Assembly (NCBI GenBank): GCA_016183325.1
Contig: JACPEV010000011.1
Location: forward strand, 36,782 to 100,781
DNA: 64,000 nt
Direction: 5' to 3'
Origin: Candidatus Curtissbacteria bacterium
Lineage (GTDB): Bacteria > Patescibacteriota > Microgenomatia > Curtissbacterales > GWA2-41-24
Part shown: piece by piece, positions 1-64,000 of the stretch
Layout: each line of letters begins with the position of its first letter
Position numbering within the stretch: the first letter of the stretch is position 1
Program-made: the position numbers and the translations under genes
Notes under the pieces: generated by a model
What the model saw: the letters and a program-made list of their open reading frames with translations, nothing else
Database searches by the model: none
Told to the model about the DNA's origin: nothing

Positions 1-1085
1 CAAAAGAGGCGATTATAGTGCCTTCTTTTAGTTGAGGCAAGCTGGCTAGCACCAACTGTTGATTTCTGCCGCCTTGGCCGGAACCTTCTACTTTGAGACT
101 CGTTTCGCCACCTACCAGCAGGATAGTTGATGGCGGTGTTAACTCGAGCAATTTTTTACCGGCAATATTGGCATTGTCTTTGAACCTGTCCGAGTAGACT
201 TGTGCTTGATAGCCCAATTGTTTGGCCTTTTGCTGCATTGCTTCAAGTGCTGTTAGATTGCTGAGAATAAGCAAATTTTCTATTTTTGCAAAATATTTAT
301 CATCTTTGGGACTTTCGACGAAGTCCGAGTCTTTTAGGCCAAGTTGGTCTTTAAGGTTGTATTTTTCAAGAACACTTTGAGCGTCTTGTCTGCTTGTTGG
401 ATCTTTAACTGTGGGGCCTGAGGCAATACTCGCCAGATCATTTCCGGGAACGTCTGAGAATATGAGATTGATGACTGTAGCAGGGTAGATGATTTTTGCT
501 AGTCCCCCACCTTTGACAATATCCAAATGTTTTCTGACGCTGTTTATTTGGTGAATGTCGGCAGCAGAGTGAAGTAGAGCTTTGTTGACTTCTATCATTT
601 GCGCAAGCGAAAGAGTGTACGGTTTTTCCAGCATGACAGAGCCTCCGCCGCAGGTAACAATGATTACCAGGTCGTTTTCTGTGAGGTGTTCGAATTTCTC
701 GATTACATTTTCTGTGAAATCTATATTAGCTTGCGACGGGAGAGGATGAGTTCCGAGTGTGAATTGGCATTTTGCAAATGTTTTGGGAGTTACATCAATA
801 ACGTAGCCTTCATATAAGAAGCTTGCGAGTAAGCTTTCTAAAATAGAGGAGATTTGGGCTGAACCCTTGCCGAAACCAAGAAGAAAGACTCTTTGAAAAT
901 TATCGAGATTAGTAGTGTGCTCTTTGATCTTGAGTTGGTCTTTGTTGCGAGAAACGTTTTTGTGAATGACATTTTGGGGCTGGATTGAATCGAAAGCTGC
1001 TTCTATAAGATCAAGGACTACTTTTCGCTTGGAACTCGTAGCCAGAGTTTGGTAATTTTTAATGTATTCCACACATAAAATTGTA
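1..1085 (-). CDS. Glycerate kinase (MOFRL/GckA family), 5' end inside the window and 3' end running off the window start
   Basis: No stop codon before position 1, so the six-frame track does not list it. My reverse-complement translation gives ...DLVIIVTCGGGSVMLEKPYTLSLAQMIEVNKALLHSAA... and N-terminal LGFGKGSAQI, which resemble GckA/MOFRL motifs. The start is probably a GTG near 1070-1085. Confidence 0.45.
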
Positions 1086-1138
1086 ACACTGAATTTTAAT
1101 TGAAAGATAGTCGGCTTTAAGATAAAATTGCTTTGCAC

Positions 1139-1226
1139 GCCGAGGTGCTGGAACTGGTAGACAGGATCGACTTAAAATCGATTGTCCGTAAAGTCGGACG
1201 TGTGGGTTCGAGTCCCACCCCCGGCA
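1139..1226 (+). tRNA. tRNA-Leu (anticodon TAA), class II with long variable arm
   Basis: GCCGAGG acceptor, D-arm, anticodon stem ATCGA/TCGAT with loop CTTAAAA, long variable hairpin GTCCGTAAAGTCGGAC, T-arm GTGGGTTCGAGTCCCAC. One A·C mismatch in the acceptor stem. Confidence 0.75.
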
Positions 1227-1228
1227 CT

Positions 1229-1305
1229 CGGGGAGTAGCTCAGTTGGCTAGAGCGCCGCGTTTGGGACGCGGAGGTCGAAGGTTCAAGTCCTTTCTCCCC
1301 GACTT
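1229..1305 (+). tRNA. tRNA-Pro (anticodon TGG)
   Basis: C1:G72 acceptor typical of bacterial tRNA-Pro. Anticodon stem CCGCG/CGCGG with loop TTTGGGA, T-loop TTCAAGT. Confidence 0.85.
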
Positions 1306-1369
1306 TGATTTTTGAGGCTAAATTAGCGTGATTTTGGGGTTGATGGAGATAGGACTTCGAACAATTAAC

Positions 1370-2131
1370 TTAAACTTTTCTTGCTCTAACTACTAACCGA
1401 GAGGCTCCAAAAGAAGTATATTTGCTGTATTCCTCTGGGTTTGTTCGTTCTCCTTCTTTTGCAACATCTGGTTCGTCAATCATATCGATTGTAAACCCAG
1501 CACTTATTGTTTCATTTATGAAGTCTGCAGTAGTTCGGTGAAAGAAGGGTGTTTCCGACCCCCAAGGTGTCTTCTCATTTCGCCAACCTCGTTTTTGATA
1601 GAGTGATAGATTGTCATTTACAATCCTAATAGGATGAGTTGTAACGTAAAATAGAACTCCATCGCTCTTAAGCCACTTGTGAAAGTTTGCCATCATTCTT
1701 TTAAGTCCTTCTTCATCAAGGTAATGGAATACCATTGCAGCAGTTATCAAGTCGAAGTGATTTGTTGGAAGGTCAGCGTCAACTAGGTCAGCTTGAATTA
1801 GTTTCACTTCTGGAAGTTTTTTTCTTGCTTCATCCAGCATATTTTGGCTAATATCAACGCCAGTTACGTTATCGGGCTGAATCCCATTATTGATTAAATG
1901 TTCAATTATTCTGCCACTTCCGCAGCCAGCGTCTAACACACGAACTTGTGGTCTACATAAGTCTCTAAGGTGTCTATCAAAAGCAGGTTTCTCTATGAAT
2001 TGCCAACTGAATGAGGTGGGAGCAAAGTCAATGTACGATTTAGCTTGTTCGGAATAAACCCTTGCAATGTTTTGACCATTTGGCTGTTCAGGCATAGATT
2101 GTATGTTATTGTAGTCAGAGGCTTTAAGCAA
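1370..2131 (-). CDS. Class I SAM-dependent methyltransferase
   Basis: 253-aa ORF. Motif I VLDAGCGSGR with a downstream acidic motif (VDIS). Confidence 0.8.
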   Translation of the reverse strand: MLKASDYNNIQSMPEQPNGQNIARVYSEQAKSYIDFAPTSFSWQFIEKPAFDRHLRDLCRPQVRVLDAGCGSGRIIEHLINNGIQPDNVTGVDISQNMLDEARKKLPEVKLIQADLVDADLPTNHFDLITAAMVFHYLDEEGLKRMMANFHKWLKSDGVLFYVTTHPIRIVNDNLSLYQKRGWRNEKTPWGSETPFFHRTTADFINETISAGFTIDMIDEPDVAKEGERTNPEEYSKYTSFGASRLVVRARKV

Positions 2132-2248
2132 GTGCGAGCGTTGGCTGAAGTTTTTCTACCTTCTCTGTTAGGAAGTCTAAGTCCTGCCGATTTACAACAT
2201 TTTGTGTCCAAATTGTTCGAAGATCGTCCAGTATTGTCGACTAGAGAA

Positions 2249-2312
2249 GATTACAAAGAATGCTTATTTTGGATTATCTTAACAAGACTACGGGAGGGCC
2301 GTCCCCAATCCG
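2249..2312 (+). repeat. Copy A of a ~58-nt conserved intergenic element (TTACAAAGAATGCTTATTTTGGATTATCTTAACAAGAYTACGGGAGGRSCGTCCCYAAT)
   Basis: Near-identical to 4131-4192, with 3 mismatches over ~58 nt. Lies between two minus-strand genes. Confidence 0.6.
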
Positions 2313-2325
2313 CTATATTTTGATC

Positions 2326-3234
2326 TTAATTAACAGGAGTTACTTCAAGAGGTTTATCAGCCCCAGTGGGGTATTGCAGAATATAGGTATCGATCTTTCC
2401 TTTTGAGGTACTCTTTTTGATCGAATCTTCTTTTAAGGTGTTAACAAGCCGAGTCATTAAACTATATTCACCTTCTCCATTACCAATTACCTTCAGTTCC
2501 CAACTCCCAATCATATCTGTTATTGCAAATGATTCTAATTGATCAGGGAGTCGTCCTTCATAGTAAACATCTTCAATTCCATTTAACCTCTCCCCAGTTT
2601 TAGGATCATAACCCGCATGAGTACCCTCAGGACTCGTTAAATAAAAATCAGCAGGACCTGTAAGAACCAAAAACACCCTCTTGAGAGATTCTGGTTGTCT
2701 TTGTTGTTCTTCAAAAGGCAGGTTGGTATTACCATAAACAGCAGTCTCACTGTTACTTATTAACCAAATTCCCGAGGTATTTTTTTCCAGTGTCACCACT
2801 GTAGGTAAAGTTTGTCCACTGACGACTAAATCCACATTAACAAATGCTTTATTACCACCAAAATCAGTTTTAGTTTCAGTAATCTTATAGCTAAACTCTT
2901 GATTATATAAAGAGGGAGAATTAGTATCGTTTTCAAAAGTTGATTTGAATGCAGCTTTATTAACATTTTCAGATAAATAGCTCTTAGCCTTACTCTTATT
3001 CTTATCTTTAACTGCTTGAAAGAAGGCTGTTATAATATTTTCAGGTTTACTTTCTGGGGTTTTGTTAGTTCCTTTTGATTCTTTCAACAGTTTCTCAGAA
3101 TTTGTAGCTTCTTGCGATTTATTTTGAACTTGTCCTTTTAGATAAAAAGCTCCCAAAGGAATACTCACCAACAACACAACAAATACTGAAATAATTAGAA
3201 TTGAAGAAAATCCTTGTTGGTTAACAATCTTCAC
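2326..3234 (-). CDS. Hypothetical membrane-anchored protein (N-terminal TM helix, Ser/Thr/Asn-rich exported body)
   Basis: 302-aa ORF. N-terminal hydrophobic helix ILIISVFVVLLVSIPLGAF. No domain recognised. Confidence 0.5.
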   Translation of the reverse strand: MKIVNQQGFSSILIISVFVVLLVSIPLGAFYLKGQVQNKSQEATNSEKLLKESKGTNKTPESKPENIITAFFQAVKDKNKSKAKSYLSENVNKAAFKSTFENDTNSPSLYNQEFSYKITETKTDFGGNKAFVNVDLVVSGQTLPTVVTLEKNTSGIWLISNSETAVYGNTNLPFEEQQRQPESLKRVFLVLTGPADFYLTSPEGTHAGYDPKTGERLNGIEDVYYEGRLPDQLESFAITDMIGSWELKVIGNGEGEYSLMTRLVNTLKEDSIKKSTSKGKIDTYILQYPTGADKPLEVTPVN

Positions 3235-3304
3235 AATTTAATTGTCAGTCTTTATTAGTGAAGTTGTCAATAATAGATTCGTAACTATGATGCCAAGGCC
3301 TTTT

Positions 3305-3481
3305 TTACTTAAAGAAAGGAAATACTGATTTAATCCAAGAAACTAGTTGATTAAGCCGAGCCTCTAAAAAGTTTTGTCTTTGTTTTGACTGCTCCAATTG
3401 ATTTTGTAAATTTTCTACTTTTTGGTTTAACTCCTCAATATTTGAATTATCAGGAGACAGGAGTTCTTTGTAGTAAAACAT
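3305..3481 (-). CDS. Small coiled-coil ORF (58 aa), hypothetical
   Basis: ATG to TAA, MFYYKELLSPDNSNIEELNQKVENLQNQLEQSKQRQNFLEARLNQLVSWIKSVFPFFK. Below the 60-aa threshold of the ORF track. Confidence 0.25.
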   Translation of the reverse strand: MFYYKELLSPDNSNIEELNQKVENLQNQLEQSKQRQNFLEARLNQLVSWIKSVFPFFK

Positions 3482-3511
3482 TATACTGATTTATTTGAGA
3501 TTTTTTTGAAG

Positions 3512-3899
3512 TTATTTTATTTTCGCTTCGCGAAAACCTAGGATTATCAATCCTAGGATGAAGCGAAGAGAAAACATACTTCCGAGAAAGTTTCGAGTTA
3601 GAACCGGAGCCGAATGATATGATTGGTGAAAACCGAGGGCTATTAGCCCTCGGAAGTTTATTTTTTCGAATTCATCTCTAGAGATATTTACATCTCTTAA
3701 AATTTTTCTAAGAAGTCCTATTCTAACATTTTCTCCAGAATGAACTGGTACGCTAGTTTTTCTGCCATCAGCATGTTCTAACCTAACATGACTGCCACTT
3801 TGACGGATCTTCATAGCATCCCTGCAGTTCTGGTACCTCTGCAATATACCATCCATCTTCGTCTTGTTCTATTAACACTTTAAACTGTAGGTCTTTCAT
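3512..3899 (-). pseudogene. hicA: Degenerate hicB–hicA toxin–antitoxin remnant (HicB N-terminal fragment frame-shifted onto a HicA-like C-terminal core)
   Basis: Frame 1 (3899→3783) reads MKDLQFKVLIEQDEDGWYIAEVPELQGCY..., a HicB N-terminal signature, then stops. The overlapping frame (3856→3512) reads ...MKIRQSGSHVRLEHADGRKTSVPVHSGENVRIGLLRKILRDVNISRDEF, a HicA core lacking its usual N-terminal ~15 aa, with a tail that runs through palindromic hairpins. Confidence 0.4.
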
Positions 3900-4130
3900 A
3901 TTAAACGAATTATACCACTAAAATATGTAGTTTGTCGGACTAGTTTCAGCTTTATAAATTAATATTTCATTTCATGATCAAAAGTTGCTGGATTCCAGCG
4001 TTTTAGGATAGAATCTACCGGTGGGAGCAGCGATTCGACTGAGCTCATCGTCGAAGTCTTGCCCTGCGTACTGAGCGAAGCCGGAGTATCGAAGGGTTCA
4101 AGATTTCTCGCTCCTATTCGTCCGGGGAAG

Positions 4131-4192
4131 GTTACAAAGAATGCTTATTTTGGATTATCTTAACAAGATTACGGGAGGAGCGTCCCTAATAG
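4131..4192 (+). repeat. Copy B of the ~58-nt conserved element, immediately 5' of the RBS (AAGGAGG) of the DUF4242 gene
   Basis: Matches 2251-2309 and ends in the GGGAGGAGCGTCCCTAAT motif. Confidence 0.6.
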
Positions 4193-4214
4193 TTAATTAA
4201 GGAGGTGATTACGG

Positions 4215-4463
4215 ATGGCTACGTTTATCGGAATTCATAAGTTTGATGCCGGTATTGGTGACGAGACGATTCGTGGAAAGTGGTCGAAATACAAAGATTC
4301 GTGTGCCAAGTTAAGCTTGAAGCCGGTTAATCTTTATCTCAATGGGGATCAAGGGGCTGCGTTTTGCATAACGGAAGCTTCAAATGGTGAAGAAGTGAGA
4401 AAAGCTCACGAAGATGCTGGTTTAACAGTGGATGAGGTAATTGAAGTTAGGGTGAGCGAGTGA
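4215..4463 (+). CDS. DUF4242-family small protein
   Basis: 82 aa. ...AAFCITEASNGEEVRKAHEDAGLTVDEVIEV matches the DUF4242 pattern (CLVEAP..E.V...H.EAHGL.ADEI.EV). Strong SD 9 nt upstream. Confidence 0.55.
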   Translation: MATFIGIHKFDAGIGDETIRGKWSKYKDSCAKLSLKPVNLYLNGDQGAAFCITEASNGEEVRKAHEDAGLTVDEVIEVRVSE

Positions 4464-4466
4464 CGG

Positions 4467-4940
4467 TTATGTTTTCGGGTAGCAAGTTATCGCGAATTTG
4501 TAGGTTTTTTTGCTTGTTTCCTTATCGAGTGTGAATATTCCCTCCCTTGGTCTTTTGAGAAGTATTTCGCACCGTCCATCTTCGAGCGAATCATTGGTGA
4601 ACAGAAATTCGTCTGGAACAGATGTATATATTTGGGTTGCGACAAACCACCCTTGGGATAGGAAATCTCTGTAATAGGTATAGATTTGTGGCCAGTTGTC
4701 TGTAGTTTGGAATTCGATTATCGAAGGTACTTCTGTGCAGCCATCGAAGTAGACGAAGCAAGGGCGTTTAGTGTTATTGACGTCCCATGACTTGGCATTT
4801 GGGTATTTAAAGATGTTTTCCGATACTTGTTGTGTTAGTGTGTTTGGTTTTTTGGAAAAGTTAGTATAAAGAATATAGCCAAAGAAGGCGGTAAGGCTTA
4901 GGGTTATAATAAGTGGCAGGATAGACCCTTTTCTTATCAC
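4467..4940 (-). CDS. Hypothetical membrane-anchored protein
   Basis: 157 aa with an N-terminal TM helix. No domain recognised. Confidence 0.45.
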   Translation of the reverse strand: MIRKGSILPLIITLSLTAFFGYILYTNFSKKPNTLTQQVSENIFKYPNAKSWDVNNTKRPCFVYFDGCTEVPSIIEFQTTDNWPQIYTYYRDFLSQGWFVATQIYTSVPDEFLFTNDSLEDGRCEILLKRPREGIFTLDKETSKKTYKFAITCYPKT

Positions 4941-4999
4941 AATACCATTTTAGCAGATTATGCGTTAAAATTATTCATAAGTCATGTGGTTGTTTTTTT

Positions 5000-5773
5000 A
5001 TGGCTAAAATTCTTAAGTTCATTCAGGTAAACATTTATAAAGGGAAATATTTGGATGCGCTTGTTGATTTTTTGAAGAGTGAAGATCCGGATTTTGTTTC
5101 GATGCAGGAGGTATCTTCGGGAGTTGTTAACGAGTGTGCTGATAGGAAAATCGATCTTTTTGGTTTTCTTGGAGAAAAACTCAAGATGTACGGTCGGTTT
5201 TCTGATAATGTGGCACTTTCTGATTTTGATGATTCGGGACTCGGTAACGCTGTTTTATCCAAATTGCCCATCATAGACAGTAAGGTTGAAGTCCTTAAAG
5301 ATTTTAGACGTTTGTTGCTTTCCGAACTTAAAGACGATAAATTTTGGCCGGAGATTAAAAGATCGATTGTCGACGTTTCCGTTAAGATAAATGGCGAGAT
5401 TTTGCATGCGATGTCGGTGCATGGAGCTTGGACAGCGCCACCGACGGATACCAACGAAACGGCCCGTCAGGCGAAACTTATTGCTTCTTACCTTAAGTCT
5501 CTTGGCGATGTACCTTTCATTTTAGGTGGTGATTTTAATATGCCGCCGGAGATGAAAGTGATTAAGATTATTTCTGGTGTTGCAAATAACTTGATGCTTG
5601 GCTCACCTTTTAAATACACGACTCATCCTGAGGTGCATAAAATTGTACCAAGGAAGCTTTTGGTTGATTATATTTTTACCTCGCGCCATTTTAAAAAAAT
5701 ATCTCTTGCAGTTCCGGAAGTTTTAGTCTCCGATCATTTGCCGGTGGTTGCTCAGTTGGAGTTTGTGCCTTAA
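5000..5773 (+). CDS. Endonuclease/exonuclease/phosphatase (EEP) family protein
   Basis: N-terminal FVSMQEV and C-terminal LVSDHLPVVAQLEF, both EEP hallmarks. Confidence 0.7.
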   Translation: MAKILKFIQVNIYKGKYLDALVDFLKSEDPDFVSMQEVSSGVVNECADRKIDLFGFLGEKLKMYGRFSDNVALSDFDDSGLGNAVLSKLPIIDSKVEVLKDFRRLLLSELKDDKFWPEIKRSIVDVSVKINGEILHAMSVHGAWTAPPTDTNETARQAKLIASYLKSLGDVPFILGGDFNMPPEMKVIKIISGVANNLMLGSPFKYTTHPEVHKIVPRKLLVDYIFTSRHFKKISLAVPEVLVSDHLPVVAQLEFVP

Positions 5774-5796
5774 TTTTTGGTAAAATATGGTCACTT

Positions 5797-5867
5797 GCGA
5801 GTGTAGTTCAATGGCAGAACACCAGTTTTCCAAACTGGATACGAGGGTTCGATTCCCTTCACTCGCT
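5797..5867 (+). tRNA. tRNA-Gly (anticodon TCC)
   Basis: Acceptor GCGAGTG/CACTCGC, anticodon stem CCAGT/ACTGG with loop TTTCCAA, T-loop TTCGATT. Confidence 0.85.
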
Positions 5868-5872
5868 CACAT

Positions 5873-5945
5873 GCGCCCATAGCTCAACGGATAGAGCGTT
5901 CGCGTTCTAAGCGAGTGGTTGGGGGTTCGAATCCCTCTGGGCGCG
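5873..5945 (+). tRNA. tRNA-Arg (anticodon TCT)
   Basis: Acceptor GCGCCCA/TGGGCGC, loop GTTCTAA, T-loop TTCGAAT. Its 3' end plus 6 downstream nt (CTGGGCGCGCTAAAT) recurs twice downstream. Confidence 0.8.
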
Positions 5946-5951
5946 CTAAAT
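5937..5951 (+). repeat. Direct repeat copy 1 (CTGGGCGCGCTAAAT), overlapping the tRNA-Arg 3' end
   Basis: Identical 15-mer at 6498-6512; 14/15 match at 7268-7282. Confidence 0.8.
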
Positions 5952-6497
5952 CTTGGTCTCACAGAGACCCGGGGACGGTCCTAAGCTTCCTTGTCCTAAT
6001 AATCTAATTTGAGAATTGTTTTTGGTGCTTCTTTATTCAAACTGTCTTACAACTAAATCTAAGGGACTAATTTTTCAGAGACTCTTACAACTATTTCATT
6101 TTTGGACTATTGTATCAAGCCTTCTGAGGACCGTCCCCTAAATAACCTAAATAACTTTTTCTCTAACCGAAGCAAAAAAAATGAGAGTCCCGAGGGCAAT
6201 AAGAAATCTTTTACGATTGCTTGAATCAGCACAAGGGAAAATGATTTTTGGTAATGTGATCTCATATATTAGAGGATGAAATAGCCGTGTGAGAATACCA
6301 AAAGATTATACGGGCATCCGATTAAAAATTTTCCCTCATCAAGAAATATATTTTGTCCAAAATCCTAATATTTGCATAGAAACTGTTCCTTTTACTAGAG
6401 AAGAAGTGGTCACGTTAGCTAATGGGATTTTGAAAAATCCTGGAGTTTATTGAATGCATAGAGTAAATTATAGAAAACGATGTCCAACTGGAGACAC

Positions 6498-6512
6498 CTG
6501 GGCGCGCTAAAT
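6498..6512 (+). repeat. Direct repeat copy 2 (CTGGGCGCGCTAAAT); it contains the stop codon of the epimerase gene
   Basis: Exact match to 5937-5951. Confidence 0.8.
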
Positions 6513-7238
6513 TGAACCAGCATTGTCAGCTGGTTCGTAACCCAATTCTTTTTGAGCATTGCTAATATCCCAAAATCTGCCATCATTATTAGAAACTCCA
6601 TAATAAATCCCAAACTCAACAGGTGCCTGAAGTGATTTCTGTATAAGTTGTATAAGATCTCGATGGCTAAGCCAAGTTTTTCTCATCCTCTCATCTGCTC
6701 TTGGATCGTCCTCTTTTGTAACTGTCCCTATTCTTAGACAGATAGATTGAACATCATATAATTCGTAATATTGCCGCGCTAATCCTTCGCCAAATAGTTT
6801 ACTATTACCATAATCGCTATCAGGCCTTACTGGATCATTAACAGTGATAACTCTTGGAGTCTTTTGTTTATGGAGAGTTGGAGGCGTACCTTCATAGAGA
6901 CCGGTGACGTGATTCGAGCTGGCGAAGACAATTCTTCTTACCCCAAACAATCTTGCGCACTCATATACATTTTTAGTACCAATTATATTATTTCTTAATA
7001 CGGAGTCCCACGGAGCATCAACCCTCGAATCTGCGCCCAAATGAATTATATATTTTACATCGCCAATTTTTGAAAAGATTTTTTTAAATGATTCAAAATC
7101 GGTTATATCTGCTTTATAAAATCTATCAGTATCATCCCCTACTTGATCGACTGTATATACCTTATATAAATTATTCAGGGGTTCTTTTAGCACCGTTCCT
7201 ATTGTTCCTTCAGAACCAGTCATAATTAGCTTTTTCAT
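6507..7238 (-). CDS. NAD-dependent epimerase/dehydratase family (SDR-like) protein
   Basis: 243 aa. N-terminal Rossmann motif MTGSEGTIGTVL. Bracketed precisely by repeat copies 2 and 3. Confidence 0.7.
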   Translation of the reverse strand: MKKLIMTGSEGTIGTVLKEPLNNLYKVYTVDQVGDDTDRFYKADITDFESFKKIFSKIGDVKYIIHLGADSRVDAPWDSVLRNNIIGTKNVYECARLFGVRRIVFASSNHVTGLYEGTPPTLHKQKTPRVITVNDPVRPDSDYGNSKLFGEGLARQYYELYDVQSICLRIGTVTKEDDPRADERMRKTWLSHRDLIQLIQKSLQAPVEFGIYYGVSNNDGRFWDISNAQKELGYEPADNAGSI

Positions 7239-7267
7239 CGGTCTAAGTATATACCAACTAACTGTTT

Positions 7268-7282
7268 CTGGGCGCGCTAAAA
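7268..7282 (+). repeat. Direct repeat copy 3 (CTGGGCGCGCTAAAA), 29 bp upstream of the epimerase start
   Basis: 14/15 match to the tRNA-Arg 3' end repeat. Confidence 0.75.
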
Positions 7283-7343
7283 TTCTTAGATTTGATATTG
7301 CAACTAGTTAAAGGTAGTATATGTCCTTATTTTCAGACTTGTC

Positions 7344-8225
7344 ATGAAAAAGGGAAGGTCAGTTGTGAATAAATTGATCAACTATGGTATTTATCTGGCC
7401 GTAGTTGCGATGTTCGCGGCGTATTTAGTTATATCAACAACGAATGACGGGCTCGGTACTGTTGCGGCCGCTCGCGACTCAGCCCCTAGCATTGGATCCG
7501 CCCCTGACCCAAGTCCGAGCTCATCACCGCCTCCTACCCCAGAGCCGGTGTACAAGGGCTATTGCCTGAATGTTCCGGTTTTAATGTATCACCATGTTGA
7601 ACCGATTGAGCAAGCTCGCGCCGCTTGGCATGCGCAATTGACTGTTGATGTTGGCGTTTTTGAGAACCAAATGAAATATTTGATCTCGCGGGGTTACAAA
7701 ACAATTTTTGCCGATGAGCTTGTTGATGCTTTAATCAATAAGCGAAGCTTACCTGCAAAAAGTGTTGTTATCACTATGGATGACGGATATAGTGATATTT
7801 ACACTTATGCATACGAAATCTTGAAGAAGCATGACATTAGGGCAAATTTGATGATATCAACCGGCCTTTTGGAAAATCCTGGATATATGACTTGGAATCA
7901 ATTAAAACAAATGGTTCAGAGTGGTCACGTGACTGCGTATGATCATACCTGGTCGCATAGTTCACTCGTAGGTAAATCAAATGAGAAAGCAATATATGAA
8001 ATTGTGACAGCAAAAGAGCAACTTGAGCAGCAGCTTGCAAAAAACCAGAATATTTTTGCATATCCTTATGGGACATATGACTCGCGAGTAATTAGTTTGC
8101 TTAGGGAAAATGGATTTATAGCCGCTTTTTCGACAGATGGCGGAACTATCCAATGTGATTCTTTTATTATGAGTTTACACAGGGTAAGGGTGGGCAATTT
8201 TCCACTTTCAGCTTACGGAATTTAG
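7344..8225 (+). CDS. Polysaccharide deacetylase (NodB/CE4 family), membrane-anchored with a Pro/Ser-rich linker
   Basis: VITMDDGYSD, HDIRANLMIS and HTWSHSSL motifs. N-terminal TM helix. Confidence 0.8.
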   Translation: MKKGRSVVNKLINYGIYLAVVAMFAAYLVISTTNDGLGTVAAARDSAPSIGSAPDPSPSSSPPPTPEPVYKGYCLNVPVLMYHHVEPIEQARAAWHAQLTVDVGVFENQMKYLISRGYKTIFADELVDALINKRSLPAKSVVITMDDGYSDIYTYAYEILKKHDIRANLMISTGLLENPGYMTWNQLKQMVQSGHVTAYDHTWSHSSLVGKSNEKAIYEIVTAKEQLEQQLAKNQNIFAYPYGTYDSRVISLLRENGFIAAFSTDGGTIQCDSFIMSLHRVRVGNFPLSAYGI

Positions 8226-8283
8226 GTTCAATTTGTTGTATATCAGCTCTTCGCCTGATATATCAGAGGAGCTCCTCAGCTGC

Positions 8284-8308
8284 TTTGCAGCTGGAGGAGA
8301 TCTGCTGA
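8284..8308 (+). promoter_or_regulatory. Candidate σ70-type promoter (TTGCAG-N18-TATAAT) for tRNA-His, embedded in a complex palindromic region (8240-8300)
   Basis: TATAAT at 8303-8308 lies ~22 nt upstream of the tRNA start. Nested palindromes CAGCTGctttGCAGCTG and GAGGAGCTCCTC lie upstream. Confidence 0.35.
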
Positions 8309-8329
8309 TATAATATTGAATGTTGATTT

Positions 8330-8402
8330 GGAGGTCGTAGCTCAATGGCAGAGCAGCAGCTTGTGGAGCTGCGGGTTGGGGGTTCAATTCCCCTCGGCCT
8401 CC
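8330..8402 (+). tRNA. tRNA-His (anticodon GTG) with encoded G-1
   Basis: An extra 5' G pairs with the discriminator C. Anticodon stem GCAGC/GCTGC with loop TTGTGGA. Confidence 0.85.
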
Positions 8403-8410
8403 CCTATTGA

Positions 8411-9781
8411 TTACTTGGGTAATTTTTCGATTTGGGATTTGGCGTTTTTGTAGGTAATCTTATATTTATAAGGGTGATAAAGAAAGACCGCTGGGGCATC
8501 TTCCATTAGAAATTTTTGAAAATCATAATAAAGCTCTCTTCTGACATCTTCTTTCTTTTCACTTCTGGCGTCTTCTAAGAGCTTATCTATTTTGACATCT
8601 TTATATTGGGTGATGTTGGTTGCGCTTTGAGTTGAGTGCCACATCGCATATTGGTCAGGATCAGGACTTAATTTGTCTCGCGCTAAAAGTGCTTGAAAAC
8701 TTTCAGGTACGGTTTTGATAACAGTCAATTCTGTTCCGACTCCAATTGCCTGCCAGTCTTGTTTAACTTGGCCGGCAACATCTTCAAGTCCCGGCAGAAC
8801 CGACAGTTTAATTTTCGAATTCGCTATTGCAGATTTTGAGAGAAGTTCTTTAGCCTTGCCGGTATTATAGTCGTATCTTTTAACTGACTCATTGTATGCC
8901 CAACTAGTCGGAGCGATAGGGCTAGTAGCCGAACGTCCTGCAAAATTACTCCTATTGACGGCATAGCTTAAGGCTTGGCGCAATTCTCTTGAGGAAAGCA
9001 GCGGATCTTGGTTATTGAAAAAGATAGTGATAATCTCTTGGTCTTCGACCTCTTTCTCAACAGCCAGAGTTGGCCAGCTTGCGAAGTTTTGGCCACTAGT
9101 TACCTCTACATTTTTGATTTCGCCTATTTTGAGAGCATGGATTGCTTGAGCTTCTGTTTGGTAAAACTTAATATTGACCCTGGGCATTTCCTTATTCTTA
9201 GGTACCAAACTTATTTTTTTGACAATATTTTCTTTCTGATCGATGTCGACGATTCTGAACTGACCTGTTCCGTAGAAGCTCTTAGTTTTGAAGACTGGTT
9301 TGTCAAGAGCAAGGAGAAAAGACGAGATAGGACTTTCCAGCTTAAATTCGATGACCCGATTATTAAGTGCAGTGATTTTGACACCCAAGAGTGCAATAGA
9401 AATATCTTTAGCATCAACAGCAGTCGCATCATGCCACTTGAGATTATCTTTGAGAAAAATCAGATAGGTTTTGCCATCATCAGAAACGGTCCAGTAGGAA
9501 GCAAGTTGCGCCAGCGGCCGGCCATTTCGATCTGTGGTGATTAGCGACTCTGTGACCAGTGACAGCACAGGTGTTGGAATAGTATTGAGAGAATAAACGC
9601 CAACATAGCCAATGTTGAGAGTGTTTTTTTGGCTGAGAAGCGGCCAAACTTTTGATATCAGAAAGACAATTAAGAAAATCGTGGCGACAGAGGCTAAAGC
9701 TGGAAATTTATACCTGATGGCGTAGGCTTGTGTCAGATTCCACCAAAACTTAATTCGCCTTATGGTAACTCCTCTTGACAT
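8411..9781 (-). CDS. Membrane-anchored extracellular solute-binding protein, family 5-like (peptide/nickel type)
   Basis: FLKDNLKWHDATAVDAKDISIAL resembles the SBP_bac_5 signature (..KFHDG.P.TA.DV). N-terminal TM helix. Confidence 0.5.
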   Translation of the reverse strand: MSRGVTIRRIKFWWNLTQAYAIRYKFPALASVATIFLIVFLISKVWPLLSQKNTLNIGYVGVYSLNTIPTPVLSLVTESLITTDRNGRPLAQLASYWTVSDDGKTYLIFLKDNLKWHDATAVDAKDISIALLGVKITALNNRVIEFKLESPISSFLLALDKPVFKTKSFYGTGQFRIVDIDQKENIVKKISLVPKNKEMPRVNIKFYQTEAQAIHALKIGEIKNVEVTSGQNFASWPTLAVEKEVEDQEIITIFFNNQDPLLSSRELRQALSYAVNRSNFAGRSATSPIAPTSWAYNESVKRYDYNTGKAKELLSKSAIANSKIKLSVLPGLEDVAGQVKQDWQAIGVGTELTVIKTVPESFQALLARDKLSPDPDQYAMWHSTQSATNITQYKDVKIDKLLEDARSEKKEDVRRELYYDFQKFLMEDAPAVFLYHPYKYKITYKNAKSQIEKLPK

Positions 9782-9788
9782 TTTGCTT

Positions 9789-10004
9789 TTAGATGATAAC
9801 TAATACGGTGGAGATGATAAAGAAAAGAGTTGCCAGAATTACCGTCAGATAAACAAAAAGTTTTTCTACTCCTCTTTTCGATCTATAAAAGCCACCTTCA
9901 CCCCCGAAAGTTGCAGAGAGACCTGAACCTTTAGCCTGAAGTAGAATTATGACCATAAGAAGGGTAGAGACGATTATTTGGATTATCAGTAGGAAATTTT
10001 TCAC
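9789..10004 (-). CDS. secG: Preprotein translocase subunit SecG
   Basis: 71 aa. LLQAKGSGLSATFGGEGGFYRSKRG flanked by hydrophobic segments, the SecG pattern. Confidence 0.75.
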   Translation of the reverse strand: MKNFLLIIQIIVSTLLMVIILLQAKGSGLSATFGGEGGFYRSKRGVEKLFVYLTVILATLFFIISTVLVII

Positions 10005-11002
10005 TTGTTGATTATTTTCTCGATGGCTTTGGCGATTTTTTGGCTGTGGTGGTAGATCGGATATTGATTGTTAACAAAGTCATCGGCGATAATTTCTGCC
10101 CCAAATTTTTCTAAATTTCTTTTATCGTACTTGACATATGAATAATGAAGATTTGCAGGTATTTTTGATTTTTGGTTGGTATTGACTAGTATTGTATCAA
10201 AAGAAAGATCTTTAAGGTGATTTTTAATAGTCACAAGATAATCCGAGCCCATAAAACCAGCTGTTTCAAAAGGTTTATTGGCAATATTGAGGATAAATAT
10301 TTTTTTAGCTTTGCTCTTGGTTGTTGCGATTTTTATTTTAGGGACGATTAAAACTGGCAGAACTGTAGTGAATAAATCGCCTGGCCCAATAATTAAAAGT
10401 TGAGCTTCTCTGATAGCCGAAATTGCCGGTTTGAAGGCTTCGATATCCGAAGGATCCAGGTGGACTTCGGTCAGAGACTGGTGAGAATTATATTTGCCTA
10501 AATCTATATTTTGCTCGCCATAAATTTTCTGGCCATTTTTAGTTTTGGCCCAAATATTGACGTCGCCAACGGAGGCAGGCAAAACACGGCCTTTTGAGGA
10601 GACAATTTTGCAGAATTCTTCGAGAGCTTTGTTTGTGTCCCCCTTGCAGATATCTGTGAGAGCAACAAAAATAAGATTGCCAAGTTTGTGGCCACCAAGA
10701 TCTGTATCTTTGCCATATCTTTTGCCTGCAAAACGATAGATAAAAAGTTTTTGGAGAATTGATTCTTCGTCGGAAAGAGCGGCGAGGCAGTTGACTAAGT
10801 CCCCTGGAGGCGGAACAGAAAAGGCACGTCTTAGGCGACCCGCTGATCCTCCATCATCGGCCATGGAGACTATGGCTGTCAAATCGTAACTGCCTCTTAG
10901 GCCCTTAAGAATTTGAGCTGTGCCCACACCACCACCAAGACAAACAACCTTTTTTGTTTTTTCGGGGAGTTCAAGGTAGTGTCTGAAAAATTCTGAGAAC
11001 AT
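10001..11002 (-). CDS. Gluconeogenesis factor YvcK-like (UPF0052/CofD family)
   Basis: N-terminal VVCLGGGVGTAQILKGLR. Overlaps secG by 4 nt. Confidence 0.75.
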   Translation of the reverse strand: MFSEFFRHYLELPEKTKKVVCLGGGVGTAQILKGLRGSYDLTAIVSMADDGGSAGRLRRAFSVPPPGDLVNCLAALSDEESILQKLFIYRFAGKRYGKDTDLGGHKLGNLIFVALTDICKGDTNKALEEFCKIVSSKGRVLPASVGDVNIWAKTKNGQKIYGEQNIDLGKYNSHQSLTEVHLDPSDIEAFKPAISAIREAQLLIIGPGDLFTTVLPVLIVPKIKIATTKSKAKKIFILNIANKPFETAGFMGSDYLVTIKNHLKDLSFDTILVNTNQKSKIPANLHYSYVKYDKRNLEKFGAEIIADDFVNNQYPIYHHSQKIAKAIEKIINK

Positions 11003-11061
11003 TGAGGGATATGGTAGCAGAAGGGTATCGAGGGTATCAAGAGTATCGGGGGTATCAAGGC

Positions 11062-11463
11062 CTATTCAAAAATAAGGTGGAGGATTTTTTGCGTGACTGT
11101 GAGTACGAGCGCAATGGCAACGATAGTTGCAATCAGATTCAAATTTGCAGGTTGAATAATAATGCCTGCGATGTCTGCGCCAGGAAAGTTATAAGGAGCA
11201 ATGTTAAATCCTGGCAAGAATGTCAACAAGGCAAAAAGCAGCACAATATTGATAATAAGTGAAAGCAAGCCGAATGTTAAAAGATTGAAAGGCAGAAGTA
11301 TCAAAGAAAATATGGGTTTAATTAGGGTTGAGACGAAAAAAATTGTGCCAACTACGATTAATAAATCTTGGGGATCACCTCCAAGCATAATAGTCGGAAT
11401 GATGCTGTAGGCTACGTAAAAGGAGATGGCAGCTATTATAAAGGTTCTGAGGTAGTGTTTCAT
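11062..11463 (-). CDS. YvlD/DUF360 (phage holin 4_2 family) membrane protein
   Basis: 133 aa, four TM segments. LLPFNLLTFGLLSLIINIVLLFALLTFLPGFNI matches the family core. Confidence 0.55.
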   Translation of the reverse strand: MKHYLRTFIIAAISFYVAYSIIPTIMLGGDPQDLLIVVGTIFFVSTLIKPIFSLILLPFNLLTFGLLSLIINIVLLFALLTFLPGFNIAPYNFPGADIAGIIIQPANLNLIATIVAIALVLTVTQKILHLIFE

Positions 11464-11520
11464 TGGGCAGTGCTTGTATTTAGTATTCTGTATTTAGTAT
11501 CCAGCATTAATTTTTGAAAT

Positions 11521-12777
11521 TCAACTTTTGTTCAGTAGCAGTTGTTTTGAGCGTAAATTTCTGTGATAGGTTATGGCAAAGCGGTGGGCTTCATCTCGGA
11601 TTTCTTGGGCAAGTTGTCTTGCTGGACTTTCTTTTGGAAGAGAGATCGGCAAGGTTTTGTCCTTAGTGTAAATTTCTTCAAATCTTTTGGCAAGGGAGAT
11701 AACTTTTATTTCGAAATTAGATTTGGGTAAGGTTGACAAGACGGCATTTAGTTGGCCGCGTCCACCATCTATGATGATTAGTTGGGGTTTGGGCCAGTCA
11801 TTTTTAAATCTTCGTGACAAGATTTCTTTGAGCATTTGGTAGTCGTTTGGAGTGCTGGTAAGCTTGATTTTGAAACGGCGGTACTGAGATTTATCGCTTT
11901 TGCCATTAATAAAGACGACCATTGAGCCTGTGGCAAGTTTCCCGGAAATATTGGAGACATCGTAGCATTCAATCCTCTTTGGGATCTTTTCTAGTCCTAA
12001 CTGAGTTTTCAGAGCTTGGAGCCTTAGAGTGGTTAGATCATCTACAAGGGTGGGTTGTTCTAGAAATTCCCTGGGGGTTCGGAAACTTGCACCAAGAGAT
12101 TGAATTTTTTCTATTTGTTTTTTGATTTCATTTGCAGTTTCATATCTTTGTTCACCCGCGGCTTTTTTCATTTCTTTGGTCAACGATTTGATAAGTGGCT
12201 GGCTTTTTGTGGAAAGAAGGTCTTTGATTTTGCGGATTGTTTTTTGATATTTGATTTTGGAATCAGCATTTTCATAAGGGTATGGACAAAGTCTCAGGTG
12301 TACGTAAAGACAAGGTTTTTGGGGGTTTCTATGGTGGCAAAATGGGAAGATCCGTCTGATTATTTTTAAAATAGAGCGCGTTTCTTTGGTTGACGGAAAT
12401 GGTCCCTTTAAAAATTCGCCTCTTTTTTGTTTTTGTTTTCTTACAAGCTGGACTTGAGGAATTTCATCTTTGGTGACTTTGATATAGATCGGGCTTTTAT
12501 CGTCTTTGGCTTGTGAGTTGAAAAATGGTTGGTTAGTCCTTATGAGTTCGGCTTCAAGCAACAAAGCCTCGAATTCGGAAAATACTTTAATAAATTCAAC
12601 ATGATCGATTTTTGCAACCAAAAGACTCATTTTTGGGCCGAGATTTTTATTTGTAAAATATGATGCGACCCTTTTTTTTATCGATATTGATTTCCCTACG
12701 TAAAGCAGATTATTCTGTGCATTATAGAATTTGTAGATTCCCGGAGAATCTGGAAGGCTGTCTATGCTTGGTTTCAC
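11521..12777 (-). CDS. uvrC: Excinuclease ABC subunit C, short form (GIY-YIG plus C-terminal RNase H-like endonuclease domain)
   Basis: N-terminal PGIYKFYNAQNNLLYVGKSISIKKRVASYF (GIY-YIG). C-terminal LIIIDGGRGQLNA. At 418 aa it is shorter than canonical UvrC. Confidence 0.75.
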   Translation of the reverse strand: MKPSIDSLPDSPGIYKFYNAQNNLLYVGKSISIKKRVASYFTNKNLGPKMSLLVAKIDHVEFIKVFSEFEALLLEAELIRTNQPFFNSQAKDDKSPIYIKVTKDEIPQVQLVRKQKQKRGEFLKGPFPSTKETRSILKIIRRIFPFCHHRNPQKPCLYVHLRLCPYPYENADSKIKYQKTIRKIKDLLSTKSQPLIKSLTKEMKKAAGEQRYETANEIKKQIEKIQSLGASFRTPREFLEQPTLVDDLTTLRLQALKTQLGLEKIPKRIECYDVSNISGKLATGSMVVFINGKSDKSQYRRFKIKLTSTPNDYQMLKEILSRRFKNDWPKPQLIIIDGGRGQLNAVLSTLPKSNFEIKVISLAKRFEEIYTKDKTLPISLPKESPARQLAQEIRDEAHRFAITYHRNLRSKQLLLNKS

Positions 12778-14708
12778 AGAGGAGATTTTATCATTGGGTG
12801 AGGATTTTTTCTTTTCTTTATCTTTTTGTAGAGGTATAGTCCCGCACCTATGATTAGGATGGCAATTATGACGCTTAGCGCGGACTCGCGGATTAGTACT
12901 AGCTTAAAAATGGGCAGAATTGTTACGGGCCTGGAAATTTCTGATCCTGCATAGCTTATGATTAGCATATCTGTAGCAGTTTTGAAAAGTCCTGCAGATT
13001 GTAACCTGAACGTAAAGTTTTCCTGAGAATATGGAGGAAGGATTGGAATTGTTTGGGAGAAGGTATATCCTGACTCGCTTGAGGGTTTTTGTAGACTGCC
13101 AACTTTTTCAAGCTTTGAGGCTGTTAATTTTAGATCTTGGTTAATAATCGAGGTGGAACCGACATTTTTTATGCCTATTAAGATTCTTGTGGGTATACCA
13201 GATAAAATTTTTTCTTGAGCATTTAGAGTCAACTGAGGCGTAGATGTTGGTTCAGGTAAATCTTTAGCAAATTCTACAAAGACACTTTTTTGTTCAAGTT
13301 GGTTCTTTTTTTTGTAGGCACCGGCAGGATATGGACTTGTTGAGGATACACCTCTTTGGACGAAAGTAATGTGATTAAAGTCAAGCTTATTGAAAAAATC
13401 CAGCCCACCAGATGTTGACCCCCAAGTTGGGTCAACCTGGACCCAACCTAAATTGTCATCCCAATATTCAGGCCAAGCGTGCAAGATATCGCCTTTGTTT
13501 AAGCTTAAGGAAAGAGGTTTGAGGCGCTCGTTTTGCGTATAAGCGTAACCTTCCACTTCACGCGCAGGGATACTGGCAGCCCTGGCTAGAGCAATAAATA
13601 GGTCTGTGAATTCGGTGCAAACAGAATCTTTGGGTGAAGTGATACTTGACGCTGCTCCTTTTCTTTCGATTTTGTCAAGGTTAAGCCTTTCGTTACTATA
13701 TTTTAAAAAGTCAGCAACAAAATTGTAGATTTTTTCAGGCGTTTTCAACTCTTGCGCTTTATCTCGGATGAAAGCGTTGTCCGTTTCCCAATAAATCTGC
13801 GGTTGTGTGTAGAGTTGACGTTCTTCACTAGTTAGGCGAGAAAAAATATTCCTGAAGGGTTTTGAAAAAACTTCAACATAACCTGACGCAGTAATGTCTT
13901 TCTGTTCTTTGGGGGCCAATTTGTATTGGGCAAGAAAATTGCCATCCTTGTCGACCTTGACGTTTGAGGGAGGGGGTTCAACTTTTTCAAGAACCACTTT
14001 TTGATAATTGTTATCAGGCGGGAGAGTAATTGTGGCAAGTTGAGCTGTTAAGTTGTTATTCTCAATATGGTAATTAAGCTTGAACGCAAATATTTGTTTT
14101 TTGCCAAATGACATGGCAATGCCAGATTGAAAAAGTTGGTCTTTGTCAAAGGTGAATTCTTGTTGTAGGCCGGTGCGGTTTGAGCTTTTGGGAGCCGGAA
14201 CAGTTGTTGATAGCTCGCCGAAGGAATAAGGAATTAAAATTTTGGCCTCATAAGCGGTGATGTCGGGGTTTTTGGCGAGTCTGGGAATGGAAATATCCCA
14301 AATTTGGCCGGCTTTTGAGGCCAAGTCACTAGTGGTGTAAGTTAAGGTCCAAGGGAGAGTCTTATCAATTCCGATGACGCGTGCGTTGAAGCGGACGCTG
14401 ATGGTGGTAACGTTGTCATCGAATTTACTGGTTGTTTCCATCGGCCCCTCTTTGTCTTGGGCTTTGACGTTTTCTACTTGAGTAGAGCCGATTTTGAGTT
14501 CGAATTTGTCGGCATAACTATCGTTGGTTTTATTTTTAAGAGTGATGTTTTGGGTAATGTCAGTTTTTCCGTCATCTTTGACCAGGTAGCTCACTTTATA
14601 GGCAGTTTCAAATTCGCCTTGCGCGACTACGTCGCGAGTGATGAGTGATGAGTGATGAGTGATGAGTAAAAAAATAAGAATAAATAAGGACTTCAGAAGA
14701 TAACGCAT
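12774..14708 (-). CDS. Transglutaminase-like (Cys-His-Asp) domain protein with C-terminal TM anchor and signal peptide
   Basis: CTEFTDLFIALARAASIPAREVEGYAYT ... HAWPEYW ... GWVQVDPTWG. Overlaps the uvrC start by 4 nt. Confidence 0.7.
   Translation of the reverse strand: MRYLLKSLFILIFLLITHHSSLITRDVVAQGEFETAYKVSYLVKDDGKTDITQNITLKNKTNDSYADKFELKIGSTQVENVKAQDKEGPMETTSKFDDNVTTISVRFNARVIGIDKTLPWTLTYTTSDLASKAGQIWDISIPRLAKNPDITAYEAKILIPYSFGELSTTVPAPKSSNRTGLQQEFTFDKDQLFQSGIAMSFGKKQIFAFKLNYHIENNNLTAQLATITLPPDNNYQKVVLEKVEPPPSNVKVDKDGNFLAQYKLAPKEQKDITASGYVEVFSKPFRNIFSRLTSEERQLYTQPQIYWETDNAFIRDKAQELKTPEKIYNFVADFLKYSNERLNLDKIERKGAASSITSPKDSVCTEFTDLFIALARAASIPAREVEGYAYTQNERLKPLSLSLNKGDILHAWPEYWDDNLGWVQVDPTWGSTSGGLDFFNKLDFNHITFVQRGVSSTSPYPAGAYKKKNQLEQKSVFVEFAKDLPEPTSTPQLTLNAQEKILSGIPTRILIGIKNVGSTSIINQDLKLTASKLEKVGSLQKPSSESGYTFSQTIPILPPYSQENFTFRLQSAGLFKTATDMLIISYAGSEISRPVTILPIFKLVLIRESALSVIIAILIIGAGLYLYKKIKKRKNPHPMIKSPL
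14633..14667 (+). repeat. Heptanucleotide tandem repeat (ATGAGTG, ~4.7 copies) inside the 5' coding region (signal-peptide segment) of the transglutaminase-like gene
   Basis: Sequence is gagtg atgagtg atgagtg atgagtg atgagta. The unit length is not a multiple of 3. Confidence 0.8.
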
Positions 14709-14804
14709 TAAATCTAGTATCTAGGATTTAGTATTTGGTATCAAGTGTTTTTTGACAAGGAACATCCTTTGGGATTAAGGTTTGCTGAAAACCTACGTCG
14801 GACT

Positions 14805-14872
14805 GTCATTCTGGGAAGCGAAGCGACTCCAGAATCTAATTTTAGTAAGGATTCTGGACAAGCCAGAATGAC
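14805..14872. mobile_element. MITE-like palindromic element, copy 1 (TIR GTCATTCTGG / CCAGAATGAC; inner pair CCAGAATC / GATTCTGG)
   Basis: 68 bp, intergenic, non-coding. Same termini and architecture as the elements at 50999, 54912 and 58784. Confidence 0.7.
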
Positions 14873-14963
14873 AAAATGATGGTTTGTTCTGATATTCTTT
14901 TCTCATTATCGTGAGGTCAATAGGTTTTCAGCAAACTTATTAGATTCATGATTTGACTTTTTG

Positions 14964-17963
14964 TTAAAAGCTCTTTGCCAAAAATTGACCGGTGTATGAA
15001 GATTTGACTCTTGCAACTTCACTAGGTGTACCTTGGGCTACAATTTGGCCTCCGCCGTCGCCACCTTCGGGGCCAAGATCAATTATCCAATCGGTGTTTC
15101 TGATAACGTCCATGTTGTGTTCAATAATAATCACCGTATTACCGGTGTCGACTAGGCGCCTGAGGATTGCAAGAAGTCTTTCGATGTCGGCAAAATGTAG
15201 ACCGGTCGTCGGTTCATCTAATATGTATAAAGTTTTCCCGGTTGCCCTTTTTGAGAGCTCGGTTGCCAACTTTACTCGTTGTGCTTCACCGCCTGAGAGT
15301 GTTGGGGCCGGTTGTCCGAGCCTGATATAGCCAAGGCCAACGTCGTAGATTGTTTCAAGTTTTTGTTTTATCTGCGGGATGTTTTCAAAAAAAGAAAGCG
15401 CTTCTTCGACGGTCATTTCCAGAACTTGCGAGATATTTTTGTTTTTATAATGAATTTCCAGGGCTTCTTGATTGTAACGTTTCCCGTTGCAAACTTCACA
15501 GTCGACGTAGACGTCCGGTAAAAATTGCATCTCGATTTTAACTTGACCATCGCCTTCACAGGCTTCGCAACGGCCGCCTTTGACGTTAAACGAGAAACGT
15601 CCCGGTTTGTAGGCTCGAACTCGCGCATCAGTCGTTTTGGAAAACAAATCCCTGATAAATGTAAAAACACCTGTGTAGGTTGCAGGGTTTGAACGAGGAG
15701 TTCTGCCGATTGGTGATTGGTCAATTAATATTACTTTATCAAGATTTTGGGTGCCATGAATTGTTTTGTGCTGGCCTGCTTTTTGACGTGAATGATAAAA
15801 CTCACTCGCGAGGGCATTATAGAGAACATCGTGAATTAATGTAGATTTTCCTGAGCCTGAAACACCAGTGATACAAATAAATTTTCCGAGTGGGAATTCA
15901 ACGTCGATGTTTTTAAGATTATGTTCTTTTGCTTCAAGGACGGTAAGGACGTTGTTACTGTTTGAGCTTGCCCTGTTACCATACGGCACCAGGCTTGTCG
16001 ACCCTTCGATTTTACTCAGGGTCGACACTGAGTTTATCGAATGTGTCGAGAACTTACCATTCCCCAACACCATACGGTGCAAGGTCGCTCGAAGAATATT
16101 ACTTATATCCACTTTTTTCTTTCCCGAAAGATATTTTCCAGTAAGGGAAGAAGGGTTTTTGATAATTTGCAGCGGGGTTCCTTGGGCTACAATTTTGCCT
16201 CCATGTTCGCCGGCTCCAGGGCCGAAATCCAGAATTTCGTCTGACGCTAGCATCATTTCTCGGTCGTGCTCGACAACTATGACGGTATTTCCGAGCTCTC
16301 TTAATTTCTTGAGAGTGGTGATAAGCCTGTTGTTATCCCGTTGGTGCAATCCAATTGACGGTTCATCAAGTACGTAAAGAACCCCAGATAAACCTGAGCC
16401 GATCTGGCTGGCGAGCCTAATTCGTTGAGATTCTCCCCCTGCGAGCGTGTTTGCCGTCCGATCGATGGTTAGATATTCAAGGCCGACATCCAAGAGAAAC
16501 TGAACCCTTGACATTAATTCTTTTAGGATTGGTGTCGATATTTTCTTATCCCGATCAGAGAGTAATTCACGACTTGTGGATAATTCCTTTAGCCACAAGA
16601 GCAGTTTAAAAATGGAGAACCTAGCAACTTCTGAGATGGATTTTTGTATGATTGTTACAGACAAAGCTTCTTTCTTGAGACGTGAACCTTTACACTCTTG
16701 GCACGTGTCTATCCTTATAAACTTTTCGATCTCGAACCTGACATAATTTGATTCCGTGCCCTTATACTTGCGCTCTAAATTATTTATCACGCCTTCGTAA
16801 TTGGTGTCCCAAGAAACAATACGGCCGTAACGATTCGGACCGGTGATGGTGTATGCTTGATCTCCTGAACCATAAAGCAAAATCTTTCTTGCTTCTTTAG
16901 ACAGATTTTCAATTGGTGCATCCATAGGAATTTTGTTTTCTTTAGCAACTGTTACCAAAACTCTCCAGGACCAGCTGTCGGATTCGACTAGGCGTGCCCA
17001 AGGAAGAATTCCGCCCTCTGAAATGGTCAGGTTGGGATTTAGTACAAGATCGGGGTCGACCTTTCGCAGTACGCCTAGTCCGTTACAAGTTGGACACGCT
17101 CCATGGGGGGAGTTGAAAGAAAACGTTCGTGGCTCAATTTCTGGGAGTGAAATATTGTCTTTGGGGCAGGCGAATTTTTCCGAAAAAAGATGATCTTTTA
17201 GCGCGTTTGGAAACTCGGGAATATCAAAAGTCTTATCCAATATCTCGGCAACGATGATTGTGCCTTCGCCAAGTTTTAAGGCCTGTTCTACTGATTGAAA
17301 CAGGCGGCTGTTTTCGGCGGGGATTGTCAGTCGGTCGATAACTGCATCAACTGAGTGTTTATTTGTCTTTATGAGCACAAAATCTTCGTCAAGTGATTTA
17401 ACCTTTCCGTCGATTCTGACATAACGGTATCCTTGCTTTTGCAAGTCTTTAAATAACTCTTTAAATTCACCTTTTCTGTCTTTAACAACTGGGGCAAGAA
17501 GAAGGATTCTGGTGAGTAGCTTGTGGCTTGTAGCACGTAGTTTTTGGATTTCGTCGACTATTTGTTGAGTTGACATGTGGGAAATTTCCCTGCCGCATAT
17601 AGGACAGTGTGGGTGACCAATTCTGGCAAACAAAAGTCGCAAATAATCGTAGATTTCCGTAACTGTTCCAACAGTGGATCTAGGATTGTGGGAAGTAGAC
17701 TTCTGGTCGATGGAAATAGCAGGAGAAAGGCCTTCAATCGAATCAACGTCGGGTTTATCCATAACTCCCAGGAATTGACGTGCGTATGAAGCTAGCGATT
17801 CGACGTAACGGCGTTGTCCTTCGGCATAGATGGTGTCAAACGCCAAGGAAGACTTGCCCGAACCAGAAATTCCCGTAAAAACAACTAGTTTGTTCTTGGG
17901 AATCTCGACATTGATATTTTTGAGATTATGTTCTCGGGCGCCTTTAATAATTATTTTGTCCAT
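14964..17963 (-). CDS. uvrA: Excinuclease ABC subunit A
   Basis: 999 aa. Two ABC modules ([12 protein letters not shown]; [11 protein letters not shown]) and zinc-finger cysteines. Confidence 0.95.
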
Positions 17964-17980
17964 GTCAAAGCTTTAATTAT

Positions 17981-18000
17981 ATCAGAATTTTGATTCTGAT
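17981..18000. promoter_or_regulatory. Perfect 20-bp palindrome ATCAGAAT-TTTG-ATTCTGAT overlapping the uvrA promoter (-10 TATAAT on the minus strand, ~13 nt from the ATG); candidate SOS/LexA-type operator
   Basis: 8-bp inverted arms with a 4-bp spacer, sitting between the divergent uvrA start and ORF 18004. Confidence 0.45.
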
Positions 18001-18003
18001 GGT

Positions 18004-18522
18004 TTGTCCAAAATTCCACCCCGAGTAGAGCACTGGAAAGAACTGACATCTTACGTATATACTTTGCCAATGCAAGAGGTACTTGAACCTGAATCTCTCG
18101 AATCTTTGTTTAGAGAGGTAATGATCATGTTTGTCCTCACAGCTGAAGAAATTGTTGAGGATCACGGGGATGGTATAAATTTTGTCGTTGAAACGTTTTC
18201 AACCGAAAGTCTTTTAAAAGGAATCGATCGAAAAGATTCAGCATTTCTCCGTTTGATTAAGTCTTCATCAGGAGTAATACCGGATTTGTTTCCTGAAAGT
18301 TCTTCTGAAGTTAGAATGTCCAGAGAACAAAATACTTATGATTTTTCAATTTCCTGGACTATCGTTGGAGGAACAATAATCAGTCTCGTCTTTAGTGGCT
18401 ATGAGGAAAAAACTACCAACGAGCCAAATTTATTAGGTGAAGCAAGAATTGCTAATAAAATTGTACACAATTTGAATTCGGCCCTTTGGGACTTGGATAA
18501 TTTACAATCAGACCGCCGGTGA
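18004..18522 (+). CDS. Hypothetical protein (divergent from uvrA; true start possibly the internal ATG near 18070)
   Basis: Only sizeable ORF in the 545-bp uvrA–uvrB spacer. The first codon is TTG. Confidence 0.35.
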   Translation: MSKIPPRVEHWKELTSYVYTLPMQEVLEPESLESLFREVMIMFVLTAEEIVEDHGDGINFVVETFSTESLLKGIDRKDSAFLRLIKSSSGVIPDLFPESSSEVRMSREQNTYDFSISWTIVGGTIISLVFSGYEEKTTNEPNLLGEARIANKIVHNLNSALWDLDNLQSDRR

Positions 18523-20511
18523 TTTAAGAATACTTATCTGATCACGAAATTGGGCCGCCCTTTCAAAATCAAGAATCCTGGCGGCGGCTTTCATTTCTCG
18601 AGTTAAAAGTTTTATGAGTTTTTGCTTGTCGGTTGATAGCATATTGCCCTCTTGGGCCCGTTTGACAGCAGACTGGATAACATCGTCTTTGACCATTCGT
18701 TCCTTTTCCTCGTAAATTTTTTCGCGATCAATAAGTTTTTCGCGTATCGGTTTTTCGACCGATTTAGGGGTGATCCCGTGTTGTTGGTTGTACTGGCGTT
18801 GTATCTTTCTTCTTCTTTCCACTTCCGCGATTGCGCGCTTCATCGATCCTGTTTCGACATCTGCGTAGAGTATGACCGATCCTTCAATATGCCTTGCTGC
18901 CCGGCCCATTGTTTGAATAAGAGACGTTTCTGAGCGAAGGAATCCTTCTTTATCGGCATCCAGAACCGCAACTAGCGCAACTTCAGGTAGGTCTAAACCT
19001 TCCCTGAGTAAATTTATACCTACAAGAACATCATAATTACCCGATCTGAGGTCGTCCAGGACGTCTTGACGATCAAGTGTTTGAATCTCCGAATGTAAAT
19101 ACTGAACCTTTAGTCCCTTTTCTTGTAAGAAATCTGTGAGTTCCTCGGCCATGCGTTTAGTCAGTGTGGTGACTAATGTTCTTTGATGTTTGGTTGCGCG
19201 TTTTTCGATTTCTTTAATTAAGTCCTCGATTTGGCCTTTTGATTTGCGAATTGAGATCTCGGGATCAATTAATCCGGTAGGGCGAACTAATTGTTCAACG
19301 ACTTGATCGCTTAAATTTAGCTCGTACTGGGCCGGGGTGGCAGATGTATAGATTACTTGACTAATTTTTCTCGCAAACTCCTCAAACTTCAATGGTCTAT
19401 TGTCGAAAGCGGATGGAAGACGAAAACCGAAGTCCACAAGCATTTCTTTTCTGGCTCTGTCTCCGTTATACATGCCATTGATTTGAGGAACGGTCATATG
19501 CGATTCGTCGATTATTAAAAGGTAGTCTTTTGGGAAATGCTCGATTAAAGAGTATGGCGGGTCACCGGGTTTCCTGCCGTCAAAATGACGCGAGTAGTTT
19601 TCGATACCTTTGCAATAACCGAGCGTTCTTATCATTTCCAAGTCATAGTTTGTTCTCTGCTTAAGTCTGTGAGCTTCAAGCATTTTGCCAGATTTTTCCA
19701 AAACTTTTAATCTTTCTTTGAGTTCTTTCTTAATGCTTTCTGTGGCATTCAGAGTTGTTTCGTCTGAGGCGATGTAGTGTTTGGCGGGGTACAACCAAAT
19801 TAATTCTGATTCTTCTATTTTTGTTCCTGTAATTGGACTGATTACTTCAAGCTTTTTGATAGTTTGATCATGAAAATTGATCCGTAAGGCATTATTTTCA
19901 TAGGCAGGCAAAATTTCAACATTTTCTCCACGAATTCTGTATGTACCTCGCCTGAAGTCGTAATCGTCGCGTTCGTACTGAAGCTTGGCAAAGCCCCTCA
20001 AGAGATCACTTCTTGACCAAATGTCGCCTACCTTGAGACCAAGCCTGGCGTTCTGATACTCTGTGGGTGATCCCAAATTGTAAATCGCCGAAACCGAGGC
20101 TACGACCACAACATCGCGTCTTGTCGCAAGCGAGGTTGTCGCTGCAAGGCGAAGCCTGTCTATTTCTTCATTTACCTCAGTTTCTTTTTCGATATAGGTA
20201 TCGGTTGCTGGCAGATAGGCCTCCGGTTGATAGTAATCGTAATAAGATACAAAATATGAAACTGCATTTTGGGGAAAGAATTCTCGAAATTCCTGGTATA
20301 GCTGCGCTGCCAGTGTTTTGTTGTGGGAGATAACTAAAGTTGGTTTTTGGACCTTTTCGATGACATTGGCGATGGTGAAGGTTTTTCCGGAACCGGTGAC
20401 TCCAAGTAATGTTTGATGGCGAAAGTTTTTATTAAGGCCTTCGACAAGTTTTTCGATTGCTTGCGGCTGGTCGCCGCTTGGCCTGTAAGTTGATGTAAGT
20501 GTAAATTTCAT
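18508..20511 (-). CDS. uvrB: Excinuclease ABC subunit B
   Basis: GVTGSGKTFT Walker A, helicase motifs, C-terminal UVR domain (ARILDFERAAQFRDQI). Confidence 0.95.
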   Translation of the reverse strand: MKFTLTSTYRPSGDQPQAIEKLVEGLNKNFRHQTLLGVTGSGKTFTIANVIEKVQKPTLVISHNKTLAAQLYQEFREFFPQNAVSYFVSYYDYYQPEAYLPATDTYIEKETEVNEEIDRLRLAATTSLATRRDVVVVASVSAIYNLGSPTEYQNARLGLKVGDIWSRSDLLRGFAKLQYERDDYDFRRGTYRIRGENVEILPAYENNALRINFHDQTIKKLEVISPITGTKIEESELIWLYPAKHYIASDETTLNATESIKKELKERLKVLEKSGKMLEAHRLKQRTNYDLEMIRTLGYCKGIENYSRHFDGRKPGDPPYSLIEHFPKDYLLIIDESHMTVPQINGMYNGDRARKEMLVDFGFRLPSAFDNRPLKFEEFARKISQVIYTSATPAQYELNLSDQVVEQLVRPTGLIDPEISIRKSKGQIEDLIKEIEKRATKHQRTLVTTLTKRMAEELTDFLQEKGLKVQYLHSEIQTLDRQDVLDDLRSGNYDVLVGINLLREGLDLPEVALVAVLDADKEGFLRSETSLIQTMGRAARHIEGSVILYADVETGSMKRAIAEVERRRKIQRQYNQQHGITPKSVEKPIREKLIDREKIYEEKERMVKDDVIQSAVKRAQEGNMLSTDKQKLIKLLTREMKAAARILDFERAAQFRDQISILKSPAV

Positions 20512-20679
20512 AGAAATTTTAATTATATCTCAAAAATTTGCCCCAATCCAGGATATTACGTTCAATATGATAGAATTTCCAATTATTCGCGAGGCAGAGA
20601 TATTGTTGTTTCGATCATAGCGCCAGTTGAGTAAGGTCGACCAATATTAACAACAATTATTGAAGTTATTGGTATTTTT

Positions 20680-21696
20680 CTACAGCCAGTCGTTTTTGAT
20701 GAAAATTCCAAGAAGTAAAATGACTATGGTAAGAATAGTTATTATAATGATAGCGAAAGCGTGAGAGGAATCGGCCAGAGGAAGATGGATATTCATGCCA
20801 TAAATACTGGCAATCATTGTTGGGATGGTGAGTATTACTGTTAGTGAAGTAAATAGTTTAATAACTCTGTTTAAATTGTTAGTCATAATGCTTGAATAAG
20901 CTTGCCTGATATTTACAATGTTGGTTAAGTTGGCCCTACAGAGACCGACAAGCTCTTCGTTTTCCAGAAGTAAATCTTGGGTTAATTCCTTTTCTTTTTC
21001 AAAAAGATTAAGATATTTATCGGAGTGCAAGCTTTTAACAAGGGCATTGGTTGGAACGAGAGCTGCCATGAAGTCATTCAGAATACTTTCGTAATTGACG
21101 AATTGCACAATATCATAATTGGTAATTCTTTCTACATTTACTCCAAGGCTTCTGACCTTTTTGGATATATCGGTTAAGTGGGTTCTATAAAAAGAGTCAA
21201 TTTGAAAAAAAATCTTGAGAACAGCTTTTGTTCTCTGACTCGTAGCAAAGTCAGCTTTACCGTTTGTTAGGTTTTCAAAGAAAGGAAAAGGGTTTTGGGA
21301 AATAGTTAAGATAAAATCATTGGCCATTATAATCAGAAAGGGTTTAGTTTGGACTTTACCGTTTTCGGCGTAAGGAACTCTGGTAAAAATATAAGCAAAT
21401 TCGTCTTCAACTTCAATTCGAGGAACTTCGTAAGGATCTTGGGCATCGCGAAGTTGATCTGGGTTCAGGGAAAAGTCTTTGATGAGTTTTTTTATTTCCC
21501 CTTTAGTGGGGTTTTCTACATAGATCCATGAGCCTTTTTGAAATTGTTGGATTTGTTTAAACTTTTCGTCGCTAGCATTTTTCTTATAAATGGTGATCAC
21601 GTTGGCCTCCTTGTTATTTTCGGCCACAAAAAAACCCTTTTTGGAACAGGAATATAGGGTTGTTATTATATTAACACTAAAATTGCCTCTTGACAA
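20680..21696 (-). CDS. corA: CorA-family Mg2+/Co2+ transporter (true start probably GTG near 21600; the listed ORF overruns the lexA promoter)
   Basis: C-terminal YGMN motif and two TM helices. Confidence 0.75.
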   Translation of the reverse strand: MSRGNFSVNIITTLYSCSKKGFFVAENNKEANVITIYKKNASDEKFKQIQQFQKGSWIYVENPTKGEIKKLIKDFSLNPDQLRDAQDPYEVPRIEVEDEFAYIFTRVPYAENGKVQTKPFLIIMANDFILTISQNPFPFFENLTNGKADFATSQRTKAVLKIFFQIDSFYRTHLTDISKKVRSLGVNVERITNYDIVQFVNYESILNDFMAALVPTNALVKSLHSDKYLNLFEKEKELTQDLLLENEELVGLCRANLTNIVNIRQAYSSIMTNNLNRVIKLFTSLTVILTIPTMIASIYGMNIHLPLADSSHAFAIIIITILTIVILLLGIFIKNDWL

Positions 21697-21719
21697 TTTC
21701 GGGTTTTGTTTGGTATGTT
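21661..21719 (+). promoter_or_regulatory. lexA promoter region: 16-bp palindrome TGTTATTATATTAACA (21661-21676), -35 TTGACA (21690-21695), 18-nt spacer, -10 TATGTT (21714-21719)
   Basis: The palindrome TGTTA-N6-TAACA resembles CTGT-N8-ACAG-class LexA boxes. The ATG at 21726 lies ~7 nt after the -10, which implies a leaderless mRNA. Confidence 0.45.
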
Positions 21720-21725
21720 AGGAGC

Positions 21726-22343
21726 ATGGCAACAGTAATTTATAAACGACAGAGACAAATTTTGGATTTTCTCAACAATTACATATCCGAACATGATCAC
21801 GCGCCAACACTGGTTGAAATTGCCAAAAAGCTTGGCGTTCGTTCATTGGCGACTGTTCATGAACATTTGCAGACGCTGGAGAGAAAGGGACTTATCAGGC
21901 GAGCATCCGGTTTGGTCCGAGGGATCGAGCTTGTGGACAAAAAAATTGGTCAAGTCGTGCGTGGTATCGACTTACCACTTTTGGGATTTATCGCTGCCGG
22001 CTCCCCTATCGAACCGTATACAGATCCCAATGCGACATTTGCTGTTTCTCCTAACATGATTGCTCCAAATAAAAAATCTTACGTTTTGCAAGTCAGGGGC
22101 CAGTCGATGGTGGAGGATGGGATTTTGGATGGAGATTATGTGGTGGTCGAGGAAACGAACGAAGCCAGAAACGGCGACATAGTAGTTGCGATGATCAGTA
22201 GTGGGGTTGTAACGCTAAAGAGATTTTTTAAAGAAAAGGATCGGATTAAACTTGCTCCGGCAAACTCCAACATGCAGCCGATTTATGTGAAAGACGTAAC
22301 GATTCAGGGAAAATGTGTTGGTGTAATTAGAAGGTATAGTTAA
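21726..22343 (+). CDS. lexA: LexA repressor (S24 peptidase)
   Basis: N-terminal wHTH region (LATVHEHLQTLERKGLIRR), catalytic Ser in VRGQSMVEDGI and Lys in VTLKRF. I chose the ATG at 21726 over the upstream TTG at 21690. Confidence 0.85.
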   Translation: MATVIYKRQRQILDFLNNYISEHDHAPTLVEIAKKLGVRSLATVHEHLQTLERKGLIRRASGLVRGIELVDKKIGQVVRGIDLPLLGFIAAGSPIEPYTDPNATFAVSPNMIAPNKKSYVLQVRGQSMVEDGILDGDYVVVEETNEARNGDIVVAMISSGVVTLKRFFKEKDRIKLAPANSNMQPIYVKDVTIQGKCVGVIRRYS

Positions 22344-22417
22344 GACTAGGTAGTCTCCCAAAGTGCAGAATTTTCGAAAATTGACGGGAATCCTCTTTCG
22401 GTACTACAATACTCCAA

Positions 22418-23293
22418 ATGCCTGATAGAAATCCAAGAAGATTTACAAGAAGAGATTTTATAAATATTTCTACGGGGGTTGCAGTAGGTCTAGTTCTGGG
22501 GGCTGCTGCAGAAAAAACCATGCTAGACAGGTTAGCGTTGTCTTCACTTCCGGACAATGCGGAGAACACTCAAGATGAGGAAAAAAGGCAAAAACTCAAA
22601 AGCCTTATAGAAGGTTGGCACGATAATCCCCAATATGTAGGAGTAATGCCTCACGGCGCATATGGACCGGCACTGGATATGTATTATGCGGCTGTGGGAG
22701 ATAAGTTAAGACAAGACAAGGAGGACGGAAAATTAGATGTTTCAACATCAATTTGGAATACCAATTACATAAGTAGCGAATTTTATTTCCAGCCTGAGAA
22801 GCTAGTTATTCCAAATCGCAACGGTTCAACACGCTCTATTTCGGTTGGTCCCAAGGACTTTCCCAATACTTTTAAGGAAGATGACATTGAACTGCTTCTG
22901 AATAGTACTAAAGATGGGACTTGGCAAATTAATAGATTTATGCCTTATGTAGTGGCAGGGGTCCAATATGGAGAGCGAGTGGGTGCAATAACTGCAGTAA
23001 TTCCCACAGAACACTTACCAGAAAATCGTTTTATCTTTGTGTTTACGCATATACCGTATAGGAATGAGTGGCAACGACAATCGGTAGATGCATTCCAGGT
23101 TACAACAGGTGAAGAGCAAAATCCCAAACGCTTTATATATGTCAATTTAGAATCTTATAATCCTGAAAATTTATCTTCCAGAGATAGCCAATTTGCTCAT
23201 GATCTTGTTGCCATAGCCATTAGTGATGCATCCACAGGTCATGTTTTAGAAAAAGCCGTACTTGCTCAGCCTCATTTTACTACTCATAGTTGA
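22418..23293 (+). CDS. Hypothetical secreted protein with Tat-like signal (TRRDFINISTGVAVGLVLGAAA)
   Basis: Twin-arginine motif followed by a hydrophobic stretch. No domain recognised. Confidence 0.45.
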   Translation: MPDRNPRRFTRRDFINISTGVAVGLVLGAAAEKTMLDRLALSSLPDNAENTQDEEKRQKLKSLIEGWHDNPQYVGVMPHGAYGPALDMYYAAVGDKLRQDKEDGKLDVSTSIWNTNYISSEFYFQPEKLVIPNRNGSTRSISVGPKDFPNTFKEDDIELLLNSTKDGTWQINRFMPYVVAGVQYGERVGAITAVIPTEHLPENRFIFVFTHIPYRNEWQRQSVDAFQVTTGEEQNPKRFIYVNLESYNPENLSSRDSQFAHDLVAIAISDASTGHVLEKAVLAQPHFTTHS

Positions 23294-23318
23294 TTCTCAT
23301 TTGATTTCAGTGATTTCG

Positions 23319-24581
23319 TCAGCCTTTGAATTTGAGAAAAAGAAAAACTGTGGCGGCGGCGGTCATCAAAATTAAAGTAAATCCCCCTAAAATATTGCTT
23401 GCTGTATTATTTGCTGCGTTGCCCATAACTTGTTTTTTGTTTGCAATCAAAAGAATGAACATGATCAATATTGGCGAGATTAGACCATAGATGACGGCGG
23501 TCGCAAAAAGTGCTTTGAAGGGATTGATGTTGGCAAGATTCATCAAAAACCCGATAACAGTCGAAACGATTATTACCCCATAGAAAGCTCTAGCTTGTCT
23601 AAAAGATTTGGAAAGACCCTCACGCCAGCCGAAGATTTCTGAAACTGCGTAGGCGGCAGAACCAGCCAGGACTGGAATGGCGAGTAATCCCGTACCGACG
23701 ATTCCCAGAGTGAATAGTAGAGACGAGGCACTGCCGGCTATTGGTTCGAGAGCTTTGGCTGCGTCTGACGCGGTAGTAATTTCATTGATGCCGAATCGGT
23801 AGAGGGTCGATGCGGTGGTCGCGATGATGGCAAACATGACAAGGTTTGAAAAAAACATGCCTAGGTTAACATCCTCCGAAACTTGTTTTAGCTCATGTTT
23901 GGTGACGATGATTTTTTTGTGTTTTTCTCTTTCGATTTCCTTTCTTTCCTCGACTTCTTCAGAGGTCTGCCAGAAAAATAAATAAGGAGAAATAGTGGTG
24001 CCTAGAATAGCGACTATCAGTGTGATCGACTCGCGATTAAAATCAAAACTTGGAACGAAGGTGCTAATTAAAATCTGGTCCCAATCTTGTTTGGTAACAA
24101 GTGCTGAGGCGACATAGGCAAAGAGGGCAAAAGTTAGCCATTTGAGTTTATCTGCAATAAACTTATATGGAAATTTGATCATCAAAATTATGATCAGTCC
24201 CGTGGTTATTGCTGCAACCAGAAGCGGATGGGCCGGGACAAGAAGATTGGTGGCTTGAGCCATGCCCGCCAAGTCTGCGCCGATGTTGATCGTATTGGCT
24301 ACCACGATAAGAAGAGCTAAAAAATAAAGAAGCGGCTTTGATTTATAAACAGATTTGATATTGCCTGCCAATCCCCTTTCCGTAACTACTCCAATTCGAG
24401 CACACATTTCTTGAATGGCTGCCATCAAGGGGAAGGTCAAAAGGGCGGTCCAGAGGAGTCCGTAGCCTTGTGAGGCACCGGCTATTGAATAAGTGGCAAT
24501 GCCTGAAGGATCATCATCGGAAGCGCCAGTGATAATGCCTGGGCCAATTTTTTTGAAGATTCTTTTTAGTTTTTTGGCCAC
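23319..24581 (-). CDS. NRAMP-family divalent metal (Mn2+/Fe2+) transporter
   Basis: GPGIITGASDDDPSGIATYSIAGA signature and multiple TM helices. Confidence 0.85.
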   Translation of the reverse strand: MAKKLKRIFKKIGPGIITGASDDDPSGIATYSIAGASQGYGLLWTALLTFPLMAAIQEMCARIGVVTERGLAGNIKSVYKSKPLLYFLALLIVVANTINIGADLAGMAQATNLLVPAHPLLVAAITTGLIIILMIKFPYKFIADKLKWLTFALFAYVASALVTKQDWDQILISTFVPSFDFNRESITLIVAILGTTISPYLFFWQTSEEVEERKEIEREKHKKIIVTKHELKQVSEDVNLGMFFSNLVMFAIIATTASTLYRFGINEITTASDAAKALEPIAGSASSLLFTLGIVGTGLLAIPVLAGSAAYAVSEIFGWREGLSKSFRQARAFYGVIIVSTVIGFLMNLANINPFKALFATAVIYGLISPILIMFILLIANKKQVMGNAANNTASNILGGFTLILMTAAATVFLFLKFKG

Positions 24582-24619
24582 CTATTCAACTTTGACAAAA
24601 ACTTATCAAAGTTGCAAAT

Positions 24620-25255
24620 TTACCTGGTTTTTTGTTTTTTTCGCAGTTTATAGTGGATGTAGACTCCTAACAGGATTATAGTGACGGCTATTATCGCAAT
24701 GTCAAACTTTCGGAAGTAAGGTCTGATGATTTGCCAATTTTCCCCAAGTTTAAGACCAATGTATCCCAGAAAGAATGACCAGATTAAAGAACCAAAGAAA
24801 GTTAGTACGCTAAACTTTAAAAAAGGAAGCCTGACAACCCCGGCCGGAAGTGAAATAACTGTTCTTATGGCCGGTAAGACACGGGCAATGGCTGCTACCC
24901 ACTGTCCGTATTTTTTGAAAAGTTTAAGGGCAGAATCGTACTCTTCTTCTGTTAAGAGAATAAACTTGCCGAATTTGCTGATAAATCTACGAACAAATAC
25001 TCGATGACCCCAGTAGCCGAGTGCGTAGGCGGCCCAGGAACCAACAAGATTACCTGATGCGCCGGCAAAGGTGATAGCCATGAGGTTGAATCTGCCTTCT
25101 GAAACCAAAAAACCGGAGAAGGGCATGATGATCTCTGAAGGAATGGGAATGAGAGCAGATTCTAGTGCCATTAAAATAAAAATCCCCGGATAGCCAAGGT
25201 TAGATATAACGTCCATGACCCAAAAGGCGATAGTTTCTAAAATTGATTCTTCCAT
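24620..25255 (-). CDS. DedA/VTT-family membrane protein
   Basis: ESALIPIPSEIIMPFSGFLVSEGRFN matches the DedA core. Confidence 0.75.
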   Translation of the reverse strand: MEESILETIAFWVMDVISNLGYPGIFILMALESALIPIPSEIIMPFSGFLVSEGRFNLMAITFAGASGNLVGSWAAYALGYWGHRVFVRRFISKFGKFILLTEEEYDSALKLFKKYGQWVAAIARVLPAIRTVISLPAGVVRLPFLKFSVLTFFGSLIWSFFLGYIGLKLGENWQIIRPYFRKFDIAIIAVTIILLGVYIHYKLRKKQKTR

Positions 25256-25338
25256 AGGTTGACAACTGACAACTGACCCTTCGATTCACTACGTTCGCTC
25301 AGGGCAAGCAATTGACTTTTATATAATGTCGATTAACA

Positions 25339-26052
25339 ATGAACGATAAACCATTAACTGATGATATGGGTACTCTGTTTATTGTAGCGACACCGATTGG
25401 CAATTTAAAAGATATCACGTTTAGGGCGGCTCTCGTCTTGAAAGATGTCGACTACGTTCTTTGTGAAGATACAAGAATATCTGGAAGATTGCTTTTCGAC
25501 CTAAAAATCGAAAAGCAGAAGATTGTTTTCAATGACTTTAATGAGGAGTCGAAAATTGCAGGAATTGTTGGCGATCTTAAATCAGGCAAAGATATTGCTT
25601 TAGTTTCTGACGCCGGAACTCCTCTTATATCAGATCCGGGATATAAACTGGTGAGGGAATGTATTTCGCGTGGAATTAAGGTTGAAGCAATTCCTGGCCC
25701 ATCGGCAGTGATTGCGGCGCTAACGGTTTCCGGATTGCCACCTGATAAATTTTTGTTTTTAGGATATTTGCCGAAAAAAGATGGCAAACGAATGAAATTT
25801 TTAAAAGATTTATTTACCATACTACATAGTATGGAAGATAAACATTTTAGGACGACAGTAATTTTTTACGAGTCACCTTACAGACTTGTTGATATGTTAA
25901 ATGACGTTTTGGAGATTTTTGGGGATATTGATATCATCGTTTGTCGAGAGTTGACTAAGATACATGAAGAAGTAAGGAGAGAGAAAATTTCGGAATCGAT
26001 AAAGCACTTTTCGGAGGTTAATCCAAAAGGAGAGTTTACAGTCTTGATGTGA
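25339..26052 (+). CDS. rsmI: 16S rRNA (cytidine1402-2'-O)-methyltransferase
   Basis: GTLFIVATPIGNLKDITFRA...VLCEDTR, the tetrapyrrole-methylase-fold RsmI signature. Confidence 0.85.
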   Translation: MNDKPLTDDMGTLFIVATPIGNLKDITFRAALVLKDVDYVLCEDTRISGRLLFDLKIEKQKIVFNDFNEESKIAGIVGDLKSGKDIALVSDAGTPLISDPGYKLVRECISRGIKVEAIPGPSAVIAALTVSGLPPDKFLFLGYLPKKDGKRMKFLKDLFTILHSMEDKHFRTTVIFYESPYRLVDMLNDVLEIFGDIDIIVCRELTKIHEEVRREKISESIKHFSEVNPKGEFTVLM

Positions 26053-26068
26053 GATCGAACAAGTTTCA

Positions 26069-27670
26069 CTATTCTAACAAATTTCGGCCAGTCATTTGGG
26101 ATGGCCTGGCAATTTGAAGAATGCTAAGAATTGTAGGAGCGACGTCGGCGAGAAGACCTCTTTTGAGTTGGAGATTTTTGTTTTGGAGTTCTTTTATAAC
26201 AAAAATGCAAGGGGCTGGATTGGCACTATGTTCGGTGTTAATTTGACCAGTTCTGAGGTTTATCATCTCTTCTGCGTTACCATGATCGGCGGTGATAATG
26301 ACCGCTCCACCTTTTGACAGGGCAGATTTAACAACTAACCCCAAGTAGATATCGATCGTCTCTACGGCTTTAACAGTTGCTTGAAAATTCCCGGTGTGGC
26401 CGACCATATCGGCATTGGCAAAATTCACAATTATAAAATCGTAATAATGGCCATTAATCTTGAAGAGAAGTTTTTGTGCGACTTGTGGCGTGGACATTTC
26501 GGGAATTTGGTCATAGGAGGCAACTTTTTGGGAGTTAACTAGAATTCTATCTTCGCCTTGAAACGGGGTTTCCCTGCCTCCATTAAAAAAATAAGTTACA
26601 TGGGCGTATTTTTCGGTTTCAGCGATATGAAGTTGTCGTCTATTGATTTCTGAGAAAACCCTGGCAAGAGGAATGGCAATCTCTATGGGTTTAAAAGCAA
26701 CACCAGCTACTGGTAAGCCGTGTTCATATTGAGTAAGGGTGACAAAATAAAGATTTTTAATTTTAGGACCTCTTTCAAATGTCTTGACAATGTCTCCGGA
26801 GGAGGTTCTAGTATCCTTTAGTTGATCTTGAACGAAGGCTTTGGTCAGCTGGCGGGCTCGATCCGGTCGGTAGTTGAAAAAGATAACGGAGTCATTCTGT
26901 GAAATCGGCCCAATAGGAGCACTATTTTGGTCAACAATAGTCGTAGGCTCAATGAATTCATCGGTAATCCCGGCCGCGTAAAATTTCTCTATTAGATCAA
27001 GCACATTATTTGATCTTCTAGTGCTGTTCGCGGTTAAGGCCAGATAGGCTTTTTGAGTTCTATCCCAGCGATTGTCTCGATCCATAGCGTAGTATCGACC
27101 AGAGACAGTAGCAATCCTGCCAAGTGCAGCTACATTTAAAGTATTTGTTAACTGGGCAAGGTAAACACTGGCGGAAGTAGGAGGACTATCTCTGCCATCA
27201 GTAAATAAATGGAGCATGACTCTTGTGTAATCAATACCTGACAACTTTAAAAGTTTCAAAAGAGCATATAAATGTTCCATCTCACTGTGGACGGAGCCAA
27301 GACCCACAAGGCCTATTAGGTGAACTTTGGAATTGTAAGTATTTGCATGATCAATTGCCGCCAATAATACTTCGTTTCGAAAAAAAGAACCATCTTCGAT
27401 GGTTAAATTGATTCTTAATAAATCCTGATAAACAATCCTTCCGGCTCCTAAGTTGAGGTGACCGACTTCGCTGTTGCCGACGTGGCCAATTGGAAGTCCA
27501 ACAGATTGGCCTGATGTTTGGAGAATAGTGTGGGGATAAGAAAACCAATATCCGTAAAAGTTAGGAAGATTGGCACGAGAAATGGCATTGCCCGGGCTAT
27601 CCGGAGCTATTCCCCAACCATCAAGGATGCAAAGGACGAGAGGTCTTGGTTTTTGAAATACTTTAAGCAT
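26069..27670 (-). CDS. gpmI: 2,3-bisphosphoglycerate-independent phosphoglycerate mutase
   Basis: LCILDGWG...VGNSEVGHLNLGAGRIVYQDL and C-terminal ADHGN motifs. Confidence 0.9.
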   Translation of the reverse strand: MLKVFQKPRPLVLCILDGWGIAPDSPGNAISRANLPNFYGYWFSYPHTILQTSGQSVGLPIGHVGNSEVGHLNLGAGRIVYQDLLRINLTIEDGSFFRNEVLLAAIDHANTYNSKVHLIGLVGLGSVHSEMEHLYALLKLLKLSGIDYTRVMLHLFTDGRDSPPTSASVYLAQLTNTLNVAALGRIATVSGRYYAMDRDNRWDRTQKAYLALTANSTRRSNNVLDLIEKFYAAGITDEFIEPTTIVDQNSAPIGPISQNDSVIFFNYRPDRARQLTKAFVQDQLKDTRTSSGDIVKTFERGPKIKNLYFVTLTQYEHGLPVAGVAFKPIEIAIPLARVFSEINRRQLHIAETEKYAHVTYFFNGGRETPFQGEDRILVNSQKVASYDQIPEMSTPQVAQKLLFKINGHYYDFIIVNFANADMVGHTGNFQATVKAVETIDIYLGLVVKSALSKGGAVIITADHGNAEEMINLRTGQINTEHSANPAPCIFVIKELQNKNLQLKRGLLADVAPTILSILQIARPSQMTGRNLLE

Positions 27671-27743
27671 TAATACATATAAATTTCAAATAATTACCAA
27701 TTTCAAATGTCAGATTTCAAATTGAATATTAGAGATTTGAAAT

Positions 27744-28997
27744 TTATGACAGCTCATACTCAATCTCCAGGAGCCTGTTGTATTTTGCAACACGCTCCCC
27801 TCTTGCCGGTGCTCCAAATTTGACGTAGTCAGCACCCACTCCTACAGCAAAATCTGCAATGGAGTCGTCATTGGTTTCACCAGACCGATGAGACACAATT
27901 ATCTTAAAATTGGCCTCTTTAGCAGCTTTAACGACCCTTAGAGCCTCGGTAATGGTTCCAGCTTGGTTAGGTTTAATGACAACGGCATTTGCAGCTTTCT
28001 GACTGATGCATTTTTCCAATCTCGAATAATTAGTAGCAATAAGATCGTCTCCGGTAATCAAGGTTTCGCCTCCCAATTTTTCAGTTAAAGCGCGCCACTG
28101 ATCCCAATCATCTTGATCGAAGGGATCCTCTAGCGAAAGCAGATGGTATTGTTCATTTAAAACGAGAAAAAAATCTAAAAGGTCGTTGGCTGAAAGGGCG
28201 ACTGGCCGATCTTTAATCTTATAGGAACTTCCTTGTTTAATGTGGGAAGCGGCAATATCAAGGCTAATGAAAGCGTCCCATCCAAATTTATAGCCAGCTC
28301 TTGCGACTGCTTCTTCAAGAATTTTAAGTGCATCTATGTTTGAATAAAGTGTCGGCGCATAACCGCCTTCATCACCAATTAGAGCTATAGCACTGTGACT
28401 TTTGATGGTTTCTCTAAGAGCATAGTAAATTTCAGCGCCAAGTCTGAGACTCAATGAGTAAGAACTTGATCTGGGAGTTACGACCATAAACTCTTGAAAA
28501 TCTAAATTGCCGTCAGCATGCTGGCCTCCATTTAGAATATTGAACATGGGTGTGGGAATTACAAACTCATGGATATTTGCTGACTGTAATTTGGCAATGT
28601 ATTGATAAACGGGCATTTTTTGGGAAGTTGCTTGAGCTTTGGCAATCGCAGTAGAGATAGCAATGGTCACGTTGGAGCCGAGATTTGATTTGTTGGGAGT
28701 ACCATCTGCAGTTGTAATAATTTGATCAATTTGTTCTTGGTTTTGAGCATCTTGGCCAATTAATCTGGGAGCTAAAGTTGAATGGATTTTGCGCAAACCT
28801 TCAAGAACTCCTTTTCCCTGGAATCGTTTAGAGTCAATATCTCTTATTTCGATCGCTTCATATTTACTCTTGCTGGTTCCTGATGGAGAAGAAGATACAC
28901 CCATTGATTTATCAGCGAGTTGGACGATAGCTTCAATTGTCGGATAGCCTGTGCTATTTAGGATTTCTCTAGCGATGATTTTCTCTATTTTGGCCAT
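27744..28997 (-). CDS. eno: Enolase
   Basis: N-terminal IIAREILNSTGYPTIE and C-terminal SHRSGETNDDSIADFAVG. Confidence 0.95.
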   Translation of the reverse strand: MAKIEKIIAREILNSTGYPTIEAIVQLADKSMGVSSSPSGTSKSKYEAIEIRDIDSKRFQGKGVLEGLRKIHSTLAPRLIGQDAQNQEQIDQIITTADGTPNKSNLGSNVTIAISTAIAKAQATSQKMPVYQYIAKLQSANIHEFVIPTPMFNILNGGQHADGNLDFQEFMVVTPRSSSYSLSLRLGAEIYYALRETIKSHSAIALIGDEGGYAPTLYSNIDALKILEEAVARAGYKFGWDAFISLDIAASHIKQGSSYKIKDRPVALSANDLLDFFLVLNEQYHLLSLEDPFDQDDWDQWRALTEKLGGETLITGDDLIATNYSRLEKCISQKAANAVVIKPNQAGTITEALRVVKAAKEANFKIIVSHRSGETNDDSIADFAVGVGADYVKFGAPARGERVAKYNRLLEIEYELS

Positions 28998-29008
28998 TTT
29001 TTGGACGA

Positions 29009-31279
29009 CTAGTGACTAGCAACTAGTTTCTTTTCTGTTTCATAGATCAATTGTCTGGTATCATCAATCCGATCGGGATTAACTGAAATGGAAGAAATCC
29101 CCCATGAAATCAATTTTTCCACAAGCTCTGGGTAAACAGATGGAGCTTGGCCGCAGATAGAGCATAAAACTCGATTCTTAACACATGTTTTGACTACCTT
29201 TTCTAATGCCCAAAGAACGGCCTTGTCCATTTCATTAAACTGGCTGGCGACTTCTTCGTTGTCTCTGTCTGTTCCTAAGATCAGCATCGTTAAATCGTTA
29301 GAACCAATGGAGACTCCATCAATACCAAGTTTTAAAAACTGCTCAAGAAGTATGACATTTGCAGGAATTTCGGCCATCATCCAGAATTGAAAACTTGGAT
29401 CTTTAAACAAATTGGCCTCTTCTACCATCTCTTTGACATTTTTGAGTTCGTTTGGAGTTCTTACGAAGGGAATCATAAGTTGCAAATTTGGATGCTTTTG
29501 ACGAACTTGAAGAATGGCAGACAGTTCAAGTTTGAATACATCAGGGTCTTTTACGTATCGAAATGCTCCCCTGTAGCCTAACATGGGGTTTGCTTCTTTG
29601 GGTTCAAACTTATCCCCTCCTTTAAGGTCTTTATATTCGTTCGATTTAAGATCACTGGCTCTATAGATTACGGACCTTTCGCCGAAAGCTTTAGCAAAAA
29701 CAACTAGTTTATCTGACAGCATGTTTATAAAGTCCTCTTTTTTACCTTCTTTTAAAAATACCTTGGGATGAGTTCCGATTTCGGCAAGAATGAATTCTGC
29801 TCTTAAAAGTCCTATTCCGTCGACTGGCTTTGCAGCTATTTGGACGGCCATTTGAGGACTGGAGAGATTAACCAAAAGTTTTGTGGCAGTTTTAGTGACG
29901 AGACGAAGCGATTCTTTGTTGGCTAAATGTAGTTCTGAGGGCTTGAGCCTACTTCCTTCAAAAACCAAACCTTTGGCGCCATCGACGGTGACTGTCATAC
30001 CACTTTTGAGTTTGTGTGTTGCTCCCTCGGCGCCAACAATGCAAGAAATGCCAAATTCTCTGGCAACTATAGCGGCGTGTGAAGTACGTCCACCTTTTTC
30101 AGTAATAACAGCGGCAGCTTTTTTCATCGCTTGAACGTAATCTGGGTTGGTCATTTTTGCAACTAAAACATCACCTTTTTGGACTTTTGTTAGTTCTTTT
30201 GGTGAGTTTATGACTACGACTGTCCCTGTAGCAATTATTGGAGATGCAGGAGAACCTGTTAATATCGGCGAATGGTGAATAGTGAATGGTGAATGGATAG
30301 TTCCTCTGTCTTCCATTCTCAATTTTCCATTTTCCAGTGTGGTGACCGGCCGTGTTTGAACAATATATAACTTCTTATTCTCGTAAGCCCACTCGATATC
30401 TTGAGGGAAAAAATAATGTTTTTCTATTCTTGCGCCGAGCCTTGCAAGTTCAATAATTTTTTCATCCGGAAGTTTTTGGGTTTTTCTAAATTCCCTGGCG
30501 ATTGTTATCAGTTTATTGCCATTTTTACTCTTGACTAATTGTTTATCTTGGGACTGGATATTCTTTTTGGTTATTTGAAGCGTTTTTTTGTCGACTTCGT
30601 AGTGATCCGGTGTAACCTGTCCACTTACGATCAGTTCTCCAAGACCGAAGGCTGACTCTATAATTATTTTGCCTTTATCATTTGTAATTGGATCTACGGT
30701 AAACATAACCCCAGAAACCTCCGACTGGACCATTTTTTGAACAGGAACGGCGATGCCAACTTTAAAATGGTCAAATTTTTTTTGCACCCGGTAGAAAATG
30801 CTTCTGCCTTCAAAAAGTGAAGCCCACGTGGATAAAATTGCTTCTTTTAGCGCTTTTTTGCCTCGAATATTAAGAAAGGTTGCTTGCTGGCCAGCAAAGG
30901 AGGCACTAGGGAGGTCTTCCGCCGTTGCCGACGAACGAACAGCAACATAGTCTTTGCCTTGAGAAAGTTTGTTATAAAACGTGTCTATTTTACGCGCAAG
31001 CGCTGAATCTAATTGAATGTTTTTTATCTCTTTTTGAGCGCCTTCCGCAGCCTTTTGAAGTGCCAGGGGGTCGTCAACATTAAGACCATACAGAAGGCCT
31101 TTTATACGATCCAGCGCTCCTGAGGATCTGACGTTTTGGAAATACGCCTGAGAGGTAATTATAAAACCATTGGGAATCGGGATCTTAAATCGGGTGAGTT
31201 CGCCAAGATTAGCACCTTTACCACCAACGATCACACCGTCATTTTTGTCAACTTGTTCAAACCAAACAATATTTTCCAT
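29009..31279 (-). CDS. ppsA: Phosphoenolpyruvate synthase / pyruvate, water dikinase (PEP-utilising enzyme family)
   Basis: ATP-grasp N-domain, phosphohistidine region GGRTSHAAIVAREFGISCIVG and C-terminal PEP-utilising TIM barrel. An internal 7-nt repeat at 30270-30300 encodes an insert-like segment. Confidence 0.8.
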   Translation of the reverse strand: MENIVWFEQVDKNDGVIVGGKGANLGELTRFKIPIPNGFIITSQAYFQNVRSSGALDRIKGLLYGLNVDDPLALQKAAEGAQKEIKNIQLDSALARKIDTFYNKLSQGKDYVAVRSSATAEDLPSASFAGQQATFLNIRGKKALKEAILSTWASLFEGRSIFYRVQKKFDHFKVGIAVPVQKMVQSEVSGVMFTVDPITNDKGKIIIESAFGLGELIVSGQVTPDHYEVDKKTLQITKKNIQSQDKQLVKSKNGNKLITIAREFRKTQKLPDEKIIELARLGARIEKHYFFPQDIEWAYENKKLYIVQTRPVTTLENGKLRMEDRGTIHSPFTIHHSPILTGSPASPIIATGTVVVINSPKELTKVQKGDVLVAKMTNPDYVQAMKKAAAVITEKGGRTSHAAIVAREFGISCIVGAEGATHKLKSGMTVTVDGAKGLVFEGSRLKPSELHLANKESLRLVTKTATKLLVNLSSPQMAVQIAAKPVDGIGLLRAEFILAEIGTHPKVFLKEGKKEDFINMLSDKLVVFAKAFGERSVIYRASDLKSNEYKDLKGGDKFEPKEANPMLGYRGAFRYVKDPDVFKLELSAILQVRQKHPNLQLMIPFVRTPNELKNVKEMVEEANLFKDPSFQFWMMAEIPANVILLEQFLKLGIDGVSIGSNDLTMLILGTDRDNEEVASQFNEMDKAVLWALEKVVKTCVKNRVLCSICGQAPSVYPELVEKLISWGISSISVNPDRIDDTRQLIYETEKKLVASH

Positions 31280-31307
31280 GTGGGCAGTATTAGATTTATT
31301 GTAGCAT

Positions 31308-31997
31308 TTAGAAAGAGAGATATTTAAGAAGAAGGACGGAAATTAGTGTTTGACCATTTAAGTTGGTCGCACCTGTTTTTATAAGTGAATCTATTTTTAA
31401 AGCTCCATTGTAAAGATTGATGAGTGTTTTAAGGTTAAACCGCTGGGCTTGAAGGCGATATTTTTCCCATTGCCAATCGGCAATATTTTTGCCGCTTACT
31501 TTCCTTGAAATTTCCAAGTTAAAGCTCAATTTCGCAAGAATCAGAAGGAGAATTCTTGAGGTTAAGTGATAGATTAAATTTGTCTCTTTGCTTCCAAGGA
31601 ACGACAATTGCTCTAAGGCTTTTTTTGCATCGTTAGAAAGGGAATCTAAAAAGCGAAATATTTGTGGTTGGGGTTTGAAATTTTCAATGGAAGCATATTT
31701 TTTTAATTTTACAAGCAAAGAAGCCGGAACTTGAGAATGTTCCCAAAAAATCACGGTTTGATCACTGGTGATCTTTGCAAAAACGTCAGTTTTGATCTTT
31801 TTGCCAGAGATGAGATTTTCGCAAATGATGATTTTTTCAGCACTGATAAGATCTTGTGAAAAAACCGACAAATAAAAGTCTTCTTCTGAATTTTTTTCTG
31901 TAAGTTTTATTTTTTGATGTCTTGGGAAACCTGCCAGAATTTGAGTCAATCTCTGATAAGCGGAGTTGGTATCTTCACCGTGAAGTACGTAGAGCAT
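31308..31997 (-). CDS. DNA polymerase III delta subunit-like protein (short)
   Basis: N-terminal MLYVLHGEDTNSAYQR resembles the HolA N-terminus. Weak overall. Confidence 0.35.
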   Translation of the reverse strand: MLYVLHGEDTNSAYQRLTQILAGFPRHQKIKLTEKNSEEDFYLSVFSQDLISAEKIIICENLISGKKIKTDVFAKITSDQTVIFWEHSQVPASLLVKLKKYASIENFKPQPQIFRFLDSLSNDAKKALEQLSFLGSKETNLIYHLTSRILLLILAKLSFNLEISRKVSGKNIADWQWEKYRLQAQRFNLKTLINLYNGALKIDSLIKTGATNLNGQTLISVLLLKYLSF

Positions 31998-32006
31998 CTT
32001 GACTTA

Positions 32007-32270
32007 GCCGGTTTTTATAACGTCGCTGTTTTCTTTAACCTCTTTGTCTACCTTGAGACCAAATTCATCGCCTGATTTGGCAATATCAATATTTGCGCGT
32101 TCTATCTGCATTGAGGAAACTTCCTGAGTAAATTCCGTTCCGTCTCTTGTTACAAGTTTCACCTTATCACCAACTTTCAAATCACCTTTTGAAAGCTTAA
32201 CAACGGCAACGCCGATTTTATCATAGTAGTGGGAAATTTTCCCGATTTTTTTATCTGCTATTTTTGATCA
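32007..32270 (-). other. Start-less 87-codon ORF encoding a translation-factor-type β-barrel (IF2-C2/EF-Tu domain 2-like); possible gene remnant or non-ATG-initiated small protein
   Basis: ...IGVAVVKLSKGDLKVGDKVKLVTRDGTEFTQEVSSMQIERANIDIAKSGDEFGLKVDKEVKENSDVIKTG*. It opens directly after a TGA with no in-frame ATG before codon 53; in-frame TTG and GTG candidates exist. Confidence 0.25.
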
Positions 32271-32374
32271 CCACCCTTCATTACTTTAAGGGCAAACCTC
32301 CGGTTTTCTCCCTAGGGTCGATCTTTTAGATCAGACCTTAATATTCCCTTTCCCTTTTCAATTGTATTATTAGA

Positions 32375-32578
32375 TTAATTGCTTTCTGGCTTTTCTTCAA
32401 GTAGCTTGTTGATTTTGGCTTGGGCACTTTTTAATTTTTCTTGGCATTTTTTATGAAGTTCGATGCCTTCGGCGAGAAGTTCAACAGCCTCTTCTAAATC
32501 AAGGTCTTGACTTTCCAGTTTTTCGACAATTTCTTCAAGCCTTTCAATCGCCTTTTTGAAGTTTAAGTCCTTGGCCAT
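32375..32578 (-). CDS. xseB: Exodeoxyribonuclease VII small subunit
   Basis: 67-aa helical protein. FKKAIERLEEIVEKLESQDLDLEEAVELLAEG. Confidence 0.8.
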   Translation of the reverse strand: MAKDLNFKKAIERLEEIVEKLESQDLDLEEAVELLAEGIELHKKCQEKLKSAQAKINKLLEEKPESN

Positions 32579-33866
32579 ATGTTTGACTAGTTGGCTGATC
32601 CTCCTTAGTCAGGATTTTTGATGTTACTTTCCCTCTGTGAAATTGTACTTTAAGTTTGGAGCCGATGGCAACCTGGGAAGAGTTTTTGATGACACGATTA
32701 CTTTCATCAGTTGTAATACTATATCCACGAGCTAGCGTGTTTAATGGCGAAAGAATGATCAGCTTTTCGTTAAGGCTGTTAAGTAAACTGGATTTCTCCT
32801 GCAAAAAATATTTGCTGGTGTTTTTGATGGAAACGAGGTATGTTTCAAGTTTTTGAGAATTTTTGACAATAATTCGATCTTCTGCCGTTTTGAGGCTTTG
32901 TTTTAGGAAATCGAGATGGCGCGGGAACTGTTGGAATTTTTCTTTATGGTAGGCGAGCCTGTGGAATGTTAAATCAAGTGTTTGAGAACTTGAAGAGATC
33001 AGTCTTGCGATCGACTTTTCGAGAAGATCTCGGTAGGCTGTCAATTTTTCTTCTAAGGATAAAAAATCTGCAGTTATTATTTTGGCAGCATCTGTCGGGG
33101 TTGAAGCGGCAATATCGGCCACAAGCTGGGCAATGGTGACATCTTTTTCGTGGCCGACACCGACGACTATCGTGGTTTTGGCGTGGAAAATACTGTGTGC
33201 AACTTTCTCATCGTTGAAAGCAGCAAGGTCTTCAAGAGAACCACCGCCTCTAACAAGAACAATGGCGTCGAAACCGCCTTTCTCCGCTTTCTGAATAGCT
33301 TTGACAATCTGATTGACTGCGGAAGATCCCTGAACCATAACATCAAACAAAGTGACATTTATGACGGGAAAGCGATCAACGCTATGCCGTTTGAAATCAA
33401 ACCAGGCATCGGCAATTTTGCTGGTGATGACGGCAATTTTTGTGGGGTATGATGGTAAAGGCTTTTTGCGAGACTTATCAAAATAGCCTTTTTGCTCGAG
33501 TTTCTTTTTGAGTTTTTCAAGTTCGGCCAAAAGAATCCCTTCGCCAAACTGTTCAAGCTGGTGAATGTACATTTGAAATGTGCCGTCCCTTTCATAAAGA
33601 GAAAGATTGCCAAGAGCTAGGACTTTGATACCGTCGGCCATTGCAAAATCGACAGATTGAAAAATCGAAGGTTCCAAAATACAGGGGAGTTTATAGCCAG
33701 TGTTGGGATCTTTTAGGTCGAAGTAAAGATAACGATAATGATGGTTTAATCCTTTGAAAGAGGAAATTTCGCCCTCGACCCAGAATGACATGTTCTCGAG
33801 CGTTTGGCGGGTAAGCGCATTAACCTCTGAAACGCTATATACGGACTTACCGTCAATTGTTTTCAT
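32544..33866 (-). CDS. xseA: Exodeoxyribonuclease VII large subunit
   Basis: N-terminal OB-fold (SVSEVNALTRQTLENMSFWVEGEISSF) and catalytic core VLVRGGGSLEDL. Confidence 0.85.
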   Translation of the reverse strand: MKTIDGKSVYSVSEVNALTRQTLENMSFWVEGEISSFKGLNHHYRYLYFDLKDPNTGYKLPCILEPSIFQSVDFAMADGIKVLALGNLSLYERDGTFQMYIHQLEQFGEGILLAELEKLKKKLEQKGYFDKSRKKPLPSYPTKIAVITSKIADAWFDFKRHSVDRFPVINVTLFDVMVQGSSAVNQIVKAIQKAEKGGFDAIVLVRGGGSLEDLAAFNDEKVAHSIFHAKTTIVVGVGHEKDVTIAQLVADIAASTPTDAAKIITADFLSLEEKLTAYRDLLEKSIARLISSSSQTLDLTFHRLAYHKEKFQQFPRHLDFLKQSLKTAEDRIIVKNSQKLETYLVSIKNTSKYFLQEKSSLLNSLNEKLIILSPLNTLARGYSITTDESNRVIKNSSQVAIGSKLKVQFHRGKVTSKILTKEDQPTSQTYGQGLKLQKGD

Positions 33867-33930
33867 TTTTCAAAGTATAGCATTTTTGACCTGACACATA
33901 TTGATATTTTAAAGTACTAGATTTGGTCTG

Positions 33931-34026
33931 TTGACATGAAATCTTTCATATATTATATTGTCCCATGCTTATCGCAAGATAGGCAATTTGAAAGGGCTTC
34001 TCGCAAGAGAGGCCTTTTCTTTTTTG
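33931..34026 (+). ncRNA. Candidate small RNA module 1: TTGACA-N17-TATATT promoter, GNRA-tetraloop hairpin (CTTATCgcaaGATAGG), intrinsic terminator (GGGCTTCTCgcaaGAGAGGCC plus T-run)
   Basis: Complete promoter-to-terminator unit of ~60 nt with no ORF, on the strand opposite to the flanking genes. Paralogous to 34586-34678. Confidence 0.45.
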
Positions 34027-34027
34027 A

Positions 34028-34077
34028 TGGTAGAAGGTAGAAGATAGAAGATGGAATGTGAGGATAGAAGGTAGACA
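34028..34077 (+). repeat. Iteron-like array of (G/A)(G/A)TAGAA heptamers (GATGGTAGAA GGTAGAA GATAGAA GATGGAA ... GATAGAA GGTAGAC)
   Basis: Tandem motif array immediately 3' of the four-helix-bundle gene. An inverted counterpart lies at 34488-34552. Confidence 0.6.
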
Positions 34078-34485
34078 TTAGAAAGATTTCCAGTTCCTGC
34101 GAAGATTTGTTAATTTACCACCTAGCATTTGATATCTTTTAAGTAAAGCCTCGCAAAAATCTTTTTCCCAATAGTTTAAATCTCTTGCTGTATCTATGTG
34201 CACTTCCATTTCATTTGCAGACCCAAGTAAACTGTCAAGGTGTTTTTTAAATTCCTTCTCGAATCTTCTCTTCGCCCATCCTTCAGCAATGTTAGAGGGG
34301 CAAGATTTTGAAGCTCTTCTCATTTGCGATGCCAAATCGTTTCTCTCGTAAACAGGAAATTTCTCAACTGCTTTATGGACAATCAGCATCAGCTGGTAAG
34401 CCTCTTGGTATACTTCGAGGTCGCGAAAACTCTTGATCATTTTGCTTTTAAGGAAAGGGTTGCACTTTCTATCGGTACATTTCAA
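34078..34485 (-). CDS. Four-helix-bundle protein (TIGR02436 / PF05635 '23S rRNA-intervening-sequence protein' family, Avd-like fold)
   Basis: FRDLEVYQEAYQLMLIVHKAVEKFP...ERNDLASQMRRASKSCPSNIAEGWAKR matches the family signature. Confidence 0.8.
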   Translation of the reverse strand: MKCTDRKCNPFLKSKMIKSFRDLEVYQEAYQLMLIVHKAVEKFPVYERNDLASQMRRASKSCPSNIAEGWAKRRFEKEFKKHLDSLLGSANEMEVHIDTARDLNYWEKDFCEALLKRYQMLGGKLTNLRRNWKSF

Positions 34486-34487
34486 AT

Positions 34488-34552
34488 CTATACTCTATCA
34501 TCAAAATCTACCGTCTACCCTCAATCATCTATCATCTAATTATGATTGATCT
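34488..34552 (+). repeat. Inverted copy of the GGTAGA/GATAGA iteron array (reads TCTACC/TCTATC on the plus strand)
   Basis: atctaccgtctaccctcaatcatctatcatcta. With 34028-34077 it forms inverted terminal arrays bracketing the four-helix-bundle gene. Confidence 0.55.
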
Positions 34553-34585
34553 AAATTGATATTCTTAGGTACTAGATTTGGTCTG

Positions 34586-34678
34586 TTGACAAGGGTCGTT
34601 TACTAGTATATATTTGTCGATGCTTATCGCAAGATAGGCAATGAAAGGGCTTAGGGGGTAACTCTTAAGCCTTTTCTT
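34586..34678 (+). ncRNA. Candidate small RNA module 2: TTGACA-N17-TATATT promoter, identical hairpin ATGCTTATCGCAAGATAGGCAAT, terminator GGGCTTAGggggtaactCTTAAGCC plus T-run
   Basis: Paralog of 33931-34026. Lies in the upstream (5') region of the four-helix-bundle gene but on the opposite strand. Confidence 0.45.
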
Positions 34679-34681
34679 CAT

Positions 34682-35392
34682 TTAGAAATACCTCAGCGTA
34701 CTTGACATGTCCCCTAGAATTTTTTCATAATTTGCGACGTTGTCTTTGGCATCCAGCTGTTGGTAATAAAGAACGAGAGGTGTTTGAGAATCGAAAATTA
34801 AAAAACTTAATTTTTCAAATCCTCGTGGAATCGTGCCGGCTCCCGTGGCCACAGATCTAATTTTTTTAACCGATCTACCATCTATAACGATGCTTACACT
34901 TGAAAGAATACTTTGAAAGTCGTTGGGATTATCATAAAATTTAACCGTTGAGAGCCAGTCTTCTATTTTTACTGGTTCAATTCTGACGGGTACAATATTG
35001 TTTTGGGTTTTAGAATTGACTACAAATGAAAACGGCGCAAAAAAAGTGCATTTTTGTTCCTCTAGGTCATATGTTGTAAACCAGTCCTTGGGATAAGCTA
35101 CTTCGAAACCGTAAAGGGTGTTTGAACAAAGCTTGACAAATGAGGAGATAACAGTTCCAGACTGAACGTCCGTGCCGGGAAGCGGCTGCTCAATTGTATT
35201 GTCAGCAGCCTTATTTTCAATTTTAGATCTTAGAATTTGCCCAAAATCCGAATTCTTTCCAAGAATGAAAAATATGAGGCCATAGACAACGAGGAAAATT
35301 AAAATTGATGTTACTTTAAGGTATTTCTTAAGATTTAAAAGCGTGAGATTTATAAGCGTCAACTTACTCTCCCTTAATTCAGGATAAAGCAA
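34682..35392 (-). CDS. Hypothetical membrane-anchored protein
   Basis: 236 aa with an N-terminal TM helix. No domain recognised. Confidence 0.45.
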   Translation of the reverse strand: MLYPELRESKLTLINLTLLNLKKYLKVTSILIFLVVYGLIFFILGKNSDFGQILRSKIENKAADNTIEQPLPGTDVQSGTVISSFVKLCSNTLYGFEVAYPKDWFTTYDLEEQKCTFFAPFSFVVNSKTQNNIVPVRIEPVKIEDWLSTVKFYDNPNDFQSILSSVSIVIDGRSVKKIRSVATGAGTIPRGFEKLSFLIFDSQTPLVLYYQQLDAKDNVANYEKILGDMSSTLRYF

Positions 35393-35419
35393 AGTCTGCG
35401 CTTAGAGCAAGGGTTGGAA

Positions 35420-35653
35420 TTAAACTTGCGGTTGACCGCCGGTTTGACCGCCGGTTGAATTTTCACCCTCATCCGGAGAACCTACACTTGGCTCTTGGGT
35501 AACCGGGGGTGGAGGTGGAAGTTCTTCTTCGCCAGGTGCCGTAACTGGTGGTTCAGGTGGCGGCGGTGTTGGTTGACCTTGATCGGTGACTGGCGGTACT
35601 TGCGGTACAGCAGGGTTCGGACCACCGGGTTGATTTTGATCGTTTGGATCCAT
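35420..35653 (-). CDS. Small Pro-rich low-complexity protein (77 aa), hypothetical
   Basis: PPPPEPP and PPPPP runs. May be a real gene or a low-complexity ORF. Confidence 0.3.
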   Translation of the reverse strand: MDPNDQNQPGGPNPAVPQVPPVTDQGQPTPPPPEPPVTAPGEEELPPPPPVTQEPSVGSPDEGENSTGGQTGGQPQV

Positions 35654-35735
35654 CTATGTATTCCTCCTTTCTAATATTGTAACAAAATAATCTCACCATT
35701 TGTAAACCCCCGTAAAAATTTAGCAACAAAATACT

Positions 35736-36800
35736 CTAAATTTTGAACGAAGTAACGTAATTAAAAAGATTTCTAGGGAAATCAAAAAATTTTGATAATT
35801 CGGGAAAACGATAGCTGGCAGTCTGAGGCTGACTGTTATAAATATCAGCCAGTCTCCCGTTGATAGCATTTTGGCGAATTTTTACCGAAGCGAGTTTTGC
35901 AAAATTCTCTTTTTGGGAGATGAATTTTAATCTTTCTGCCAGTAACTTTTCGGCAATTTGTTCATTTTCTCTTTTAGCACCGGTTAAAACCTGGTAGGCT
36001 ATTTCCAGTTGGGTAGCGCCATCTTTTTCCAACTTGTCATCTTCGGAAAGAACTTCTGTAATTTTGGTGGCAGTTTTAATCAGAAGTTCAAGATAAGCCA
36101 GTTGGGTGTCATGATACTGCTGAAACTCTTGAGGAGGTTCAAGATGCGCTAAGTTTGCTAAAGTCTGATTGGCCTCTCCTTTAATCTTTTGGTAATAATC
36201 TATGATATCTTGGCCTTTTGCCAGTTGCCACAATGTTTCGTTGGTTAAAACAGGTAGATAGAAGTTAGGGCCAAGAGCAAGAAGCAGGTCTCTGGTAAAT
36301 TTTTGCTCCTTTTCAAGAGCCGCAAAAGTTTGCGCAGTTTGATCGTAGTATTGCTTGAGCTGGTCATGAATGTTTTGGAATTTTCCGGGAGGAGAAAGTT
36401 CTTCCAGTTGTTCCTTTTGGAAAAGGAGGGATTTTTGCACAGACTGGATATTGGCAATGGTTTTATTAAGATCATCGAGGGGAACAAAGAATCCAGATGA
36501 GGCGCTTGACGCTTCTTTGAGCTCGTCAATAATTTTGACTTTTGTTCCCAGGACTTTGAATGTATTTAAGGTTTCTTCGATTGATTGATTAGTACCTATA
36601 AAGCCACTTGAAGCGATTTCCAGGTATTGATTTTGATATCTTACTGGCTGTAGCTTTTGATACTGCCAATATAAAAATGCACTAGATGATCCTAAAAGCA
36701 CGAAAGTTAACCCAACCATGAAAAGCAAAATTTTTTGCAAAGTGGAAACCCTTGGCTTTTCTAAAAATTGGACGTAGTTCTTATATGACTGGATAAGCAT
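35736..36800 (-). CDS. Hypothetical membrane-anchored coiled-coil protein
   Basis: 354 aa, one N-terminal TM helix and long helical segments. Confidence 0.45.
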   Translation of the reverse strand: MLIQSYKNYVQFLEKPRVSTLQKILLFMVGLTFVLLGSSSAFLYWQYQKLQPVRYQNQYLEIASSGFIGTNQSIEETLNTFKVLGTKVKIIDELKEASSASSGFFVPLDDLNKTIANIQSVQKSLLFQKEQLEELSPPGKFQNIHDQLKQYYDQTAQTFAALEKEQKFTRDLLLALGPNFYLPVLTNETLWQLAKGQDIIDYYQKIKGEANQTLANLAHLEPPQEFQQYHDTQLAYLELLIKTATKITEVLSEDDKLEKDGATQLEIAYQVLTGAKRENEQIAEKLLAERLKFISQKENFAKLASVKIRQNAINGRLADIYNSQPQTASYRFPELSKFFDFPRNLFNYVTSFKI

Positions 36801-36832
36801 AAATTCGATTTATTTTTATTGTATGCTACTTT

Positions 36833-37504
36833 TTATTCTTTGACTACCTGAGTATGCTGCGGCCAGGTAAAATACTTTGCGAAGATAAAACCGGTAGCGA
36901 AACCACCTGCATGTGCTACGTAGGCAACACCGCCTACTGAGGCTGAAGCAACAAGAATGGTAGCAACACCACTGAAGGCTTGAGTAATGAACCAATAGAC
37001 AAGCATGAAGGATGCTGGGATAGCAACAACAGCCGGAAAACCAAAAACCGGGATTAGGGTATCGATACTGTGCCTGGGGAAAAATTTAAGATAAGCTCCT
37101 AGAACTGCGGCAATGGCGCCTGATGCTCCAACCATTGGCAAAGTAGAACCTGATATAAACAGGTATTGTACAAAGCTTGCAGAAACTCCGCAGAAAATAT
37201 AAAAGAATAAGTATTTAACGTGTCCTACGGCTGCTTCGACGTTGTCTCCAAAAATCCATAAGAACCACATATTACTAAGAATATGCAAAAACCCCGCGTG
37301 CAAGAACATTGAAGTAACAAAAGGTCGGAGTGTTTCGAAGTTTAAAAAATTTATATTTTGGGGAATAAGAGCGTAGGTTGCTATAAATAGATCAATATCA
37401 GGAGTTATGAGCTGATAGTAAAAAACGTAGAGGTTGGCAACTATCAATGCTAAGTTGATAATGGGGAATTTACCCGAGCTGTGACTATCGCGAATCGGAA
37501 ACAC
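36833..37504 (-). CDS. Rhomboid-family intramembrane serine protease
   Basis: GASGAIAAVLGAY (GxSG) and the H-containing TM helix HAGFLHILSNMWFLWIFG. Confidence 0.8.
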   Translation of the reverse strand: MFPIRDSHSSGKFPIINLALIVANLYVFYYQLITPDIDLFIATYALIPQNINFLNFETLRPFVTSMFLHAGFLHILSNMWFLWIFGDNVEAAVGHVKYLFFYIFCGVSASFVQYLFISGSTLPMVGASGAIAAVLGAYLKFFPRHSIDTLIPVFGFPAVVAIPASFMLVYWFITQAFSGVATILVASASVGGVAYVAHAGGFATGFIFAKYFTWPQHTQVVKE

Positions 37505-37954
37505 TAGATATGTATTTTAAGTTAATGATCGTAAAATTAGCAATTAGACATCTTGATTTTCGGGTTTTCTTTGGATAGAATAACTATATTAAAAATCAAA
37601 ACTCAAAAATCAAAATTACATTCAAGAAATTTGTACTTGATCCCCATAATTTTGATATTTGATATTTAATATTTGGTATGGCTTCTGACACATTTATCAA
37701 CGAACAAGTATCCGTCTGGGCTTTTTTTGACCCTTCGGCGGCGTCATCTCATATTTTCCCAATTGCCATGAATTGGCGAAGACGACTTGTCAAATTCCAA
37801 AAATTAATCCTTTCGACAACTAAAAGAGTTGGCGATGCAAAAATACTGAACTTAATTTGTGCTTCCGATACTGCCTGCTTTGAGCTTGAATATAACTCTG
37901 ACAGCCACTTGTGGAGACTAGTGAAAGTAATGAGTCAGGAGTAACGAAGAAAAT

Positions 37955-38092
37955 TGATGATAGACGGTAGAAAATAGATGGTAGATATAGATAATAGAAA
38001 ATAGATGGTAGAAGGTTGATATTCTATCTTCAAACTTCTATCATCAAAATCCATTATCTAGCTTCAACCGTCTACCATCAAACGTCAGATCT
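37955..38092. promoter_or_regulatory. Palindromically arranged GGTAGA/GATAGA iteron array upstream of dinB (direct half ~37958-38015, inverted half ~38023-38090)
   Basis: GATGATAGAC GGTAGAA AATAGAT GGTAGAT ... ATAGATGGTAGAAGG / ...TCTATCTTC...TTCTATCATC...CCGTCTACCATC. Shares the AGATGGTAGAAGGT core with 34028-34077. Confidence 0.55.
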
Positions 38093-38096
38093 TAAT

Positions 38097-39518
38097 ATGA
38101 ATCGCGTAATTCTCCATGTTGATTTAAATAGTTTTTTTGCGACCGCTGAGCAGCAGGCAAATCCGGTTTTGCGCGGTAAACCGGTAGGTATTACCAAAGC
38201 GGTTGGGCGTACTTGCATCATCGCGGCTTCAGTTGAGGCTAAACGTTGGGGAGTAACTACCGGTAGTAACGTTTATGATGCCAGAAAACTATGTCCACAA
38301 ATTATTTTGATACCTGCTGATTTTGATAAGTATGCGGATATTTCCATGCGTTTTATTGAAATTTGCAAAACATATTCGCCGCTTTGCGAAGTATTTTCTT
38401 TGGACGAATGTTTTATTGATGTAACGGAAACTGAAAAATTCTGGCATAACGTTTTTAATATTGCTTTTGAGATTAAAGATAGGCTGAGATCTGAGGTTGG
38501 TGAACGGATGACTGTATCTTGCGGAGTTTCCCACAACAGGCTTCTTGCCAAACTTGCTTCTTCGCAAATTAAACCGGACGGGCTTTTTTGGATAACTCGC
38601 GACAATGCAATTTCAACTTTAGATAAGTCGGATTTAACGGATGTGTGCGGTCTGGGATTTGCTCTAAATCGTCGTTTGCGAGATTTAGGCATTGATAGTT
38701 TTCCTAAGCTAAGATCAAAGTCACTGGTATTTTTGCATAAACATTTTGGGCCGTTCTGGTCAAAGCATCTTTATAATATCGCACGCGGAATTGATGAATC
38801 ACCGGTTGTGCCGACGGACGAAATACCTGATGCCAAAAGCGTTGGCAGAACTTACACAACACATAGGGACTTAACAAATAAAGATGAAGTTTTGCAGTTG
38901 ATGCGAAATCTGTGTGAAGAAACGACTGCTAAAGCTCGCATGATGGGTCTTGCGGGCAGATATGTAGGATTGACGTTAAGAGGATCGAGTCTTGAAACTA
39001 AATCCGAATACCAAAAATCGTTTTTCGAAGAAAACGGGACTCAATCCGAAACAAATTCTAATGTTCAAAATTCTAAATCCAAAACAGTTTCTAATTTAGG
39101 TAATTTGGATTTTGATATTGTTTCGAATTTTGAGATTCGTGCTTCGAATTTATACCGAGGAGAGCTTAGTTTTTATGGGCATCGGACATTAAAAAACTAT
39201 ATAGATGATGGGAAACGACTTTTTGATATATGCTTAGCAATTTGTAAAGAATGGTCTGTTTTTGCCGCAAAACCAAATGTGCGTTTTTGCGGAGTGACTT
39301 TGGGAATGCTTACTGAAGTGCGCTTTTTAACAACTCCCCTATTTTCTGCTGACAGACGGCGTCAAGACTTAGTAAAAACTATTGATCAGATCAACCGGAG
39401 ATTTGGCGATTATACTGTTTACCCTGGACAACTTCTGGGAATGCCGATTATTCGACCTGAGGTTAACGGCTACTTTGGCGACAAAGCCTACAGGCTTAAC
39501 TTTGTACCTCACGGGTAA
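38097..39518 (+). CDS. dinB: Y-family DNA polymerase (DinB/Pol IV-like) with extended C-terminus
   Basis: MNRVILHVDLNSFFATAEQQANP...SLDECFIDVTE catalytic motifs. I chose the ATG at 38097 over the upstream listed start, which lies inside the iteron array. Confidence 0.85.
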   Translation: MNRVILHVDLNSFFATAEQQANPVLRGKPVGITKAVGRTCIIAASVEAKRWGVTTGSNVYDARKLCPQIILIPADFDKYADISMRFIEICKTYSPLCEVFSLDECFIDVTETEKFWHNVFNIAFEIKDRLRSEVGERMTVSCGVSHNRLLAKLASSQIKPDGLFWITRDNAISTLDKSDLTDVCGLGFALNRRLRDLGIDSFPKLRSKSLVFLHKHFGPFWSKHLYNIARGIDESPVVPTDEIPDAKSVGRTYTTHRDLTNKDEVLQLMRNLCEETTAKARMMGLAGRYVGLTLRGSSLETKSEYQKSFFEENGTQSETNSNVQNSKSKTVSNLGNLDFDIVSNFEIRASNLYRGELSFYGHRTLKNYIDDGKRLFDICLAICKEWSVFAAKPNVRFCGVTLGMLTEVRFLTTPLFSADRRRQDLVKTIDQINRRFGDYTVYPGQLLGMPIIRPEVNGYFGDKAYRLNFVPHG

Positions 39519-39559
39519 TACTTCAAAGTAACTGTTCACCGTTACTGTCACAACGCATA

Positions 39560-39800
39560 TTGTTCGAGGCTGAAAGCCGAGAACTAAACTTCTCGCTCAC
39601 GCTCGAAGAGTAATAACGTATCAGCGATTGTGAGCTCTTACGTATCAAATGAGTTATTGACATTGTAAAAATTCTTCGACTGCGCTCAGAGTTTTTTATC
39701 TAATGAAGATCCTTCGATAAACTCAGGATGTTTACCTAATCTTTCGACTATGCTCAAGACGTTCAGTCGGTAAAAATTCTTCGACTGCGCTCAGAATCTT
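39560..39800. repeat. Repeat-filled convergent intergenic spacer, including a 26-bp direct repeat GTAAAAATTCTTCGACTGCGCTCAGA (39665-39690; 39771-39796) and degenerate relatives
   Basis: Motif family CTTCGA(C)...GCTCAGAG / TCGAAGGGCT, also present at 4058-4115, 40820-40860, 42541-42660 and 42945-42975. Confidence 0.55.
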
Positions 39801-39803
39801 CAC

Positions 39804-40760
39804 CTAATCAGTGAAGACCTGCGTGAACATTTTGCCGTAGACTCCCCCGTCGATAGCGCCGATGCCGATTTTTTTAAAGGCAGGGTCAAGAATGTTACGC
39901 TTGTGACCCTCGCTGTTCATTAACCCAATATGAGCGCGCGTGACATCCGGTGCCAAAGCAAGATTCTCACCAGCCATGGTAAAACCAATATTTGCCCCCT
40001 CTAGTCTATCTCCCACGTCTTTGCCTTCGGGAGAGTAGTGCGAAAAATACCCTTTTTCAAACATATCTTTGGAATGATTTCTGCCGACTTGAGCGCGAGC
40101 TTCGTCCCAAACTAGCGGCTGAACTCCGTACTTAATTCTTTCTTGATTAACAAGTTCCAGCATTTTCTGCTCGCCGGCGTAGTCTATGGTCAGTTGCCTT
40201 TGAGTAAACTCAAGAGGAATCGAGCCTTTTTCTTCGGGTTTAACTGTTAAAAAAGTCAGGCTTTGTTTGGCGATGGGCCCAAAAATGCTACTTATGGGTT
40301 TTTCGAGGACAGAAGCACTGCTGACTAATGCGGAGCCAAGTTGAGAGTCGAATATGTCCTTTTTAATGTCGGGCCTTATGGGAAGCGAGGCCACAAAAAG
40401 AAGAATAAAAGCTAAAAATAAAAGCGCGTTGATTGTGGCAGGAATAAATCCGAAATATTTATTGATGGTATTTTTGTTAACTAATTGTAAAAGTCGGCCG
40501 AAAAAACCATTAAAGATCGTAAAAAAGAGACTCTCTATGATGATCCAAACCAATAAAAATCCAATAGGATTTGCAATGATCTTTGGTAAGTTAAAATATT
40601 TCGTGAGTAGTTGTGCTGAAAATGGGTAAAGATTGAGTGAAGCGATAAGAGAAACCAAAAAGCCGATTATTTCGATGACTTGAGCAAAAAAACCACGTCT
40701 TAAGCCTTCTAGGGCAAATGTGATAACAACAAGGATAATTAAAAGATCAACCCAGTTCAT
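39804..40760 (-). CDS. CvpA-family membrane domain fused to a CAP/SCP (PR-1/YkwD-like) domain
   Basis: N-terminus MNWVDLLIILVVITFALEGLRRGFF (CvpA-like). C-terminus ...GRNHSKDMFEKGYFSHYSPEGKDVGDRL...GENLA...HIGLMNSEGHKRNIL (CAP domain). Confidence 0.65.
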   Translation of the reverse strand: MNWVDLLIILVVITFALEGLRRGFFAQVIEIIGFLVSLIASLNLYPFSAQLLTKYFNLPKIIANPIGFLLVWIIIESLFFTIFNGFFGRLLQLVNKNTINKYFGFIPATINALLFLAFILLFVASLPIRPDIKKDIFDSQLGSALVSSASVLEKPISSIFGPIAKQSLTFLTVKPEEKGSIPLEFTQRQLTIDYAGEQKMLELVNQERIKYGVQPLVWDEARAQVGRNHSKDMFEKGYFSHYSPEGKDVGDRLEGANIGFTMAGENLALAPDVTRAHIGLMNSEGHKRNILDPAFKKIGIGAIDGGVYGKMFTQVFTD

Positions 40761-40801
40761 ACATTAAATTATACCCAAAAAAATGAGAGAATTCTGAAGG
40801 G

Positions 40802-40818
40802 TGGCCCTACGGGGAGTC
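40802..40818 (-). repeat. 17-bp copy of the tRNA-Glu 3' end (GACTCCCCGTAGGGCCA), an att-like direct repeat
   Basis: Exact match to 41180-41196 inside the tRNA-Glu gene. The 361 bp between the two copies contain only a GIY-YIG gene. Confidence 0.8.
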
Positions 40819-40885
40819 TACACTTCGCTCGAAATAGTTTTTTCGAGCTTCGAGTAGTTTATATTCCCTTGAACCATATTCTTCC

Positions 40886-41143
40886 CTAAAGTTTCTTTAG
40901 AGATTTAAGAAAATGTTTATACATAAAAGCAACTCCTGATCCTGATTTTAAGTATTTTTCAAAACCCAAAGCGTCAGCTTTCTCAACGAACGAGGAATAG
41001 TGCACAAGTTTGTAATTCAGGTTAGATTTTGTCGACTGAACTTTACCTGATAGATGTCTTTGGATACGTTTTCTTAAATCTGGAGTGTAACCTATGTAAT
41101 ATCGATTTGTAATTTCGTTAAATAAAATGTAAACGTAATACAT
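40886..41143 (-). CDS. Small GIY-YIG nuclease, YhbQ/UPF0213-like (85 aa)
   Basis: YYVYILFNEITNRYYIGYTPDLRKRIQRHLSGK (GIY...YIG, R, H..G) and the downstream E/K-rich helix. Confidence 0.8.
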   Translation of the reverse strand: MYYVYILFNEITNRYYIGYTPDLRKRIQRHLSGKVQSTKSNLNYKLVHYSSFVEKADALGFEKYLKSGSGVAFMYKHFLKSLKKL

Positions 41144-41179
41144 TAGGGGTTTACTATCCGAAACTTTAGTGAAGGATAG

Positions 41180-41251
41180 TGGCCCTACGGGGAGTCGAAC
41201 CCCGCTTTGGACCTTGAAAGAGTCCCGTCCTAACCGATAGACGATAGGGCC
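41180..41251 (-). tRNA. tRNA-Glu (anticodon TTC)
   Basis: Reverse complement folds as GGCCCTA acceptor, anticodon stem GGACT/GGTCC, loop CTTTCAA, T-loop TTCGACT. Confidence 0.85.
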
Positions 41252-41333
41252 TCAATCGAGATAATAGTGAATAGAAAATGGAAAATAGTCTAGTCACCAA
41301 GACCAGGAAAAAAGCCTAGCAATTTTACCACAA

Positions 41334-42011
41334 TTACCCTTGCTTCTTAAACTTCTCGACTACTGTTTCAAGTAAGGACCGTGCCACAGTTTGTCCACCT
41401 AACCCAAATGCTAAGCCTCCCGCAATCGCGAGCATAGCCACAAGTCCTGCAAATAAAATCCGCAATAATTCCTGGGCAACTCCCAGTTGGTGTAGCACTA
41501 AAAAAGCTACGAAAACTGTCAGGGACCAACGAGCCACAAGAGCCACAACGTGGGCGGTATCCCTTCCCAGTGAGTGACTTGCGCTATAAGTAACTCTATA
41601 AGCGAGTTTTGAGAGTACTATGCCAATTACTGCCAAAATTACTGCAACAACAACATTGGGGATATAAAGTAGAACCCGCGCCAGAACTGTATTGACAGAA
41701 TCGAGACGCCACGCCTGGAAAGTAGGAATCAGGAAAATAATTATGATTGTCCAGCGTGTAATTTCTGCCAAAACATCAGTCCATTCAATTTCTCTGCCTT
41801 CTACCTTGACTATTCCGTACTTCTCCAGATACCTTTCTATCTTTAGAGTCTTGAGAATGCCAACTATGACTCTATAGGCAATGGCTCCAGCTGCTAAGCC
41901 TATTGAAAGAACAATCAGTCCCCCCAAAAGGGAAGGAATAAAATTAATAAAAGCAGCCAAAGAGTTAATCACCACAGAAGAAACTGCTGTCGTTAAATCT
42001 TCAACGCTCAT
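41334..42011 (-). CDS. Multi-pass membrane protein with conserved TM-helix repeats (MscS-N-terminal-like), visibly higher GC than its neighbours
   Basis: 225 aa with ≥5 TM segments and repeated L...AG...A motifs. Confidence 0.4.
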   Translation of the reverse strand: MSVEDLTTAVSSVVINSLAAFINFIPSLLGGLIVLSIGLAAGAIAYRVIVGILKTLKIERYLEKYGIVKVEGREIEWTDVLAEITRWTIIIIFLIPTFQAWRLDSVNTVLARVLLYIPNVVVAVILAVIGIVLSKLAYRVTYSASHSLGRDTAHVVALVARWSLTVFVAFLVLHQLGVAQELLRILFAGLVAMLAIAGGLAFGLGGQTVARSLLETVVEKFKKQG

Positions 42012-42065
42012 TTGATATCACCTCCTTTGCCCATAATCTGTATCTAATTTTAGTTTAGGGATAAT

Positions 42066-42092
42066 TGCCCCAAGAGTCAAAATCGTATATAA
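42066..42092 (+). promoter_or_regulatory. Candidate promoter TTGCCC-N17-TATAAT driving the pseudo-tRNA / GIY-YIG / tRNA-Lys cluster
   Basis: -10 at 42087-42092, ~15 nt upstream of the first tRNA-like element. Confidence 0.4.
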
Positions 42093-42106
42093 TTTAGATT
42101 CAAAAC

Positions 42107-42168
42107 GGGGGTATAGCTCAATTTAGTTAGATCCGGCGGTGCCGGACTTTGACGAGTGAACTCTAGTT
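42107..42168 (+). other. tRNA-like pseudo-element 1: a tRNA 5' half (GGGGGTATAGCTCAATTTAGTTAGA) with the D-stem/anticodon-stem replaced by hairpin TCCGGCGGTGCCGGA, followed by an anticodon-loop-like CTTTGAC
   Basis: Cannot fold as a cloverleaf. Shares the hairpin insertion with element 2. Confidence 0.45.
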
Positions 42169-42185
42169 TTTAGTTTTTGACAAAT

Positions 42186-42240
42186 GGCCCGCTAGCTCAA
42201 TGGTAGATCCGGCGAAGCCGGACTTTTAAGCGATTGGTTC
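42186..42240 (+). other. tRNA-like pseudo-element 2: a copy of tRNA-Lys nt 1-23 plus 34-52, with the central 8 nt replaced by hairpin TCCGGCGAAGCCGGA; it abuts the GIY-YIG start codon
   Basis: GGCCCGCTAGCTCAATGGTAGA-[hairpin]-CTTTTAAGCGATTGGTT matches the intact tRNA-Lys at 42489 except for the replaced core. Confidence 0.6.
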
Positions 42241-42498
42241 ATGTATACTGTCTACGTAATTAAAAGTGAATCGACGGGCAAAATATATATTGGTCAAACA
42301 GCAGTTAAAGTAACAAGATTAAAAAGGCACAATAAGGAGCTGCCTTATAATCCAAAAGGATTTACAGCAAAGAATGTAGGGCCGTGGAGAATTGTTTACG
42401 AAGAAACTTTTGAGACAAGAACAGAAGCATTAAAAAAAGAAAAATATTTAAAATCACACGTGGGACGCGATTACATCAGAAAAACATTGGCCCGCTAG
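42241..42498 (+). CDS. Small GIY-YIG nuclease, YhbQ/UPF0213-like (85 aa); its stop codon lies inside the 5' end of tRNA-Lys
   Basis: MYTVYVIKSESTGKIYIGQTAVKVTRLKRHN... The stop TAG comes from GGCCCGC-TAG-CTC of the tRNA. Confidence 0.8.
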   Translation: MYTVYVIKSESTGKIYIGQTAVKVTRLKRHNKELPYNPKGFTAKNVGPWRIVYEETFETRTEALKKEKYLKSHVGRDYIRKTLAR

Positions 42499-42560
42499 CT
42501 CAATGGTAGAGCAATCGCCTTTTAAGCGATTGGTTACAGGTTCGATCCCTGTGCGGGTCA
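42489..42560 (+). tRNA. tRNA-Lys (anticodon TTT)
   Basis: Acceptor GGCCCGC/GCGGGTC, anticodon stem ATCGC/GCGAT, loop CTTTTAA, T-loop TTCGATC. Confidence 0.85.
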
Positions 42561-42572
42561 CTCTTCGACTCG

Positions 42573-42594
42573 CCCTGAGAGTAATCGAAGGGCT
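42573..42594 (+). repeat. 22-bp hairpin-containing direct repeat CCCTGAGAGTAATCGAAGGGCT, upstream flank of the third GIY-YIG gene
   Basis: Counterpart CCCTGAGTTTATCGAAGGGCT at 42947-42967, immediately after the gene. Confidence 0.6.
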
Positions 42595-42661
42595 CGCTCA
42601 GAGTAAACTCGAGTTGAAGAACCCTGAGCGAATTATAATGTTGAGAGAATCGAAACATTAA

Positions 42662-42934
42662 ATGAGTCGAAGGGCTAATGTATCTTGGTACGTATATATA
42701 GCTAAAGCAAAAACTGGCAGATATTACACAGGTATAACCACAAGTCCAGATAAAAGAATTATTAAACATAACTCCGGGAAGGGTTTAAAGTTTGCCATAG
42801 AGCAAGGCCCATTTGAATTGGTCTATGTCTCAGAAGCATTTCCAAATAAGTCAGAAGCAAGAAAACGAGAAATTCAAATTAAAGGCTGGTCGAGAGAAAA
42901 GAAATTAAAACTAATAAGCGGCGAGTGGAAATAA
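42662..42934 (+). CDS. Small GIY-YIG nuclease, YhbQ/UPF0213-like (90 aa)
   Basis: WYVYIAKAKTGRYYTGITTSPDKRIIKHNSGKGLKFA...LVYVSEAFPNKSEARKREIQIKGWSREKK closely follows the YhbQ pattern. Confidence 0.8.
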   Translation: MSRRANVSWYVYIAKAKTGRYYTGITTSPDKRIIKHNSGKGLKFAIEQGPFELVYVSEAFPNKSEARKREIQIKGWSREKKLKLISGEWK

Positions 42935-43064
42935 AATTGAAGTTTACCCTGAGTTTATCGAAGGGCTGAAAGCGTTCCAGTACCCTTTGCCCCAACTATA
43001 TCTTTAACTTCGCTTTTTAACAAATCTATGTGTAAATGGAATTTTAGCCACAAAAGGCATATAA

Positions 43065-43658
43065 TTGCCGACTATGACTCCCGATTTGCGTCCTAGTGAT
43101 AACAACGAGGACGATAAACCAACTACGAGAGAAGAAATTGCTTTTGTGATTTTAACCTGGTTACAAGAAAGCCCTTCAGAGGTAGTTGAGGCAGCTGATT
43201 TGATGATGTGGGTTAGCGAAAATCATGCTCTGGTAAAGCTCCGTGATAGATTAAGAGATGCTTACTTAAAAGTGGATGGAGTAGAAGTAAGTGATTGGTT
43301 TACTCGTGGAGTTTCTGCAGCTTTTATGTATTTCCATGAAGTAGGTCAGGATATTGATAAAACGGACATACCTGTAATCACTCAAGGCACAATAGACTCA
43401 TTTAGATCAGATGCGGGAGAGAGTCGCAGGCAAAGGATGATTGCCTCAGAGTTTCTACTGGGAGATGAGTTAGCTGCAGAAAGATTACGGAGAGTAAATA
43501 AGATTTACGACCAAACGGATAAAAATCTACTGTTAATTTTAATGGAAACAAGGCTTAGGCCGGAAAATAAAGCAGTTTCGGAAAAAGCCCTAAGGGCTTT
43601 TCTGGAAGGTGGAATAATTGTGAATAATCTATTTGATAAGCAAGTACAATCTGCTTAG
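43065..43658 (+). CDS. Hypothetical protein (197 aa), GC-richer than its surroundings
   Basis: No domain recognised; predicted helical. Confidence 0.4.
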   Translation: MPTMTPDLRPSDNNEDDKPTTREEIAFVILTWLQESPSEVVEAADLMMWVSENHALVKLRDRLRDAYLKVDGVEVSDWFTRGVSAAFMYFHEVGQDIDKTDIPVITQGTIDSFRSDAGESRRQRMIASEFLLGDELAAERLRRVNKIYDQTDKNLLLILMETRLRPENKAVSEKALRAFLEGGIIVNNLFDKQVQSA

Positions 43659-43849
43659 TTCAACGTCCGAGTAGGAGATAGTTTAGGTTTGAATTTTGAG
43701 ATAAAGCCAAATTTGTGTAAAGCGATTTTAGTCCACCGAACGCCTGGTTCCCTTTCGACAAGCTCAGTGCTTTAGCATTCCAATCCCTTCTTGTCCTCAG
43801 ATTTTCGAAGGGTGCCCCACTATCCATAAAAAGAAGATAATTGACGATT

Positions 43850-44284
43850 TTATTTAGAAGTAAATATTATCTTTTCTTCCGGTCTTCTTAACTCAATACC
43901 TTGGAATTGATCGAAAAATCCCTTTTGCCCCAGAATAGTTTGATTATGCGCCGAACTAAAATCCGCAAACGTTTCTATTGTCAAACTTTCAAAAAATATT
44001 TTTATTCCAAAATGACGATAGGCTTCAATTGGAGGCGCATCACCAATGCCTTTTATTCTTATAAGTGTCCCTTTTGTCAGATTTATACCCAACACTCTAC
44101 AAATATCTGCAGGAAATAAGTTGTAGTCTGATCCTGAATCAACTAACGCAGTCAATCTAATCATTTGTCCATGCTTATAATTCACTTGAACGTCTACTAG
44201 TGGCCTAAGAACTGTCGAGGGCTTACCTTTGGTATCTAAACCAGGCGACTCTTGATACCAGACGGTTATTTTTTTAGAAGTCAT
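43850..44284 (-). CDS. Retropepsin-like (clan AA) aspartic protease
   Basis: LTALVDSGSDYNLFP (D-S/T-G-A/S), with a second Gly-rich flap-like segment IKGIGD. Confidence 0.55.
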   Translation of the reverse strand: MTSKKITVWYQESPGLDTKGKPSTVLRPLVDVQVNYKHGQMIRLTALVDSGSDYNLFPADICRVLGINLTKGTLIRIKGIGDAPPIEAYRHFGIKIFFESLTIETFADFSSAHNQTILGQKGFFDQFQGIELRRPEEKIIFTSK

Positions 44285-44287
44285 AAA

Positions 44288-44473
44288 CTACGGAGAATAC
44301 GCAGTATCCGCCGGGGGTACTTTATAGAAAGTTGCCTTCTTCGCTTTTTGTTTGAGTTCATTCCACAATTTATTAAAGCTGCTTCCATGGGCAATTACTC
44401 TACTTTTGGAACGGTCAATCGCAACCCACTCATTGGCATATTTTGCCATATTCGCTATCCTTTTTCTCTTCAT
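44288..44473 (-). CDS. Small protein (61 aa) co-transcribed upstream of the retropepsin-like protease
   Basis: 3-nt gap to the downstream gene. ...YANEWVAIDRSKSRVIAHGSSFNKLWNEL. Confidence 0.4.
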   Translation of the reverse strand: MKRKRIANMAKYANEWVAIDRSKSRVIAHGSSFNKLWNELKQKAKKATFYKVPPADTAYSP

Positions 44474-44737
44474 GCAAAGATAATTATACTACTGATCGGA
44501 TTTTGTTCAAGTTGTCATACATATTTGTTGAACCGGATTGACACGTGTCTCTTTTTTGCAATCAAACGATTAATAAAGTAGACGTGCCAAGGTGAGTCAA
44601 ATGGAAAGTGGATTTTTAACCTTTTTTATCCTGCTACGTGTCTTCCTTCTTTTATGGGTGCAATCCCAAGAGGAGCGGGTACGGCGGACACCGCTTCAAT
44701 CCAAAAATCTTAAATATGTATATTCTAATATTAGCAA

Positions 44738-44766
44738 TTGATAAGCTTGGCAGTTTATGATATAAT
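44738..44766 (+). promoter_or_regulatory. Canonical σ70-like promoter TTGATA-N17-TATAAT for the GHKL operon
   Basis: -35 at 44738-44743, -10 at 44761-44766, ~28 nt before the first ATG at 44795. Confidence 0.55.
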
Positions 44767-44794
44767 AACTTCGATTTTTAGGGAAAATAAAAAA

Positions 44795-45010
44795 ATGTCA
44801 GAAACGCGCAGCGAAAAATTTAAAAGACTTGCGACTTATCGTACCAACATAGTGCTGGAAAAACTCCGTATTCTTGGAAACCTATCTAACAAAACAAACT
44901 ATGATTACACAGATGAAGAAGTACATAAGATATTTTCTGCTATAGATGATGGCCTTAAAAGAGTAAAGGCTAAGTTTAGTTTAACGCGTAAACAACACTT
45001 TACACTTTAA
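44795..45010 (+). CDS. Small protein (71 aa), first gene of the GHKL operon
   Basis: MSETRSEKFKRLATYRTNIVLEKLRILGNL.... I chose the ATG at 44795 over the track start at 44738, which overlaps the promoter. Confidence 0.45.
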   Translation: MSETRSEKFKRLATYRTNIVLEKLRILGNLSNKTNYDYTDEEVHKIFSAIDDGLKRVKAKFSLTRKQHFTL

Positions 45011-45013
45011 TCT

Positions 45014-46681
45014 ATGGAAGTTCTCGAGACTATTCCAATAAATATTAGGGACCAACATAACTTACTTAATCTTCTTGCTGAAAGCTATAAAAGCTTAAAT
45101 AAAGCTTTAATGGAGTATATAGATAATTCTTTTGATAGTGCAGATGACTATTACGATGATGTTTTAGGGAGGTATCAACGTGATGTTGCTATTATCATTA
45201 CCATCGATCGAGCAAATAATACAATATCAGTCCTTGATAATTGTAATGGCATGGACTTGGAAATTCTGAAGGGATTAGCTAATAGTATTAATGATTCAGA
45301 AAAACGTCGACGAGCGCAAAAGAGACCATGGGTTAATGGTCAATTCGGACTTGGAGCTCATGCTTATCGTTTTTTTGCTCAAAAGCTACGCGTAATTACC
45401 AAGAAAAAAAATTCATCTACTGGTGCAATCTCTATTGATCGTGATGAGCCCGATGCGAAACTTATTAAACCATACAAATCTATATCGAATGATAGTGGTA
45501 CTTTTGTTGAGCTCTCGGATATCGATCGACAACAGATCAAGCGTTTAAATATCCAAGAACTCAAGAGAGACATTGAAACGTACTTCGAAATGCTACTTCG
45601 TAGAAATGTTGCAATAACGATCCGCGATGATGATCAAGTATCTGTATGCGAAAGTTTCGATTATGATCAACTCGAGGGGATTCCTATTCAAAAAGTAATA
45701 ACCAGTTGGCATCGTGGTTCGGCAACCCTTAGTTATCCTGATTCAGCTCGCGGAATTCATATAAATCTTAAAGTTTGCACAAAAAAAATGGACAGACCAC
45801 CGTTTTTTTCACGCAAAGGAAGACGAATTAATTACATTTCGCACATGGATTCATTTATTCGAAAAACCGAACACCGAAAGAAGGTCTGGGAGAACTACTA
45901 CCTAACAGGATATATTGAGGTTGGCGACAATTTAGAACCTATTATTACGCGTGACGATTTTATGGGTGGTAAAGGTAAAACAGCGACGCGCAGCGGTATT
46001 TATGAAGAAATTGTTAAAGTTGAAGATGATATTTACGCAGCAATTGAACAGGTCAATCGCGATAGAAGCGATGAAAATTTTCGTAAGCTAGCTTCAGTAT
46101 TGACAGAACTTTTGACAGAAATCACTAAAGAAGAAGATCTTAGAATTCGTCATGAAAATAAAGATGGTCAAAGAAACGAACAACCATGGGTTTCCGTGTC
46201 ACCGGATCCCGGGGAAGGTGAAGAATATGATATTAAGAGTAATGGTAATAATCGACCCGGAGATAAGCCAAAAATCAGCGTAGTAACTCCTGATTTAGAG
46301 GGAGAGCTGATGGGCCGTAAACGTGAGCGCGAAAAACAAGGTATTAGGATTGAGTTTAGTACGTTACCCGTCGTAGAGGGAGATCGCCGTACACATTTTG
46401 GCGACAGCGTTATTACTATTTTTACAAATCATCCGGATTTTTCAGAACGTAGAGGTCGTGGAGATCTTGAACAAATTATTATCAATCCCCGACTAGCCAA
46501 TTATTTAGCTGCAATAATCTCTTCAGAATATAAAGAAGTTTTTTACAATTTAAAGAAATTGGAACCTGATCGAAAAAAAGTTCTCGATGAACAGATAGAA
46601 TTTATTTTTCGTTTCGAGGAAAAACTGAAAAACTACATTAATCAACCGCTTGACGCCCTGGGAAACGTTACTCGCAGCTAA
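45014..46681 (+). CDS. GHKL (Bergerat-fold) ATPase of MutL/MORC/Hsp90 type with a ~350-aa C-terminal region of unknown function
   Basis: N-box LMEYIDNSFDSAD, G1 VLDNCNGMD, G2 GQFGLGAHAYRF, G3 SGTFVELSD. Confidence 0.7.
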   Translation: MEVLETIPINIRDQHNLLNLLAESYKSLNKALMEYIDNSFDSADDYYDDVLGRYQRDVAIIITIDRANNTISVLDNCNGMDLEILKGLANSINDSEKRRRAQKRPWVNGQFGLGAHAYRFFAQKLRVITKKKNSSTGAISIDRDEPDAKLIKPYKSISNDSGTFVELSDIDRQQIKRLNIQELKRDIETYFEMLLRRNVAITIRDDDQVSVCESFDYDQLEGIPIQKVITSWHRGSATLSYPDSARGIHINLKVCTKKMDRPPFFSRKGRRINYISHMDSFIRKTEHRKKVWENYYLTGYIEVGDNLEPIITRDDFMGGKGKTATRSGIYEEIVKVEDDIYAAIEQVNRDRSDENFRKLASVLTELLTEITKEEDLRIRHENKDGQRNEQPWVSVSPDPGEGEEYDIKSNGNNRPGDKPKISVVTPDLEGELMGRKREREKQGIRIEFSTLPVVEGDRRTHFGDSVITIFTNHPDFSERRGRGDLEQIIINPRLANYLAAIISSEYKEVFYNLKKLEPDRKKVLDEQIEFIFRFEEKLKNYINQPLDALGNVTRS

Positions 46682-46699
46682 TTATCTCTTCGGTATAAT

Positions 46700-47566
46700 A
46701 TGCTTATGCAGTCAGAAGATTTAATCACAATTATTGATAGTCTAGCCCCGATAAATAATGCTTTTCGAATGGAAAAAAAAGCAATTAAGAAAGTTGAGTA
46801 TGTCTGGGAACTTGGCTCGCTTCTTGATGAATATATTAAGAAATATAAATTAACATTAGATGAACTTCTTTACTCTATTTATGATCCACATGCTACGATC
46901 AAACATAGTAATATTACACGGTCATTAGGAAGTTATAGTTACAGGATTTTCCATTTTTTTAAAAAGAAAGAAGATGTTCGCAAAACAATTCCAAATTTAA
47001 AGTCGTATAACGTCTTTATAGAAGCATTGCCCTTACTGGTTAATATAAAGTATAAAACGCATGTTAATAGCGAAGATATTCTCGCTATGGTTAATTCACA
47101 AAAATCCACTCGGCAAACTATTAACAGATTAACTTTGATAAAACAATCAATTTTGCCAACAAGAAAACTTAGAATTCCTCCGGGTCTCATGTATACAGAG
47201 GAAAAAAGATTTTTAGTTTCAGTCATTAAATATATCCGAGGTTTATATGAAAAAAATGAGTCTATTTTCTCATTTAATAATTTGCAGTATGAGTTGCATA
47301 AAGAGAAGTATCGTGAGCAACTTGTCTTAATTTTAATGGCATTAGCAAGTGACTCGTTTATGAATAAGGTAAAATCGTATAAGGAAAATGAAGTTAATAA
47401 AAACTTAAGACGCTTGTTCCAAATTGCTATAAGTAATAATGAAAAAAGATCACGATTTCGAAGATGGGTTTTGTCAGCAAACGAACTGCTGTGGTTGGCT
47501 GAGGCAATTCATGCCTTAGGTGATGATAACGACTTTCATTTTTTCAAAAAGAAGCTAGAGAAATAA
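46700..47566 (+). CDS. Hypothetical protein (288 aa), third gene of the GHKL operon
   Basis: 18 nt after the ATPase gene. Lys-rich and helical, no recognised domain. Confidence 0.5.
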   Translation: MLMQSEDLITIIDSLAPINNAFRMEKKAIKKVEYVWELGSLLDEYIKKYKLTLDELLYSIYDPHATIKHSNITRSLGSYSYRIFHFFKKKEDVRKTIPNLKSYNVFIEALPLLVNIKYKTHVNSEDILAMVNSQKSTRQTINRLTLIKQSILPTRKLRIPPGLMYTEEKRFLVSVIKYIRGLYEKNESIFSFNNLQYELHKEKYREQLVLILMALASDSFMNKVKSYKENEVNKNLRRLFQIAISNNEKRSRFRRWVLSANELLWLAEAIHALGDDNDFHFFKKKLEK

Positions 47567-47590
47567 TTTTTTGCCTATAACCATTGGGTA

Positions 47591-47642
47591 GCAGTGATTG
47601 GATTATATATCTATACAATTCCAATGCGCAACTGCTTTTTTT
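47591..47642 (+). terminator. Intrinsic terminator closing the GHKL operon
   Basis: Stem GCAGTGATTGGA...TCCAATGCGCAACTGC followed by TTTTTTT. Confidence 0.7.
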
Positions 47643-47721
47643 ACCTCAACTTTTTAAGAACTATTTGAAAGAAGGCTCCAAATCAGGTAAAACTATGATT
47701 TCCAAAAAGGAGGTAATCTAA

Positions 47722-47865
47722 ATGAAGTTTACTCAAATTGCAGTTGCTGGCGTTGGTAGAAGCAATGATAACTCTGCTTATAGTGTTGCGTTGTTTGCCT
47801 TAAACGAAAATGGCAAATTATTTTTTGTTGTGCTAAACTCCGCCTGGCTAAATTCATTCAATCGT
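47722..47865 (+). CDS. Small ORF (47 aa) with a strong SD (AAAGGAGG, 8 nt upstream), ending 7 nt before the next gene
   Basis: MKFTQIAVAGVGRSNDNSAYSVALFALNENGKLFFVVLNSAWLNSFNR. Confidence 0.3.
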
Positions 47866-47872
47866 TAAAATT

Positions 47873-48853
47873 ATGAATCGACCTGAAGAACTATTACCTA
47901 TCAACGAACAAAATTCGTCGAATGTACCTTCTCCACGAGAAGCAGAGATGCTTTTGAATTCCAAAGAAAGTATCCCTTTTGATTTACGACGTAGAATGAT
48001 ATTTGATCTTATCACCAATATTCCTCAAACTCCCAATTCTGAAACCGAAAGTATTAATAATCTTTTATCCGACATAAAAAATCTCCTTCGAAGTGAACCT
48101 TTAACCGATCAACAAGCGGGAATCCTGACGAGGTGGATGTTCTATGCAAAATATCCTTATAAGGAAATGTCTGAACGGGGAAAAGATGTATCACTGGAAG
48201 AAATTGTAGAACTGAGAGTTGGTAACTGGGAAACAATTGAGCAAATCGCAAATGCGACCTTTGAACGGAAAGACGCCTGGGAAAAAGCAACCAAAGAAGC
48301 ACTGAACGGAGATGGTTACGTGACAGTATATCGAGGTATGAGTATTTCTCCAAATGACGTTCCAGGAATTTACCAAACCGGAATTATTCCGCCCGGAATT
48401 TGGAGATATAAAACATTCGACCAGATTATTTTCAGAAAACTGCAATATTCTCTTAAGAGTTCCTCCGACAGTAGCTATATCTCCACCTGGAACCGCAGCG
48501 ACCAAGCGAAAATAAGCCGCACGCTAGATCTTCCATTTTCGAAAGGCGGGTTGCTAAGAAATCACTGGTTTGTGGATCCTGATGCAGGTTTATTGGGAGG
48601 CGTGGATACTCCAGACTCTTTGGCTATGAGCACTACTAACTTAGAATACATAGATTTGGTGCGTAGATACGGCAACTATGTCGTAGAAATAAAACTACCG
48701 GCAAATCGGTTAGTGCGAAGATGGGAAGAGCGAGAAACTGTTGATTATTCCGTTTTATTTTTTATTGAGCCTCAAGCAATTTCCGGAATTTATGCGATAA
48801 AAGATGAAAGGCCATTAAAAGAGCAACTAAATAAACCAATTGAGAGGCCATAA
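47873..48853 (+). CDS. Hypothetical protein (326 aa) with loose R-S-E ADP-ribosyltransferase-like motif spacing (VYRG ... AMSTTNLEY ... acidic cluster)
   Basis: Motif-level resemblance only; no confident family assignment. Confidence 0.4.
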   Translation: MNRPEELLPINEQNSSNVPSPREAEMLLNSKESIPFDLRRRMIFDLITNIPQTPNSETESINNLLSDIKNLLRSEPLTDQQAGILTRWMFYAKYPYKEMSERGKDVSLEEIVELRVGNWETIEQIANATFERKDAWEKATKEALNGDGYVTVYRGMSISPNDVPGIYQTGIIPPGIWRYKTFDQIIFRKLQYSLKSSSDSSYISTWNRSDQAKISRTLDLPFSKGGLLRNHWFVDPDAGLLGGVDTPDSLAMSTTNLEYIDLVRRYGNYVVEIKLPANRLVRRWEERETVDYSVLFFIEPQAISGIYAIKDERPLKEQLNKPIERP

Positions 48854-48892
48854 TACCTCTCTCCGTTTGAGGTAGGGTTGGCATGTGTGTTT

Positions 48893-50722
48893 TTACTTTT
48901 GTCCCTGGGAGATTTTGCGTCTTTCTTCCAACTTATCGAGGATGATTTTTCTGATGCGGATGTTTTTTGGGGTGACTTCCACTAACTCTTCGTCGTTAAT
49001 GTATTCCAAAGCATCTTCCAGGTCCATTTTAGTTACCGCATTAAGGCTGGCAGAGACGTCTTCGCCTTTGCTTCTCATGTTTGTCAGGTGTTTTTCTTTG
49101 CAGACATTGACTGGAATGTCTTCCAATCTCGCGTTTTTGCCAATGACCTGGCCTTTATAAACCTGCTGTCCAGGACCGACAAATATGACTCCTCTTTCCT
49201 GAGCGTTAACAAGTCCGTAGGTTTTTGTTACGCCGCTTTCATGAGCAACTAATGAACCATTTGCGCGTGAATATGCGGTAGGGGTTTCAGGCCTGTATTC
49301 CAAAAACAAAGTGTTTATGACACCCGTGCCTTTTGTATCAGTAATCAGTTCGCTTCTGTAACCGAAAAGCTCGCGGGTTGAAATGATAAATTCAAAAAAT
49401 GCGGTGTTTTCTTCCGTCTTCATATCCACAAGTTCCGCATGTCTTGCACCCATTTTTTGCATGACTACACCTGAGTATTCTTGCGGTACCTCAACAAAAA
49501 CCTCCTCGTAGGGGGCAAGTTTTTGTCCGTTTGCACCGATTTTTGTGATCACTTGAGGCCGGCCAACTTGGAATTCATAGTCTTCCCGACGCATTCGCTC
49601 GATAAAAATCGCCAAATGCAGCTCCCCGCGGCCGGAAACTATCCATTCACCTTTATCCGTGTCTTCTACCTTCAGGGCAACATCAGTTTCGAGCTCTTTA
49701 TACAATCTGCTTCGCAGCTGACTTGAGGTTTTAAATTTGCCTTCTTTGCCGGCATGCGGTGAACTGTTTACGGCAAAGGTCATTCTTATTGTCGGTTCTT
49801 CGACTCGGAGCGGGGGGAGTGCTATGGGGTTTTTGACATCGGCGATGGTTTCGCCAATTGTGACGTCGGAAATGCCCGAAACGGCTATAATGTCACCGGC
49901 TTCGGCTTCTTTAATATCAACTCTTTCAAGTCCGACAAAAGTTGAGATCGAGCTTACAAGTTTCTTTTGCTGCTCACCCGTGGTTTTAATATGCATTACT
50001 TCTTGGCCAAAGTTTATCTTCCCGCTTTGGATTTTGCCGATTCCAATTCTTCCTTTGTGGGTGTCATAAGTGATATTGGAAATTAACATTTGAAGGGGCT
50101 TATCCGGGTCTGCCGCAGGCGGGGGAACCTCTTTCAAGATCGTTTCAAAGACCGGAGAAATATCGGTCATGTCCTCGATTTTTGGAGTTAAACCTGCTTT
50201 TCCATCTTTGGCTACTGTGTAGATTGTCGGGAAGAAAGCCGTAGTTTCGTCCGCTCCCAGTTCCACAAACAAATCAAATATTCTGTTTCTCGCAAAATCG
50301 ATTCTGGCATTTTGCTTGTCGACTTTGTTGATCACTACGATTATTTTGTGCTTCAGCTTCAAGGCCTGCTTCAGCACGAATCTGGTCTGGGGCATCGGAC
50401 CTTCCTGCGCGTCTACCAAAAGAAGACTGCCGTCTACCATGGAAAGGACTCTTTCCACTTCCCCGCCAAAGTCAGCATGTCCAGGGGTATCTATGATATT
50501 GATCTTGGTACCTTTCCAGATCACTGAAGCATTCTTGGAAAAGATGGTAATACCCCTCTCCTTTTCGAGCTCGTTCGTATCCATTATAAGATTTCCGCTA
50601 GCAAGTTCCTTTTTGAGTTCGGTTTTAGACTGGCGCAAAAGAGCGTCTACCAAGGTAGTCTTACCATGGTCAACGTGGGCGATAATGGCGATGTTTCTTA
50701 GGTTTATCATTTTAGGTGTCAA
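48893..50722 (-). CDS. typA: Translational GTPase TypA/BipA
   Basis: AIIAHVDHGKTTLVD, DTPGHADF, NKVD. The likelier start is the MINLRN Met at 50710. Confidence 0.95.
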   Translation of the reverse strand: MTPKMINLRNIAIIAHVDHGKTTLVDALLRQSKTELKKELASGNLIMDTNELEKERGITIFSKNASVIWKGTKINIIDTPGHADFGGEVERVLSMVDGSLLLVDAQEGPMPQTRFVLKQALKLKHKIIVVINKVDKQNARIDFARNRIFDLFVELGADETTAFFPTIYTVAKDGKAGLTPKIEDMTDISPVFETILKEVPPPAADPDKPLQMLISNITYDTHKGRIGIGKIQSGKINFGQEVMHIKTTGEQQKKLVSSISTFVGLERVDIKEAEAGDIIAVSGISDVTIGETIADVKNPIALPPLRVEEPTIRMTFAVNSSPHAGKEGKFKTSSQLRSRLYKELETDVALKVEDTDKGEWIVSGRGELHLAIFIERMRREDYEFQVGRPQVITKIGANGQKLAPYEEVFVEVPQEYSGVVMQKMGARHAELVDMKTEENTAFFEFIISTRELFGYRSELITDTKGTGVINTLFLEYRPETPTAYSRANGSLVAHESGVTKTYGLVNAQERGVIFVGPGQQVYKGQVIGKNARLEDIPVNVCKEKHLTNMRSKGEDVSASLNAVTKMDLEDALEYINDEELVEVTPKNIRIRKIILDKLEERRKISQGQK

Positions 50723-50998
50723 AAAACCGCCTTATTTGGCGGCCCTTGTGATTATATCATGTTTTAGCCCTTCGCCCTATAGTTTGACATTACCCATTTG
50801 GTCTGTTATACTGCCTTATATATTTAGCAGATTGAAGAAACAGATCTGCTTAATTTGAATAGTTTTTGATTAGACAAGATAAAGATAGTCTACGAATAAA
50901 GTTAATTTAGTATCTTTTCCCCTACTCATAAATACAACTTCGTAATTAAGTAGATTCGTTTCTTTAATTGGGTGTTCCATTTGCACTCTTCTTTAGTT

Positions 50999-51080
50999 GT
51001 CATTCTGAACTTGTCTGATTTTATCGACCCGAATGGGTTTCAGAATCTACAACAAGATCCTGAATTGAATTCAGGATGAC
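50999..51080. mobile_element. MITE-like palindromic element, copy 2 (GTCATTCTGAA ... TTCAGGATGAC; inner TTCAGAATC / GATCCTGAA)
   Basis: Same terminal and inner inverted-repeat design as copy 1, with degenerate termini. Sits in the typA / DEAD-box divergent spacer. Confidence 0.6.
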
Positions 51081-51125
51081 AGACAAGAGGTCTTTGGACA
51101 ATTAATTTGAGGAATCATTATTTCC

Positions 51126-52307
51126 ATGAGACGAAGATTTAGATCGAGAGGAAACTTCAGAAGAAGGTACTACTCTGTCCAAAAAACCAACCAGGACCTT
51201 ATGTGGGCAATTACTGCCGGTAGAAGTCAAAACATGCCAAGCGCGGAGGTGGCACCTACCGTATATATTCCCAATCATAAGTTTGAAGATTTTCCTGTTT
51301 CTTCTCAAATTAAAAGAAACATAGCAAACAAAAAGTACGTCTCTCCGACGCCAATTCAAGATCAGGTAATTCCAGCAATTCTTGCAGGATCCGATATTAT
51401 CGGTGTTGCAAATACCGGAACTGGAAAAACAGCCGCGTTTCTGGTTCCTTTGATCGATAAAGTATTCAAAGACAAGTTCCAAAAAGTGCTTATCATTGCG
51501 CCAACCCGAGAGCTTGCTTGTCAAATAGACGGGGAATTGCGCGATTTTGCGAGTGGCCTTTCTATTGGCTCGGCACTTTGCATCGGCGGGACCAATATAT
51601 TCAGGCAGAGGAATCAGTTGTTACACAACCCAAATTTCGTGATCGGCACACCCGGAAGAATAAAGGATTTAATCAGACAAAGATGTTTAAACTTATCCCA
51701 ATTTAGAAATGTTGTACTAGACGAGGTTGATCGCATGGTAGATATCGGTTTTATTGACGATATTAAGTACTTTATTTCACTTTTGCCAGCCGATCGCCAA
51801 TCGCTTTTTTTCTCGGCGACAATCTCCGGGAAAGTTCGCGAAATTATACAAACGTTTGTTAAAAATCCAATTACAATTTCCGTGAAAGTAAGGGACGTGA
51901 TTGAAAATATTAAACAGGAAATTGTTAAAGTGTCTCAAGGGGAGCAGAAGGTAGACAAACTGCACGATTTATTGATTCAAGAAGGTTTCCATAAGGTACT
52001 TATCTTCGGCCGGACGAAAAGAGGTGTGCAAAGACTTACAAATGAGCTTTGCGAACGAGGTTTCAGGGCCGGAGTAATTCACGGGAATAAGAGTCAAAGC
52101 CAAAGACAGAAAACTTTGGAAATGTTTAAACGTAACCAAATTCGCATACTTCTGGCAACAGATGTTGCTTCACGCGGGCTTGATATTGACGACGTAAGTC
52201 ATGTTATTAATTACGACCTGCCGGCTTCTTACGATGATTATATACATAGGATAGGACGAACGGGCAGGGCAAATAAAACAGGCACTGCTTTGACATTTGT
52301 CGTATAA
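51126..52307 (+). CDS. DEAD-box ATP-dependent RNA helicase with Arg-rich N-terminus
   Basis: Q-motif PTPIQ, Walker A ANTGTGKT, DEVD, SAT, HGNKSQSQR, ATDVASRGLDI. Confidence 0.9.
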   Translation: MRRRFRSRGNFRRRYYSVQKTNQDLMWAITAGRSQNMPSAEVAPTVYIPNHKFEDFPVSSQIKRNIANKKYVSPTPIQDQVIPAILAGSDIIGVANTGTGKTAAFLVPLIDKVFKDKFQKVLIIAPTRELACQIDGELRDFASGLSIGSALCIGGTNIFRQRNQLLHNPNFVIGTPGRIKDLIRQRCLNLSQFRNVVLDEVDRMVDIGFIDDIKYFISLLPADRQSLFFSATISGKVREIIQTFVKNPITISVKVRDVIENIKQEIVKVSQGEQKVDKLHDLLIQEGFHKVLIFGRTKRGVQRLTNELCERGFRAGVIHGNKSQSQRQKTLEMFKRNQIRILLATDVASRGLDIDDVSHVINYDLPASYDDYIHRIGRTGRANKTGTALTFVV

Positions 52308-52736
52308 TTGCAAGTAAATTCAATGAAGGCTTTGCGCAAGAATATATATCTAGATATTGACGGAGTAATTTTAACCAGAGGCGTAACACCCGCACTTCAC
52401 TTGGATAAATTTCTAAAGTACATCTTAAGTAATTATTCTGTTTTCTGGCTGACGTCTAAATACCAAGGAGACAGTAGAAGGATAATTCAATATTTATCCC
52501 AATTTCTTCTTCCCGATACAATTGATTTGATTGGGCAGATTAAAGCAACCAGCTTTCGCTTAGACAAAACCGAGGCCATAGACTTTAGCAAGGACTTTTT
52601 CTGGATAGACAACGAACTTTTTGATTCGGAGAAAAATACATTAAGAAAACATAACTCATACGACTGCTGGATTGAACTGGATCTTATCAAAAATCCGAAC
52701 CAACTTCTCGATCTTGTTAATAGCAAACTAAACTGA
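52308..52736 (+). CDS. Hypothetical protein with HAD-like motif I (YLDIDGVIL)
   Basis: 142 aa. Only the DxDGV motif is recognised. Confidence 0.4.
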   Translation: MQVNSMKALRKNIYLDIDGVILTRGVTPALHLDKFLKYILSNYSVFWLTSKYQGDSRRIIQYLSQFLLPDTIDLIGQIKATSFRLDKTEAIDFSKDFFWIDNELFDSEKNTLRKHNSYDCWIELDLIKNPNQLLDLVNSKLN

Positions 52737-52821
52737 TAAATTTGAAAATTCAATAGAAGGTGGATAAGATTCTCGTTGAATTACTTGATGGCTTTTGTGA
52801 AAACAAGCTATAATTGGGTCG

Positions 52822-53076
52822 ATGGTTGAAAGATCTTCCCCCTGTCAACATTACTGGTTAATTGAACCACCTCAAGGTCCAACTTCACCTGGAGTGTGCA
52901 AACATTGTGGAGATAGCAAAACTTTTTTAAACAATCTTGATGGAGGATACAGAGATAGAGATGATTTGCTAAGTGATTCTACGGGGGCATTTGATACTCA
53001 AGATGCCCAGCAAAGGGCCCGCAGGCATATTACAAGGCTGTTCAGCGCAAGTAGATCCCAGCTTGGAGGTGATTGA
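52822..53076 (+). CDS. Small Cys-containing protein (84 aa), possible zinc ribbon
   Basis: PCQHYW...CKHCG. Confidence 0.3.
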   Translation: MVERSSPCQHYWLIEPPQGPTSPGVCKHCGDSKTFLNNLDGGYRDRDDLLSDSTGAFDTQDAQQRARRHITRLFSASRSQLGGD

Positions 53077-53079
53077 TCT

Positions 53080-53328
53080 TTGGCAAAAGTAACAATGTAC
53101 ACAACTAGAACTTGTCCCTTTTGCAAGATGCAAAAGGACTATTTGTCAAGTAAAAATATTTCCTACGATGAGGTTTTGGTTGATGAAAAACCGGAAGAAG
53201 CCCAAAAAATGATTGAGATTTCTGGGCAAATGGGTGTGCCGTTTACTGTTATTGATAAAGACAATGGACAGCGGGAAACGATTTTGGGATTTGATCAAAA
53301 GAGAATTGATGAAGCCCTGGGAATTTGA
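53080..53328 (+). CDS. Glutaredoxin/NrdH-like redoxin
   Basis: MYTTRTCPFCKMQKDYL (CPFC active site) and C-terminal GVPFTVID. Confidence 0.75.
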   Translation: MAKVTMYTTRTCPFCKMQKDYLSSKNISYDEVLVDEKPEEAQKMIEISGQMGVPFTVIDKDNGQRETILGFDQKRIDEALGI

Positions 53329-53339
53329 TCTTGGAAATT

Positions 53340-53550
53340 AGTTATTAGAAAGCTTGCTTCGAGCAAGTTCTCTTGCGAGAAGTGGAAAGTGGTATTGGAA
53401 ATCAGAAGTGGGAAATGGTTGAAAATGAATTTTCCATTTTCAATTTTCCACTTTCCATTACTGCTTTCAAACTTCCAAAAACCATTTTCAAAATTCATCC
53501 CTTATTTCTTCATACTTGATACTTAATACTTGATACTTAATACTTAAGAT
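53340..53550. repeat. Intergenic array: inverted GGAAAGTGG/GGAAATGG motif blocks (53380-53470) followed by a 4x ATACTTRAT tandem repeat (53508-53546)
   Basis: tggaaagtgg...gtgggaaatgg // ccattttcaattttccactttcca; then atacttgatacttaatacttgatacttaatactta. Confidence 0.6.
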
Positions 53551-53552
53551 AT

Positions 53553-54893
53553 ATGCGCATTTTTTTCTACGGGGCGTGCAGGGAAGTTACGGGATCGAAT
53601 ATTTTGGTGGAGGTTGCAGGCAAAAAAATTCTTCTTGATTGCGGTATTTTCCAGGGCAGTCGGATGGCAGAGGAAAGGAATTATTCACCTTTTGTGTTTG
53701 ATGCAAAAAGTATCGATGTGGTAGTGGTTTGTCACGCTCATCTGGACCATACTGGCAGATTACCAAAACTGGTAAAAGACGGTTTTCGCGGAAAAATTTA
53801 TGCAACTGCCCCGACTGCTCAGTTAACCGAGCTGGTGCTTGATGATAGCGAAAAGCTGATGAGGGAAGAATCCCAGAGGGATAACCATCCACCGCTTTAC
53901 GGTCCTGCAGAAATTGAGACGACGATGGAGCTTTTTACCACAATCCCTTACGACGAAGGCGTTGAAATTTCTCCCGGTATTAAAATTACCCTGAAAAACG
54001 CCGGACATATTCTTGGATCTTCTGTTTTAATTTTAGAAACTGAAGGAAAAACTCTTGTTTATACAAGCGATCTTGGCAATGCACCATCTGAGCTTTTATC
54101 TCCTCCTGAAAGGATTGAAAAAGCAGATTTTGTGATTTCGGAAACAACTTATGGCGGTAGAGTTCACGAAGATATCACTAAACGTCATGCGAAGTTAAAT
54201 TCGATAATTAACTCCACAATTTCCGAAAACGGTGTTTTAATGATTCCGACATTTGCCATTGAGCGCACTCAAGAGTTACTTCACGATATAGAGCATTTTT
54301 GTACGATCGCCAATTGCACGATCCCGACTTTTTATTTAGATAGTCCGTTGGCGGAAAAGGTGACTCGTGTTTTTCAAAAGTATCCTGAATATTTAAATCC
54401 CAGGCTTAATCTTGCCCATGATAATGATATTTTTGGACTCTCTCGCTTACGGATCACTTCAACTGTCGATGCGTCGAAACAAATTGATGATGCGCCTAAC
54501 CCTAAGATAATTATAGCCGGATCAGGTATGATGAACGGAGGAAGAATTTTATACCATCTGCAAAATTATATCGGTGATGCCAACAGCACACTTTTAATAG
54601 TAAGTTATCAGTCTGGCGGCACTTTGGGCAGACGACTTATCGACGGGGAGAAAGTTATTAAGATTTTTGGTAAAAAGTATAACGTTGCCGCAAATGTCGT
54701 GGCCATTGGATCTTACAGCGCTCATGCTGATGCTCCACAGCTTTTAAGGTGGCTTTCTACTATTTCGGGCGTCAAGAAAATCTTTTTGGTTCATGGGGAG
54801 GGTGATCAGGCGCTGGCTTTCGGCGAGTCGGTGAAGGAAAAAATGGGTGTTGATGTTATCATTCCGCAACAGGGAGAAATGTATGAATTATGA
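53553..54893 (+). CDS. MBL-fold β-CASP RNA-metabolising hydrolase (RNase J-like)
   Basis: VVCHAHLDHTGRLP (HxHxDH), β-CASP motifs downstream, C-terminal H in LVHGE. Confidence 0.8.
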   Translation: MRIFFYGACREVTGSNILVEVAGKKILLDCGIFQGSRMAEERNYSPFVFDAKSIDVVVVCHAHLDHTGRLPKLVKDGFRGKIYATAPTAQLTELVLDDSEKLMREESQRDNHPPLYGPAEIETTMELFTTIPYDEGVEISPGIKITLKNAGHILGSSVLILETEGKTLVYTSDLGNAPSELLSPPERIEKADFVISETTYGGRVHEDITKRHAKLNSIINSTISENGVLMIPTFAIERTQELLHDIEHFCTIANCTIPTFYLDSPLAEKVTRVFQKYPEYLNPRLNLAHDNDIFGLSRLRITSTVDASKQIDDAPNPKIIIAGSGMMNGGRILYHLQNYIGDANSTLLIVSYQSGGTLGRRLIDGEKVIKIFGKKYNVAANVVAIGSYSAHADAPQLLRWLSTISGVKKIFLVHGEGDQALAFGESVKEKMGVDVIIPQQGEMYEL

Positions 54894-54911
54894 ATTGTTA
54901 AATTGTTTTTT

Positions 54912-55020
54912 GTCATTCTGGGGAGTGAAATCGAGTCTACTCGATGAAACGAATCCAGAATCATACTAAGAATGCAGATTCTGGACAAGCCCTAGACCCG
55001 GACCTTAGGGCCAGAATGAC
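54912..55020. mobile_element. MITE-like palindromic element, copy 3 (GTCATTCTGG ... CCAGAATC ... GATTCTGG ... CCAGAATGAC) with internal insertions
   Basis: 109 bp between the β-CASP gene and rpe. Confidence 0.7.
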
Positions 55021-55031
55021 GTATAGGAGAT

Positions 55032-55697
55032 ATGGCTAAAATAATACCGGGAATTTTAACAAATAGCGAAGAGGAGTATCATGAGCGGCTTCTTAAGGCC
55101 GAACACGTCAGCGACTTAATTCAAATTGATGTGGTGGACGGCAAATTCTCTGCCAATACTACAATCCAAACGGACGTTATTAAAAAATATCTTTCTTCAG
55201 CCCAACTTGAAATTCAACTAATGGTTGTTTTTCCTCAAAACTACATTGATGATCTAGCACCTTTAGAATACGTTTCCAGAATTATTTTCCCTTTTGAAAT
55301 TCATGGGGACGTTCGAGACGATATCTACTTAATCAAGAGATTCGGTAAACAAGCCGGAATTTCGCTAAACCCCGAAACCCCAGTTAAAGCTGCTATCCAT
55401 TTTTTTGACGATATAGACATCTTGCTTTTGATGACTGGTAAACCCGGATATTCAGGCCAAAAGTTGGGTGAGGACACTTACGATAGAATTAAAGAGGTTA
55501 AGAAAATAGTTCCTGATTTACCTATCGAAATCGATATTGGTGTTAACTTTGAAAACGCAGCAAAACTTGCTCACGCAGGAGCTGATTTTTTAGTTGCTTC
55601 GAGTGCTCTTTATGGCGCGCCCGATTTTAGAGTCGCTTATGAGAAACTTGCCAAATTGGCGGAAGTTAATGAAAAGAAAATGGTTGCTGGAAAGTAG
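55032..55697 (+). CDS. rpe: Ribulose-phosphate 3-epimerase-like
   Basis: LIQIDVVDGKFSANTTI and LLLMTGKPGYSGQKL resemble Rpe motifs. Divergent. Confidence 0.65.
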   Translation: MAKIIPGILTNSEEEYHERLLKAEHVSDLIQIDVVDGKFSANTTIQTDVIKKYLSSAQLEIQLMVVFPQNYIDDLAPLEYVSRIIFPFEIHGDVRDDIYLIKRFGKQAGISLNPETPVKAAIHFFDDIDILLLMTGKPGYSGQKLGEDTYDRIKEVKKIVPDLPIEIDIGVNFENAAKLAHAGADFLVASSALYGAPDFRVAYEKLAKLAEVNEKKMVAGK

Positions 55698-55826
55698 AAA
55701 ATAGTAATAGAAAGTAGAAATGGGAAATTAGAAATTTAACTCTTAACTATTTTCCAATCTCAAATTTCCATTACCATTTTCAAGTCTCTAGTTAACCAAT
55801 TTCTAGTACTTTGTTAATATTAAATT
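55698..55826. repeat. Intergenic inverted array of GAAAGTAGAAA/GGGAAATTAGAAAT motifs
   Basis: gaaagtagaaaatagtaatagaaagtagaaatgggaaattagaaat // attttccaatctcaaatttccattaccattttcaag. Confidence 0.55.
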
Positions 55827-56423
55827 ATGGCCAAAATTCAAAATGTAACCTTTTTGGGCTATTCAGATGCAAAAGAAAATGAAACCCTTTTTAAGCAAGC
55901 CTTCGATGTCGCAAAGCTTTGCGCCCAGCACGGATACACCGTAATCAACGGGGCTGGGCCTGGCGTGATGAAAGCGGCGACAATGGGCGCAAAGAGCGTT
56001 GGAGGAAAAACAATCGGTATAACTTTTTATCCTGTTGGCTTGCAGCTTTTTGAGGGCAGGGACGAAACAAACGAAGTGGACGAGCTGATTGTTGAGGACA
56101 ATTATCTGGCGAGAACCTTGAAGTTACTTGAGATTGGACAAACATTTATCTTTTTTAATGGGGGAACCGGTACTATTTCGGAATTTGCCATGGCTTGGGG
56201 TTTGGCACGGCTTTACTATGGCCATCACAAACCTTTGATTTTATACGGAGATTTCTGGCAGGAAATTATTTTTGCATTTACCAAAAACATGTATATCAGA
56301 GCTGAAGAAAGATTAGTTTTTAAGATTGTTAATAAAGCTGAAGATGTAATTTTCGCAATCGAGGAAACAGCAAAAAAAATAGCCAGTCATACAGAAGAAA
56401 AATCAGGCCCCTTTTCTGTATGA
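55827..56423 (+). CDS. LOG-family / TIGR00730 Rossmann-fold nucleotide-binding protein
   Basis: GGGPGVMKAATMGA and FIFFNGGTGTISEF. Confidence 0.8.
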   Translation: MAKIQNVTFLGYSDAKENETLFKQAFDVAKLCAQHGYTVINGAGPGVMKAATMGAKSVGGKTIGITFYPVGLQLFEGRDETNEVDELIVEDNYLARTLKLLEIGQTFIFFNGGTGTISEFAMAWGLARLYYGHHKPLILYGDFWQEIIFAFTKNMYIRAEERLVFKIVNKAEDVIFAIEETAKKIASHTEEKSGPFSV

Positions 56424-56430
56424 GTGTTTC

Positions 56431-57429
56431 TTGCTCATGGATAAAATATTTGAATTAATTACAATTGGTGATTCTACCGTCGACACTTTTCTTAAGATAC
56501 GTGATGCGACAGTGGAGTGTGATATTAATCATGAAGACTGCAAGATTTGCGTTAAGTATGGTAGCAAAATTCCGGTTGATTCGATCGGACATGGGGTTGC
56601 CGGAAATGCAGCAAATGTGGCGGTTGCGTGCTCAAGACTAGGTCTCAAGTGCGCTATTTATACAAACCTGGGAGATGATGAACCAGGCAAGAGTATTTTC
56701 GACGAGTTAATCCGGCAACAAGTTGCCCCTGATTATATCAGGACAAATCCAGGAAAAAATTCTAATCTTTCTGTTGTAATGACTTATCAGGGGGAAAGGA
56801 CTATTTTTGTTTACCATCAAGACTGGTATTACAAACTGCCTAATCTTGCCTCATGCTCTTGGGTTTATTTAACTTCAATGGCCGAATCCTTCACGAATTC
56901 TAACATCATGGATGAAGTTTGCCATTATATCGATAAGTCGCGCGCAAAACTGGCTTTTGGTCCGGGAACCTACCATTTAAAAGCAAGTGTCGCACGTTTC
57001 CCAAAAATCCTAGAAAGATGCCAAGTTTTATTTGTGAACCTTGAAGAAGCAAAAACAATCCTAGGCATTGACGAAGCAGAAAAAGTAAACGTGAGAGACC
57101 TTCTTTCGAAAATGCTGCTTTTGGGACCAAAAACCGTGGTCATAACTGATGGTGAGGAGGGATCATATGCAACTGATGGACAGGTAGACCTCAAGGTTGG
57201 AATATTATCTTCTCAGGTGATCGAAAAAACAGGCGCAGGTGATGCTTATGCTTCCGGTTTTATTTCTGCTCTTTTTTTGGGCCGGTCACTGGCGGAAGCA
57301 ATGGTCTGGGGAACAATTAACGCGTCTTACGTGATTCGAACTGTCGGTGCCCAAAACGGGTTGTTGACAAGAGAACAGTTGATAAAGTATCGAGGGGAGC
57401 TTAAAGGATTGACGGCAACTAAATTTTAA
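56431..57429 (+). CDS. PfkB-family carbohydrate/nucleoside kinase
   Basis: N-terminal ITIGDSTVD; GNAANVA; C-terminal GAGDAYASGF. Confidence 0.8.
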   Translation: MLMDKIFELITIGDSTVDTFLKIRDATVECDINHEDCKICVKYGSKIPVDSIGHGVAGNAANVAVACSRLGLKCAIYTNLGDDEPGKSIFDELIRQQVAPDYIRTNPGKNSNLSVVMTYQGERTIFVYHQDWYYKLPNLASCSWVYLTSMAESFTNSNIMDEVCHYIDKSRAKLAFGPGTYHLKASVARFPKILERCQVLFVNLEEAKTILGIDEAEKVNVRDLLSKMLLLGPKTVVITDGEEGSYATDGQVDLKVGILSSQVIEKTGAGDAYASGFISALFLGRSLAEAMVWGTINASYVIRTVGAQNGLLTREQLIKYRGELKGLTATKF

Positions 57430-57433
57430 AAAC

Positions 57434-58396
57434 ATGCCCAGCGTATATGTAACTGCCGAAATCCCCCAAAACGGCATCACGATTTTAACGAAAAGAGGGT
57501 TTAAAGTTCAGTCTAACTTGGGGCGTAGATTATCTAAAAATGAGCTCAAGGAGATTTTCGCCAAATATGATGGTGTGGTAACTTTATTAACCGATCACAT
57601 TGACGAGGAGATTATCAAGTCCTCTAGAAATCTTAAAATTATTGCTAATTTTGCTGTAGGTTTTGACAATATTGATGTTTTGGCGGCAAAAAAACATGGC
57701 GTTGTGGTTACGAATACTCCTTCGGTAGCCAATATTTCTGTTGCCGAGCACACAATGATGCTAATTTTAGCCTGTCAAAAAAGATTAATTGGGGCAGATA
57801 GATATGTCAGGGCGGGGAGATTAGAACGCTGGGACCCACTTATGTTTTTATCACCCCAAGTTTGGGGAAAAACGATTGGGATTGTGGGACTTGGAGGGAT
57901 TGGTCTGACTGTTGGACAGATGGCGCTTCAAGGGTTTAAGATGAAAATTTTCTACAACGACATAATTCGTGCCCAGGATTTTGAAATGATAAGTGGGGCT
58001 AAGTTTGTAGACCTGGAAACTCTTCTTTCAAGTTCTGACATTGTAACTCTCCACGTGCCCCTGACTGTTAAAACGCATCACATGATTGATAAAAAAGAGT
58101 TTTCTCTTATGAAAAAAACTGCGATTTTTGTTAATACTTCAAGAGGATCTATCGTCAATCAGGAGGCACTTATTTGGGCTTTAACAAATGGGATTATTGC
58201 GGGAGCGGGGCTGGACGTATTCGAAAACGAACCTCACGTTCCCCACACGCTTTCGGTCCTTGGTAATGTGATTTTGACTCCACACATTGGATCTGCCACT
58301 TTTGAGACTCGAGAGGCTATGGCCAAAATTGTCGCAGAAAATATTATTGATGTTTTTGAAGGCAGAACGCCTTTGGGACTTGTTAAGGTTGATTAA
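57434..58396 (+). CDS. D-isomer-specific 2-hydroxyacid dehydrogenase (glyoxylate/hydroxypyruvate reductase or PGDH-like)
   Basis: GIVGLGGIGLTVGQ NAD-binding motif and catalytic R/E/H pattern. Confidence 0.85.
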   Translation: MPSVYVTAEIPQNGITILTKRGFKVQSNLGRRLSKNELKEIFAKYDGVVTLLTDHIDEEIIKSSRNLKIIANFAVGFDNIDVLAAKKHGVVVTNTPSVANISVAEHTMMLILACQKRLIGADRYVRAGRLERWDPLMFLSPQVWGKTIGIVGLGGIGLTVGQMALQGFKMKIFYNDIIRAQDFEMISGAKFVDLETLLSSSDIVTLHVPLTVKTHHMIDKKEFSLMKKTAIFVNTSRGSIVNQEALIWALTNGIIAGAGLDVFENEPHVPHTLSVLGNVILTPHIGSATFETREAMAKIVAENIIDVFEGRTPLGLVKVD

Positions 58397-58417
58397 CTTT
58401 TAAACTTACTACAAGCC

Positions 58418-58771
58418 TCAACCGGTGGCGTTTTTGATGAGATCGATTTTGGGGGGATCTTGGGTATGATCGATGGCAACAACGTCAATACGTTCTAAAA
58501 GCGGTAACTTTTTGTATGAGTTGGCGTTTCGGTAGAATTTAGCGGCACGCACTAAAAAGAAGATTTTACTTTTGGTGATGGCTTCTTGAGGGTAGCCATA
58601 GGCAAGACTGGTTCTGGTTTTAACTTCGATAAAGACCAGGGTGCTTTTTTCAAGTGCAACGATATCTATTTCGCCGCCTCTAATTCGGAAATTGCGATCG
58701 ATTATTTTGTAGCCGCGCCTTTTTAAAAATTCTACGGCTAAGTCTTCCCCATGTTTACCAATATTTTTCAT
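58418..58771 (-). CDS. yraN: YraN-family (UPF0102) endonuclease
   Basis: GEDLAVEFLKRRGYKIIDRNFRIRGGEIDIVALE...FIEVKTR. Confidence 0.8.
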   Translation of the reverse strand: MKNIGKHGEDLAVEFLKRRGYKIIDRNFRIRGGEIDIVALEKSTLVFIEVKTRTSLAYGYPQEAITKSKIFFLVRAAKFYRNANSYKKLPLLERIDVVAIDHTQDPPKIDLIKNATG

Positions 58772-58783
58772 ATCTTTTCTATT

Positions 58784-58890
58784 GTCATTCTGGAGTCGAG
58801 TGAAACTCGACGATAGAATCTATTGTTGGTTATTAAAGCGGATATTGATTTAAGGGATTCTATCGCTCACTTCGTTCGCTCCAGAATGAC
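58784..58890. mobile_element. MITE-like palindromic element, copy 4 (GTCATTCTGG ... AGAATC ... GATTCT ... CCAGAATGAC); supplies the last ~14 codons and stop of rnhB
   Basis: 107 bp between yraN and rnhB, overlapping the rnhB 3' end. Confidence 0.7.
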
Positions 58891-59512
58891 GAAAGGAAGA
58901 AGCATAGAGAAAATCGAGATTATATGATCTGCGGTGAATATCTGTTAAACCGTGCTTTCTGATAGCGGCTTGATGAAAAGCGGTCCCATAGCCTTTGTGT
59001 TTACCAAAGCCATAGTCTGGGTATTTAAAATGTAGTCTTTTCATCAGATTGTCGCGGAAGACCTTGGCAATTATTGAAGCAGCGGCAATAGATGCGCATA
59101 TCTTATCCCCGTTTTTGACAGCCATTTGTTTTTGGCGGTTTAAGTACTTGATGTGAAAGGCATCAATAATTGCGAAATCGGCTCGCGGGGAAATGTTGTT
59201 TACGATTTTTCTAAAAGCGATAAAGGTGGCGGCACCGACGCCGATTTTGTCAATCTCACGAACGGAGACTTCGGCGATGTAACACCCTACGGCTGCCTTT
59301 TTAATTATCCGGCTGAGTTTGTTTCGTGCTTGGGGTTTGACTAATTTGGAATCGGCAAGGCCGTCGGGAATTTCAAAATCCGGGGCTAAGATGACACCGG
59401 CTGCTACCAAGGGACCCGCCCAGGACCCACGGCCAACTTCATCGATACCGGCTATATATTTATGACCTTTTTCCCAGAGAGATTTTTCGATTTCAAGATC
59501 GGGCAGAATCAT
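58850..59512 (-). CDS. rnhB: Ribonuclease HII
   Basis: IAGIDEVGRGSWAGPLVAAGVIL and downstream DSK motif. Confidence 0.85.
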   Translation of the reverse strand: MILPDLEIEKSLWEKGHKYIAGIDEVGRGSWAGPLVAAGVILAPDFEIPDGLADSKLVKPQARNKLSRIIKKAAVGCYIAEVSVREIDKIGVGAATFIAFRKIVNNISPRADFAIIDAFHIKYLNRQKQMAVKNGDKICASIAAASIIAKVFRDNLMKRLHFKYPDYGFGKHKGYGTAFHQAAIRKHGLTDIHRRSYNLDFLYASSFRHSGANEVSDRIP

Positions 59513-59783
59513 GCGTCTTGCGAAGGTGATATAGCTTTGCTCTGCGGACGTCGCCTTTTTTGACTACTTTGACGCTTTCAATTGAAGGTGAGTCAAGGGG
59601 AAAAATTCTTTCGACGGAAACGTGGGCGGAAGCATTTCTTCTGACTGTAAAAGTCTGATTTTCTTTTTGACCACGCAAGGCTATTACGATGCCTTCAAAA
59701 GGGGTCTTTGATAATTTTTGGTCGGAAAGATCTTTGGTGTAGACCCGAATTGTGTCGCCTACGTTAAATGTTGCTTTCTGCAT
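59493..59783 (-). CDS. rplS: 50S ribosomal protein L19
   Basis: FNVGDTIRVYTKDLSDQKLSKTPFEGIVIALRG...RRAKLYHLR. Confidence 0.9.
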   Translation of the reverse strand: MQKATFNVGDTIRVYTKDLSDQKLSKTPFEGIVIALRGQKENQTFTVRRNASAHVSVERIFPLDSPSIESVKVVKKGDVRRAKLYHLRKTHDSARS

Positions 59784-59825
59784 TGTGCGTACGTACTATA
59801 TTAGATTTTGAGCCTTGATGTCAAT

Positions 59826-62800
59826 TCAAGTCAAAATACGGCAACCTAAAACTTCTAGTTCTTGGGCAAGCTGCGAGGTTTTTTTTGCGCCGAAAGGAAC
59901 CTGGAATTTTTTAGGAGAGCCATTGCTACTTTGTAAAACTAGGAAAGTCTGATTGTCACCCGGATTAGATTTTAAAACATGATATATCTTGGAAAGAAGA
60001 ATTCTGTCAGCATCCTGCGGTATAGCTACTTCCAAAGTACTTTGCGGCTCAAATTCTTCTTCTTCGACTTGGTTAATTGATTTAACGCTCTGTGCAATTA
60101 GAATTGGAGTAGTTTCTCCTTCTTCAAGTTTACCGGCAATTAGAACAATTTGATCGGTAATTAAATAACTCCTTGAAGTTTCGAAGACCCTTGGGAAGAC
60201 GAGCACCTCGATTGTACCGGTCATGTCCTGAAGTTTCAAAAAACACATTTCCTCTTTTTTAACTTTAGTCAGGGTTTTTCGCAGCGAGGTGATAATGCCT
60301 GCTATTTTGACTGATCTTGAAGTCGCCGGGTCTATTTCACTAATTGTAATGCTGGCTATTTTTGCAATTTTGGCTGCGACTTTAGTTAGCGGATGCTCTG
60401 TGAGATAAAGACCTAACAGTTGTCTCTCCCAGGAGAGAATTTCTTCTTTTGGCGCCTCTTCGATGGTTGCCAAAAGTGTCGATATACTTGCGGGAGCAGC
60501 CTGTTTTTCTAGTTCAATATCGTCAAAAAGGGTACCTTGCCCTTCTGCGATCGTTTTTGAAAGAGATGCGCCTTGAGATTTGATTTCGTCAAGGACCCTT
60601 AACATAGCATTTCGCCTGCCGAACCGATCCATTGCTCCTGCCTTAATTAAACTTTCCAGAGTTTTTCTATTGACCACTCTCAGGTTGACTCGCCTTGCAA
60701 AGTCATCAAGGCTTTTGAACTGTCCGTTGGTATCTCTTTCTGAAATGATCGCTTCTATGGCAGCGTCTCCGACATTCTTGATAGCGGAAAGTCCGAATCT
60801 AATGCTTTCTTCCTTATCATTTTCGATCGCGAAACCTGTTTGGGAGAAATTAACATCCGGAGGTAAAACTTTGATTGCCATTTTTGCACATTCTGCGACT
60901 GCAGCACCAATTTTGTCAGCATCATCAGACTCGGCCGACATAACGGCAGTCATGAACTCAACCGGGAAGTTGGCTTTCATATAAGCTGTTTGATAGGCAA
61001 TTACCGCATATGAAGCTGCGTGCGCTTTATTAAATCCGTAGGCGGCGAAAGGCTCAATATGCTTAAAAAGCTCATCGGCCCTTTGTGAAGTCATGCCATT
61101 TTTGACACAACCTGAGACGAATTTTTCTTTTTGCCTGGCCATTTCAGCTGGTATTTTTTTGCCCATGGCCTTTCGAAACTTATCTGCTTCCTCCCAGCTA
61201 TAACCAGCGATATTAATTGCGGTTAGCAGGACATCGTCCTGATATACAATCACTCCGTAAGACTTTTTGAGGTAATCAGCCATCCTTGGGTCAAAAAACT
61301 TTACTTTTTTGGGGTTGTGTTTTCTTTCGATAAACTCGGGAATAGAATTCATAGGACCCGGCCTAAAGAGAGAAATCATGGCCATGATGTCAAAAATGTT
61401 TGTAGGTTTCAACTCTTTAAGATAACGGGTCATTCCTGACCCTCCGAGTTGGAAAAGTCCCATTGTCTCCCCTTTTGCCAGAATTGCAAATGCTTTTTTG
61501 TCATCCAGTGGAATTGTCGAAAGATCGATATTTTCATTTCTGTTTCTTTTGACAATCTCGACGACTTCACCGAGAATTGAGAGATTCCGAATTCCTAGAA
61601 AGTCCATCTTCACAAGGCCTGCTTCCTCAATGTCGTACATGTCGTACTGAGTAATGATTTTTTCGCCCGAAGTTTCTTTTTGAAGAGGCGTGTAATAGGT
61701 AAGATCATCAGGAGCGATTACTACTCCCGCTGCATGAACAGAAACGTGTCTGGCGTTGCCTTCGACTTTTTCGGCTAAATCTAGGAGTTGTTTAACTTCT
61801 GCATCTTGTCTGTAGAGCTCTCCCAGCTCGCGATTTTGTTTTTTGGCTGTATCAAGAGACATATGAAAACCCTGGGCGCCTATTGGTATCATTTTGGCAA
61901 TTCTGTCCGCCTTTGAATACGGCCAGCCAAGAACTCTGGCTACGTCTCTTACGGCAGCTCTGGCCATCATTGTTCCAAAAGTTCCTATTTGAGCAACTTT
62001 TTCTCTTCCGTATTTGTCTCTAACGTACTCGATAACTTCGTCACGTTTATTATCGGCAAAGTCTACGTCGATATCTGGAAGGGTTGGTCTGTAAAGATTA
62101 AGAAATCTTTCGAATGGAAGTTCAAAGAAGAGTGGATCAACAGAGGTTATACCCAAAGCGAAGGAAACAAGACTTCCCGAAGCAGACCCTCTAGTTGTTG
62201 AAATAATTCCTCTTTCACGAGACCAGTTGACAAAGTCTGCAACGACTAAAAAATACGTTGAGTAGCCTTTTTTTGCTATAACCGAAAGTTCGTACTCTAA
62301 TCTTTCTTTTATCTCTTCGGTAACATCAGCAATCCTGTTTTTAATTCTCTCAAAACAAAGACTTTTTAAGTAATCATCTGGATTAATATTTTGAGAGACT
62401 TCGAATTTTGGAAAGGCAATTTTTTGCAGTGTAATTTCAATGTTCACTCTTCTTGCGATCTCTTGTGTATTTGTTACAGCTTCCGGTAAATCTTCAAACA
62501 GTTCCTGCATTTCATCTGAATTTTTCAAATAGTAAGTGGGTGAGTCGATCATGCGAAGCCTTTTTGTGTCCGAAATCATTTTGCCAGTTTGTATGCAGAC
62601 AATAGCATCTTGAGCTTGAGCGTCGAGGGGTTTAACATAGTGTATGTCATTGGTTGCGACAAAGGGAATTTTGGTGATTTTGGAGAGATTTTTAATGCCT
62701 TCAATTAATTTCTTTTCATCCCTAGCCATCTTTTCAAGTTCCTGATAGATTTCGGTTCCAGGAGTATTTGCTGTCATAAACTTTTCAAAAAGATGTCTTT

Positions 62801-63326
62801 GTATCTCTAGGAAAAAGTTTCTTTGGCCAAAAATCTGCTGATACTGCTCGATACTCTTCTGGGCTTCTTTTAAATCTGCTTCAATAATTGATTTAGCGAT
62901 CTGGGATGAGGAACACCCCGACAGGGCAATCAAACCCTCTGAATATTTTGCCAGGATTCCTTGGTCTACTCTTGGCCTGTAATAAAACCCTTCCAGGTGA
63001 GCGATTGTTACCAGTTTCATTAGATTTTTATACCCCTGGTAGTCTTGTGCCAAAACAGTTAGATGGTAATTCTCGTTATCTTTTCCCGCTTCTTTATCTG
63101 TGAGCTTTCTTTTGGCGACATACATTTCGCAGCCGATGATTGGATTGATACCTTCTTGCTTGCACTCTTTATAAAATTTGATTGCTCCATATAGTGAACC
63201 ATGGTCGGTGATTGCTAAATGTTTCATGCCGAAAATTTTGGCCTGGGAAACTAGTTTGGGGATTTTAGAGAGCCCATCCAAAAGCGAATATTCACTATGA
63301 GCATGAAGATGAACGAAGTCGGACAT
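59826..63326 (-). CDS. dnaE: DNA polymerase III alpha subunit
   Basis: N-terminal PHP domain HLHAHSEYSLLDG, palm/fingers motifs, C-terminal OB-fold. Confidence 0.95.
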   Translation of the reverse strand: MSDFVHLHAHSEYSLLDGLSKIPKLVSQAKIFGMKHLAITDHGSLYGAIKFYKECKQEGINPIIGCEMYVAKRKLTDKEAGKDNENYHLTVLAQDYQGYKNLMKLVTIAHLEGFYYRPRVDQGILAKYSEGLIALSGCSSSQIAKSIIEADLKEAQKSIEQYQQIFGQRNFFLEIQRHLFEKFMTANTPGTEIYQELEKMARDEKKLIEGIKNLSKITKIPFVATNDIHYVKPLDAQAQDAIVCIQTGKMISDTKRLRMIDSPTYYLKNSDEMQELFEDLPEAVTNTQEIARRVNIEITLQKIAFPKFEVSQNINPDDYLKSLCFERIKNRIADVTEEIKERLEYELSVIAKKGYSTYFLVVADFVNWSRERGIISTTRGSASGSLVSFALGITSVDPLFFELPFERFLNLYRPTLPDIDVDFADNKRDEVIEYVRDKYGREKVAQIGTFGTMMARAAVRDVARVLGWPYSKADRIAKMIPIGAQGFHMSLDTAKKQNRELGELYRQDAEVKQLLDLAEKVEGNARHVSVHAAGVVIAPDDLTYYTPLQKETSGEKIITQYDMYDIEEAGLVKMDFLGIRNLSILGEVVEIVKRNRNENIDLSTIPLDDKKAFAILAKGETMGLFQLGGSGMTRYLKELKPTNIFDIMAMISLFRPGPMNSIPEFIERKHNPKKVKFFDPRMADYLKKSYGVIVYQDDVLLTAINIAGYSWEEADKFRKAMGKKIPAEMARQKEKFVSGCVKNGMTSQRADELFKHIEPFAAYGFNKAHAASYAVIAYQTAYMKANFPVEFMTAVMSAESDDADKIGAAVAECAKMAIKVLPPDVNFSQTGFAIENDKEESIRFGLSAIKNVGDAAIEAIISERDTNGQFKSLDDFARRVNLRVVNRKTLESLIKAGAMDRFGRRNAMLRVLDEIKSQGASLSKTIAEGQGTLFDDIELEKQAAPASISTLLATIEEAPKEEILSWERQLLGLYLTEHPLTKVAAKIAKIASITISEIDPATSRSVKIAGIITSLRKTLTKVKKEEMCFLKLQDMTGTIEVLVFPRVFETSRSYLITDQIVLIAGKLEEGETTPILIAQSVKSINQVEEEEFEPQSTLEVAIPQDADRILLSKIYHVLKSNPGDNQTFLVLQSSNGSPKKFQVPFGAKKTSQLAQELEVLGCRILT

Positions 63327-63375
63327 AGTTCGGTGTTTCAGTTATTCAGTGTATCAGAAATCTAGGCTTTGTGGT

Positions 63376-64000
63376 TTATTCTCTCAGCTTCTCTTGCAGC
63401 ATTGATTTTACACTGTTTACGTCCAGCTTTGATCCCGCTTTCCTCATCACTTGCCCTATTAAGAAACTCAGTGCGTTCTCCTTGCCGCTTTTATAGTCTT
63501 CTACTGCTTTTTGGTGTTTTGCAAGGATTTCGGTAATGATTTCATGTAATTCCTCCGCGGTAGCAACTTTGATTATTGTGAGACTAGAAACTATGCCTTT
63601 TATTATAGAAGCCGGCCCCATATCGGGCTTCTTGTTTATCATAACGATTGATATCTGCCTTGGAGTGACACCTAGAGGATTTCCTATTTTAACCGCCTCT
63701 TCGAAATCGTTAGCAACTTTTTGTCCTCGAGTCAGAATTTCTATTTCATATGGAGGAAGTTTATATTCGTCCTGAAATCGTTTAAACTTTTCATCGGGTA
63801 ACTCTGGAATACTTTTTTTGAGCTTTACAAAATAATTTTTATTAAATTCAAATGGCGGCAAATCAGGCTCGGGAAAATAACGATAATCATGTGCTGCCTC
63901 TTTTGACCTTTGGCTAACGGTTTGGTTTTTGAACTCATTCCAGCCACGGGTTTCTTGTACTGGAATTTTTCCGCTATCCAGAATTTCCGCCTGTCTTTTA
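63376..64000 (-). CDS. gatB: Aspartyl/glutamyl-tRNA amidotransferase subunit B, C-terminal part (gene runs off the window end)
   Basis: C-terminal GatB/YqeY domain (...ENALSFLIGQVMRKAGSKLDVNSVKSMLQEKL). The open frame continues to position 64000. Confidence 0.8.
   Translation of the reverse strand, partial: KRQAEILDSGKIPVQETRGWNEFKNQTVSQRSKEAAHDYRYFPEPDLPPFEFNKNYFVKLKKSIPELPDEKFKRFQDEYKLPPYEIEILTRGQKVANDFEEAVKIGNPLGVTPRQISIVMINKKPDMGPASIIKGIVSSLTIIKVATAEELHEIITEILAKHQKAVEDYKSGKENALSFLIGQVMRKAGSKLDVNSVKSMLQEKLRE

Follow-up and report, generated by a model that had tools for sequence, protein, structure and literature searches.

Horizontal gene gain occurs in bacteria of the candidate phyla radiation (CPR) even though their genomes are very small and recognizable mobile elements are few. 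The closest described systems are insertions at tRNA genes. The cis-mobilizable elements (CIMEs) described so far derive by decay from integrative conjugative or mobilizable elements (ICEs/IMEs) and span several kb (Pavlovic et al. 2004; review PMC5704250), and tandem accretion is on record for them (PMC5704250). Tandem integration at tRNA genes has likewise been reported to leave partial-tRNA repeats and degraded elements behind (10.1101/2020.12.28.424599).

Here we describe a tRNA-Arg locus in a CPR genome, Candidatus Curtissbacteria bacterium, in which the 3' end of the tRNA is repeated twice downstream, the copies enclosing a non-coding segment (unit 1) and a single gene (unit 2). The window referred to below is the whole stretch of DNA analyzed, of 64,000 nucleotides. 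We consider it reasonably likely that foreign DNA was inserted twice in succession at one defined site over the tRNA-Arg(TCT) 3' end and that the repeats are the scars left at the junctions. The arrangement is a compact, recombinase-less version of known tRNA-site insertion.

Organization of the locus and specificity of the repeats

The features of the locus are as follows (window coordinates, strand, description).

5797..5868, plus strand: tRNA-Gly(TCC) (ARAGORN, Rfam), the first of the Gly-Arg pair
5873..5945 by Rfam (64.8 bits) or 5873-5946 by ARAGORN, plus strand: tRNA-Arg(TCT), intact, without an encoded CCA
5937..5951, plus strand: repeat copy 1, attL-like; CTGGGCGCG (tRNA 3' end) followed by CTAAAT
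5952..6497, no strand: unit 1, 546 bp, with no supported gene
5955..5969, plus strand: short hairpin GGTCTC-acag-AGACC (GGTCTCacagAGACC), starting 3 nt beyond copy 1
5971..6138, no strand: long imperfect hairpin of 168 nt with perfect 11-nt inverted ends, GGGGACGGTCC / GGACCGTCCCC
6498..6512, plus strand: repeat copy 2, internal junction; exact 15-mer, containing the stop codon and last sense codon of the dehydrogenase gene
6507..7238, minus strand: predicted NAD-dependent SDR sugar dehydrogenase, Udh/Azf-like, 243 aa (Pfam PF01370 'Epimerase', 1.1e-22)
6514..6536, no strand: hairpin GAACCAGC-attgtca-GCTGGTTC, 1 nt after copy 2, made of the last codons of the gene
7239..7267, minus strand: gene leader of 29 nt, with TGgTATATA, extended -10-like (by eye), 9-17 nt upstream of the ATG
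7268..7282, plus strand: repeat copy 3, attR-like; CTGGGCGCGCTAAAA, then the flank toward the deacetylase gene
7344..8225, plus strand: polysaccharide deacetylase gene (Pfam PF01522), the right-hand neighbor
8331..8402, plus strand: tRNA-His(GTG), which in several relatives directly follows tRNA-Arg(TCT)

The three copies share a 14-nt core, CTGGGCGCGCTAAA, in direct orientation, with starts at 5937, 6498 and 7268. The longer 15-mer, CTGGGCGCGCTAAAT, is exact at 5937-5951 and 6498-6512 and recurs at 7268-7282 with an A in place of its last base as the sole mismatch, which reproduces exactly the coordinates of a preliminary description of this DNA, including the 14/15 match of its third copy. 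The T preceding the core is common to copies 1 and 3, and the T following it to copies 1 and 2. All copies are in register, with a start that corresponds to a position inside the acceptor stem of tRNA-Arg; since the tRNA ends at 5945 (Rfam), copy 1 consists of its last 9 nt plus 6 nt, again as claimed before. Shuffling the downstream sequence 150 times gave no match to the tRNA end better than 13/15, compared with the 15/15 observed.

With up to two mismatches, the 15-mer has three matches in the window against 0.06 expected (100 shuffles, none of which reached three), and the search for further copies that had been proposed found none, either elsewhere in the 64-kb window or in 173 loci of other bacteria, which were gathered independently of the motif and lack even the 14-mer. 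A 16-mer allowed up to four mismatches showed no further above-chance likeness anywhere in the window. The remaining matches of the 14-mer are the window's own contigs and 16 viral loci retrieved with the motif as query. These results bear on the explanation that no mobile DNA is involved and that the 15-mer either is a motif with a function of its own, in protein binding or processing, or arose by local duplication. The position of the repeats at gene boundaries, next to hairpins, is in keeping with such a motif; nevertheless we regard the explanation as highly improbable, because the motif has no further copy in the window and none in the bacterial loci not fetched by it, one copy belongs to the tRNA itself, the enclosed gene is horizontally transferred and stands in a non-orthologous position, and the architecture is repeated at other tRNAs with unrelated repeat sequences (see below).

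An assembly artefact is excluded, because three independent Logan assemblies (SRR12113424, SRR12113383, SRR12113419) carry the whole arrangement, each with all three copies on a single contig 100% identical to the window. No polymorphism was seen among contigs with an identical upstream Exo_endo_phos gene (exo/endonuclease-phosphatase family) or deacetylase gene; these contigs either end within the tRNA genes or repeat the arrangement of the window.

Contents of the two units

Unit 1 has a GC content of 35.5%, compared with 40.1% for the window. We treated it as non-coding because no frame gives a credible family match (E = 0.25 at best for six-frame pieces compared with Pfam and PHROG) and its sole called ORF (6289-6453, 54 aa) is an orphan, matching only itself among 5.8 billion proteins. 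The segment had previously been taken to be AT-rich and non-coding, and to contain the GGTCTCacagAGACC hairpin and an inverted pair of motifs, all of which we find. The possibility that unit 1 is a decayed gene was discarded on the same grounds and for want of any GIY-YIG remnant. The short hairpin at 5955-5969 is not a canonical terminator, because no T-run follows it. The inverted pair, GGGGACGGTCC and GGACCGTCCCC, is sited at 5971 and 6128 and forms the ends of the 168-nt hairpin, whose fold z-scores are -3.4 (plus strand) and -4.5 (minus strand) and which falls short of the cores. This hairpin resembles a MITE (miniature inverted-repeat element) or a structured RNA; a 144-nt homolog with the same ends occurs at L043:521-664, 65 nt from a tRNA-Leu.

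Unit 2 (6513-7267) amounts to exactly one complete gene. Its TAG stop lies at 6507-6509, inside copy 2, and its ATG at 7238, 29 nt from copy 3, in agreement with the earlier coordinates. The 243-aa product is full length for a family of about 245 aa, and the reading of a truncated gene was dropped, since the protein and its homologs (243-250 aa) align over their entire lengths. Formerly annotated as an epimerase/dehydratase, the gene is better described as a putative Udh/Azf-like sugar dehydrogenase of the SDR superfamily, judging from the NCBIfam Azf model (190 bits, under the cut-off of 400) and from the closest solved structures, which are uronate dehydrogenases. Udh denotes uronate dehydrogenase, and Azf an archaeal glucose-6-phosphate dehydrogenase. 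At the -10-like position of the leader, aligned homologs have TATACT and TATAAT. The gene's codon usage, which was to be checked for anomaly, is unremarkable, and only its third-position GC is low (z about -2.1).

The dehydrogenase gene beside other tRNAs

The closest homologs of the dehydrogenase, at 76-78% identity, lie beside other tRNAs, namely tRNA-Ser(UGA) and tRNA-Glu. The L108 homolog stands between two tRNAs and is flanked on both sides (14/15) by GTCCCCGGCAC[A/C]AGA, the 3' end of tRNA-Ser(UGA), a match equalled in one of 300 shuffles. In L110/L190 the homolog lies 1.3 kb from the 3' end of tRNA-Glu, within a three-gene array whose genes are separated by 57-80-nt repeats resembling that 3' end; in L110 a repeat precedes each of the three genes. 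Within the clade of at least 76% identity (window, L108, L110/L190), all three genes are oriented toward the tRNA. The 79 other, more distant JGI homolog loci are all free of tRNAs over a distance of 4 kb.

The window and L190 share synteny at YraN-RNaseHII-L19-DnaE-GatB; these proteins are 35-56% identical, compared with 78% for the dehydrogenase, which occupies a different site in L190. Among the window, L108 and L005, DNA homology does not extend beyond the gene (-13 to +3 nt) and stops inside core 2. No relatives of the dehydrogenase were found in viral contigs. The excess identity of the dehydrogenase over the syntenic proteins shows horizontal transfer of its gene, which has probably moved among Microgenomates with landing places beside tRNA 3' ends.

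The homologs also bear on the number of insertions. In L108, where there is no Arg-type core and the flanking repeat is a different sequence, the gene also ends in ATTTAGCGC (gene strand), which makes up 9 of the 15 nt of copy 2; core 2 may thus be partly native to the gene. This is compatible with one composite island acquired in a single insertion, its middle copy being partly native to the gene or produced by gene conversion, as is a terminator-like hairpin for the dehydrogenase at 6498-6479, in unit 1 just past core 2, pointing to a joint function of the two units. However, that single terminator-like match is no more than shuffles yield (mean 1.2), and copy 2 equals copy 1 over the full 15 nt, the six extra bases having a chance probability of about 1 in 4096; we hold the composite island to be distinctly improbable.

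Unit 2 also invites comparison with a cassette system analogous to integrons, in which the tRNA end would serve as the primary site, each cassette would comprise an ORF, a core and a hairpin, and the recombinase would be encoded elsewhere. The ORF is packed between cores, its stop in one and its start 29 nt from the next; hairpins follow cores 1 and 2 at 1-3 nt, and the second of them (6514-6536) arose in coding sequence in this genome only; it is missing at the equivalent place in the homologs L005 and L108. In addition, CCAACT stands exactly 8 nt left of both core 2 and core 3, a promoter-like site (7345-7316) lies outside unit 2, and the L110 array has its repeat before every gene. Several results nevertheless make this account decidedly unlikely. 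As single-stranded DNA, the three core regions fold no better than shuffled sequence (z = -1.5, -0.2, +1.2), nor do the L005 repeats (z from -0.8 to +0.6); there is no GTTRRRY/RYYYAAC core site, and no intI-like gene in the window; unit 1 has no gene; and no sequence is common to the repeats of the three tRNAs. The integron-like cassette suggested in the preliminary description is thus unsupported in the strict sense, there being no attC-like folding, GTTRRRY core or intI gene. In place of an intI/attI/Pc platform, the neighbors are tRNA-Gly/Arg and the deacetylase gene.

The tRNA-Arg site in relatives

Microgenomates relatives share a conserved Leu-Pro-Gly-Arg(tct)-His tRNA cluster, all those compared at tRNA-Arg being of other genera. 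The Arg-His gap measures 2-22 nt in L054, L033, L038 and L039. In L022 and L076 it is occupied by GIY-YIG genes, in L057 by genes for an HNH-like protein and one with a Fic-type motif (both by eye), and in L052 by unknown genes. A deacetylase gene between tRNA-Arg and tRNA-His is confined to this genome among the genomes compared. In 80 relatives neither unit was found near the deacetylase gene, and their loci contain no DNA resembling unit 1. The comparison downstream of tRNA-Arg proposed earlier thus shows the arrangement to be unshared, with shorter gaps and varied cargo instead. The Arg-His adjacency, the 80 loci and the excess identity of the gene all point to an insert of foreign origin that is missing at the same site in relatives.

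An exact-match scan of 185,579 species genomes with the 3' half of tRNA-Arg, and a search of JGI metagenomes with the tRNA-Arg end plus flank, each gave 0 matches; an empty site could not show up in either collection because they hold no close relative.

GIY-YIG genes at tRNA ends

The window contains a second single-gene unit, composed of tRNA-Glu, one GIY-YIG gene and an 18-nt repeat of the tRNA 3' end, and the same succession of tRNA, gene and tRNA-end repeat is found in L062. The tRNA-Glu unit is oriented opposite to the tRNA-Arg arrangement. In the 1.64 Mb of fetched loci, 10 of the 12 stand-alone GIY-YIG genes lie no more than 170 nt from a tRNA, almost always just downstream and on the same strand, and those of L022 and L076 sit exactly between tRNA-Arg(tct) and tRNA-His. 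One GIY-YIG unit follows tRNA-Lys-ttt in the window and tRNA-Lys-ctt in L076; the two versions are ~85% DNA-identical, with homology from the last bases of the tRNA onward. Repeats of the tRNA end bound two of the GIY-YIG units (18 and 31 nt), and 7 of 9 units have none. We found no description of GIY-YIG genes beside tRNAs in Patescibacteria in the literature. The cargo seen at tRNA ends comprises the sugar dehydrogenase, GIY-YIG nucleases and small non-coding units.

It is conceivable that GIY-YIG nucleases homing to tRNA 3' ends cut at such sites and that repair then inserts foreign DNA, in which case the 15 nt would be a duplicated staggered target rather than a recombinase core. The proximity of these genes to tRNAs, their presence in the Arg(tct)-His gap, the unit shared with L076 from the last bases of the tRNA and the two units with bounding repeats speak for this mechanism, as do the scarcity of recombinases in the genomes examined and the fact that every tRNA-end repeat seen runs 1-21 nt into non-conserved flank, with which target-site duplication also fits. 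We nonetheless find it fairly unlikely. Units 1 and 2 have no such gene or remnant, and a tblastn search of 5946-7282 with the three GIY-YIG proteins of the window (encoded at 40886-41143, 42241-42498 and 42662-42934) returned nothing significant; the 7 repeat-free units, the range of repeat lengths across cases (14 to 39 nt, hence no fixed stagger) and the size of the proteins (85-90 aa, the catalytic domain alone) also argue against it. Known GIY-YIG homing enzymes produce 2-nt overhangs and rely on homologous repair, without long target duplication, which counts further against the proposal.

A broader and rather doubtful idea is that Microgenomates possess a system of minimal, recombinase-less single-gene cassettes at tRNA 3' ends, which would move between genomes and tRNAs, duplicating 14-39 nt of the tRNA end each time, and would be driven in trans, possibly by the GIY-YIG nucleases of tRNA flanks and not by an integrase.

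Recombinases, attachment sites and the proposed course of events

No recombinase is encoded in or next to units 1 and 2, where the dehydrogenase is the only supported gene, and a six-frame motif scan of the 64-kb window, a weak test, gave no tyrosine- or serine-recombinase signature; the earlier statement that no integrase remains is in line with this. The 1.64 Mb of fetched loci contain three Xer-like tyrosine recombinases only, none of them near a tRNA, and inspection of the core by eye gave no convincing likeness to a dif/Xer site. Exact-pattern scans of viral, metagenome and genome collections yielded no excised circle, empty site or matching attachment site, and CCAACT-N8-core had 0 matches in viral contigs. 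The 16 viral matches of the 16-mer, in unrelated and mostly high-GC phages without tRNA or integrase context, were judged to be chance.

Other classes of element were assessed by their structural marks. The terminal inverted repeats and transposase of a DNA transposon with target-site duplication are lacking, as no inverted repeats pair the ends of either unit and no transposase was found. A retroelement primer-binding site was rejected because TAG stands where TGG is needed, leaving the repeat not complementary to a CCA-ended tRNA, and because the tRNA-Glu unit has the opposite orientation. The hallmark recombinase and replication module of tycheposons are absent in and near the units. A nuclease gene within the unit, as in free-standing GIY-YIG elements, is present at tRNA-Glu and absent at tRNA-Arg. 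Of the marks of a tRNA-targeting element, the locus shows repeats with the tRNA 3' part beside an intact tRNA and lacks an integrase gene inside or beside it (the window motif scan being a weak test), and each unit displays the CIME pattern of attL/attR kept and integration and transfer genes lost.

The earlier reading of tandem site-specific insertions therefore stands in part: inserted DNA is marked at the tRNA-Arg 3' end by the locus-specific 14-mer, by the relatives and by horizontal transfer, and neither integrase, circle nor att site accompanies it. Its companion suggestion of a decayed island fits poorly, because unit 2 is filled by exactly one intact gene and the one-gene-per-unit pattern recurs elsewhere. 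Our preferred reading, two successive insertions at a defined site, draws on the repeats, their register and tRNA overlap, the completeness of the gene, the non-orthologous tRNA-adjacent positions and the excess similarity between genomes, all of them observed directly. Against it are the lack of a recombinase beside the units, the single arrangement in all population contigs, the reach of the tRNA-end repeats into non-conserved flank, the 9 nt of copy 2 shared with the L108 gene and the ordinary codon usage of the dehydrogenase gene.

According to this preferred reading, each incoming circular DNA would have borne the same 14-15-nt core, and a recombinase would have mediated exchange within the core at the tRNA end, restoring the tRNA. 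The newcomer would push the earlier unit downstream, which would set the order of the two insertions. The product would run tRNA-core 1, unit 1, core 2, unit 2, core 3 and old flank, where unit 2 would represent minimal cargo (one intact Udh/Azf-like gene with its own -10-like element) and unit 1 a non-coding insert including the MITE-like hairpin. Since neither unit encodes a recombinase, movement would depend on an enzyme acting in trans, in a CIME-like manner, or on a recombinase since lost. The identical repeat boundaries of both events argue for a defined site rather than random microhomology.

Significance and comparison with known systems

At this locus, an intact metabolic gene forms a unit of less than 1 kb placed at the 3' end of a tRNA, with no recombinase nearby. 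Should units of this minimal kind prove common, tRNA clusters would serve CPR bacteria as the main sites at which new genes dock, and scans for repeats of tRNA 3' ends would reveal recently gained genes in metagenome-assembled genomes. The dehydrogenase cargo, as annotated from its sequence, may give a reduced metabolism an extra step of sugar oxidation. Should the cassette system be true, it would constitute a new route of gene gain in genomes almost without classical mobile elements; if the units are merely decayed remains of ordinary integrative elements, the finding would be routine.

Like integron cassettes, unit 2 is a single ORF between site repeats, with a site overlapping the stop codon and an array beginning at a fixed primary site. 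Unlike them, the locus shows no attC-like imperfect palindrome, 7-bp GTTRRRY core or intI/attI/Pc platform; its repeats are 14-16 nt of tRNA sequence, and one unit has no ORF. GIY-YIG homing genes, such as SegB of phage T4 in a tRNA gene cluster (PMC2330249), are likewise selfish nuclease genes among tRNAs, and those of the window and its relatives occupy the same kind of site as the units, just 3' of a tRNA. In contrast, the tRNA-Arg units carry no nuclease gene, and classical homing leaves no long direct repeats.

As in CIMEs and tRNA-targeting islands, direct repeats of the tRNA 3' end bound the insert, and as in tandem accretion, two units share an internal attachment site; attL/attR-like repeats kept without integration or transfer genes are the very definition of a CIME (PMC5704250). 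The present units differ in measuring 561 and 770 bp, one being exactly a gene and the other non-coding, in having no cognate integrase-bearing element in the window or the 1.64 Mb of fetched loci, and in belonging to a reduced-genome CPR bacterium, where they are known from sequence alone. The tycheposons of Prochlorococcus span several kb, encode a recombinase of the tyrosine or large serine type and in most cases have a replication module as well, whereas the units described here carry none of these genes. In other respects the tycheposon islands are alike: they too occur in a streamlined genome, with insertions at tRNAs including Arg(tct) and Ser(tga), newcomers displace older units inward, the cargo is metabolic, and partial-tRNA repeats and degraded elements accumulate behind the tRNA (10.1101/2020.12.28.424599).

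Three direct repeats at the tRNA-Arg 3' end

The 15-nt sequence CTGGGCGCGCTAAAT occurs exactly at positions 5937-5951 and 6498-6512 of the window and, with one mismatch, at 7268-7282, in agreement with the preliminary description at every position; the window belongs to a Candidatus Curtissbacteria genome (Microgenomates). With up to two mismatches allowed, these three are the only matches in the 64 kb (shuffle mean, 0.06), and a 16-mer scan of the window with up to four mismatches yields no further credible copy. Sub-cores, e.g., TGGGCGCG, are confined to the same three sites, and the 14-nt block CTGGGCGCGCTAAA is common to copies 1, 2 and 3. Since tRNA-Arg(TCT) extends over 5873-5945 according to Rfam, copy 1 comprises the terminal 9 nt of this gene and 6 nt of its flank. 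The copies delimit two units, unit 1 (5952-6497) and unit 2 (6513-7267), and the hexamer CCAACT is located exactly 8 nt to the left of core 2 and likewise of core 3. Unit 2 carries a dehydrogenase gene, previously termed an epimerase, on the minus strand (ORF 6507-7238); as had been proposed, its TAG stop codon lies within copy 2 and its start codon 29 nt from copy 3. Three independent Logan assemblies each have all three copies on one contig that matches the window identically, which excludes an assembly artefact as the source of the three-copy arrangement.

Unit 1 and its long hairpin

No supported gene was identified in unit 1: comparison of all frames with protein families gave nothing credible (best E = 0.25), and the single ORF called there, of 54 aa, matches only itself among 5.8 billion proteins. 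A short hairpin immediately follows copy 1, and a second, longer one has a homolog in another genome:

Window 5971-6138: 168-nt imperfect long hairpin whose 11-nt inverted ends match perfectly
L043:521-664: homologous long hairpin, 144 nt, with the same ends, among the tRNA genes of another Microgenomates genome

The inverted ends, 11-12 nt in length, are conserved between the two as GGGGACGGTCC(T), and in both of these distant genomes the hairpin is surrounded by tRNA genes. Its fold z-scores range from -3.4 to -4.5, it has no Rfam match, and it may represent either a MITE-like element or a structured RNA.

The dehydrogenase gene and its homologs beside other tRNAs

The gene of unit 2 (MBI2327438.1) is complete: its product can be aligned over its whole length with homologs of 243-250 aa. 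Among curated families, the NAD-dependent glucose-6-phosphate dehydrogenase Azf matches it best (190 bits, far short of the cut-off of 400), and the nearest solved structures are uronate dehydrogenases (Udh); on this basis the protein is predicted to be a Udh/Azf-like sugar dehydrogenase of the SDR superfamily. The gene has a low third-position GC (0.26 versus 0.37 +/- 0.05) but ordinary codon usage, and base composition adds little evidence for transfer. The final sense codon of the gene and its stop codon fall within core 2, and the hairpin after core 2, made from the last codons of the gene, is absent from the homologs. A promoter-like site for the gene lies outside unit 2 and a terminator-like hairpin in unit 1, just beyond core 2, such predictions being near chance level.

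The strongest evidence of all is the company that this gene keeps with tRNA ends. The closest homologs with known context number three, i.e., the gene of the window and two others at 76-78% identity. In one of these loci (L108), the homolog sits between two tRNA genes, and GTCCCCGGCACAAGA, composed of the last 10 nt of tRNA-Ser(UGA) and 5 further nt, is repeated as GTCCCCGGCACCAGA across the gene, 1095 nt away; an equally good match to the tRNA end was obtained in 1 of 300 shuffles. The gene end of L108 has TCAATTTAGCGC in common with that of the window, though the flanking repeat of L108 itself differs. In the other (L110, with the same arrangement in L005 and L190-L194), the dehydrogenase is located 1.3 kb from the tRNA-Glu 3' end, as the last gene of an array that abuts this end in the closest homolog's genome:

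L005:325-1790; L110:1470-2985: three-gene array of dehydrogenase, coiled-coil protein (14-aa repeats) and C39-like peptidase

A repeat of 57-80 nt with ATAACTACCAYTAGGGATTARAAC at its end precedes each of the three genes, and its conserved part resembles the tRNA-Glu 3' end plus 4 nt of flank in an alignment that is suggestive only. Between samples, the coiled-coil protein differs in how many 14-aa repeats it has (117 or 131 aa).

The dehydrogenase is oriented toward the tRNA in all three genomes; among 80 JGI metagenome loci with a homolog, L110 is the only one with a tRNA within 4 kb. DNA homology among the three genomes covers the gene alone: it begins 13 nt upstream and stops 3 nt beyond the end of the stop codon, thus inside core 2. 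The gene order YraN-RNaseHII-L19-DnaE-GatB is common to L190 and the window, with syntenic proteins 35-56% identical, whereas the dehydrogenases are 78% identical and differently placed. From the tRNA-end contexts, the gene-only homology and this disparity in identity, we infer that exchange of the gene postdates the divergence of the two lineages and that its insertions occur next to tRNA 3' ends.

The tRNA-Arg site in relatives

No close relative of the genome was found in the collections searched: exact scans of genome and metagenome collections for the tRNA-Arg sequence gave no matches, and the best non-self counterparts of the polysaccharide deacetylase encoded to the right of copy 3 (7344-8225, plus strand) are 54-66% identical. 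The tRNA cluster Leu-Pro-Gly-Arg(tct)-His is kept in many of the 80 loci of more distant relatives. Spacers of 2-22 nt separate Arg from His in four of them (L054, L033, L038, L039), and in others the gap extends to 0.2-3 kb with varied genes (L057, L052 and L058 assessed by eye):

L022 and L076: GIY-YIG nuclease genes
L057: Fic-type-motif protein and HNH-like protein
L052: unknown genes and an apparent small PLD-type nuclease
L058: NadD/NadE, housekeeping-looking

Since spacing and cargo differ between relatives, the position after tRNA-Arg(tct) is variable. The 80 loci contain no match to either unit, and the content of the window at this position is unique among the loci compared. In the window, the Leu-Pro and Gly-Arg parts of the cluster are themselves split by 4.5 kb of accessory-looking genes (1304-5796):

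Methyltransferase
302-aa unknown protein, with the lowest third-position GC of the window
HicA toxin ORF (Pfam) and, overlapping it, a short ORF for a possible antitoxin
SCO4226-like protein
Endonuclease/exonuclease/phosphatase-family protein

Other units at tRNA ends and stand-alone GIY-YIG genes

The same window contains a second unit of this kind (40801-41251), with one gene and a tRNA-end repeat at its boundary:

41180-41251, minus: tRNA-Glu(TTC)
40886-41143, minus: 85-aa GIY-YIG gene, after tRNA-Glu(TTC)
40801-40818, minus: exact 18-nt repeat of the tRNA-Glu 3' end, GACTCCCCGTAGGGCCAC, 361 nt downstream of the tRNA

Similarly, tRNA-Arg(tcg) of L062 is followed by a GIY-YIG gene that has a 31-nt repeat (28/31) across the tRNA end as its boundary. 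Units of 80-100 nt with no gene follow tRNA genes at L048:326-500 and 1531-1730, L045:2131-2320 and L064:13148-13330, bounded by 13-39-nt repeats of the tRNA 3' end plus flank. In the relatives' loci, 13 nt or more of the 3' end recur downstream for 6 of 119 tRNAs (upstream control, 1).

GIY-YIG genes were surveyed in the window, the 80 relatives' loci and the dehydrogenase-homolog loci L108-L189 (1.64 Mb). Of 12 stand-alone genes, whose products of 85-90 aa consist of the catalytic domain only, 10 are no more than 170 nt away from a tRNA gene, nearly always just downstream and on the same strand; two are located between tRNA-Arg(tct) and tRNA-His (L022, L076). A literature search found no account of this association in Patescibacteria. 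Further examples are located around tRNA-Lys:

Window 42561-42945 (gene 42662-42934): third GIY-YIG unit, beginning at the 3' end of tRNA-Lys(TTT)
L076:15487-15830: its counterpart after tRNA-Lys(CTT) in a Levybacteria genome
Window 42241-42498: 85-aa GIY-YIG gene between a tRNA-Lys pseudo-copy and the real tRNA

The third unit and its counterpart share ~85% DNA and 84.5% protein identity, whereas the deacetylases are only 52% identical. Their homology begins in the final bases of the tRNA and extends 11 nt beyond the stop codon. We read the unit as a mobile mini-element with the 3' boundary of tRNA genes as its target. Within region 42109-42561, the 5' two-thirds of tRNA-Lys(TTT) (GGCCCGCTAGCTCAATGGTAGA ... 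TTTTAAGCGATTGGTT) is duplicated at 42187-42240, with the hairpin TCCGGCGAAGCCGGA in place of the anticodon-stem strand; another tRNA-like fragment with this hairpin is found at ~42109-42160, and the end of ORF 42241-42498 overlaps the start of the real tRNA. Downstream, a block of unknown genes (43065-48853), which includes a 555-aa HATPase_c_3 (MORC/GHKL-type) protein, may represent a defence or accessory island.

The proximity of these genes to tRNAs, together with the ~85% identical unit at two different tRNA-Lys genes, would fit an alternative in which tRNA-flank-specific nucleases trigger the insertions. However, the tRNA-Arg units contain no GIY-YIG gene, most GIY-YIG units lack the repeats, and the repeats would be long target duplications, which to our knowledge are no known product of GIY-YIG enzymes.

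Mechanism and comparison with known systems

Both events at tRNA-Arg used the same 14-15 nt, which points to a defined site rather than random microhomology. In the simplest model, circular incoming DNA would carry the same core as the tRNA-Arg end, and the two cores would undergo reciprocal site-specific recombination; the event would occur twice, the newer unit adjoining the tRNA. Of the tandem site-specific insertion originally proposed, the tandem insertions at the tRNA-Arg 3' end are well supported by the comparative evidence, and we infer the recombinase step. No recombinase was found in or near any of the ~9 units seen, nor in the window by motif scan, a weak test. The 1.64 Mb of fetched loci contain only three Xer-like tyrosine recombinases, none near a tRNA and all next to or near the deacetylase gene:

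L013:3027-3962
L026:10766-11725
L040:5851-6798

In L026, from a Curtissbacteria genome, the Xer-like gene directly follows the deacetylase gene, which has no such neighbour in the window. The suggested integron-like single-gene cassette does not hold in the strict sense, as the analogy was rejected on structure in a folding test of the cores and the L005 repeats.

The model corresponds to the classical picture of tRNA-targeting elements, tandem accretion and cis-mobilizable elements (CIMEs; PMC5704250), and to that of the tRNA-anchored islands of Prochlorococcus (10.1101/2020.12.28.424599). Unlike the classical elements, the units have no recombinase in or near them, unit 2 consists of exactly one intact gene with no ragged remnant, and the repeats all extend 1-21 nt into non-conserved flank; in view of these three misfits, nuclease-triggered insertion is considered as a less likely alternative. 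Insertion at tRNA ends is a known kind of phenomenon; the variant described here, in a genome of the candidate phyla radiation (CPR), is compact, lacks a recombinase, comprises a single gene and has a cargo gene that recurs.

Follow-up and report, generated by a model that had tools for sequence, protein, structure and literature searches.

Inward-facing hairpin doublets in a Candidatus Curtissbacteria genome, a probable variant of the SRM sites of small GIY-YIG nucleases

Four hairpin doublets in one window

The window analyzed here is a 64-kb stretch of a Candidatus Curtissbacteria genome. A preliminary description had reported in it four copies of a dispersed, non-coding nested-palindrome family; the family is real, all four elements were recovered at the same positions, and the open reading frame (ORF) and Pfam context confirms that every copy is intergenic (Table 1). 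Each element consists of two inverted hairpin units of the form Y-GTCAT-stem-loop-stem'-C that flank a short spacer. The GTCAT handle, with its preceding Y, is present in 8/8 units of the window, and a C follows the stem. The units are 23 to 51 nt long, with perfect local stems of 7 to 9 bp in copies 1 to 3; those of copy 4 combine an outer stem of 5 bp with an inner hairpin. The 10-bp terminal inverted repeat (TIR) described earlier is actually the 5' handle and stem of two independent hairpin units. The shared 10-bp termini are perfect in copies 1, 3, and 4, and the inner pair holds for copies 1 and 3 and, in a related form, for copy 4; copy 2 deviates from the consensus that headed that description.

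Table 1. Positions of the elements, their units, and associated genes in the window and, where a locus is named, in other genomes
Feature	Position	Strand	Description
Copy 1, whole element	14805-14872		perfect GTCATTCTGG / CCAGAATGAC termini; inner CCAGAATC / GATTCTGG pair
Copy 1, long-loop unit (L)	14805..14836	+	GTCATTCTGG-GAAGCGAAGCGACT-CCAGAATC; perfect 7-bp local stem, T before, C after
Copy 1, spacer	14837..14849	none	13 nt, TAATTTTAGTAAG; full-length relatives carry ssn here
Copy 1, short-loop unit (S)	14850..14872	-	minus-strand reading GTCATTCTGG-CTTGT-CCAGAATC
Copy 2, whole element	50999-51080		termini GTCATTCTGA / TCAGGATGAC; inner pair TCAGAATC / GATCCTGA
Copy 2, left unit, CTGA-stem subfamily	50999..51047	+	GTCATTCTGAA...TTCAGAATC; 8-bp local stem
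Copy 2, right unit	51056..51080	-	minus-strand reading GTCATCCTGAAT-TCA-ATTCAGGATC; 9-bp local stem
Copy 3, whole element	54912-55020		perfect GTCATTCTGG / CCAGAATGAC termini; inner CCAGAATC / GATTCTGG pair
Copy 3, L unit	54912..54962	+	extra hairpin (ATCGAGTCTACTCGAT) nested within loop
Copy 3, spacer	54963..54976	none	14 nt
Copy 3, S unit	54977..55020	-	loop begins ACAAG (plus strand); nested hairpin CCCTAG...CTTAGGG
Copy 4, whole element	58784-58890		perfect GTCATTCTGG / CCAGAATGAC termini; related inner pair CGATAGAATC / GATTCTATCG
Copy 4, left unit, second subtype	58784..58820	+	GTCATTCTGGAG-TCGAGTGAAACTCGA-CGATAGAATC
Copy 4, spacer	58821..58855	none	35 nt; holds rnhB stop TAA (58850-58852, minus strand)
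Copy 4, right unit	58856..58890	-	minus-strand reading GTCATTCTGGAG-CGAACGAAGTGAG-CGATAGAATC; translated, the RnhB tail RHSGANEVSDRI
rnhB (RNase HII, PF01351)	58850..59512	-	last 13 codons and stop supplied by copy 4
Full-length cassette, Saccharibacteria	L041 1854-2201		L and S units around GIY-YIG ORF
Full-length cassette, Curtissbacteria	L055 5200-5602		L and S units around GIY-YIG ORF
Full-length cassette	L080 2633-3045		L and S units around GIY-YIG ORF
Full-length cassette, Woykebacteria	L158 2956-3301		between recR and yqeY; L and S units around GIY-YIG ORF

Copy 2 is a sister subfamily and not a decayed copy, because both of its units keep perfect local stems; the stem of its right unit differs from that of the left by a T>C change for which A>G compensates. 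Since these 8- and 9-bp stems are perfect despite the mismatched termini, selection acts on the unit hairpin rather than on the outer TIR. The loops of copies 1 and 3 differ considerably, and these two are therefore not recent copies of each other. The left-unit subtype of copy 4 also occurs at seven other loci (L022, L030, L049, L083, L088, L091, and L102).

The four elements are much more common than expected by chance. The terminal 10-mer, with at most one mismatch, occurs 13 times in the window compared to 3.5 ± 2.0 times in shuffled sequences (maximum 8), and a half-unit pattern occurs three times compared to none. A generic search for GTCAT followed by a stem of at least 6 bp yielded 8 sites, 6 of which are the units of copies 1 to 3 (shuffle mean 1.9, maximum 4). 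Prediction of RNA secondary structure, which had been proposed as a check, bore out the hairpins: folding energies are −26 to −47 kcal/mol, and every element beats its shuffles whichever strand is folded (z from −3.4 to −6.9). At the gathering threshold, Rfam identified only tRNAs in the window, leaving the elements unmatched, and no Rfam match at E ≤ 1 fell on an element in loci from the candidate phyla radiation (CPR) and elsewhere. A Logan contig of 3,893 bp is identical to positions 54993-58885 of the window and ends within copies 3 and 4, as expected if the assembler broke at repeats; this is an indirect hint at the high copy number across the genome that the preliminary description proposed.

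Insertion sites in this genome and in the wider family

Copies 3 and 4 lie within strings of co-directional genes, with 11 to 18 nt separating them from the neighboring stop and start codons. No element is present at the bCASP/rpe or rnhB/yraN junction in ∼25 syntenic loci (53 to 79% amino acid identity), the whole of copy 3 being missing from the bCASP/rpe spacer of these relatives, and no such units were found in 402 kb of relatives' DNA. Given their absence from the syntenic relatives, copies 3 and 4 are lineage-specific insertions. The rnhB ORF reads through copy 4's right unit to a stop in the spacer of that copy; the element-derived end comprises 13 codons (RHSGANEVSDRIP) and TAA, so that the attribution of the stop and final codons to copy 4 stands, with 13 codons instead of the ∼14 claimed. 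Homologues of RnhB align to residues 1-202/204 of its 220 only: they end at about residue 202 to 204, where the stop codon overlaps the yraN start (ATGA). The 3' end of rnhB is the only part of a host gene affected in the window.

Elements of the wider family range from 64 to 160 bp, and the GTCAT handle is conserved across many phyla, with a pyrimidine preceding it at 105 of 110 element ends. Target-site duplication (TSD) amounts to 0 nt in 53 of 55 elements and to 1 nt in the other 2. More than half of the classifiable members (25/46) occupy short spacers between co-directional genes, in mixed orientation to host transcription (9 same and 5 opposite among 14 assignable cases). In other genomes, elements reside in frame within the genes for RecF, TrmD, FemAB, peptidase A24, ArgRS, and a class-I tRNA synthetase (Val/Ile type); argS, trmD, recF, and the class-I tRNA synthetase gene are essential. 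The lack of TSDs, the presence of both orientations, and the in-frame residence in genes fit a DNA-level selfish repeat.

Association with Ssn nucleases and likeness to SRM repeats

Elsewhere in the CPR, a gene for a ∼96- to 99-aa GIY-YIG nuclease of the Ssn family is enclosed by the same two units, and the window copies are on this comparison miniature, gene-less forms of an SRM-ssn-SRM cassette. In the full-length layout, the L unit is followed by 14 to 15 nt, ssn, and the S unit, which encodes the last ssn codons and the TGA stop. The L unit of copy 1 shares its sequence type with the unit that lies upstream of ssn at both L041 and L158, and the S unit of copy 1 is identical to the one that encodes the ..ILDKPE* terminus and the ssn stop at these two loci. 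The ATTCT/ATCCT unit pairing of copy 2 is also found beside ssn on a Planktothrix plasmid. Altogether, a GIY-YIG gene lies between or beside units at four independent CPR loci and in Rhizobium, Planktothrix, Spirosoma, and Neisseria. Unit-encoded C-termini were detected in 58 of the 120 closest homologues of the CPR protein, with ..ILDKPE* in 43 and DSGQARMT-type tails in 11 of the 120. No ssn gene is encoded in the 64-kb window. The ssn gene may have been deleted from a cassette or, alternatively, inserted into a pre-existing doublet.

Ssn nucleases are small, single-domain GIY-YIG enzymes that act on single-stranded DNA (ssDNA) only (Chenal et al., Nat Commun 2025, PMC11893778). Their SRM (or NTS) repeats are imperfect palindromes of 20 to 50 nt that form hairpins as single strands, oriented by a non-palindromic C/H-GTCAT 5' flank and followed directly by a C, these nucleotide positions being important; the NTS unit reads C-GTCAT-TCCCGCG-MAV-GCGGGAAT-C (PMC11893778). 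Aligned over its full length, the CPR protein shows 43% identity to a 94-aa GIY-YIG protein of Neisseria gonorrhoeae (pairwise E = 8e-28), the gene for which has 9 canonical NTS repeats around it within 3.3 kb. This protein, the SsnA orthologue, matches the published SsnA, which has 94 aa and a single domain and is flanked by NTS (PMC11893778).

The window units are hairpin-capable palindromes of the SRM kind, and all 8 have the Y-GTCAT flank and the trailing C, the pyrimidine agreeing with the H of the published search sequence, HGTCWYN(0-2)YYVSBRHN(0-5)WNVSBRGN(0-2)RNCYNB (PMC11893778). SRM repeats are expected next to a gene for a small single-domain GIY-YIG protein (cd10448, SsnA-like), ideally with repeats on both sides of it; an adjacent small GIY-YIG gene is found in relatives, not inside the window. 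Dispersed copies and a gene for ∼94 to 99 aa flanked by units on both sides complete the likeness. Conversely, the stem here is TCTGG/CCAGA (T-GTCAT-TCTGG-loop-CCAGAAT-C) and not TCCCGCG/CGCGGGA, and the loops measure 5 to 33 nt, often with nested hairpins, compared to 0 to 5 nt in the published pattern. Owing to this stem composition and loop length, the pattern finds nothing in the window and hits 4 of 58 CPR-type elements; it matched 9 times in the Neisseria locus and 4 times in the Rhizobium locus, used as positive controls, and nowhere at the single cyanobacterial and Bacteroidota ssn loci. Other differences are the CPR host, unmentioned in the main text of PMC11893778, and the gene-less, inward-facing doublets with their conserved long-loop/short-loop asymmetry. 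Furthermore, the ssn stop lies inside the S unit in CPR, whereas the nearest units point outward at the Neisseria locus examined. The dRS3 palindromes of Neisseria (ATTCCC-N8-GGGAAT), about half of which are NTS, form clustered intergenic hairpins (PMC11893778); in Neisseria, these repeats and the intergenic mosaic elements build large clusters around surface-protein genes, whereas the present elements are isolated doublets in tight operon spacers. The elements are a sequence variant of the known SRM family and not a new kind of element.

Proposed mechanism, alternatives, and implications

We consider it likely, with good confidence, that each element is an inward-facing pair of SRMs of the NTS type, the cis sites of small GIY-YIG ssDNA nucleases. 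Wherever replication, repair, or DNA uptake exposes single strands, the units would fold independently of each other, and the 5' GTCAT handle, the hairpin, and the 3' C would be bound jointly by a putative cognate Ssn. By homology, the nick is predicted to lie 5' of the handle, at a distance of a few nucleotides; as the units are directed inward and lie on opposite strands, the predicted nicks would land just beyond both element ends. The four copies probably entered the lineage after its split from the sequenced relatives, and the favored route is selfish spread by nick-triggered recombination or repair, with effects on transformation or transcripts secondary. We infer from sequence comparison cleavage by the CPR Ssn, the nick position, and whether and how the nuclease would drive copying. 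The earlier suggestion of mobilization by a transposase encoded elsewhere survives as to a partner enzyme located elsewhere, which is, however, an ssDNA nuclease and not a classical transposase.

Several other readings were weighed. The hairpins could act in transcripts as bidirectional terminators, 3'-end stabilizers, or RNase III sites in operons, a role that seems quite unlikely despite the strong RNA folds on both strands, the position of most members between co-directional genes, where they are probably transcribed, and the flagging of the copy 2 right unit, with its weak T tail, as terminator-like. An intrinsic terminator is a GC-rich hairpin followed by a U/T-tract; on neither strand are copies 1, 3, and 4 followed by a T-tract, and none of them was flagged in the terminator scan. 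The idea of bidirectional terminators is thus not supported, nor, in view of the mixed orientation, is a strand-specific mRNA hairpin function. Termination or cleavage at the in-frame copies in essential ORFs would be harmful, and an ssDNA-binding nuclease recognizes both the GTCAT handle, conserved and non-palindromic, and the C that trails the stem. SsnA lacks RNA binding (PMC11893778), and Rfam leaves the elements unmatched. Alternatively, with a resident Ssn the repeats could be host-serving marks for restricting or trimming incoming ssDNA in natural transformation. This function, which is compatible with selfish spread, was demonstrated for NTS and SsnA in N. meningitidis, where SsnA restricts incoming ssDNA and transposition was not shown (PMC11893778), and the CPR and Neisseria proteins are homologous. 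Nevertheless, we rate it as unlikely here: the window content bears nothing on transformation, close relatives are without any such units, and the in-frame insertions in essential genes and the broken rnhB-yraN stop/start overlap look like tolerated damage.

The MITE-like label of the preliminary description, if read as a classical MITE (a deletion derivative of an IS with 10-bp TIRs moved in trans by a TSD-making DDE transposase), captures the inverted ends, small size, dispersed copies, presence/absence polymorphism, and longer versions with a gene between the same ends. That gene, however, encodes a GIY-YIG nuclease and not a transposase, a full-length IS with the same termini and a transposase was looked for and not found, and TSDs are nearly absent; the handle is conserved across phyla, unlike IS ends, and the mismatched termini of copy 2 indicate that the ends need not match. 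A MITE origin is accordingly extremely improbable. The REP-like logic of that description, in which hairpin repeats depend on an enzyme whose gene lies elsewhere, was upheld. In the REP/REPIN elements with RAYT transposases, reportedly described by Bertels and Rainey in 2011, the typical handle is GTAG. Like REPINs, the present elements are inverted short-hairpin doublets around a spacer; they lack TSDs, follow a logic of ssDNA recognition, and have a partner enzyme whose gene lies between hairpins of the same kind. Chenal et al. themselves liken Ssn/SRM to REP/RAYT (PMC11893778). A genuine REPIN system, copied by a single-copy RAYT (a Y1/HUH tyrosine transposase of the IS200/IS605 type), is nonetheless very improbable, because the partner at all the loci listed above is GIY-YIG, the handle is GTCAT, and the family crosses phyla whereas REPs are species specific. 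No Y1 transposase was seen among the ORFs examined.

Reading the doublets as SRM pairs ties an unexplained repeat of a CPR genome to a recently characterized enzyme-and-site system, the Ssn nucleases. An extension of this reading, possible but on balance rather doubtful, is that the doublets without a gene form an active, non-autonomous mobile element, with the ∼96- to 99-aa GIY-YIG single-strand nuclease in the role of "transposase". This would be an uncharacterized TSD-free form of transposition or homing that seeds CPR operon spacers and, in frame, essential genes. The same process may lie behind the Rickettsia palindromic elements, which Ogata et al. reportedly described in Science in 2000. 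The likeness in description is that palindromic repeats reside in frame within essential protein-coding genes and lengthen the products by short peptides, whereas in the window only the rnhB 3' end is affected; our search pattern matched in a Rickettsiaceae metagenome-assembled genome (L117), and Rickettsia is among the genomes with >300 SRMs (PMC11893778).

In the annotation of CPR genomes, the elements account for odd C-terminal tails (RHSG.., VILG.., ..DSGQARMT, and ..ILDKPE), for small ORFs that are spurious, and for breaks in assemblies. Of use to biotechnology, every sequence variant implies a cognate ssDNA nuclease of new specificity. Empty orthologous sites, the lack of TSDs, and in-frame copies in argS, trmD, recF, and other genes lend comparative support, beyond the main text of PMC11893778, to the mobility of SRM-ssn-SRM cassettes and their miniatures. 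Finally, because the published pattern misses both a CPR-wide variant and the cyanobacterial and Bacteroidota ssn loci, the SRM family is probably broader than reported.

Palindromic elements and other repeats of the window

On re-reading of the sequence, the four palindromic elements of the window were found exactly where the preliminary description had placed them, and they constitute a real repeat family that it had rightly spotted. The matching 10-bp termini ascribed to all four are perfect in copies 1, 3, and 4, but the two ends of copy 2 differ from each other. The elements stand well above chance expectation: the 10-mer occurs 13 times in the window with ≤1 mismatch, against 3.5 ± 2.0 in shuffled sequences, 3 half-unit matches compare with 0, and all copies fold much better than shuffles on both strands (z of -3.4 to -6.9).

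Each element is less a "nested palindrome" than two inverted hairpin units around a spacer of 8 to 35 nt, each unit having the form Y-GTCAT-stem-loop-stem'-C. In copies 1 and 3, a long-loop (L) unit of the form GTCATTCTGG-GGAGCGAAGCGACT-like-CCAGAATC is combined with a short-loop (S) unit, GTCATTCTGG-CTTGT-CCAGAATC; copy 3 has additional GC hairpins nested inside both loops. A second subtype (GTCATTCTGGAG..CGATAGAATC) is represented by copy 4 and a third by copy 2, in which the stems of the two units differ, each being compensated internally (ATTCTGAA/TTCAGAAT and ATCCTGAAT/ATTCAGGAT). Because the local hairpins of copy 2 are perfect (8 and 9 bp) and its outer "TIR" is not, the conserved part is the unit hairpin with its handle rather than the end-to-end pairing. 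The solitary exact 10-mer in xseA (∼0.1 expected by chance) has neither a partner nor a hairpin and is therefore taken as a chance occurrence.

Repeats and associated features of the window. Gene contexts of copies 1 to 4 are from open reading frames and Pfam.
Feature	Position	Length (nt)	Ends or type	Context
Copy 1	14805-14872	68	GTCATTCTGG / CCAGAATGAC, perfect	uvrA stop / transglutaminase-like gene start, both minus strand
Copy 2	50999-51080	82	GTCATTCTGA / TCAGGATGAC	typA / DEAD-box helicase gene, divergent
Copy 3	54912-55020	109	GTCATTCTGG / CCAGAATGAC, perfect	beta-CASP RNase stop 18 nt off / rpe start 11 nt off, co-directional
Copy 4	58784-58890	107	GTCATTCTGG / CCAGAATGAC, perfect	rnhB / yraN start 12 nt off, co-directional
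Solitary 10-mer	33780-33789		GTCATTCTGG, exact	minus strand, within xseA coding region
PF05635 gene	34078-34485		four-helix bundle	minus strand
Inverted repeats	34022-34083; 34494-34539		low complexity, GATGGTAGAAGGTAGAAGATAGAAG-like	flank PF05635 gene
Direct repeat	33900-33987; 34555-34642	88	80% identity	brackets PF05635 gene and inverted repeats
Second low-complexity block	37947-38082		(T/G)AGA(A/T)GGTAGA type	
Periodic AT-rich repeats	54894-54911; 14709-14741; 11468-11500; 37586-37679		(AAATTGTT)n and TATTTGGTAT	intergenic
GC-rich palindromes	4071-4097; 25276-25302; 39665-39695; 39770-39800; 42560-42680		CTGAGCGAAG..TCGAAGGG / ATTCTGAGCGCAGTCGAAGAAT	
Direct repeat	2237-2309; 4118-4190	73	88% identity; ends ACGGGAGG(G/A)(C/G)CGTCCC	second repeat just upstream of RBS and ATG at ∼4216
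Inverted pair	5971-6138		GGGGACGGTCC...GGACCGTCCCC	related to 73-nt direct repeat

The region from 33900 to 34642 looks like a separate inserted cassette, built around a 23S-rRNA-intervening-sequence-protein gene; its direct repeat holds a promoter-like TTGACA..TATATT pair along with a small hairpin. A link between genes of this type and the palindromic elements was rejected: the window gene is flanked by other repeats, and tblastn found a single such gene in the 117 element-bearing loci listed, not adjacent to an element. The second low-complexity block and the block at 34022, 3.9 kb away, make up an inverted pair of 61 nt. The GC-rich palindromes resemble the loop and core of units found across bacteria, without the GTCAT handle, and may represent degraded units or another family of hairpins. 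The 73-nt repeat may function as a common leader or regulatory element.

Distribution and gain of the elements

One genome per species was scanned with a pattern capturing the element architecture, which matched at least 117 stretches, with complete two-ended elements of 64 to 159 nt in at least 55 loci. Among the matches listed, the complete elements have a common L/S consensus and variable spacers, and their hosts are nearly all CPR/Patescibacteria metagenome-assembled genomes (MAGs; Levy-, Roizman-, Curtiss-, Gottesman-, Davies-, Shapiro-, Berkel-, Magasanik-, Sacchari-, and Parcubacteria). One-sided matches in the same list define a superfamily, GTCATTCTG(A/G)-GCGAAGCGA-AGAATC ... GATTCT-TCGCTTCGC-(T/C)CAGAATGAC, across many bacterial phyla, including Acidobacteriota, Planctomycetota, Nitrospirota, Chloroflexota, Bacteroidota, and Verrucomicrobiota. 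Carriage by phages was rejected: of seven viral-contig matches, real family members were present on only one contig, and ssn, the small GIY-YIG nuclease gene discussed below, on none.

The context of 57 complete elements among the matches listed was classified. Co-directional genes surround 25, the element often lying just 5 to 20 nt from the preceding stop and from the following start; 6 lie between divergent and 6 between convergent genes, 11 are at a locus edge, and 9 are inside an open reading frame. Six of these nine represent true in-frame insertions, on both sides of which the Pfam domains are preserved; the genes hit are RecF, TrmD, FemAB, prepilin peptidase, ArgRS (inside DALR_1, with the predicted junction peptide ..KKADNNVILGSAATPESNSKKDSGQARMTDVL..), and a class-I tRNA synthetase of the Val/Ile type. 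A split-gene or intron reading of the elements in tight tandem spacers was rejected, the flanking ORFs being distinct, complete genes: at five such loci, wherever Pfam recognized a family (3 of the 10 ORFs had no match), the neighbors differ and the element-facing gene ends are complete.

Several pairs of elements deserve separate mention. In a Magasanikbacteria contig (L073), near-identical units at 4111-4208 and 6810-6907 enclose a 28-nt spacer that is inverted between the copies (25/28 matches to the reverse complement), which suggests flipping via recombination between the inner inverted arms. The first of these and window copy 1 are of different subtypes, each 71 to 91 nt downstream of a uvrA stop codon, which could be coincidence or a favored site. 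In a Gottesmanbacteria contig, two 65-nt elements 5.3 kb apart (697-761 and 6066-6130) are exact mutual reverse complements that lack any spacer, CCAGAATC directly abutting (T)GATTCTGG.

That the window copies entered the lineage as insertions is the best-supported reading. A protein-anchored scan of metagenome contigs yielded 39 loci, ∼25 of which keep the gene order bCASP-rpe-LOG-pfkB-2HAdh-yraN-rnhB-rplS-(1166-aa gene) at 53 to 79% amino acid identity. At neither the bCASP/rpe nor the rnhB/yraN junction does any of these ∼25 carry an element, and units of the window type are absent from the 402 kb of these relatives. RnhB of the relatives finishes at about residue 202 to 204, its stop codon overlapping that of the yraN start (ATGA); in the window, copy 4 occupies this junction and lengthens RnhB. 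The reading frame continues across the right arm of copy 4 to a stop in the spacer, so that its last codons and stop are element-derived, as had been described, but the codons number thirteen rather than ∼14. An exact-protein look-up of the extended RnhB returned no record. The nearest fetched locus, from a Candidatus Daviesbacteria MAG, is 75% identical in nucleotide sequence over uvrA and its neighbors; conversely, the Daviesbacteria locus L091 carries an element immediately upstream of uvrA, a position that is empty in the window. The ends of a Logan contig identical to the window fall within copies 3 and 4. Because the AAATTGTT repeat of the bCASP/rpe spacer is conserved in two relatives (L126 and L134), it is older than the insertion of copy 3.

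An associated GIY-YIG gene and the SRM/Ssn system

In four loci (L041, L055, L080, and L158), L and S units bracket a GIY-YIG ORF of ∼96 to 99 amino acids, exactly in the position of the spacer. In L041 (1854-2201), GTCATTCTGG-GGAGCAAGGCGACT-CCAGAATC is followed by 15 nt and then ATG ... CAG ATT CTG GAC AAG CCA GAA TGA C, the S unit supplying the final seven codons and the stop. A database search with this protein found 1,853 homologs; unit-encoded C-terminal peptides are present in 58 of the best 120 of these, 43 of which end in ..ILDKPE. The CPR protein had no match in PDB or NCBIfam, and no such gene lies in the 64-kb window.

Chenal et al. (Nat Commun 2025, PMC11893778) describe the Neisseria repeat NTS, CGTCATTCCCGCGMAVGCGGGAATCYRG, its generalization as Ssn-related motifs (SRMs), and the 94-aa nuclease SsnA, which consists of a single GIY-YIG domain (cd10448). 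Binding of the hairpin by SsnA requires ssDNA, and the cut falls a few nucleotides on its upstream side; cleavage depends critically on the bases preceding the palindrome, and binding on the C directly after it. SRMs flank genes for SsnA homologs, and NTS-ssnA-NTS is compared in that paper with an IS and with REP/RAYT. The window units are built on the NTS template, and the CPR protein shares 43% identity over its whole length (E = 8e-28) with a 94-aa Neisseria gonorrhoeae protein whose gene has nine canonical NTS repeats around it. Homologs of ssn on plasmids of Rhizobium, Planktothrix, and Spirosoma also have inward-facing units or entire doublets beside them. The closest plasmid-borne homolog (57% identity; Planktothrix agardhii plasmid p1, 18250-19713) has an MmeI-type restriction-modification gene on one side and DISARM drmA on the other, and is flanked by complete doublets as well as by tandem partial units (repeated TGTCATTCTGAG).

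The window family is a CPR sequence variant within the SRM/Ssn system, itself described only recently. The degenerate SRM pattern, as published, matches none of the window units and only 4 of 58 CPR elements, although it does match Neisseria and Rhizobium units used as positive controls; it does not accommodate the CPR stems (TCTGG/CCAGA) or their long, frequently nested loops. The main text of PMC11893778 mentions neither CPR, MITE-like miniatures, nor in-frame insertions. Literature searches with element sequence strings gave primer coincidences only, and those on CPR palindromes and on YhbQ/UPF0213/COG2827 gave nothing informative. Rfam had no match at the elements. A Terriglobia contig bears both an Acido-Lenti-1 RNA array (RF01687; 4450-6071) and a unit doublet (7518-7610), which are unrelated in sequence.

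Rival readings and a putative mechanism

The suggestion that the elements act as terminators or mRNA hairpins accords with their folding but is weak: they lack T-tracts, they face either way with respect to host transcription (9 to 5), some copies lie inside ORFs, and a terminator scan matched no intact copy. A promoter scan returned -35-like matches from ATGACA at the element ends that are not positioned for neighboring genes. Mobilization as DDE-type MITEs is contradicted by the lack of any transposase and of target-site duplications, which are absent at 53 of 55 elements among the matches listed; no extended palindrome was found at the 55, and the sole flank preference is a pyrimidine at -1. 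The resemblance to REPIN/RAYT is one of analogy, not identity.

The best-supported interpretation is that the window copies are SRM doublets without a gene, serving as cis sites for an Ssn-type ssDNA nuclease whose own gene lies elsewhere or has been lost. Inward-facing units would place the predicted nicks just outside both ends, on opposite strands, a geometry that would fit movement of the whole element; cleavage and copying would be performed by a CPR Ssn. By analogy with Neisseria, a host-level role in trimming incoming ssDNA is possible. Within CPR bacteria, a tiny GIY-YIG nuclease may drive a mobile element that leaves no target-site duplication and colonizes essential genes in frame.

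Follow-up and report, generated by a model that had tools for sequence, protein, structure and literature searches.

Paralogous genes for a predicted ~57-60 nt structured RNA at a fixed chromosomal locus of Curtissbacteria

Two plus-strand units in the window, as we call the whole 64-kb stretch of DNA analysed here, are shown by sequence comparison to be independent paralogous genes for a predicted non-coding RNA of ~57-60 nt, the family of which is specific to Curtissbacteria (Microgenomates, CPR). Taken jointly with this gene identity, a trans-acting and probably protein-binding structural RNA is the explanation towards which we lean, if only slightly. The RNA combines a consensus promoter, a predicted transcript of ~57 nt, clean covariation and near-invariance beside proteins that are ~40% identical, and such constraint is usual only for RNAs working with core machinery. 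Since CPR/Patescibacteria have tiny genomes and are unculturable, comparative evidence is the only handle on a gene of this kind.

Each unit consists of a near-consensus sigma-70 promoter, a 7-bp GCAA-capped hairpin at the predicted transcript start, an A-rich linker of 4-6 nt, and a GNRA-capped intrinsic terminator. The parts of the two units are as follows (positions are those of the window):

33900-33930, plus strand: shared upstream element (ATTGATATT..GTACTAGATTTGGTCTG), unit 1 copy, from the repeat search and lineage comparison
33931-33959, plus strand: unit 1 promoter, TTGACA, 17-nt spacer, TATATT; 11/12 against consensus
33967-33984, plus strand: unit 1 hairpin 1, GCUUAUC GCAA GAUAGGC, with a U3-G16 wobble
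33990-34025, plus strand: unit 1 intrinsic terminator, canonical (hairpin 33990-34019), GGGCUUCUC GCAA GAGAGGCC, then UUUUCUUUUUU
34555-34585, plus strand: shared upstream element, unit 2 copy, from the repeat search
34586-34614, plus strand: unit 2 promoter, TTGACA, 17-nt spacer, TATATT; 11/12 against consensus
34622-34639, plus strand: unit 2 hairpin 1, same sequence as unit 1 hairpin 1
34643-34679, plus strand: unit 2 terminator, "type B" (hairpin 34643-34676), GGGCUUAGGGG GUAA CUCUUAAGCC and a U-tail

The original prediction had described TTGACA-17-TATATT promoters, a GCAA hairpin and a terminator in both plus-strand units, and all of them lie where it had placed them. Its description of the terminator loops as GCAA-type was right for unit 1 and wrong for unit 2, in which the loop is GUAA. 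The units are covered by a direct repeat of 88 nt whose two copies (33900-33987 and 34555-34642) are 80% identical, and they have the upstream element in common. This element, ATTGATATT..GTACTAGATTTGGTCTG, is limited to the lineage of the window and L040 (related loci are given by L numbers), its position being taken in other lineages by ATTTTGGGGGG or TTTTRTCCCAG. Counting both strands, the 64-kb window has only six perfect TTGACA-N16-18-TANNNT sites, among them the two unit promoters. The hairpin 23-mer ATGCTTATCGCAAGATAGGCAAT occurs twice in the window, as does GTACTAGATTTGGTCTGTTGACA, versus 0 expected for either. The unit 1 RNA is predicted to start at 33967 or just before and to span 33967-34025. 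A two-hairpin fold was obtained for both units (-31.1 and -32.3 kcal/mol, z -5.9 and -7.9, for units 1 and 2, respectively), hairpin 1 and the terminator helix being 83% alike, an internal repeat. In cmsearch, unit 1 (33967-34019) scored 83.4 bits and unit 2 54.7 bits. The type-B terminator of unit 2, which is also found in L040, L030, L041, and L103, is probably bidirectional.

The units lie among minus-strand genes:

32544-33866, minus strand: xseA (exonuclease VII large subunit; PF02601, PF13742), divergent neighbour of unit 1
33874-33882, minus strand: putative extended -10 TGCTATACT of xseA, 7 nt before the xseA ATG
34078-34485, minus strand: four-helix-bundle gene (23S rRNA intervening-sequence protein; PF05635, TIGR02436), between the units
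34682-35392, minus strand: p236, encoding a membrane-anchored, clade-specific protein of 236 aa, convergent neighbour of the sRNA locus

In an 18-mer search of genome contigs, the whole unit was common to 21 of the 35 matches, and species-representative MAGs had one matching locus each by the exact 18-mer. By tblastn of Curtissbacteria-type MAG contigs, the synteny holA-xseB-xseA / sRNA / p236 / p354 was present in 20/20 loci, with the sRNA positioned between divergent xseA and convergent p236 in these 20 contigs. All 19 genome loci that reach into p236 have it together with the RNA; the contig of L029 ends before p236. Because the seed search demanded exact hairpin 1, the genome-contig set is biased towards invariance, and the sole unbiased sample is a set of metagenome loci picked by the p236 protein only. 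Of the 65 such loci that continue for 90 nt or more past p236, 64 have the RNA, again between xseA and p236. Sense matches of at least 32 bits in cmsearch were all in the xseA-p236 intergenic region (102/102, with 101 at 48 bits or more), and only two covariance-model matches were found in the 64-kb window. The original prediction had named a genome search for more copies as a test that could tell against it; not many came to light, the exact 18-mer search and the covariance-model search of the loci and window giving 1-2 copies per locus at one locus per genome. A dispersed repeat (REP or MITE-like) was rejected on the same counts, i.e., two matches in the 64-kb window and one exact-18-mer locus per species-representative MAG. 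The sRNA locus can serve as a marker for Curtissbacteria.

Across relatives, the 53-nt RNA core is identical or differs by a few bases, while amino acid identity to the window's proteins is 36-60% for xseA and 34-62% for p236. A promoter of the form TTGAC[A/T/G], 17-nt spacer, TATAxx was present in 70/70 distinct single-hairpin copies, and the distance from promoter to hairpin base G1 was 5-7 nt in all 70. For p236 there was no Pfam match; its homologues number only 144 among 5.8 billion proteins and, among the matches listed, the source names were all Curtissbacteria, Microgenomates or "uncultured bacterium". As there are only 144 members, and the best 120 of the 144 are all close (E below 1e-75), p236 gave no outgroups to fetch. 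A median of ~12 nt separates the sRNA 3' end from the last codon of p236, and the unit 2 terminator of the window ends 2-3 nt short of the p236 stop codon.

The locus is an insertion hotspot, and the RNA is kept in canonical form when either neighbour has been displaced. It is canonical where xseA is not adjacent (L006, L026, and L038), UPF0047 being the divergent neighbour in L026 and L038, while L006 has a DUF3467 gene in this place and an insert of 1.8 kb. It is likewise canonical where p236 is not adjacent (L050, L031, and L072), lying at 155-1360 nt from p236 in L057, L078, L072, and L050. From these arrangements, the RNA appears to be independent of either neighbour gene.

The covariation alignment, in which many sequences are close relatives, had 98.5% of cells paired and double changes in 8/15 pairs. 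Helix 1 was 100% paired with 5/7 pairs covarying, and the terminator helix 99.5% paired with 3/6 pairs covarying. The observed values were reached by 0/500 shuffles, and slid controls were 31-53% paired. Furthermore, 30 of the 31 distinct sequences adopted the two-hairpin fold, the median MFE frequency being 0.93. The conserved U-G wobbles become A-C mismatches if read on the opposite strand, so that folding is favoured for the plus-strand RNA only. Between the helices, the linker leaves ~4-6 nt unpaired and holds the most variable positions (AACUU, AAUUU, AACUC, AAACU, and AU), and the GAAA after it pairs with the U-tract. Structure at the RNA level is, by all signs in the alignment, what selection keeps. 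Promoter, hairpin, and terminator are kept, with covariation, across ~80 related loci, which upholds the candidate sRNAs of the original prediction.

Several other identities were considered for the units. In both window units, an ATG 6 nt past the -10 opens a 5-codon frame (MLIAR). A leaderless mini-ORF was rejected, since relatives have GT, TT, CT or AA where the window has the ATG; with the frame unconserved, the earlier statement that the units contain no ORF stands. A coding role was also rejected, as substitutions follow the stem pattern and not codons. The whole window gave no match in Rfam 15, including SRP RNA, 6S, and ctRNA, at gathering thresholds, and relaxed searches (E <=10 for the region and E <=0.1 for five variant loci) returned sub-threshold, terminator-driven matches only. 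The best of these in cmscan were BTnc231, GibS, HrrF, and ctRNA_p42d (17-28 bits versus gathering scores of 50-115), with a top score of 27-28 bits versus a gathering score of 80 for BTnc231. Their likeness to the units is only an A/T-rich 5' part and a GC stem followed by a U-run; the alignments cover the terminator only and skip the models' internal helices, and these matches were attributed to chance. No tRNA or tmRNA was found at the locus. TIGR-Tas guide arrays were rejected, as nothing at the locus fits their units of 36 nt, their box C/D-like motifs, their variable spacers or the Tas gene that lies beside them. A phage origin was discarded because the one viral-contig match shares no flanking sequence and was put down to chance. 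An attenuator or riboswitch leader was rejected, given that practically all loci have a convergent gene downstream and that the two-hairpin fold dominates the ensemble; riboswitch toggling was rejected because the alternative pairing between hairpin 1 and terminator, possible in the canonical sequence, is not kept in variants. A search of the literature on small RNAs of CPR, Curtissbacteria or Patescibacteria found nothing relevant.

Copies of the RNA vary in the number of hairpins. L060 has four hairpins and a terminator, L049 three and a terminator, and L031, L050, L057, and L078 have two hairpins, those of the variant copies being capped by GNRA. Across copies the loops are GCAA, GUAA or GAAA, some terminator loops vary, and the diverged second copy in L072 has a UUCG loop in place of GNRA. 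In view of this UUCG loop and the varying terminator loops, selection in some copies may be for hairpin stability and not loop identity. The hairpin appears, from these copies, to be a repeatable module, and the natural series of one to four hairpins allows asking which features matter. Paired copies without inserts are found in tandem in L024/L074, L027/L089, and L043, and L030, L041, and L103 have a type A and a type B unit ~150 nt apart without the PF05635 gene. Most genomes have a single copy, without insert.

The sRNA family occupies one fixed chromosomal position, often as two tandem paralogues, of which one remains canonical and its partner has a diverged terminator or additional GNRA hairpins. 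In the explanation that we favour, the RNA would be constitutive and abundant, as far as expression can be predicted, and would act in trans as a structural RNA with the GCAA-capped helix as its functional module. The helices would most probably bind a conserved protein, as decoy, sponge or RNP scaffold; the terminator helix would provide a second site of a related kind, and variant copies would have 2-4 sites. The terminator would probably also end the convergent p236 mRNA. We further put forward, as a speculative reading of low probability, a ~57-nt housekeeping-grade stable CPR RNA whose GCAA helices would be the RNA subunit of, or a decoy for, a conserved protein, helix number (1 to at least 4) expanding and contracting with canonical and variant genes side by side. 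If true, few RNAs constrained like a tRNA would be smaller, and Patescibacteria would have one of their first defined functional sRNAs. The Curtissbacteria RNA, being easy to synthesise, can also be used as bait for a protein that binds it in this uncultivated phylum.

The constant co-occurrence of p236 with the RNA, in the 19 genome loci that reach it and in nearly every p236-selected metagenome locus, would also fit a cis element of the p236 operon. Here the unit would be chiefly a bidirectional terminator, and its strong convergent promoter would tune 3'-end formation or stability of the p236-p354-rhomboid mRNA, through a 3'-overlapping antisense RNA or polymerase collisions. The short gap to the last p236 codon and the U-tail near the stop point the same way, as do the A-rich linker and U-tail around the stem, as in bidirectional terminators, and the restriction of both p236 and the RNA to the clade. 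We nevertheless consider this rather unlikely. Structure, and not sequence, is what such an element would constrain, whereas hairpin 1 and the terminator hardly vary at all, and hairpin 1, lying beyond a minimal terminator overlap, is still the most conserved part. Moreover, the RNA stays canonical in the four loci that hold it 155 nt or more from p236, p236 is not adjacent to unit 1 of the window or to the L018 copy on the xseA side, and the U-G wobbles favour the fold of the plus-strand RNA only. A classical trans base-pairing sRNA, with the linker or loops as seed, would have the typical layout seen here (5' hairpin, single-stranded linker, terminator and U-tail), but seems quite improbable when the few unpaired nucleotides are those that vary most and the GAAA past the linker pairs with the U-tract; the extra hairpins of L060 and L049 would be senseless for a seed-based RNA.

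Two suggestions made in the original prediction lost ground in the comparison. One was that the units are cis-antisense regulators, each acting on the 5' leader of the minus-strand gene adjacent to it, i.e., xseA for unit 1 and the four-helix-bundle gene for unit 2. Both units are indeed opposite in strand to, and upstream of, these genes, and back-to-back promoters could interfere. However, ~99 nt lie between the xseA ATG and the predicted start of the unit 1 RNA upstream of it, with transcription directed away from xseA, and the conserved TGCTATACT implies little or no leader: if this extended -10 is used, xseA would be leaderless or nearly so. In relatives, a AGTATAGCA-like sequence is conserved ahead of the promoter of the sRNA. 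In addition, the RNA is unchanged beside UPF0047 or the DUF3467 gene, and nearly all relatives have it with no PF05635 gene at the locus, such a gene being found only in the window and L040 among ~90 loci. We regard this regulation as very improbable. The other suggestion was that the units are processed ends of an IVS-like cassette, which we widened to ends of a mobile element or att-like recombination sites, the repeats being made by or used for cassette insertion. It draws on the insertion hotspot, on the copies flanking the PF05635 gene in the window and L040, and on those in L018 flanking genes for a response regulator, a periplasmic binding protein, and a histidine kinase. Against it, both paralogues occur without cassette in L030, L041, and L103, tandem pairs and the single copies of most genomes are likewise free of inserts, and the insert of L050 lies outside the pair. 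The copies on either side of the inserts differ in their terminators and are paralogues that diverged long ago, not fresh duplications, every copy has a full promoter, and the flanks examined contain no recombinase gene. This, too, is a highly doubtful account of the units.

Among known systems, CsrB, RsmY, and RsmZ resemble the Curtissbacteria RNA in being small RNAs with their own promoter and intrinsic terminator, a likeness that would extend to abundance if ours is as abundant as we suppose, and in having a repeated hairpin module that varies in number between homologues, with one to four modules here besides the terminator helix. They differ in that the Curtissbacteria loops are GCAA, GUAA or GAAA and not GGA, that no CsrA-like partner is known and no Rfam match was found for the Curtissbacteria RNA, and that its basic form is one module and a terminator. 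The resemblance points by analogy to a possible working mode and not to membership. Convergent 3'-overlapping sRNA/mRNA pairs are similar in that the terminator abuts the p236 stop and is flanked by an A-tract and a U-tract, whereas the Curtissbacteria RNA is invariant in sequence, has an extra 5' hairpin, and persists away from p236. Promoter-proximal protein-loading hairpins, such as the boxB-type GNRA-like hairpins of lambdoid nut sites, share with it a short GNRA-capped hairpin at the 5' end, ahead of a terminator. Unlike these, the Curtissbacteria RNA has no same-strand downstream gene to antiterminate into and no conserved boxA-like element.

The cassette between the two units has complementary arms around the four-helix-bundle gene:

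34022-34085, no strand: cassette left arm, purine-rich repeats TGATGGTAGAAGGTAGAAGATAGAA in two copies, complementary to the right arm
34486-34545, no strand: cassette right arm, TCTATACTCTATCATCAAA-type repeats

The four-helix-bundle protein matched PF05635 at 9.5e-26 (90.5 bits, cut-off 33.8) and TIGR02436 at 2.6e-25 (88.8 bits, cut-off 24). The true start of the gene is likely the ATG at 34440, giving 120 aa, and it was called as 120 aa on Logan contig L001. The arm-to-arm duplex reached -38.9 kcal/mol (z -3.7), a value attained by 0/500 shuffles; the MFE structure of the whole cassette includes an end-to-end stem, with an unremarkable total energy (z -0.24). Because L030, L041, and L103 have both units without the PF05635 gene, the cassette is secondary, an IVS-like element that inserted between two pre-existing paralogues in the lineage of the window and L040. 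The L040 protein has 93% amino acid identity to the window's, and identity between the two loci is 81-92% across the cassette, ~76% in xseA, and 60-70% in p236. This difference is too modest for a recent transfer of the block from unit 1 through the cassette to unit 2, which was rejected, and the insertion is read as ancestral to the two species.

PF05635 ORFs have been reported within rRNA insertions of CPR bacteria (PMC11270868). Like such intervening sequences, the window cassette has a PF05635 gene inside complementary arms that could form a long stem. Unlike them, it lies outside an rRNA gene, between two sRNA genes and on the opposite strand, and the repeated sRNA units are not part of it. 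The empty and filled sites, set side by side, document the insertion of a PF05635 IVS-like cassette at a place other than an rRNA gene.

The two copies of the candidate small RNA (unit 1 and unit 2) lie in the following arrangement:

33864-33882, minus strand: xseA ATG and, 7 nt ahead of it, a conserved TGCTATACT, a putative extended -10
33931-34026, plus strand: unit 1
34022-34085: repeat arm
34078-34485, minus strand: PF05635/TIGR02436 four-helix-bundle protein gene, between the units
34486-34545: repeat arm, complementary to the first
34586-34678, plus strand: unit 2
34682-35392, minus strand: p236, a clade-specific gene convergent with the small RNA

The units belong to an 88-nt direct repeat (33900-33987 versus 34555-34642, 80% identity), and each has a TTGACA/TATATT promoter with a 17-nt spacer and a terminator-like hairpin that leads into a T-run. 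The 23-mer ATGCTTATCGCAAGATAGGCAAT, identical in both units, and the upstream 23-mer GTACTAGATTTGGTCTGTTGACA, also common to both, were each matched twice in the window, with 0 matches expected. Counting both strands, only six perfect TTGACA-N16-18-TANNNT sites were present in the 64 kb, two of them being the unit promoters. Both predicted RNAs gave two-hairpin folds (z of -5.9 and -7.9). Unit 1 has the canonical form (type A), and the terminator of unit 2 is of "type B" (GGCUUAGGGG-GUAA-CUCUUAAGCC), a form also found in L040, L030, L041, and L103, contigs of relatives. Repeat, motif, and folding analyses thus agreed with the sequence features as originally described.

The 18-nt hairpin was scanned across one genome per species (596 Gb), giving 35 loci. 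Fourteen had nothing in common beyond the 18-mer, and chance matches of about that number are expected in 596 Gb; the other 21 matched over the whole unit, from promoter through hairpin, linker, and terminator to U-run, and came mostly from Candidatus Curtissbacteria or unclassified Patescibacteria MAGs. All 20 loci tested for synteny had holA-xseB-xseA on one strand and the small RNA on the opposite strand, followed by p236-p354-rhomboid. Since these MAGs had been chosen by exact hairpin match, we also took a second sample that ignored the RNA, of metagenome contigs picked solely for a p236 homologue. Of the 65 loci that extend 90 nt or more past p236, 64 carry the small RNA, and the 65th contig ends short of the RNA position seen in its sister contig. 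Searching 578 kb with a covariance model built from 31 distinct sequences produced 102 hits on the sense strand, every one in the xseA-p236 intergenic region; within the window the model matched units 1 and 2 only. Five contigs labelled "uncultured Gammaproteobacteria" (L006, L009, L025, L029, and L033) and one labelled "Saccharimonadales" (L018) had full Curtissbacteria-type synteny and the small RNA; all six are probably mislabelled or mis-binned.

Across relatives, identity to the window proteins was 36 to 60% for xseA and 34 to 62% for p236, and the 53-nt RNA core was identical or changed at few positions. Changes in hairpin 1 were two-sided (for example, GCUUGCC/GGUGAGC, GCUUACA/UGUAGGC, GUUUGUC/GACGAAC, GUCUGUC/GACAGGC, and GCUCGCA/UGCGGGC). 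When sequences were aligned with MAFFT, with no fitting to structure, 98.5% of cells were paired, with 100% in helix 1 and double changes in 5 of its 7 pairs; none of 500 shuffles reached the observed values, and sliding the partners lowered pairing to 31 to 53%. Conserved U-G wobbles identify the plus-strand RNA, and neither the antisense strand nor a DNA palindrome, as the folding species. All 70 of 70 single-hairpin copies kept the promoter, its spacer always 17 nt long, and hairpin 1 starts 5 to 7 nt after the -10, placing it at the extreme 5' end of the predicted transcript. The ATG within the window's units was not conserved in relatives. Conservation of promoter, hairpin, and terminator, with paired changes, supports the candidate sRNA assignment, and judging from sequence comparison the units very probably represent a single-locus family of small RNA genes, independently promoted and terminated and constrained in structure.

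A second tandem copy was common (10/64 metagenome loci and several MAGs). Usually one copy was canonical and the other had a different terminator or added hairpins; the order of the two differed between lineages, which suggests repeated duplication. In variant genes the GNRA-capped helix was multiplied to 2 to 4 copies. Expanded RNAs, with 2 to 4 or more tandem hairpins of 7 to 10 bp ahead of the usual linker and terminator, were found at:

L031:3482-3558, plus strand
L049:3690-3800, minus strand
L050:5038-5114, minus strand
L057:1216-1290, minus strand
L060:770-900, minus strand
L072:3700-3900, minus strand
L078:4103-4176, minus strand

Nearly all their hairpins were capped by GCAA or GUAA, and they usually adjoin a canonical single-hairpin copy. 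One hairpin of the diverged L072 copy had a UUCG loop.

The original prediction had the units antisense to the 5' leaders of xseA and the four-helix-bundle gene. Unit 1 points away from xseA, and its predicted start is some 99 nt distant from that gene's ATG; the position of TGCTATACT would leave little or no leader, so that xseA appears leaderless or nearly so. The RNA was also unchanged where another gene is the divergent neighbor, and the PF05635 gene was missing from nearly all homologous loci; neither antisense role is supported. A AGTATAGCA box was conserved beside the sRNA promoter in relatives, whatever the divergent neighbor gene.

Because neither a terminator nor a cis-antisense role explains invariance at the sequence level, we infer that the RNA would act in trans as a structural RNA, with protein binding the most likely route, a mechanism we hold tentatively and at somewhat less than even odds. 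This reading is favored by hairpin 1 and the terminator helix being versions of one sequence (83% alike), by the multiplication of the GNRA-capped helix, by the mere 4 to 6 variable unpaired nucleotides, which leave no base-pairing seed, and by the RNA remaining canonical when parted from either neighbor. The main rival, a role in cis at the 3' end of p236, would fit the perfect co-occurrence of the RNA with p236 and the placing of its terminator right against the stop codon of that gene, at a median of about 12 nt, and we consider it unlikely. Under either model, the terminator is probably bidirectional. In its putative mode of action the RNA is most like the multi-hairpin, protein-sequestering Csr/Rsm-type sRNAs, although their defining GGA-loop feature is absent here. 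The RNA matched nothing in Rfam 15 at any threshold tried, and the literature searched yielded nothing about small RNAs in CPR bacteria. The RNA is best placed among the bacterial small non-coding RNAs, as a new family. Its structure is simple, its comparative support is unusually strong for so tiny an RNA, and CPR riboregulation seems unexplored in that literature.

The suggestion that the units are the ends of an intervening-sequence-like cassette was refuted by empty sites: L030, L041, and L103 carry the same type A and type B pair at a spacing of about 150 nt and lack an intervening PF05635 gene. Besides the window, only its closest relative, L040, has the cassette (PF05635 proteins 93% identical), which indicates that the paralogous units predate its insertion; it would simply have landed between two RNA genes. 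The cassette, an ORF enclosed by complementary arms, resembles an rRNA intervening sequence, and CPR bacteria are reported to carry PF05635 ORFs within rRNA insertions (PMC11270868). The start of the window's gene is ambiguous (34440-34485, minus strand): the longest ORF, from TTG 34485, has 135 aa, family members start MIKSFRDL (ATG 34440, 120 aa), and gene calls made on identical Logan contigs were 120 and 103 aa long. In some relatives, further PF05635 genes lie away from the sRNA locus, about 2.2 to 2.8 kb upstream of p236 (L058:428-775, L069:558-818, and L109:235-489), so the cassette is scattered in these genomes. Across the compared loci, the xseA-sRNA-p236 intergenic region is a general insertion hotspot, with these other inserts:

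L006:3400-5200: DUF3467 and other small ORFs
L018:2640-6660: response regulator, periplasmic binding protein, and histidine kinase, lying between two sRNA copies
L026:5541-6035 and L038:1570-2059: UPF0047
L031:3560-4050 and L050:3680-5030: treble-clef zinc-finger gene
L057:872-1030 and the equivalent position in L078: ORF-less long palindrome

The palindrome, which separates the p236 stop codon from the terminator of the sRNA, is very stable; folding of the 158 nt that include it gave about -75 kcal/mol, a second small hairpin contributing. The arms, of low-complexity purine/pyrimidine sequence, are like those enclosing the PF05635 gene of the window, and the palindrome may be an "empty" intervening-sequence-like element.

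The p236 family is very small (144 among 5.8 billion proteins), and all source names among the matches listed (P0001-P0120) were Curtissbacteria, Microgenomates, or "uncultured bacterium." Two cysteines and a YPKDWFTTY motif were invariant or nearly so in the homologues, and one member is named a "PsbP C-terminal domain" protein in UniRef. Between holA and xseB, a 58-aa ORF (32004-32180, minus strand), with a gap of matching size in relatives, had a sub-threshold likeness to EF-Tu domain 2/beta-barrel domains (23.9 bits versus a cut-off of 30.3).
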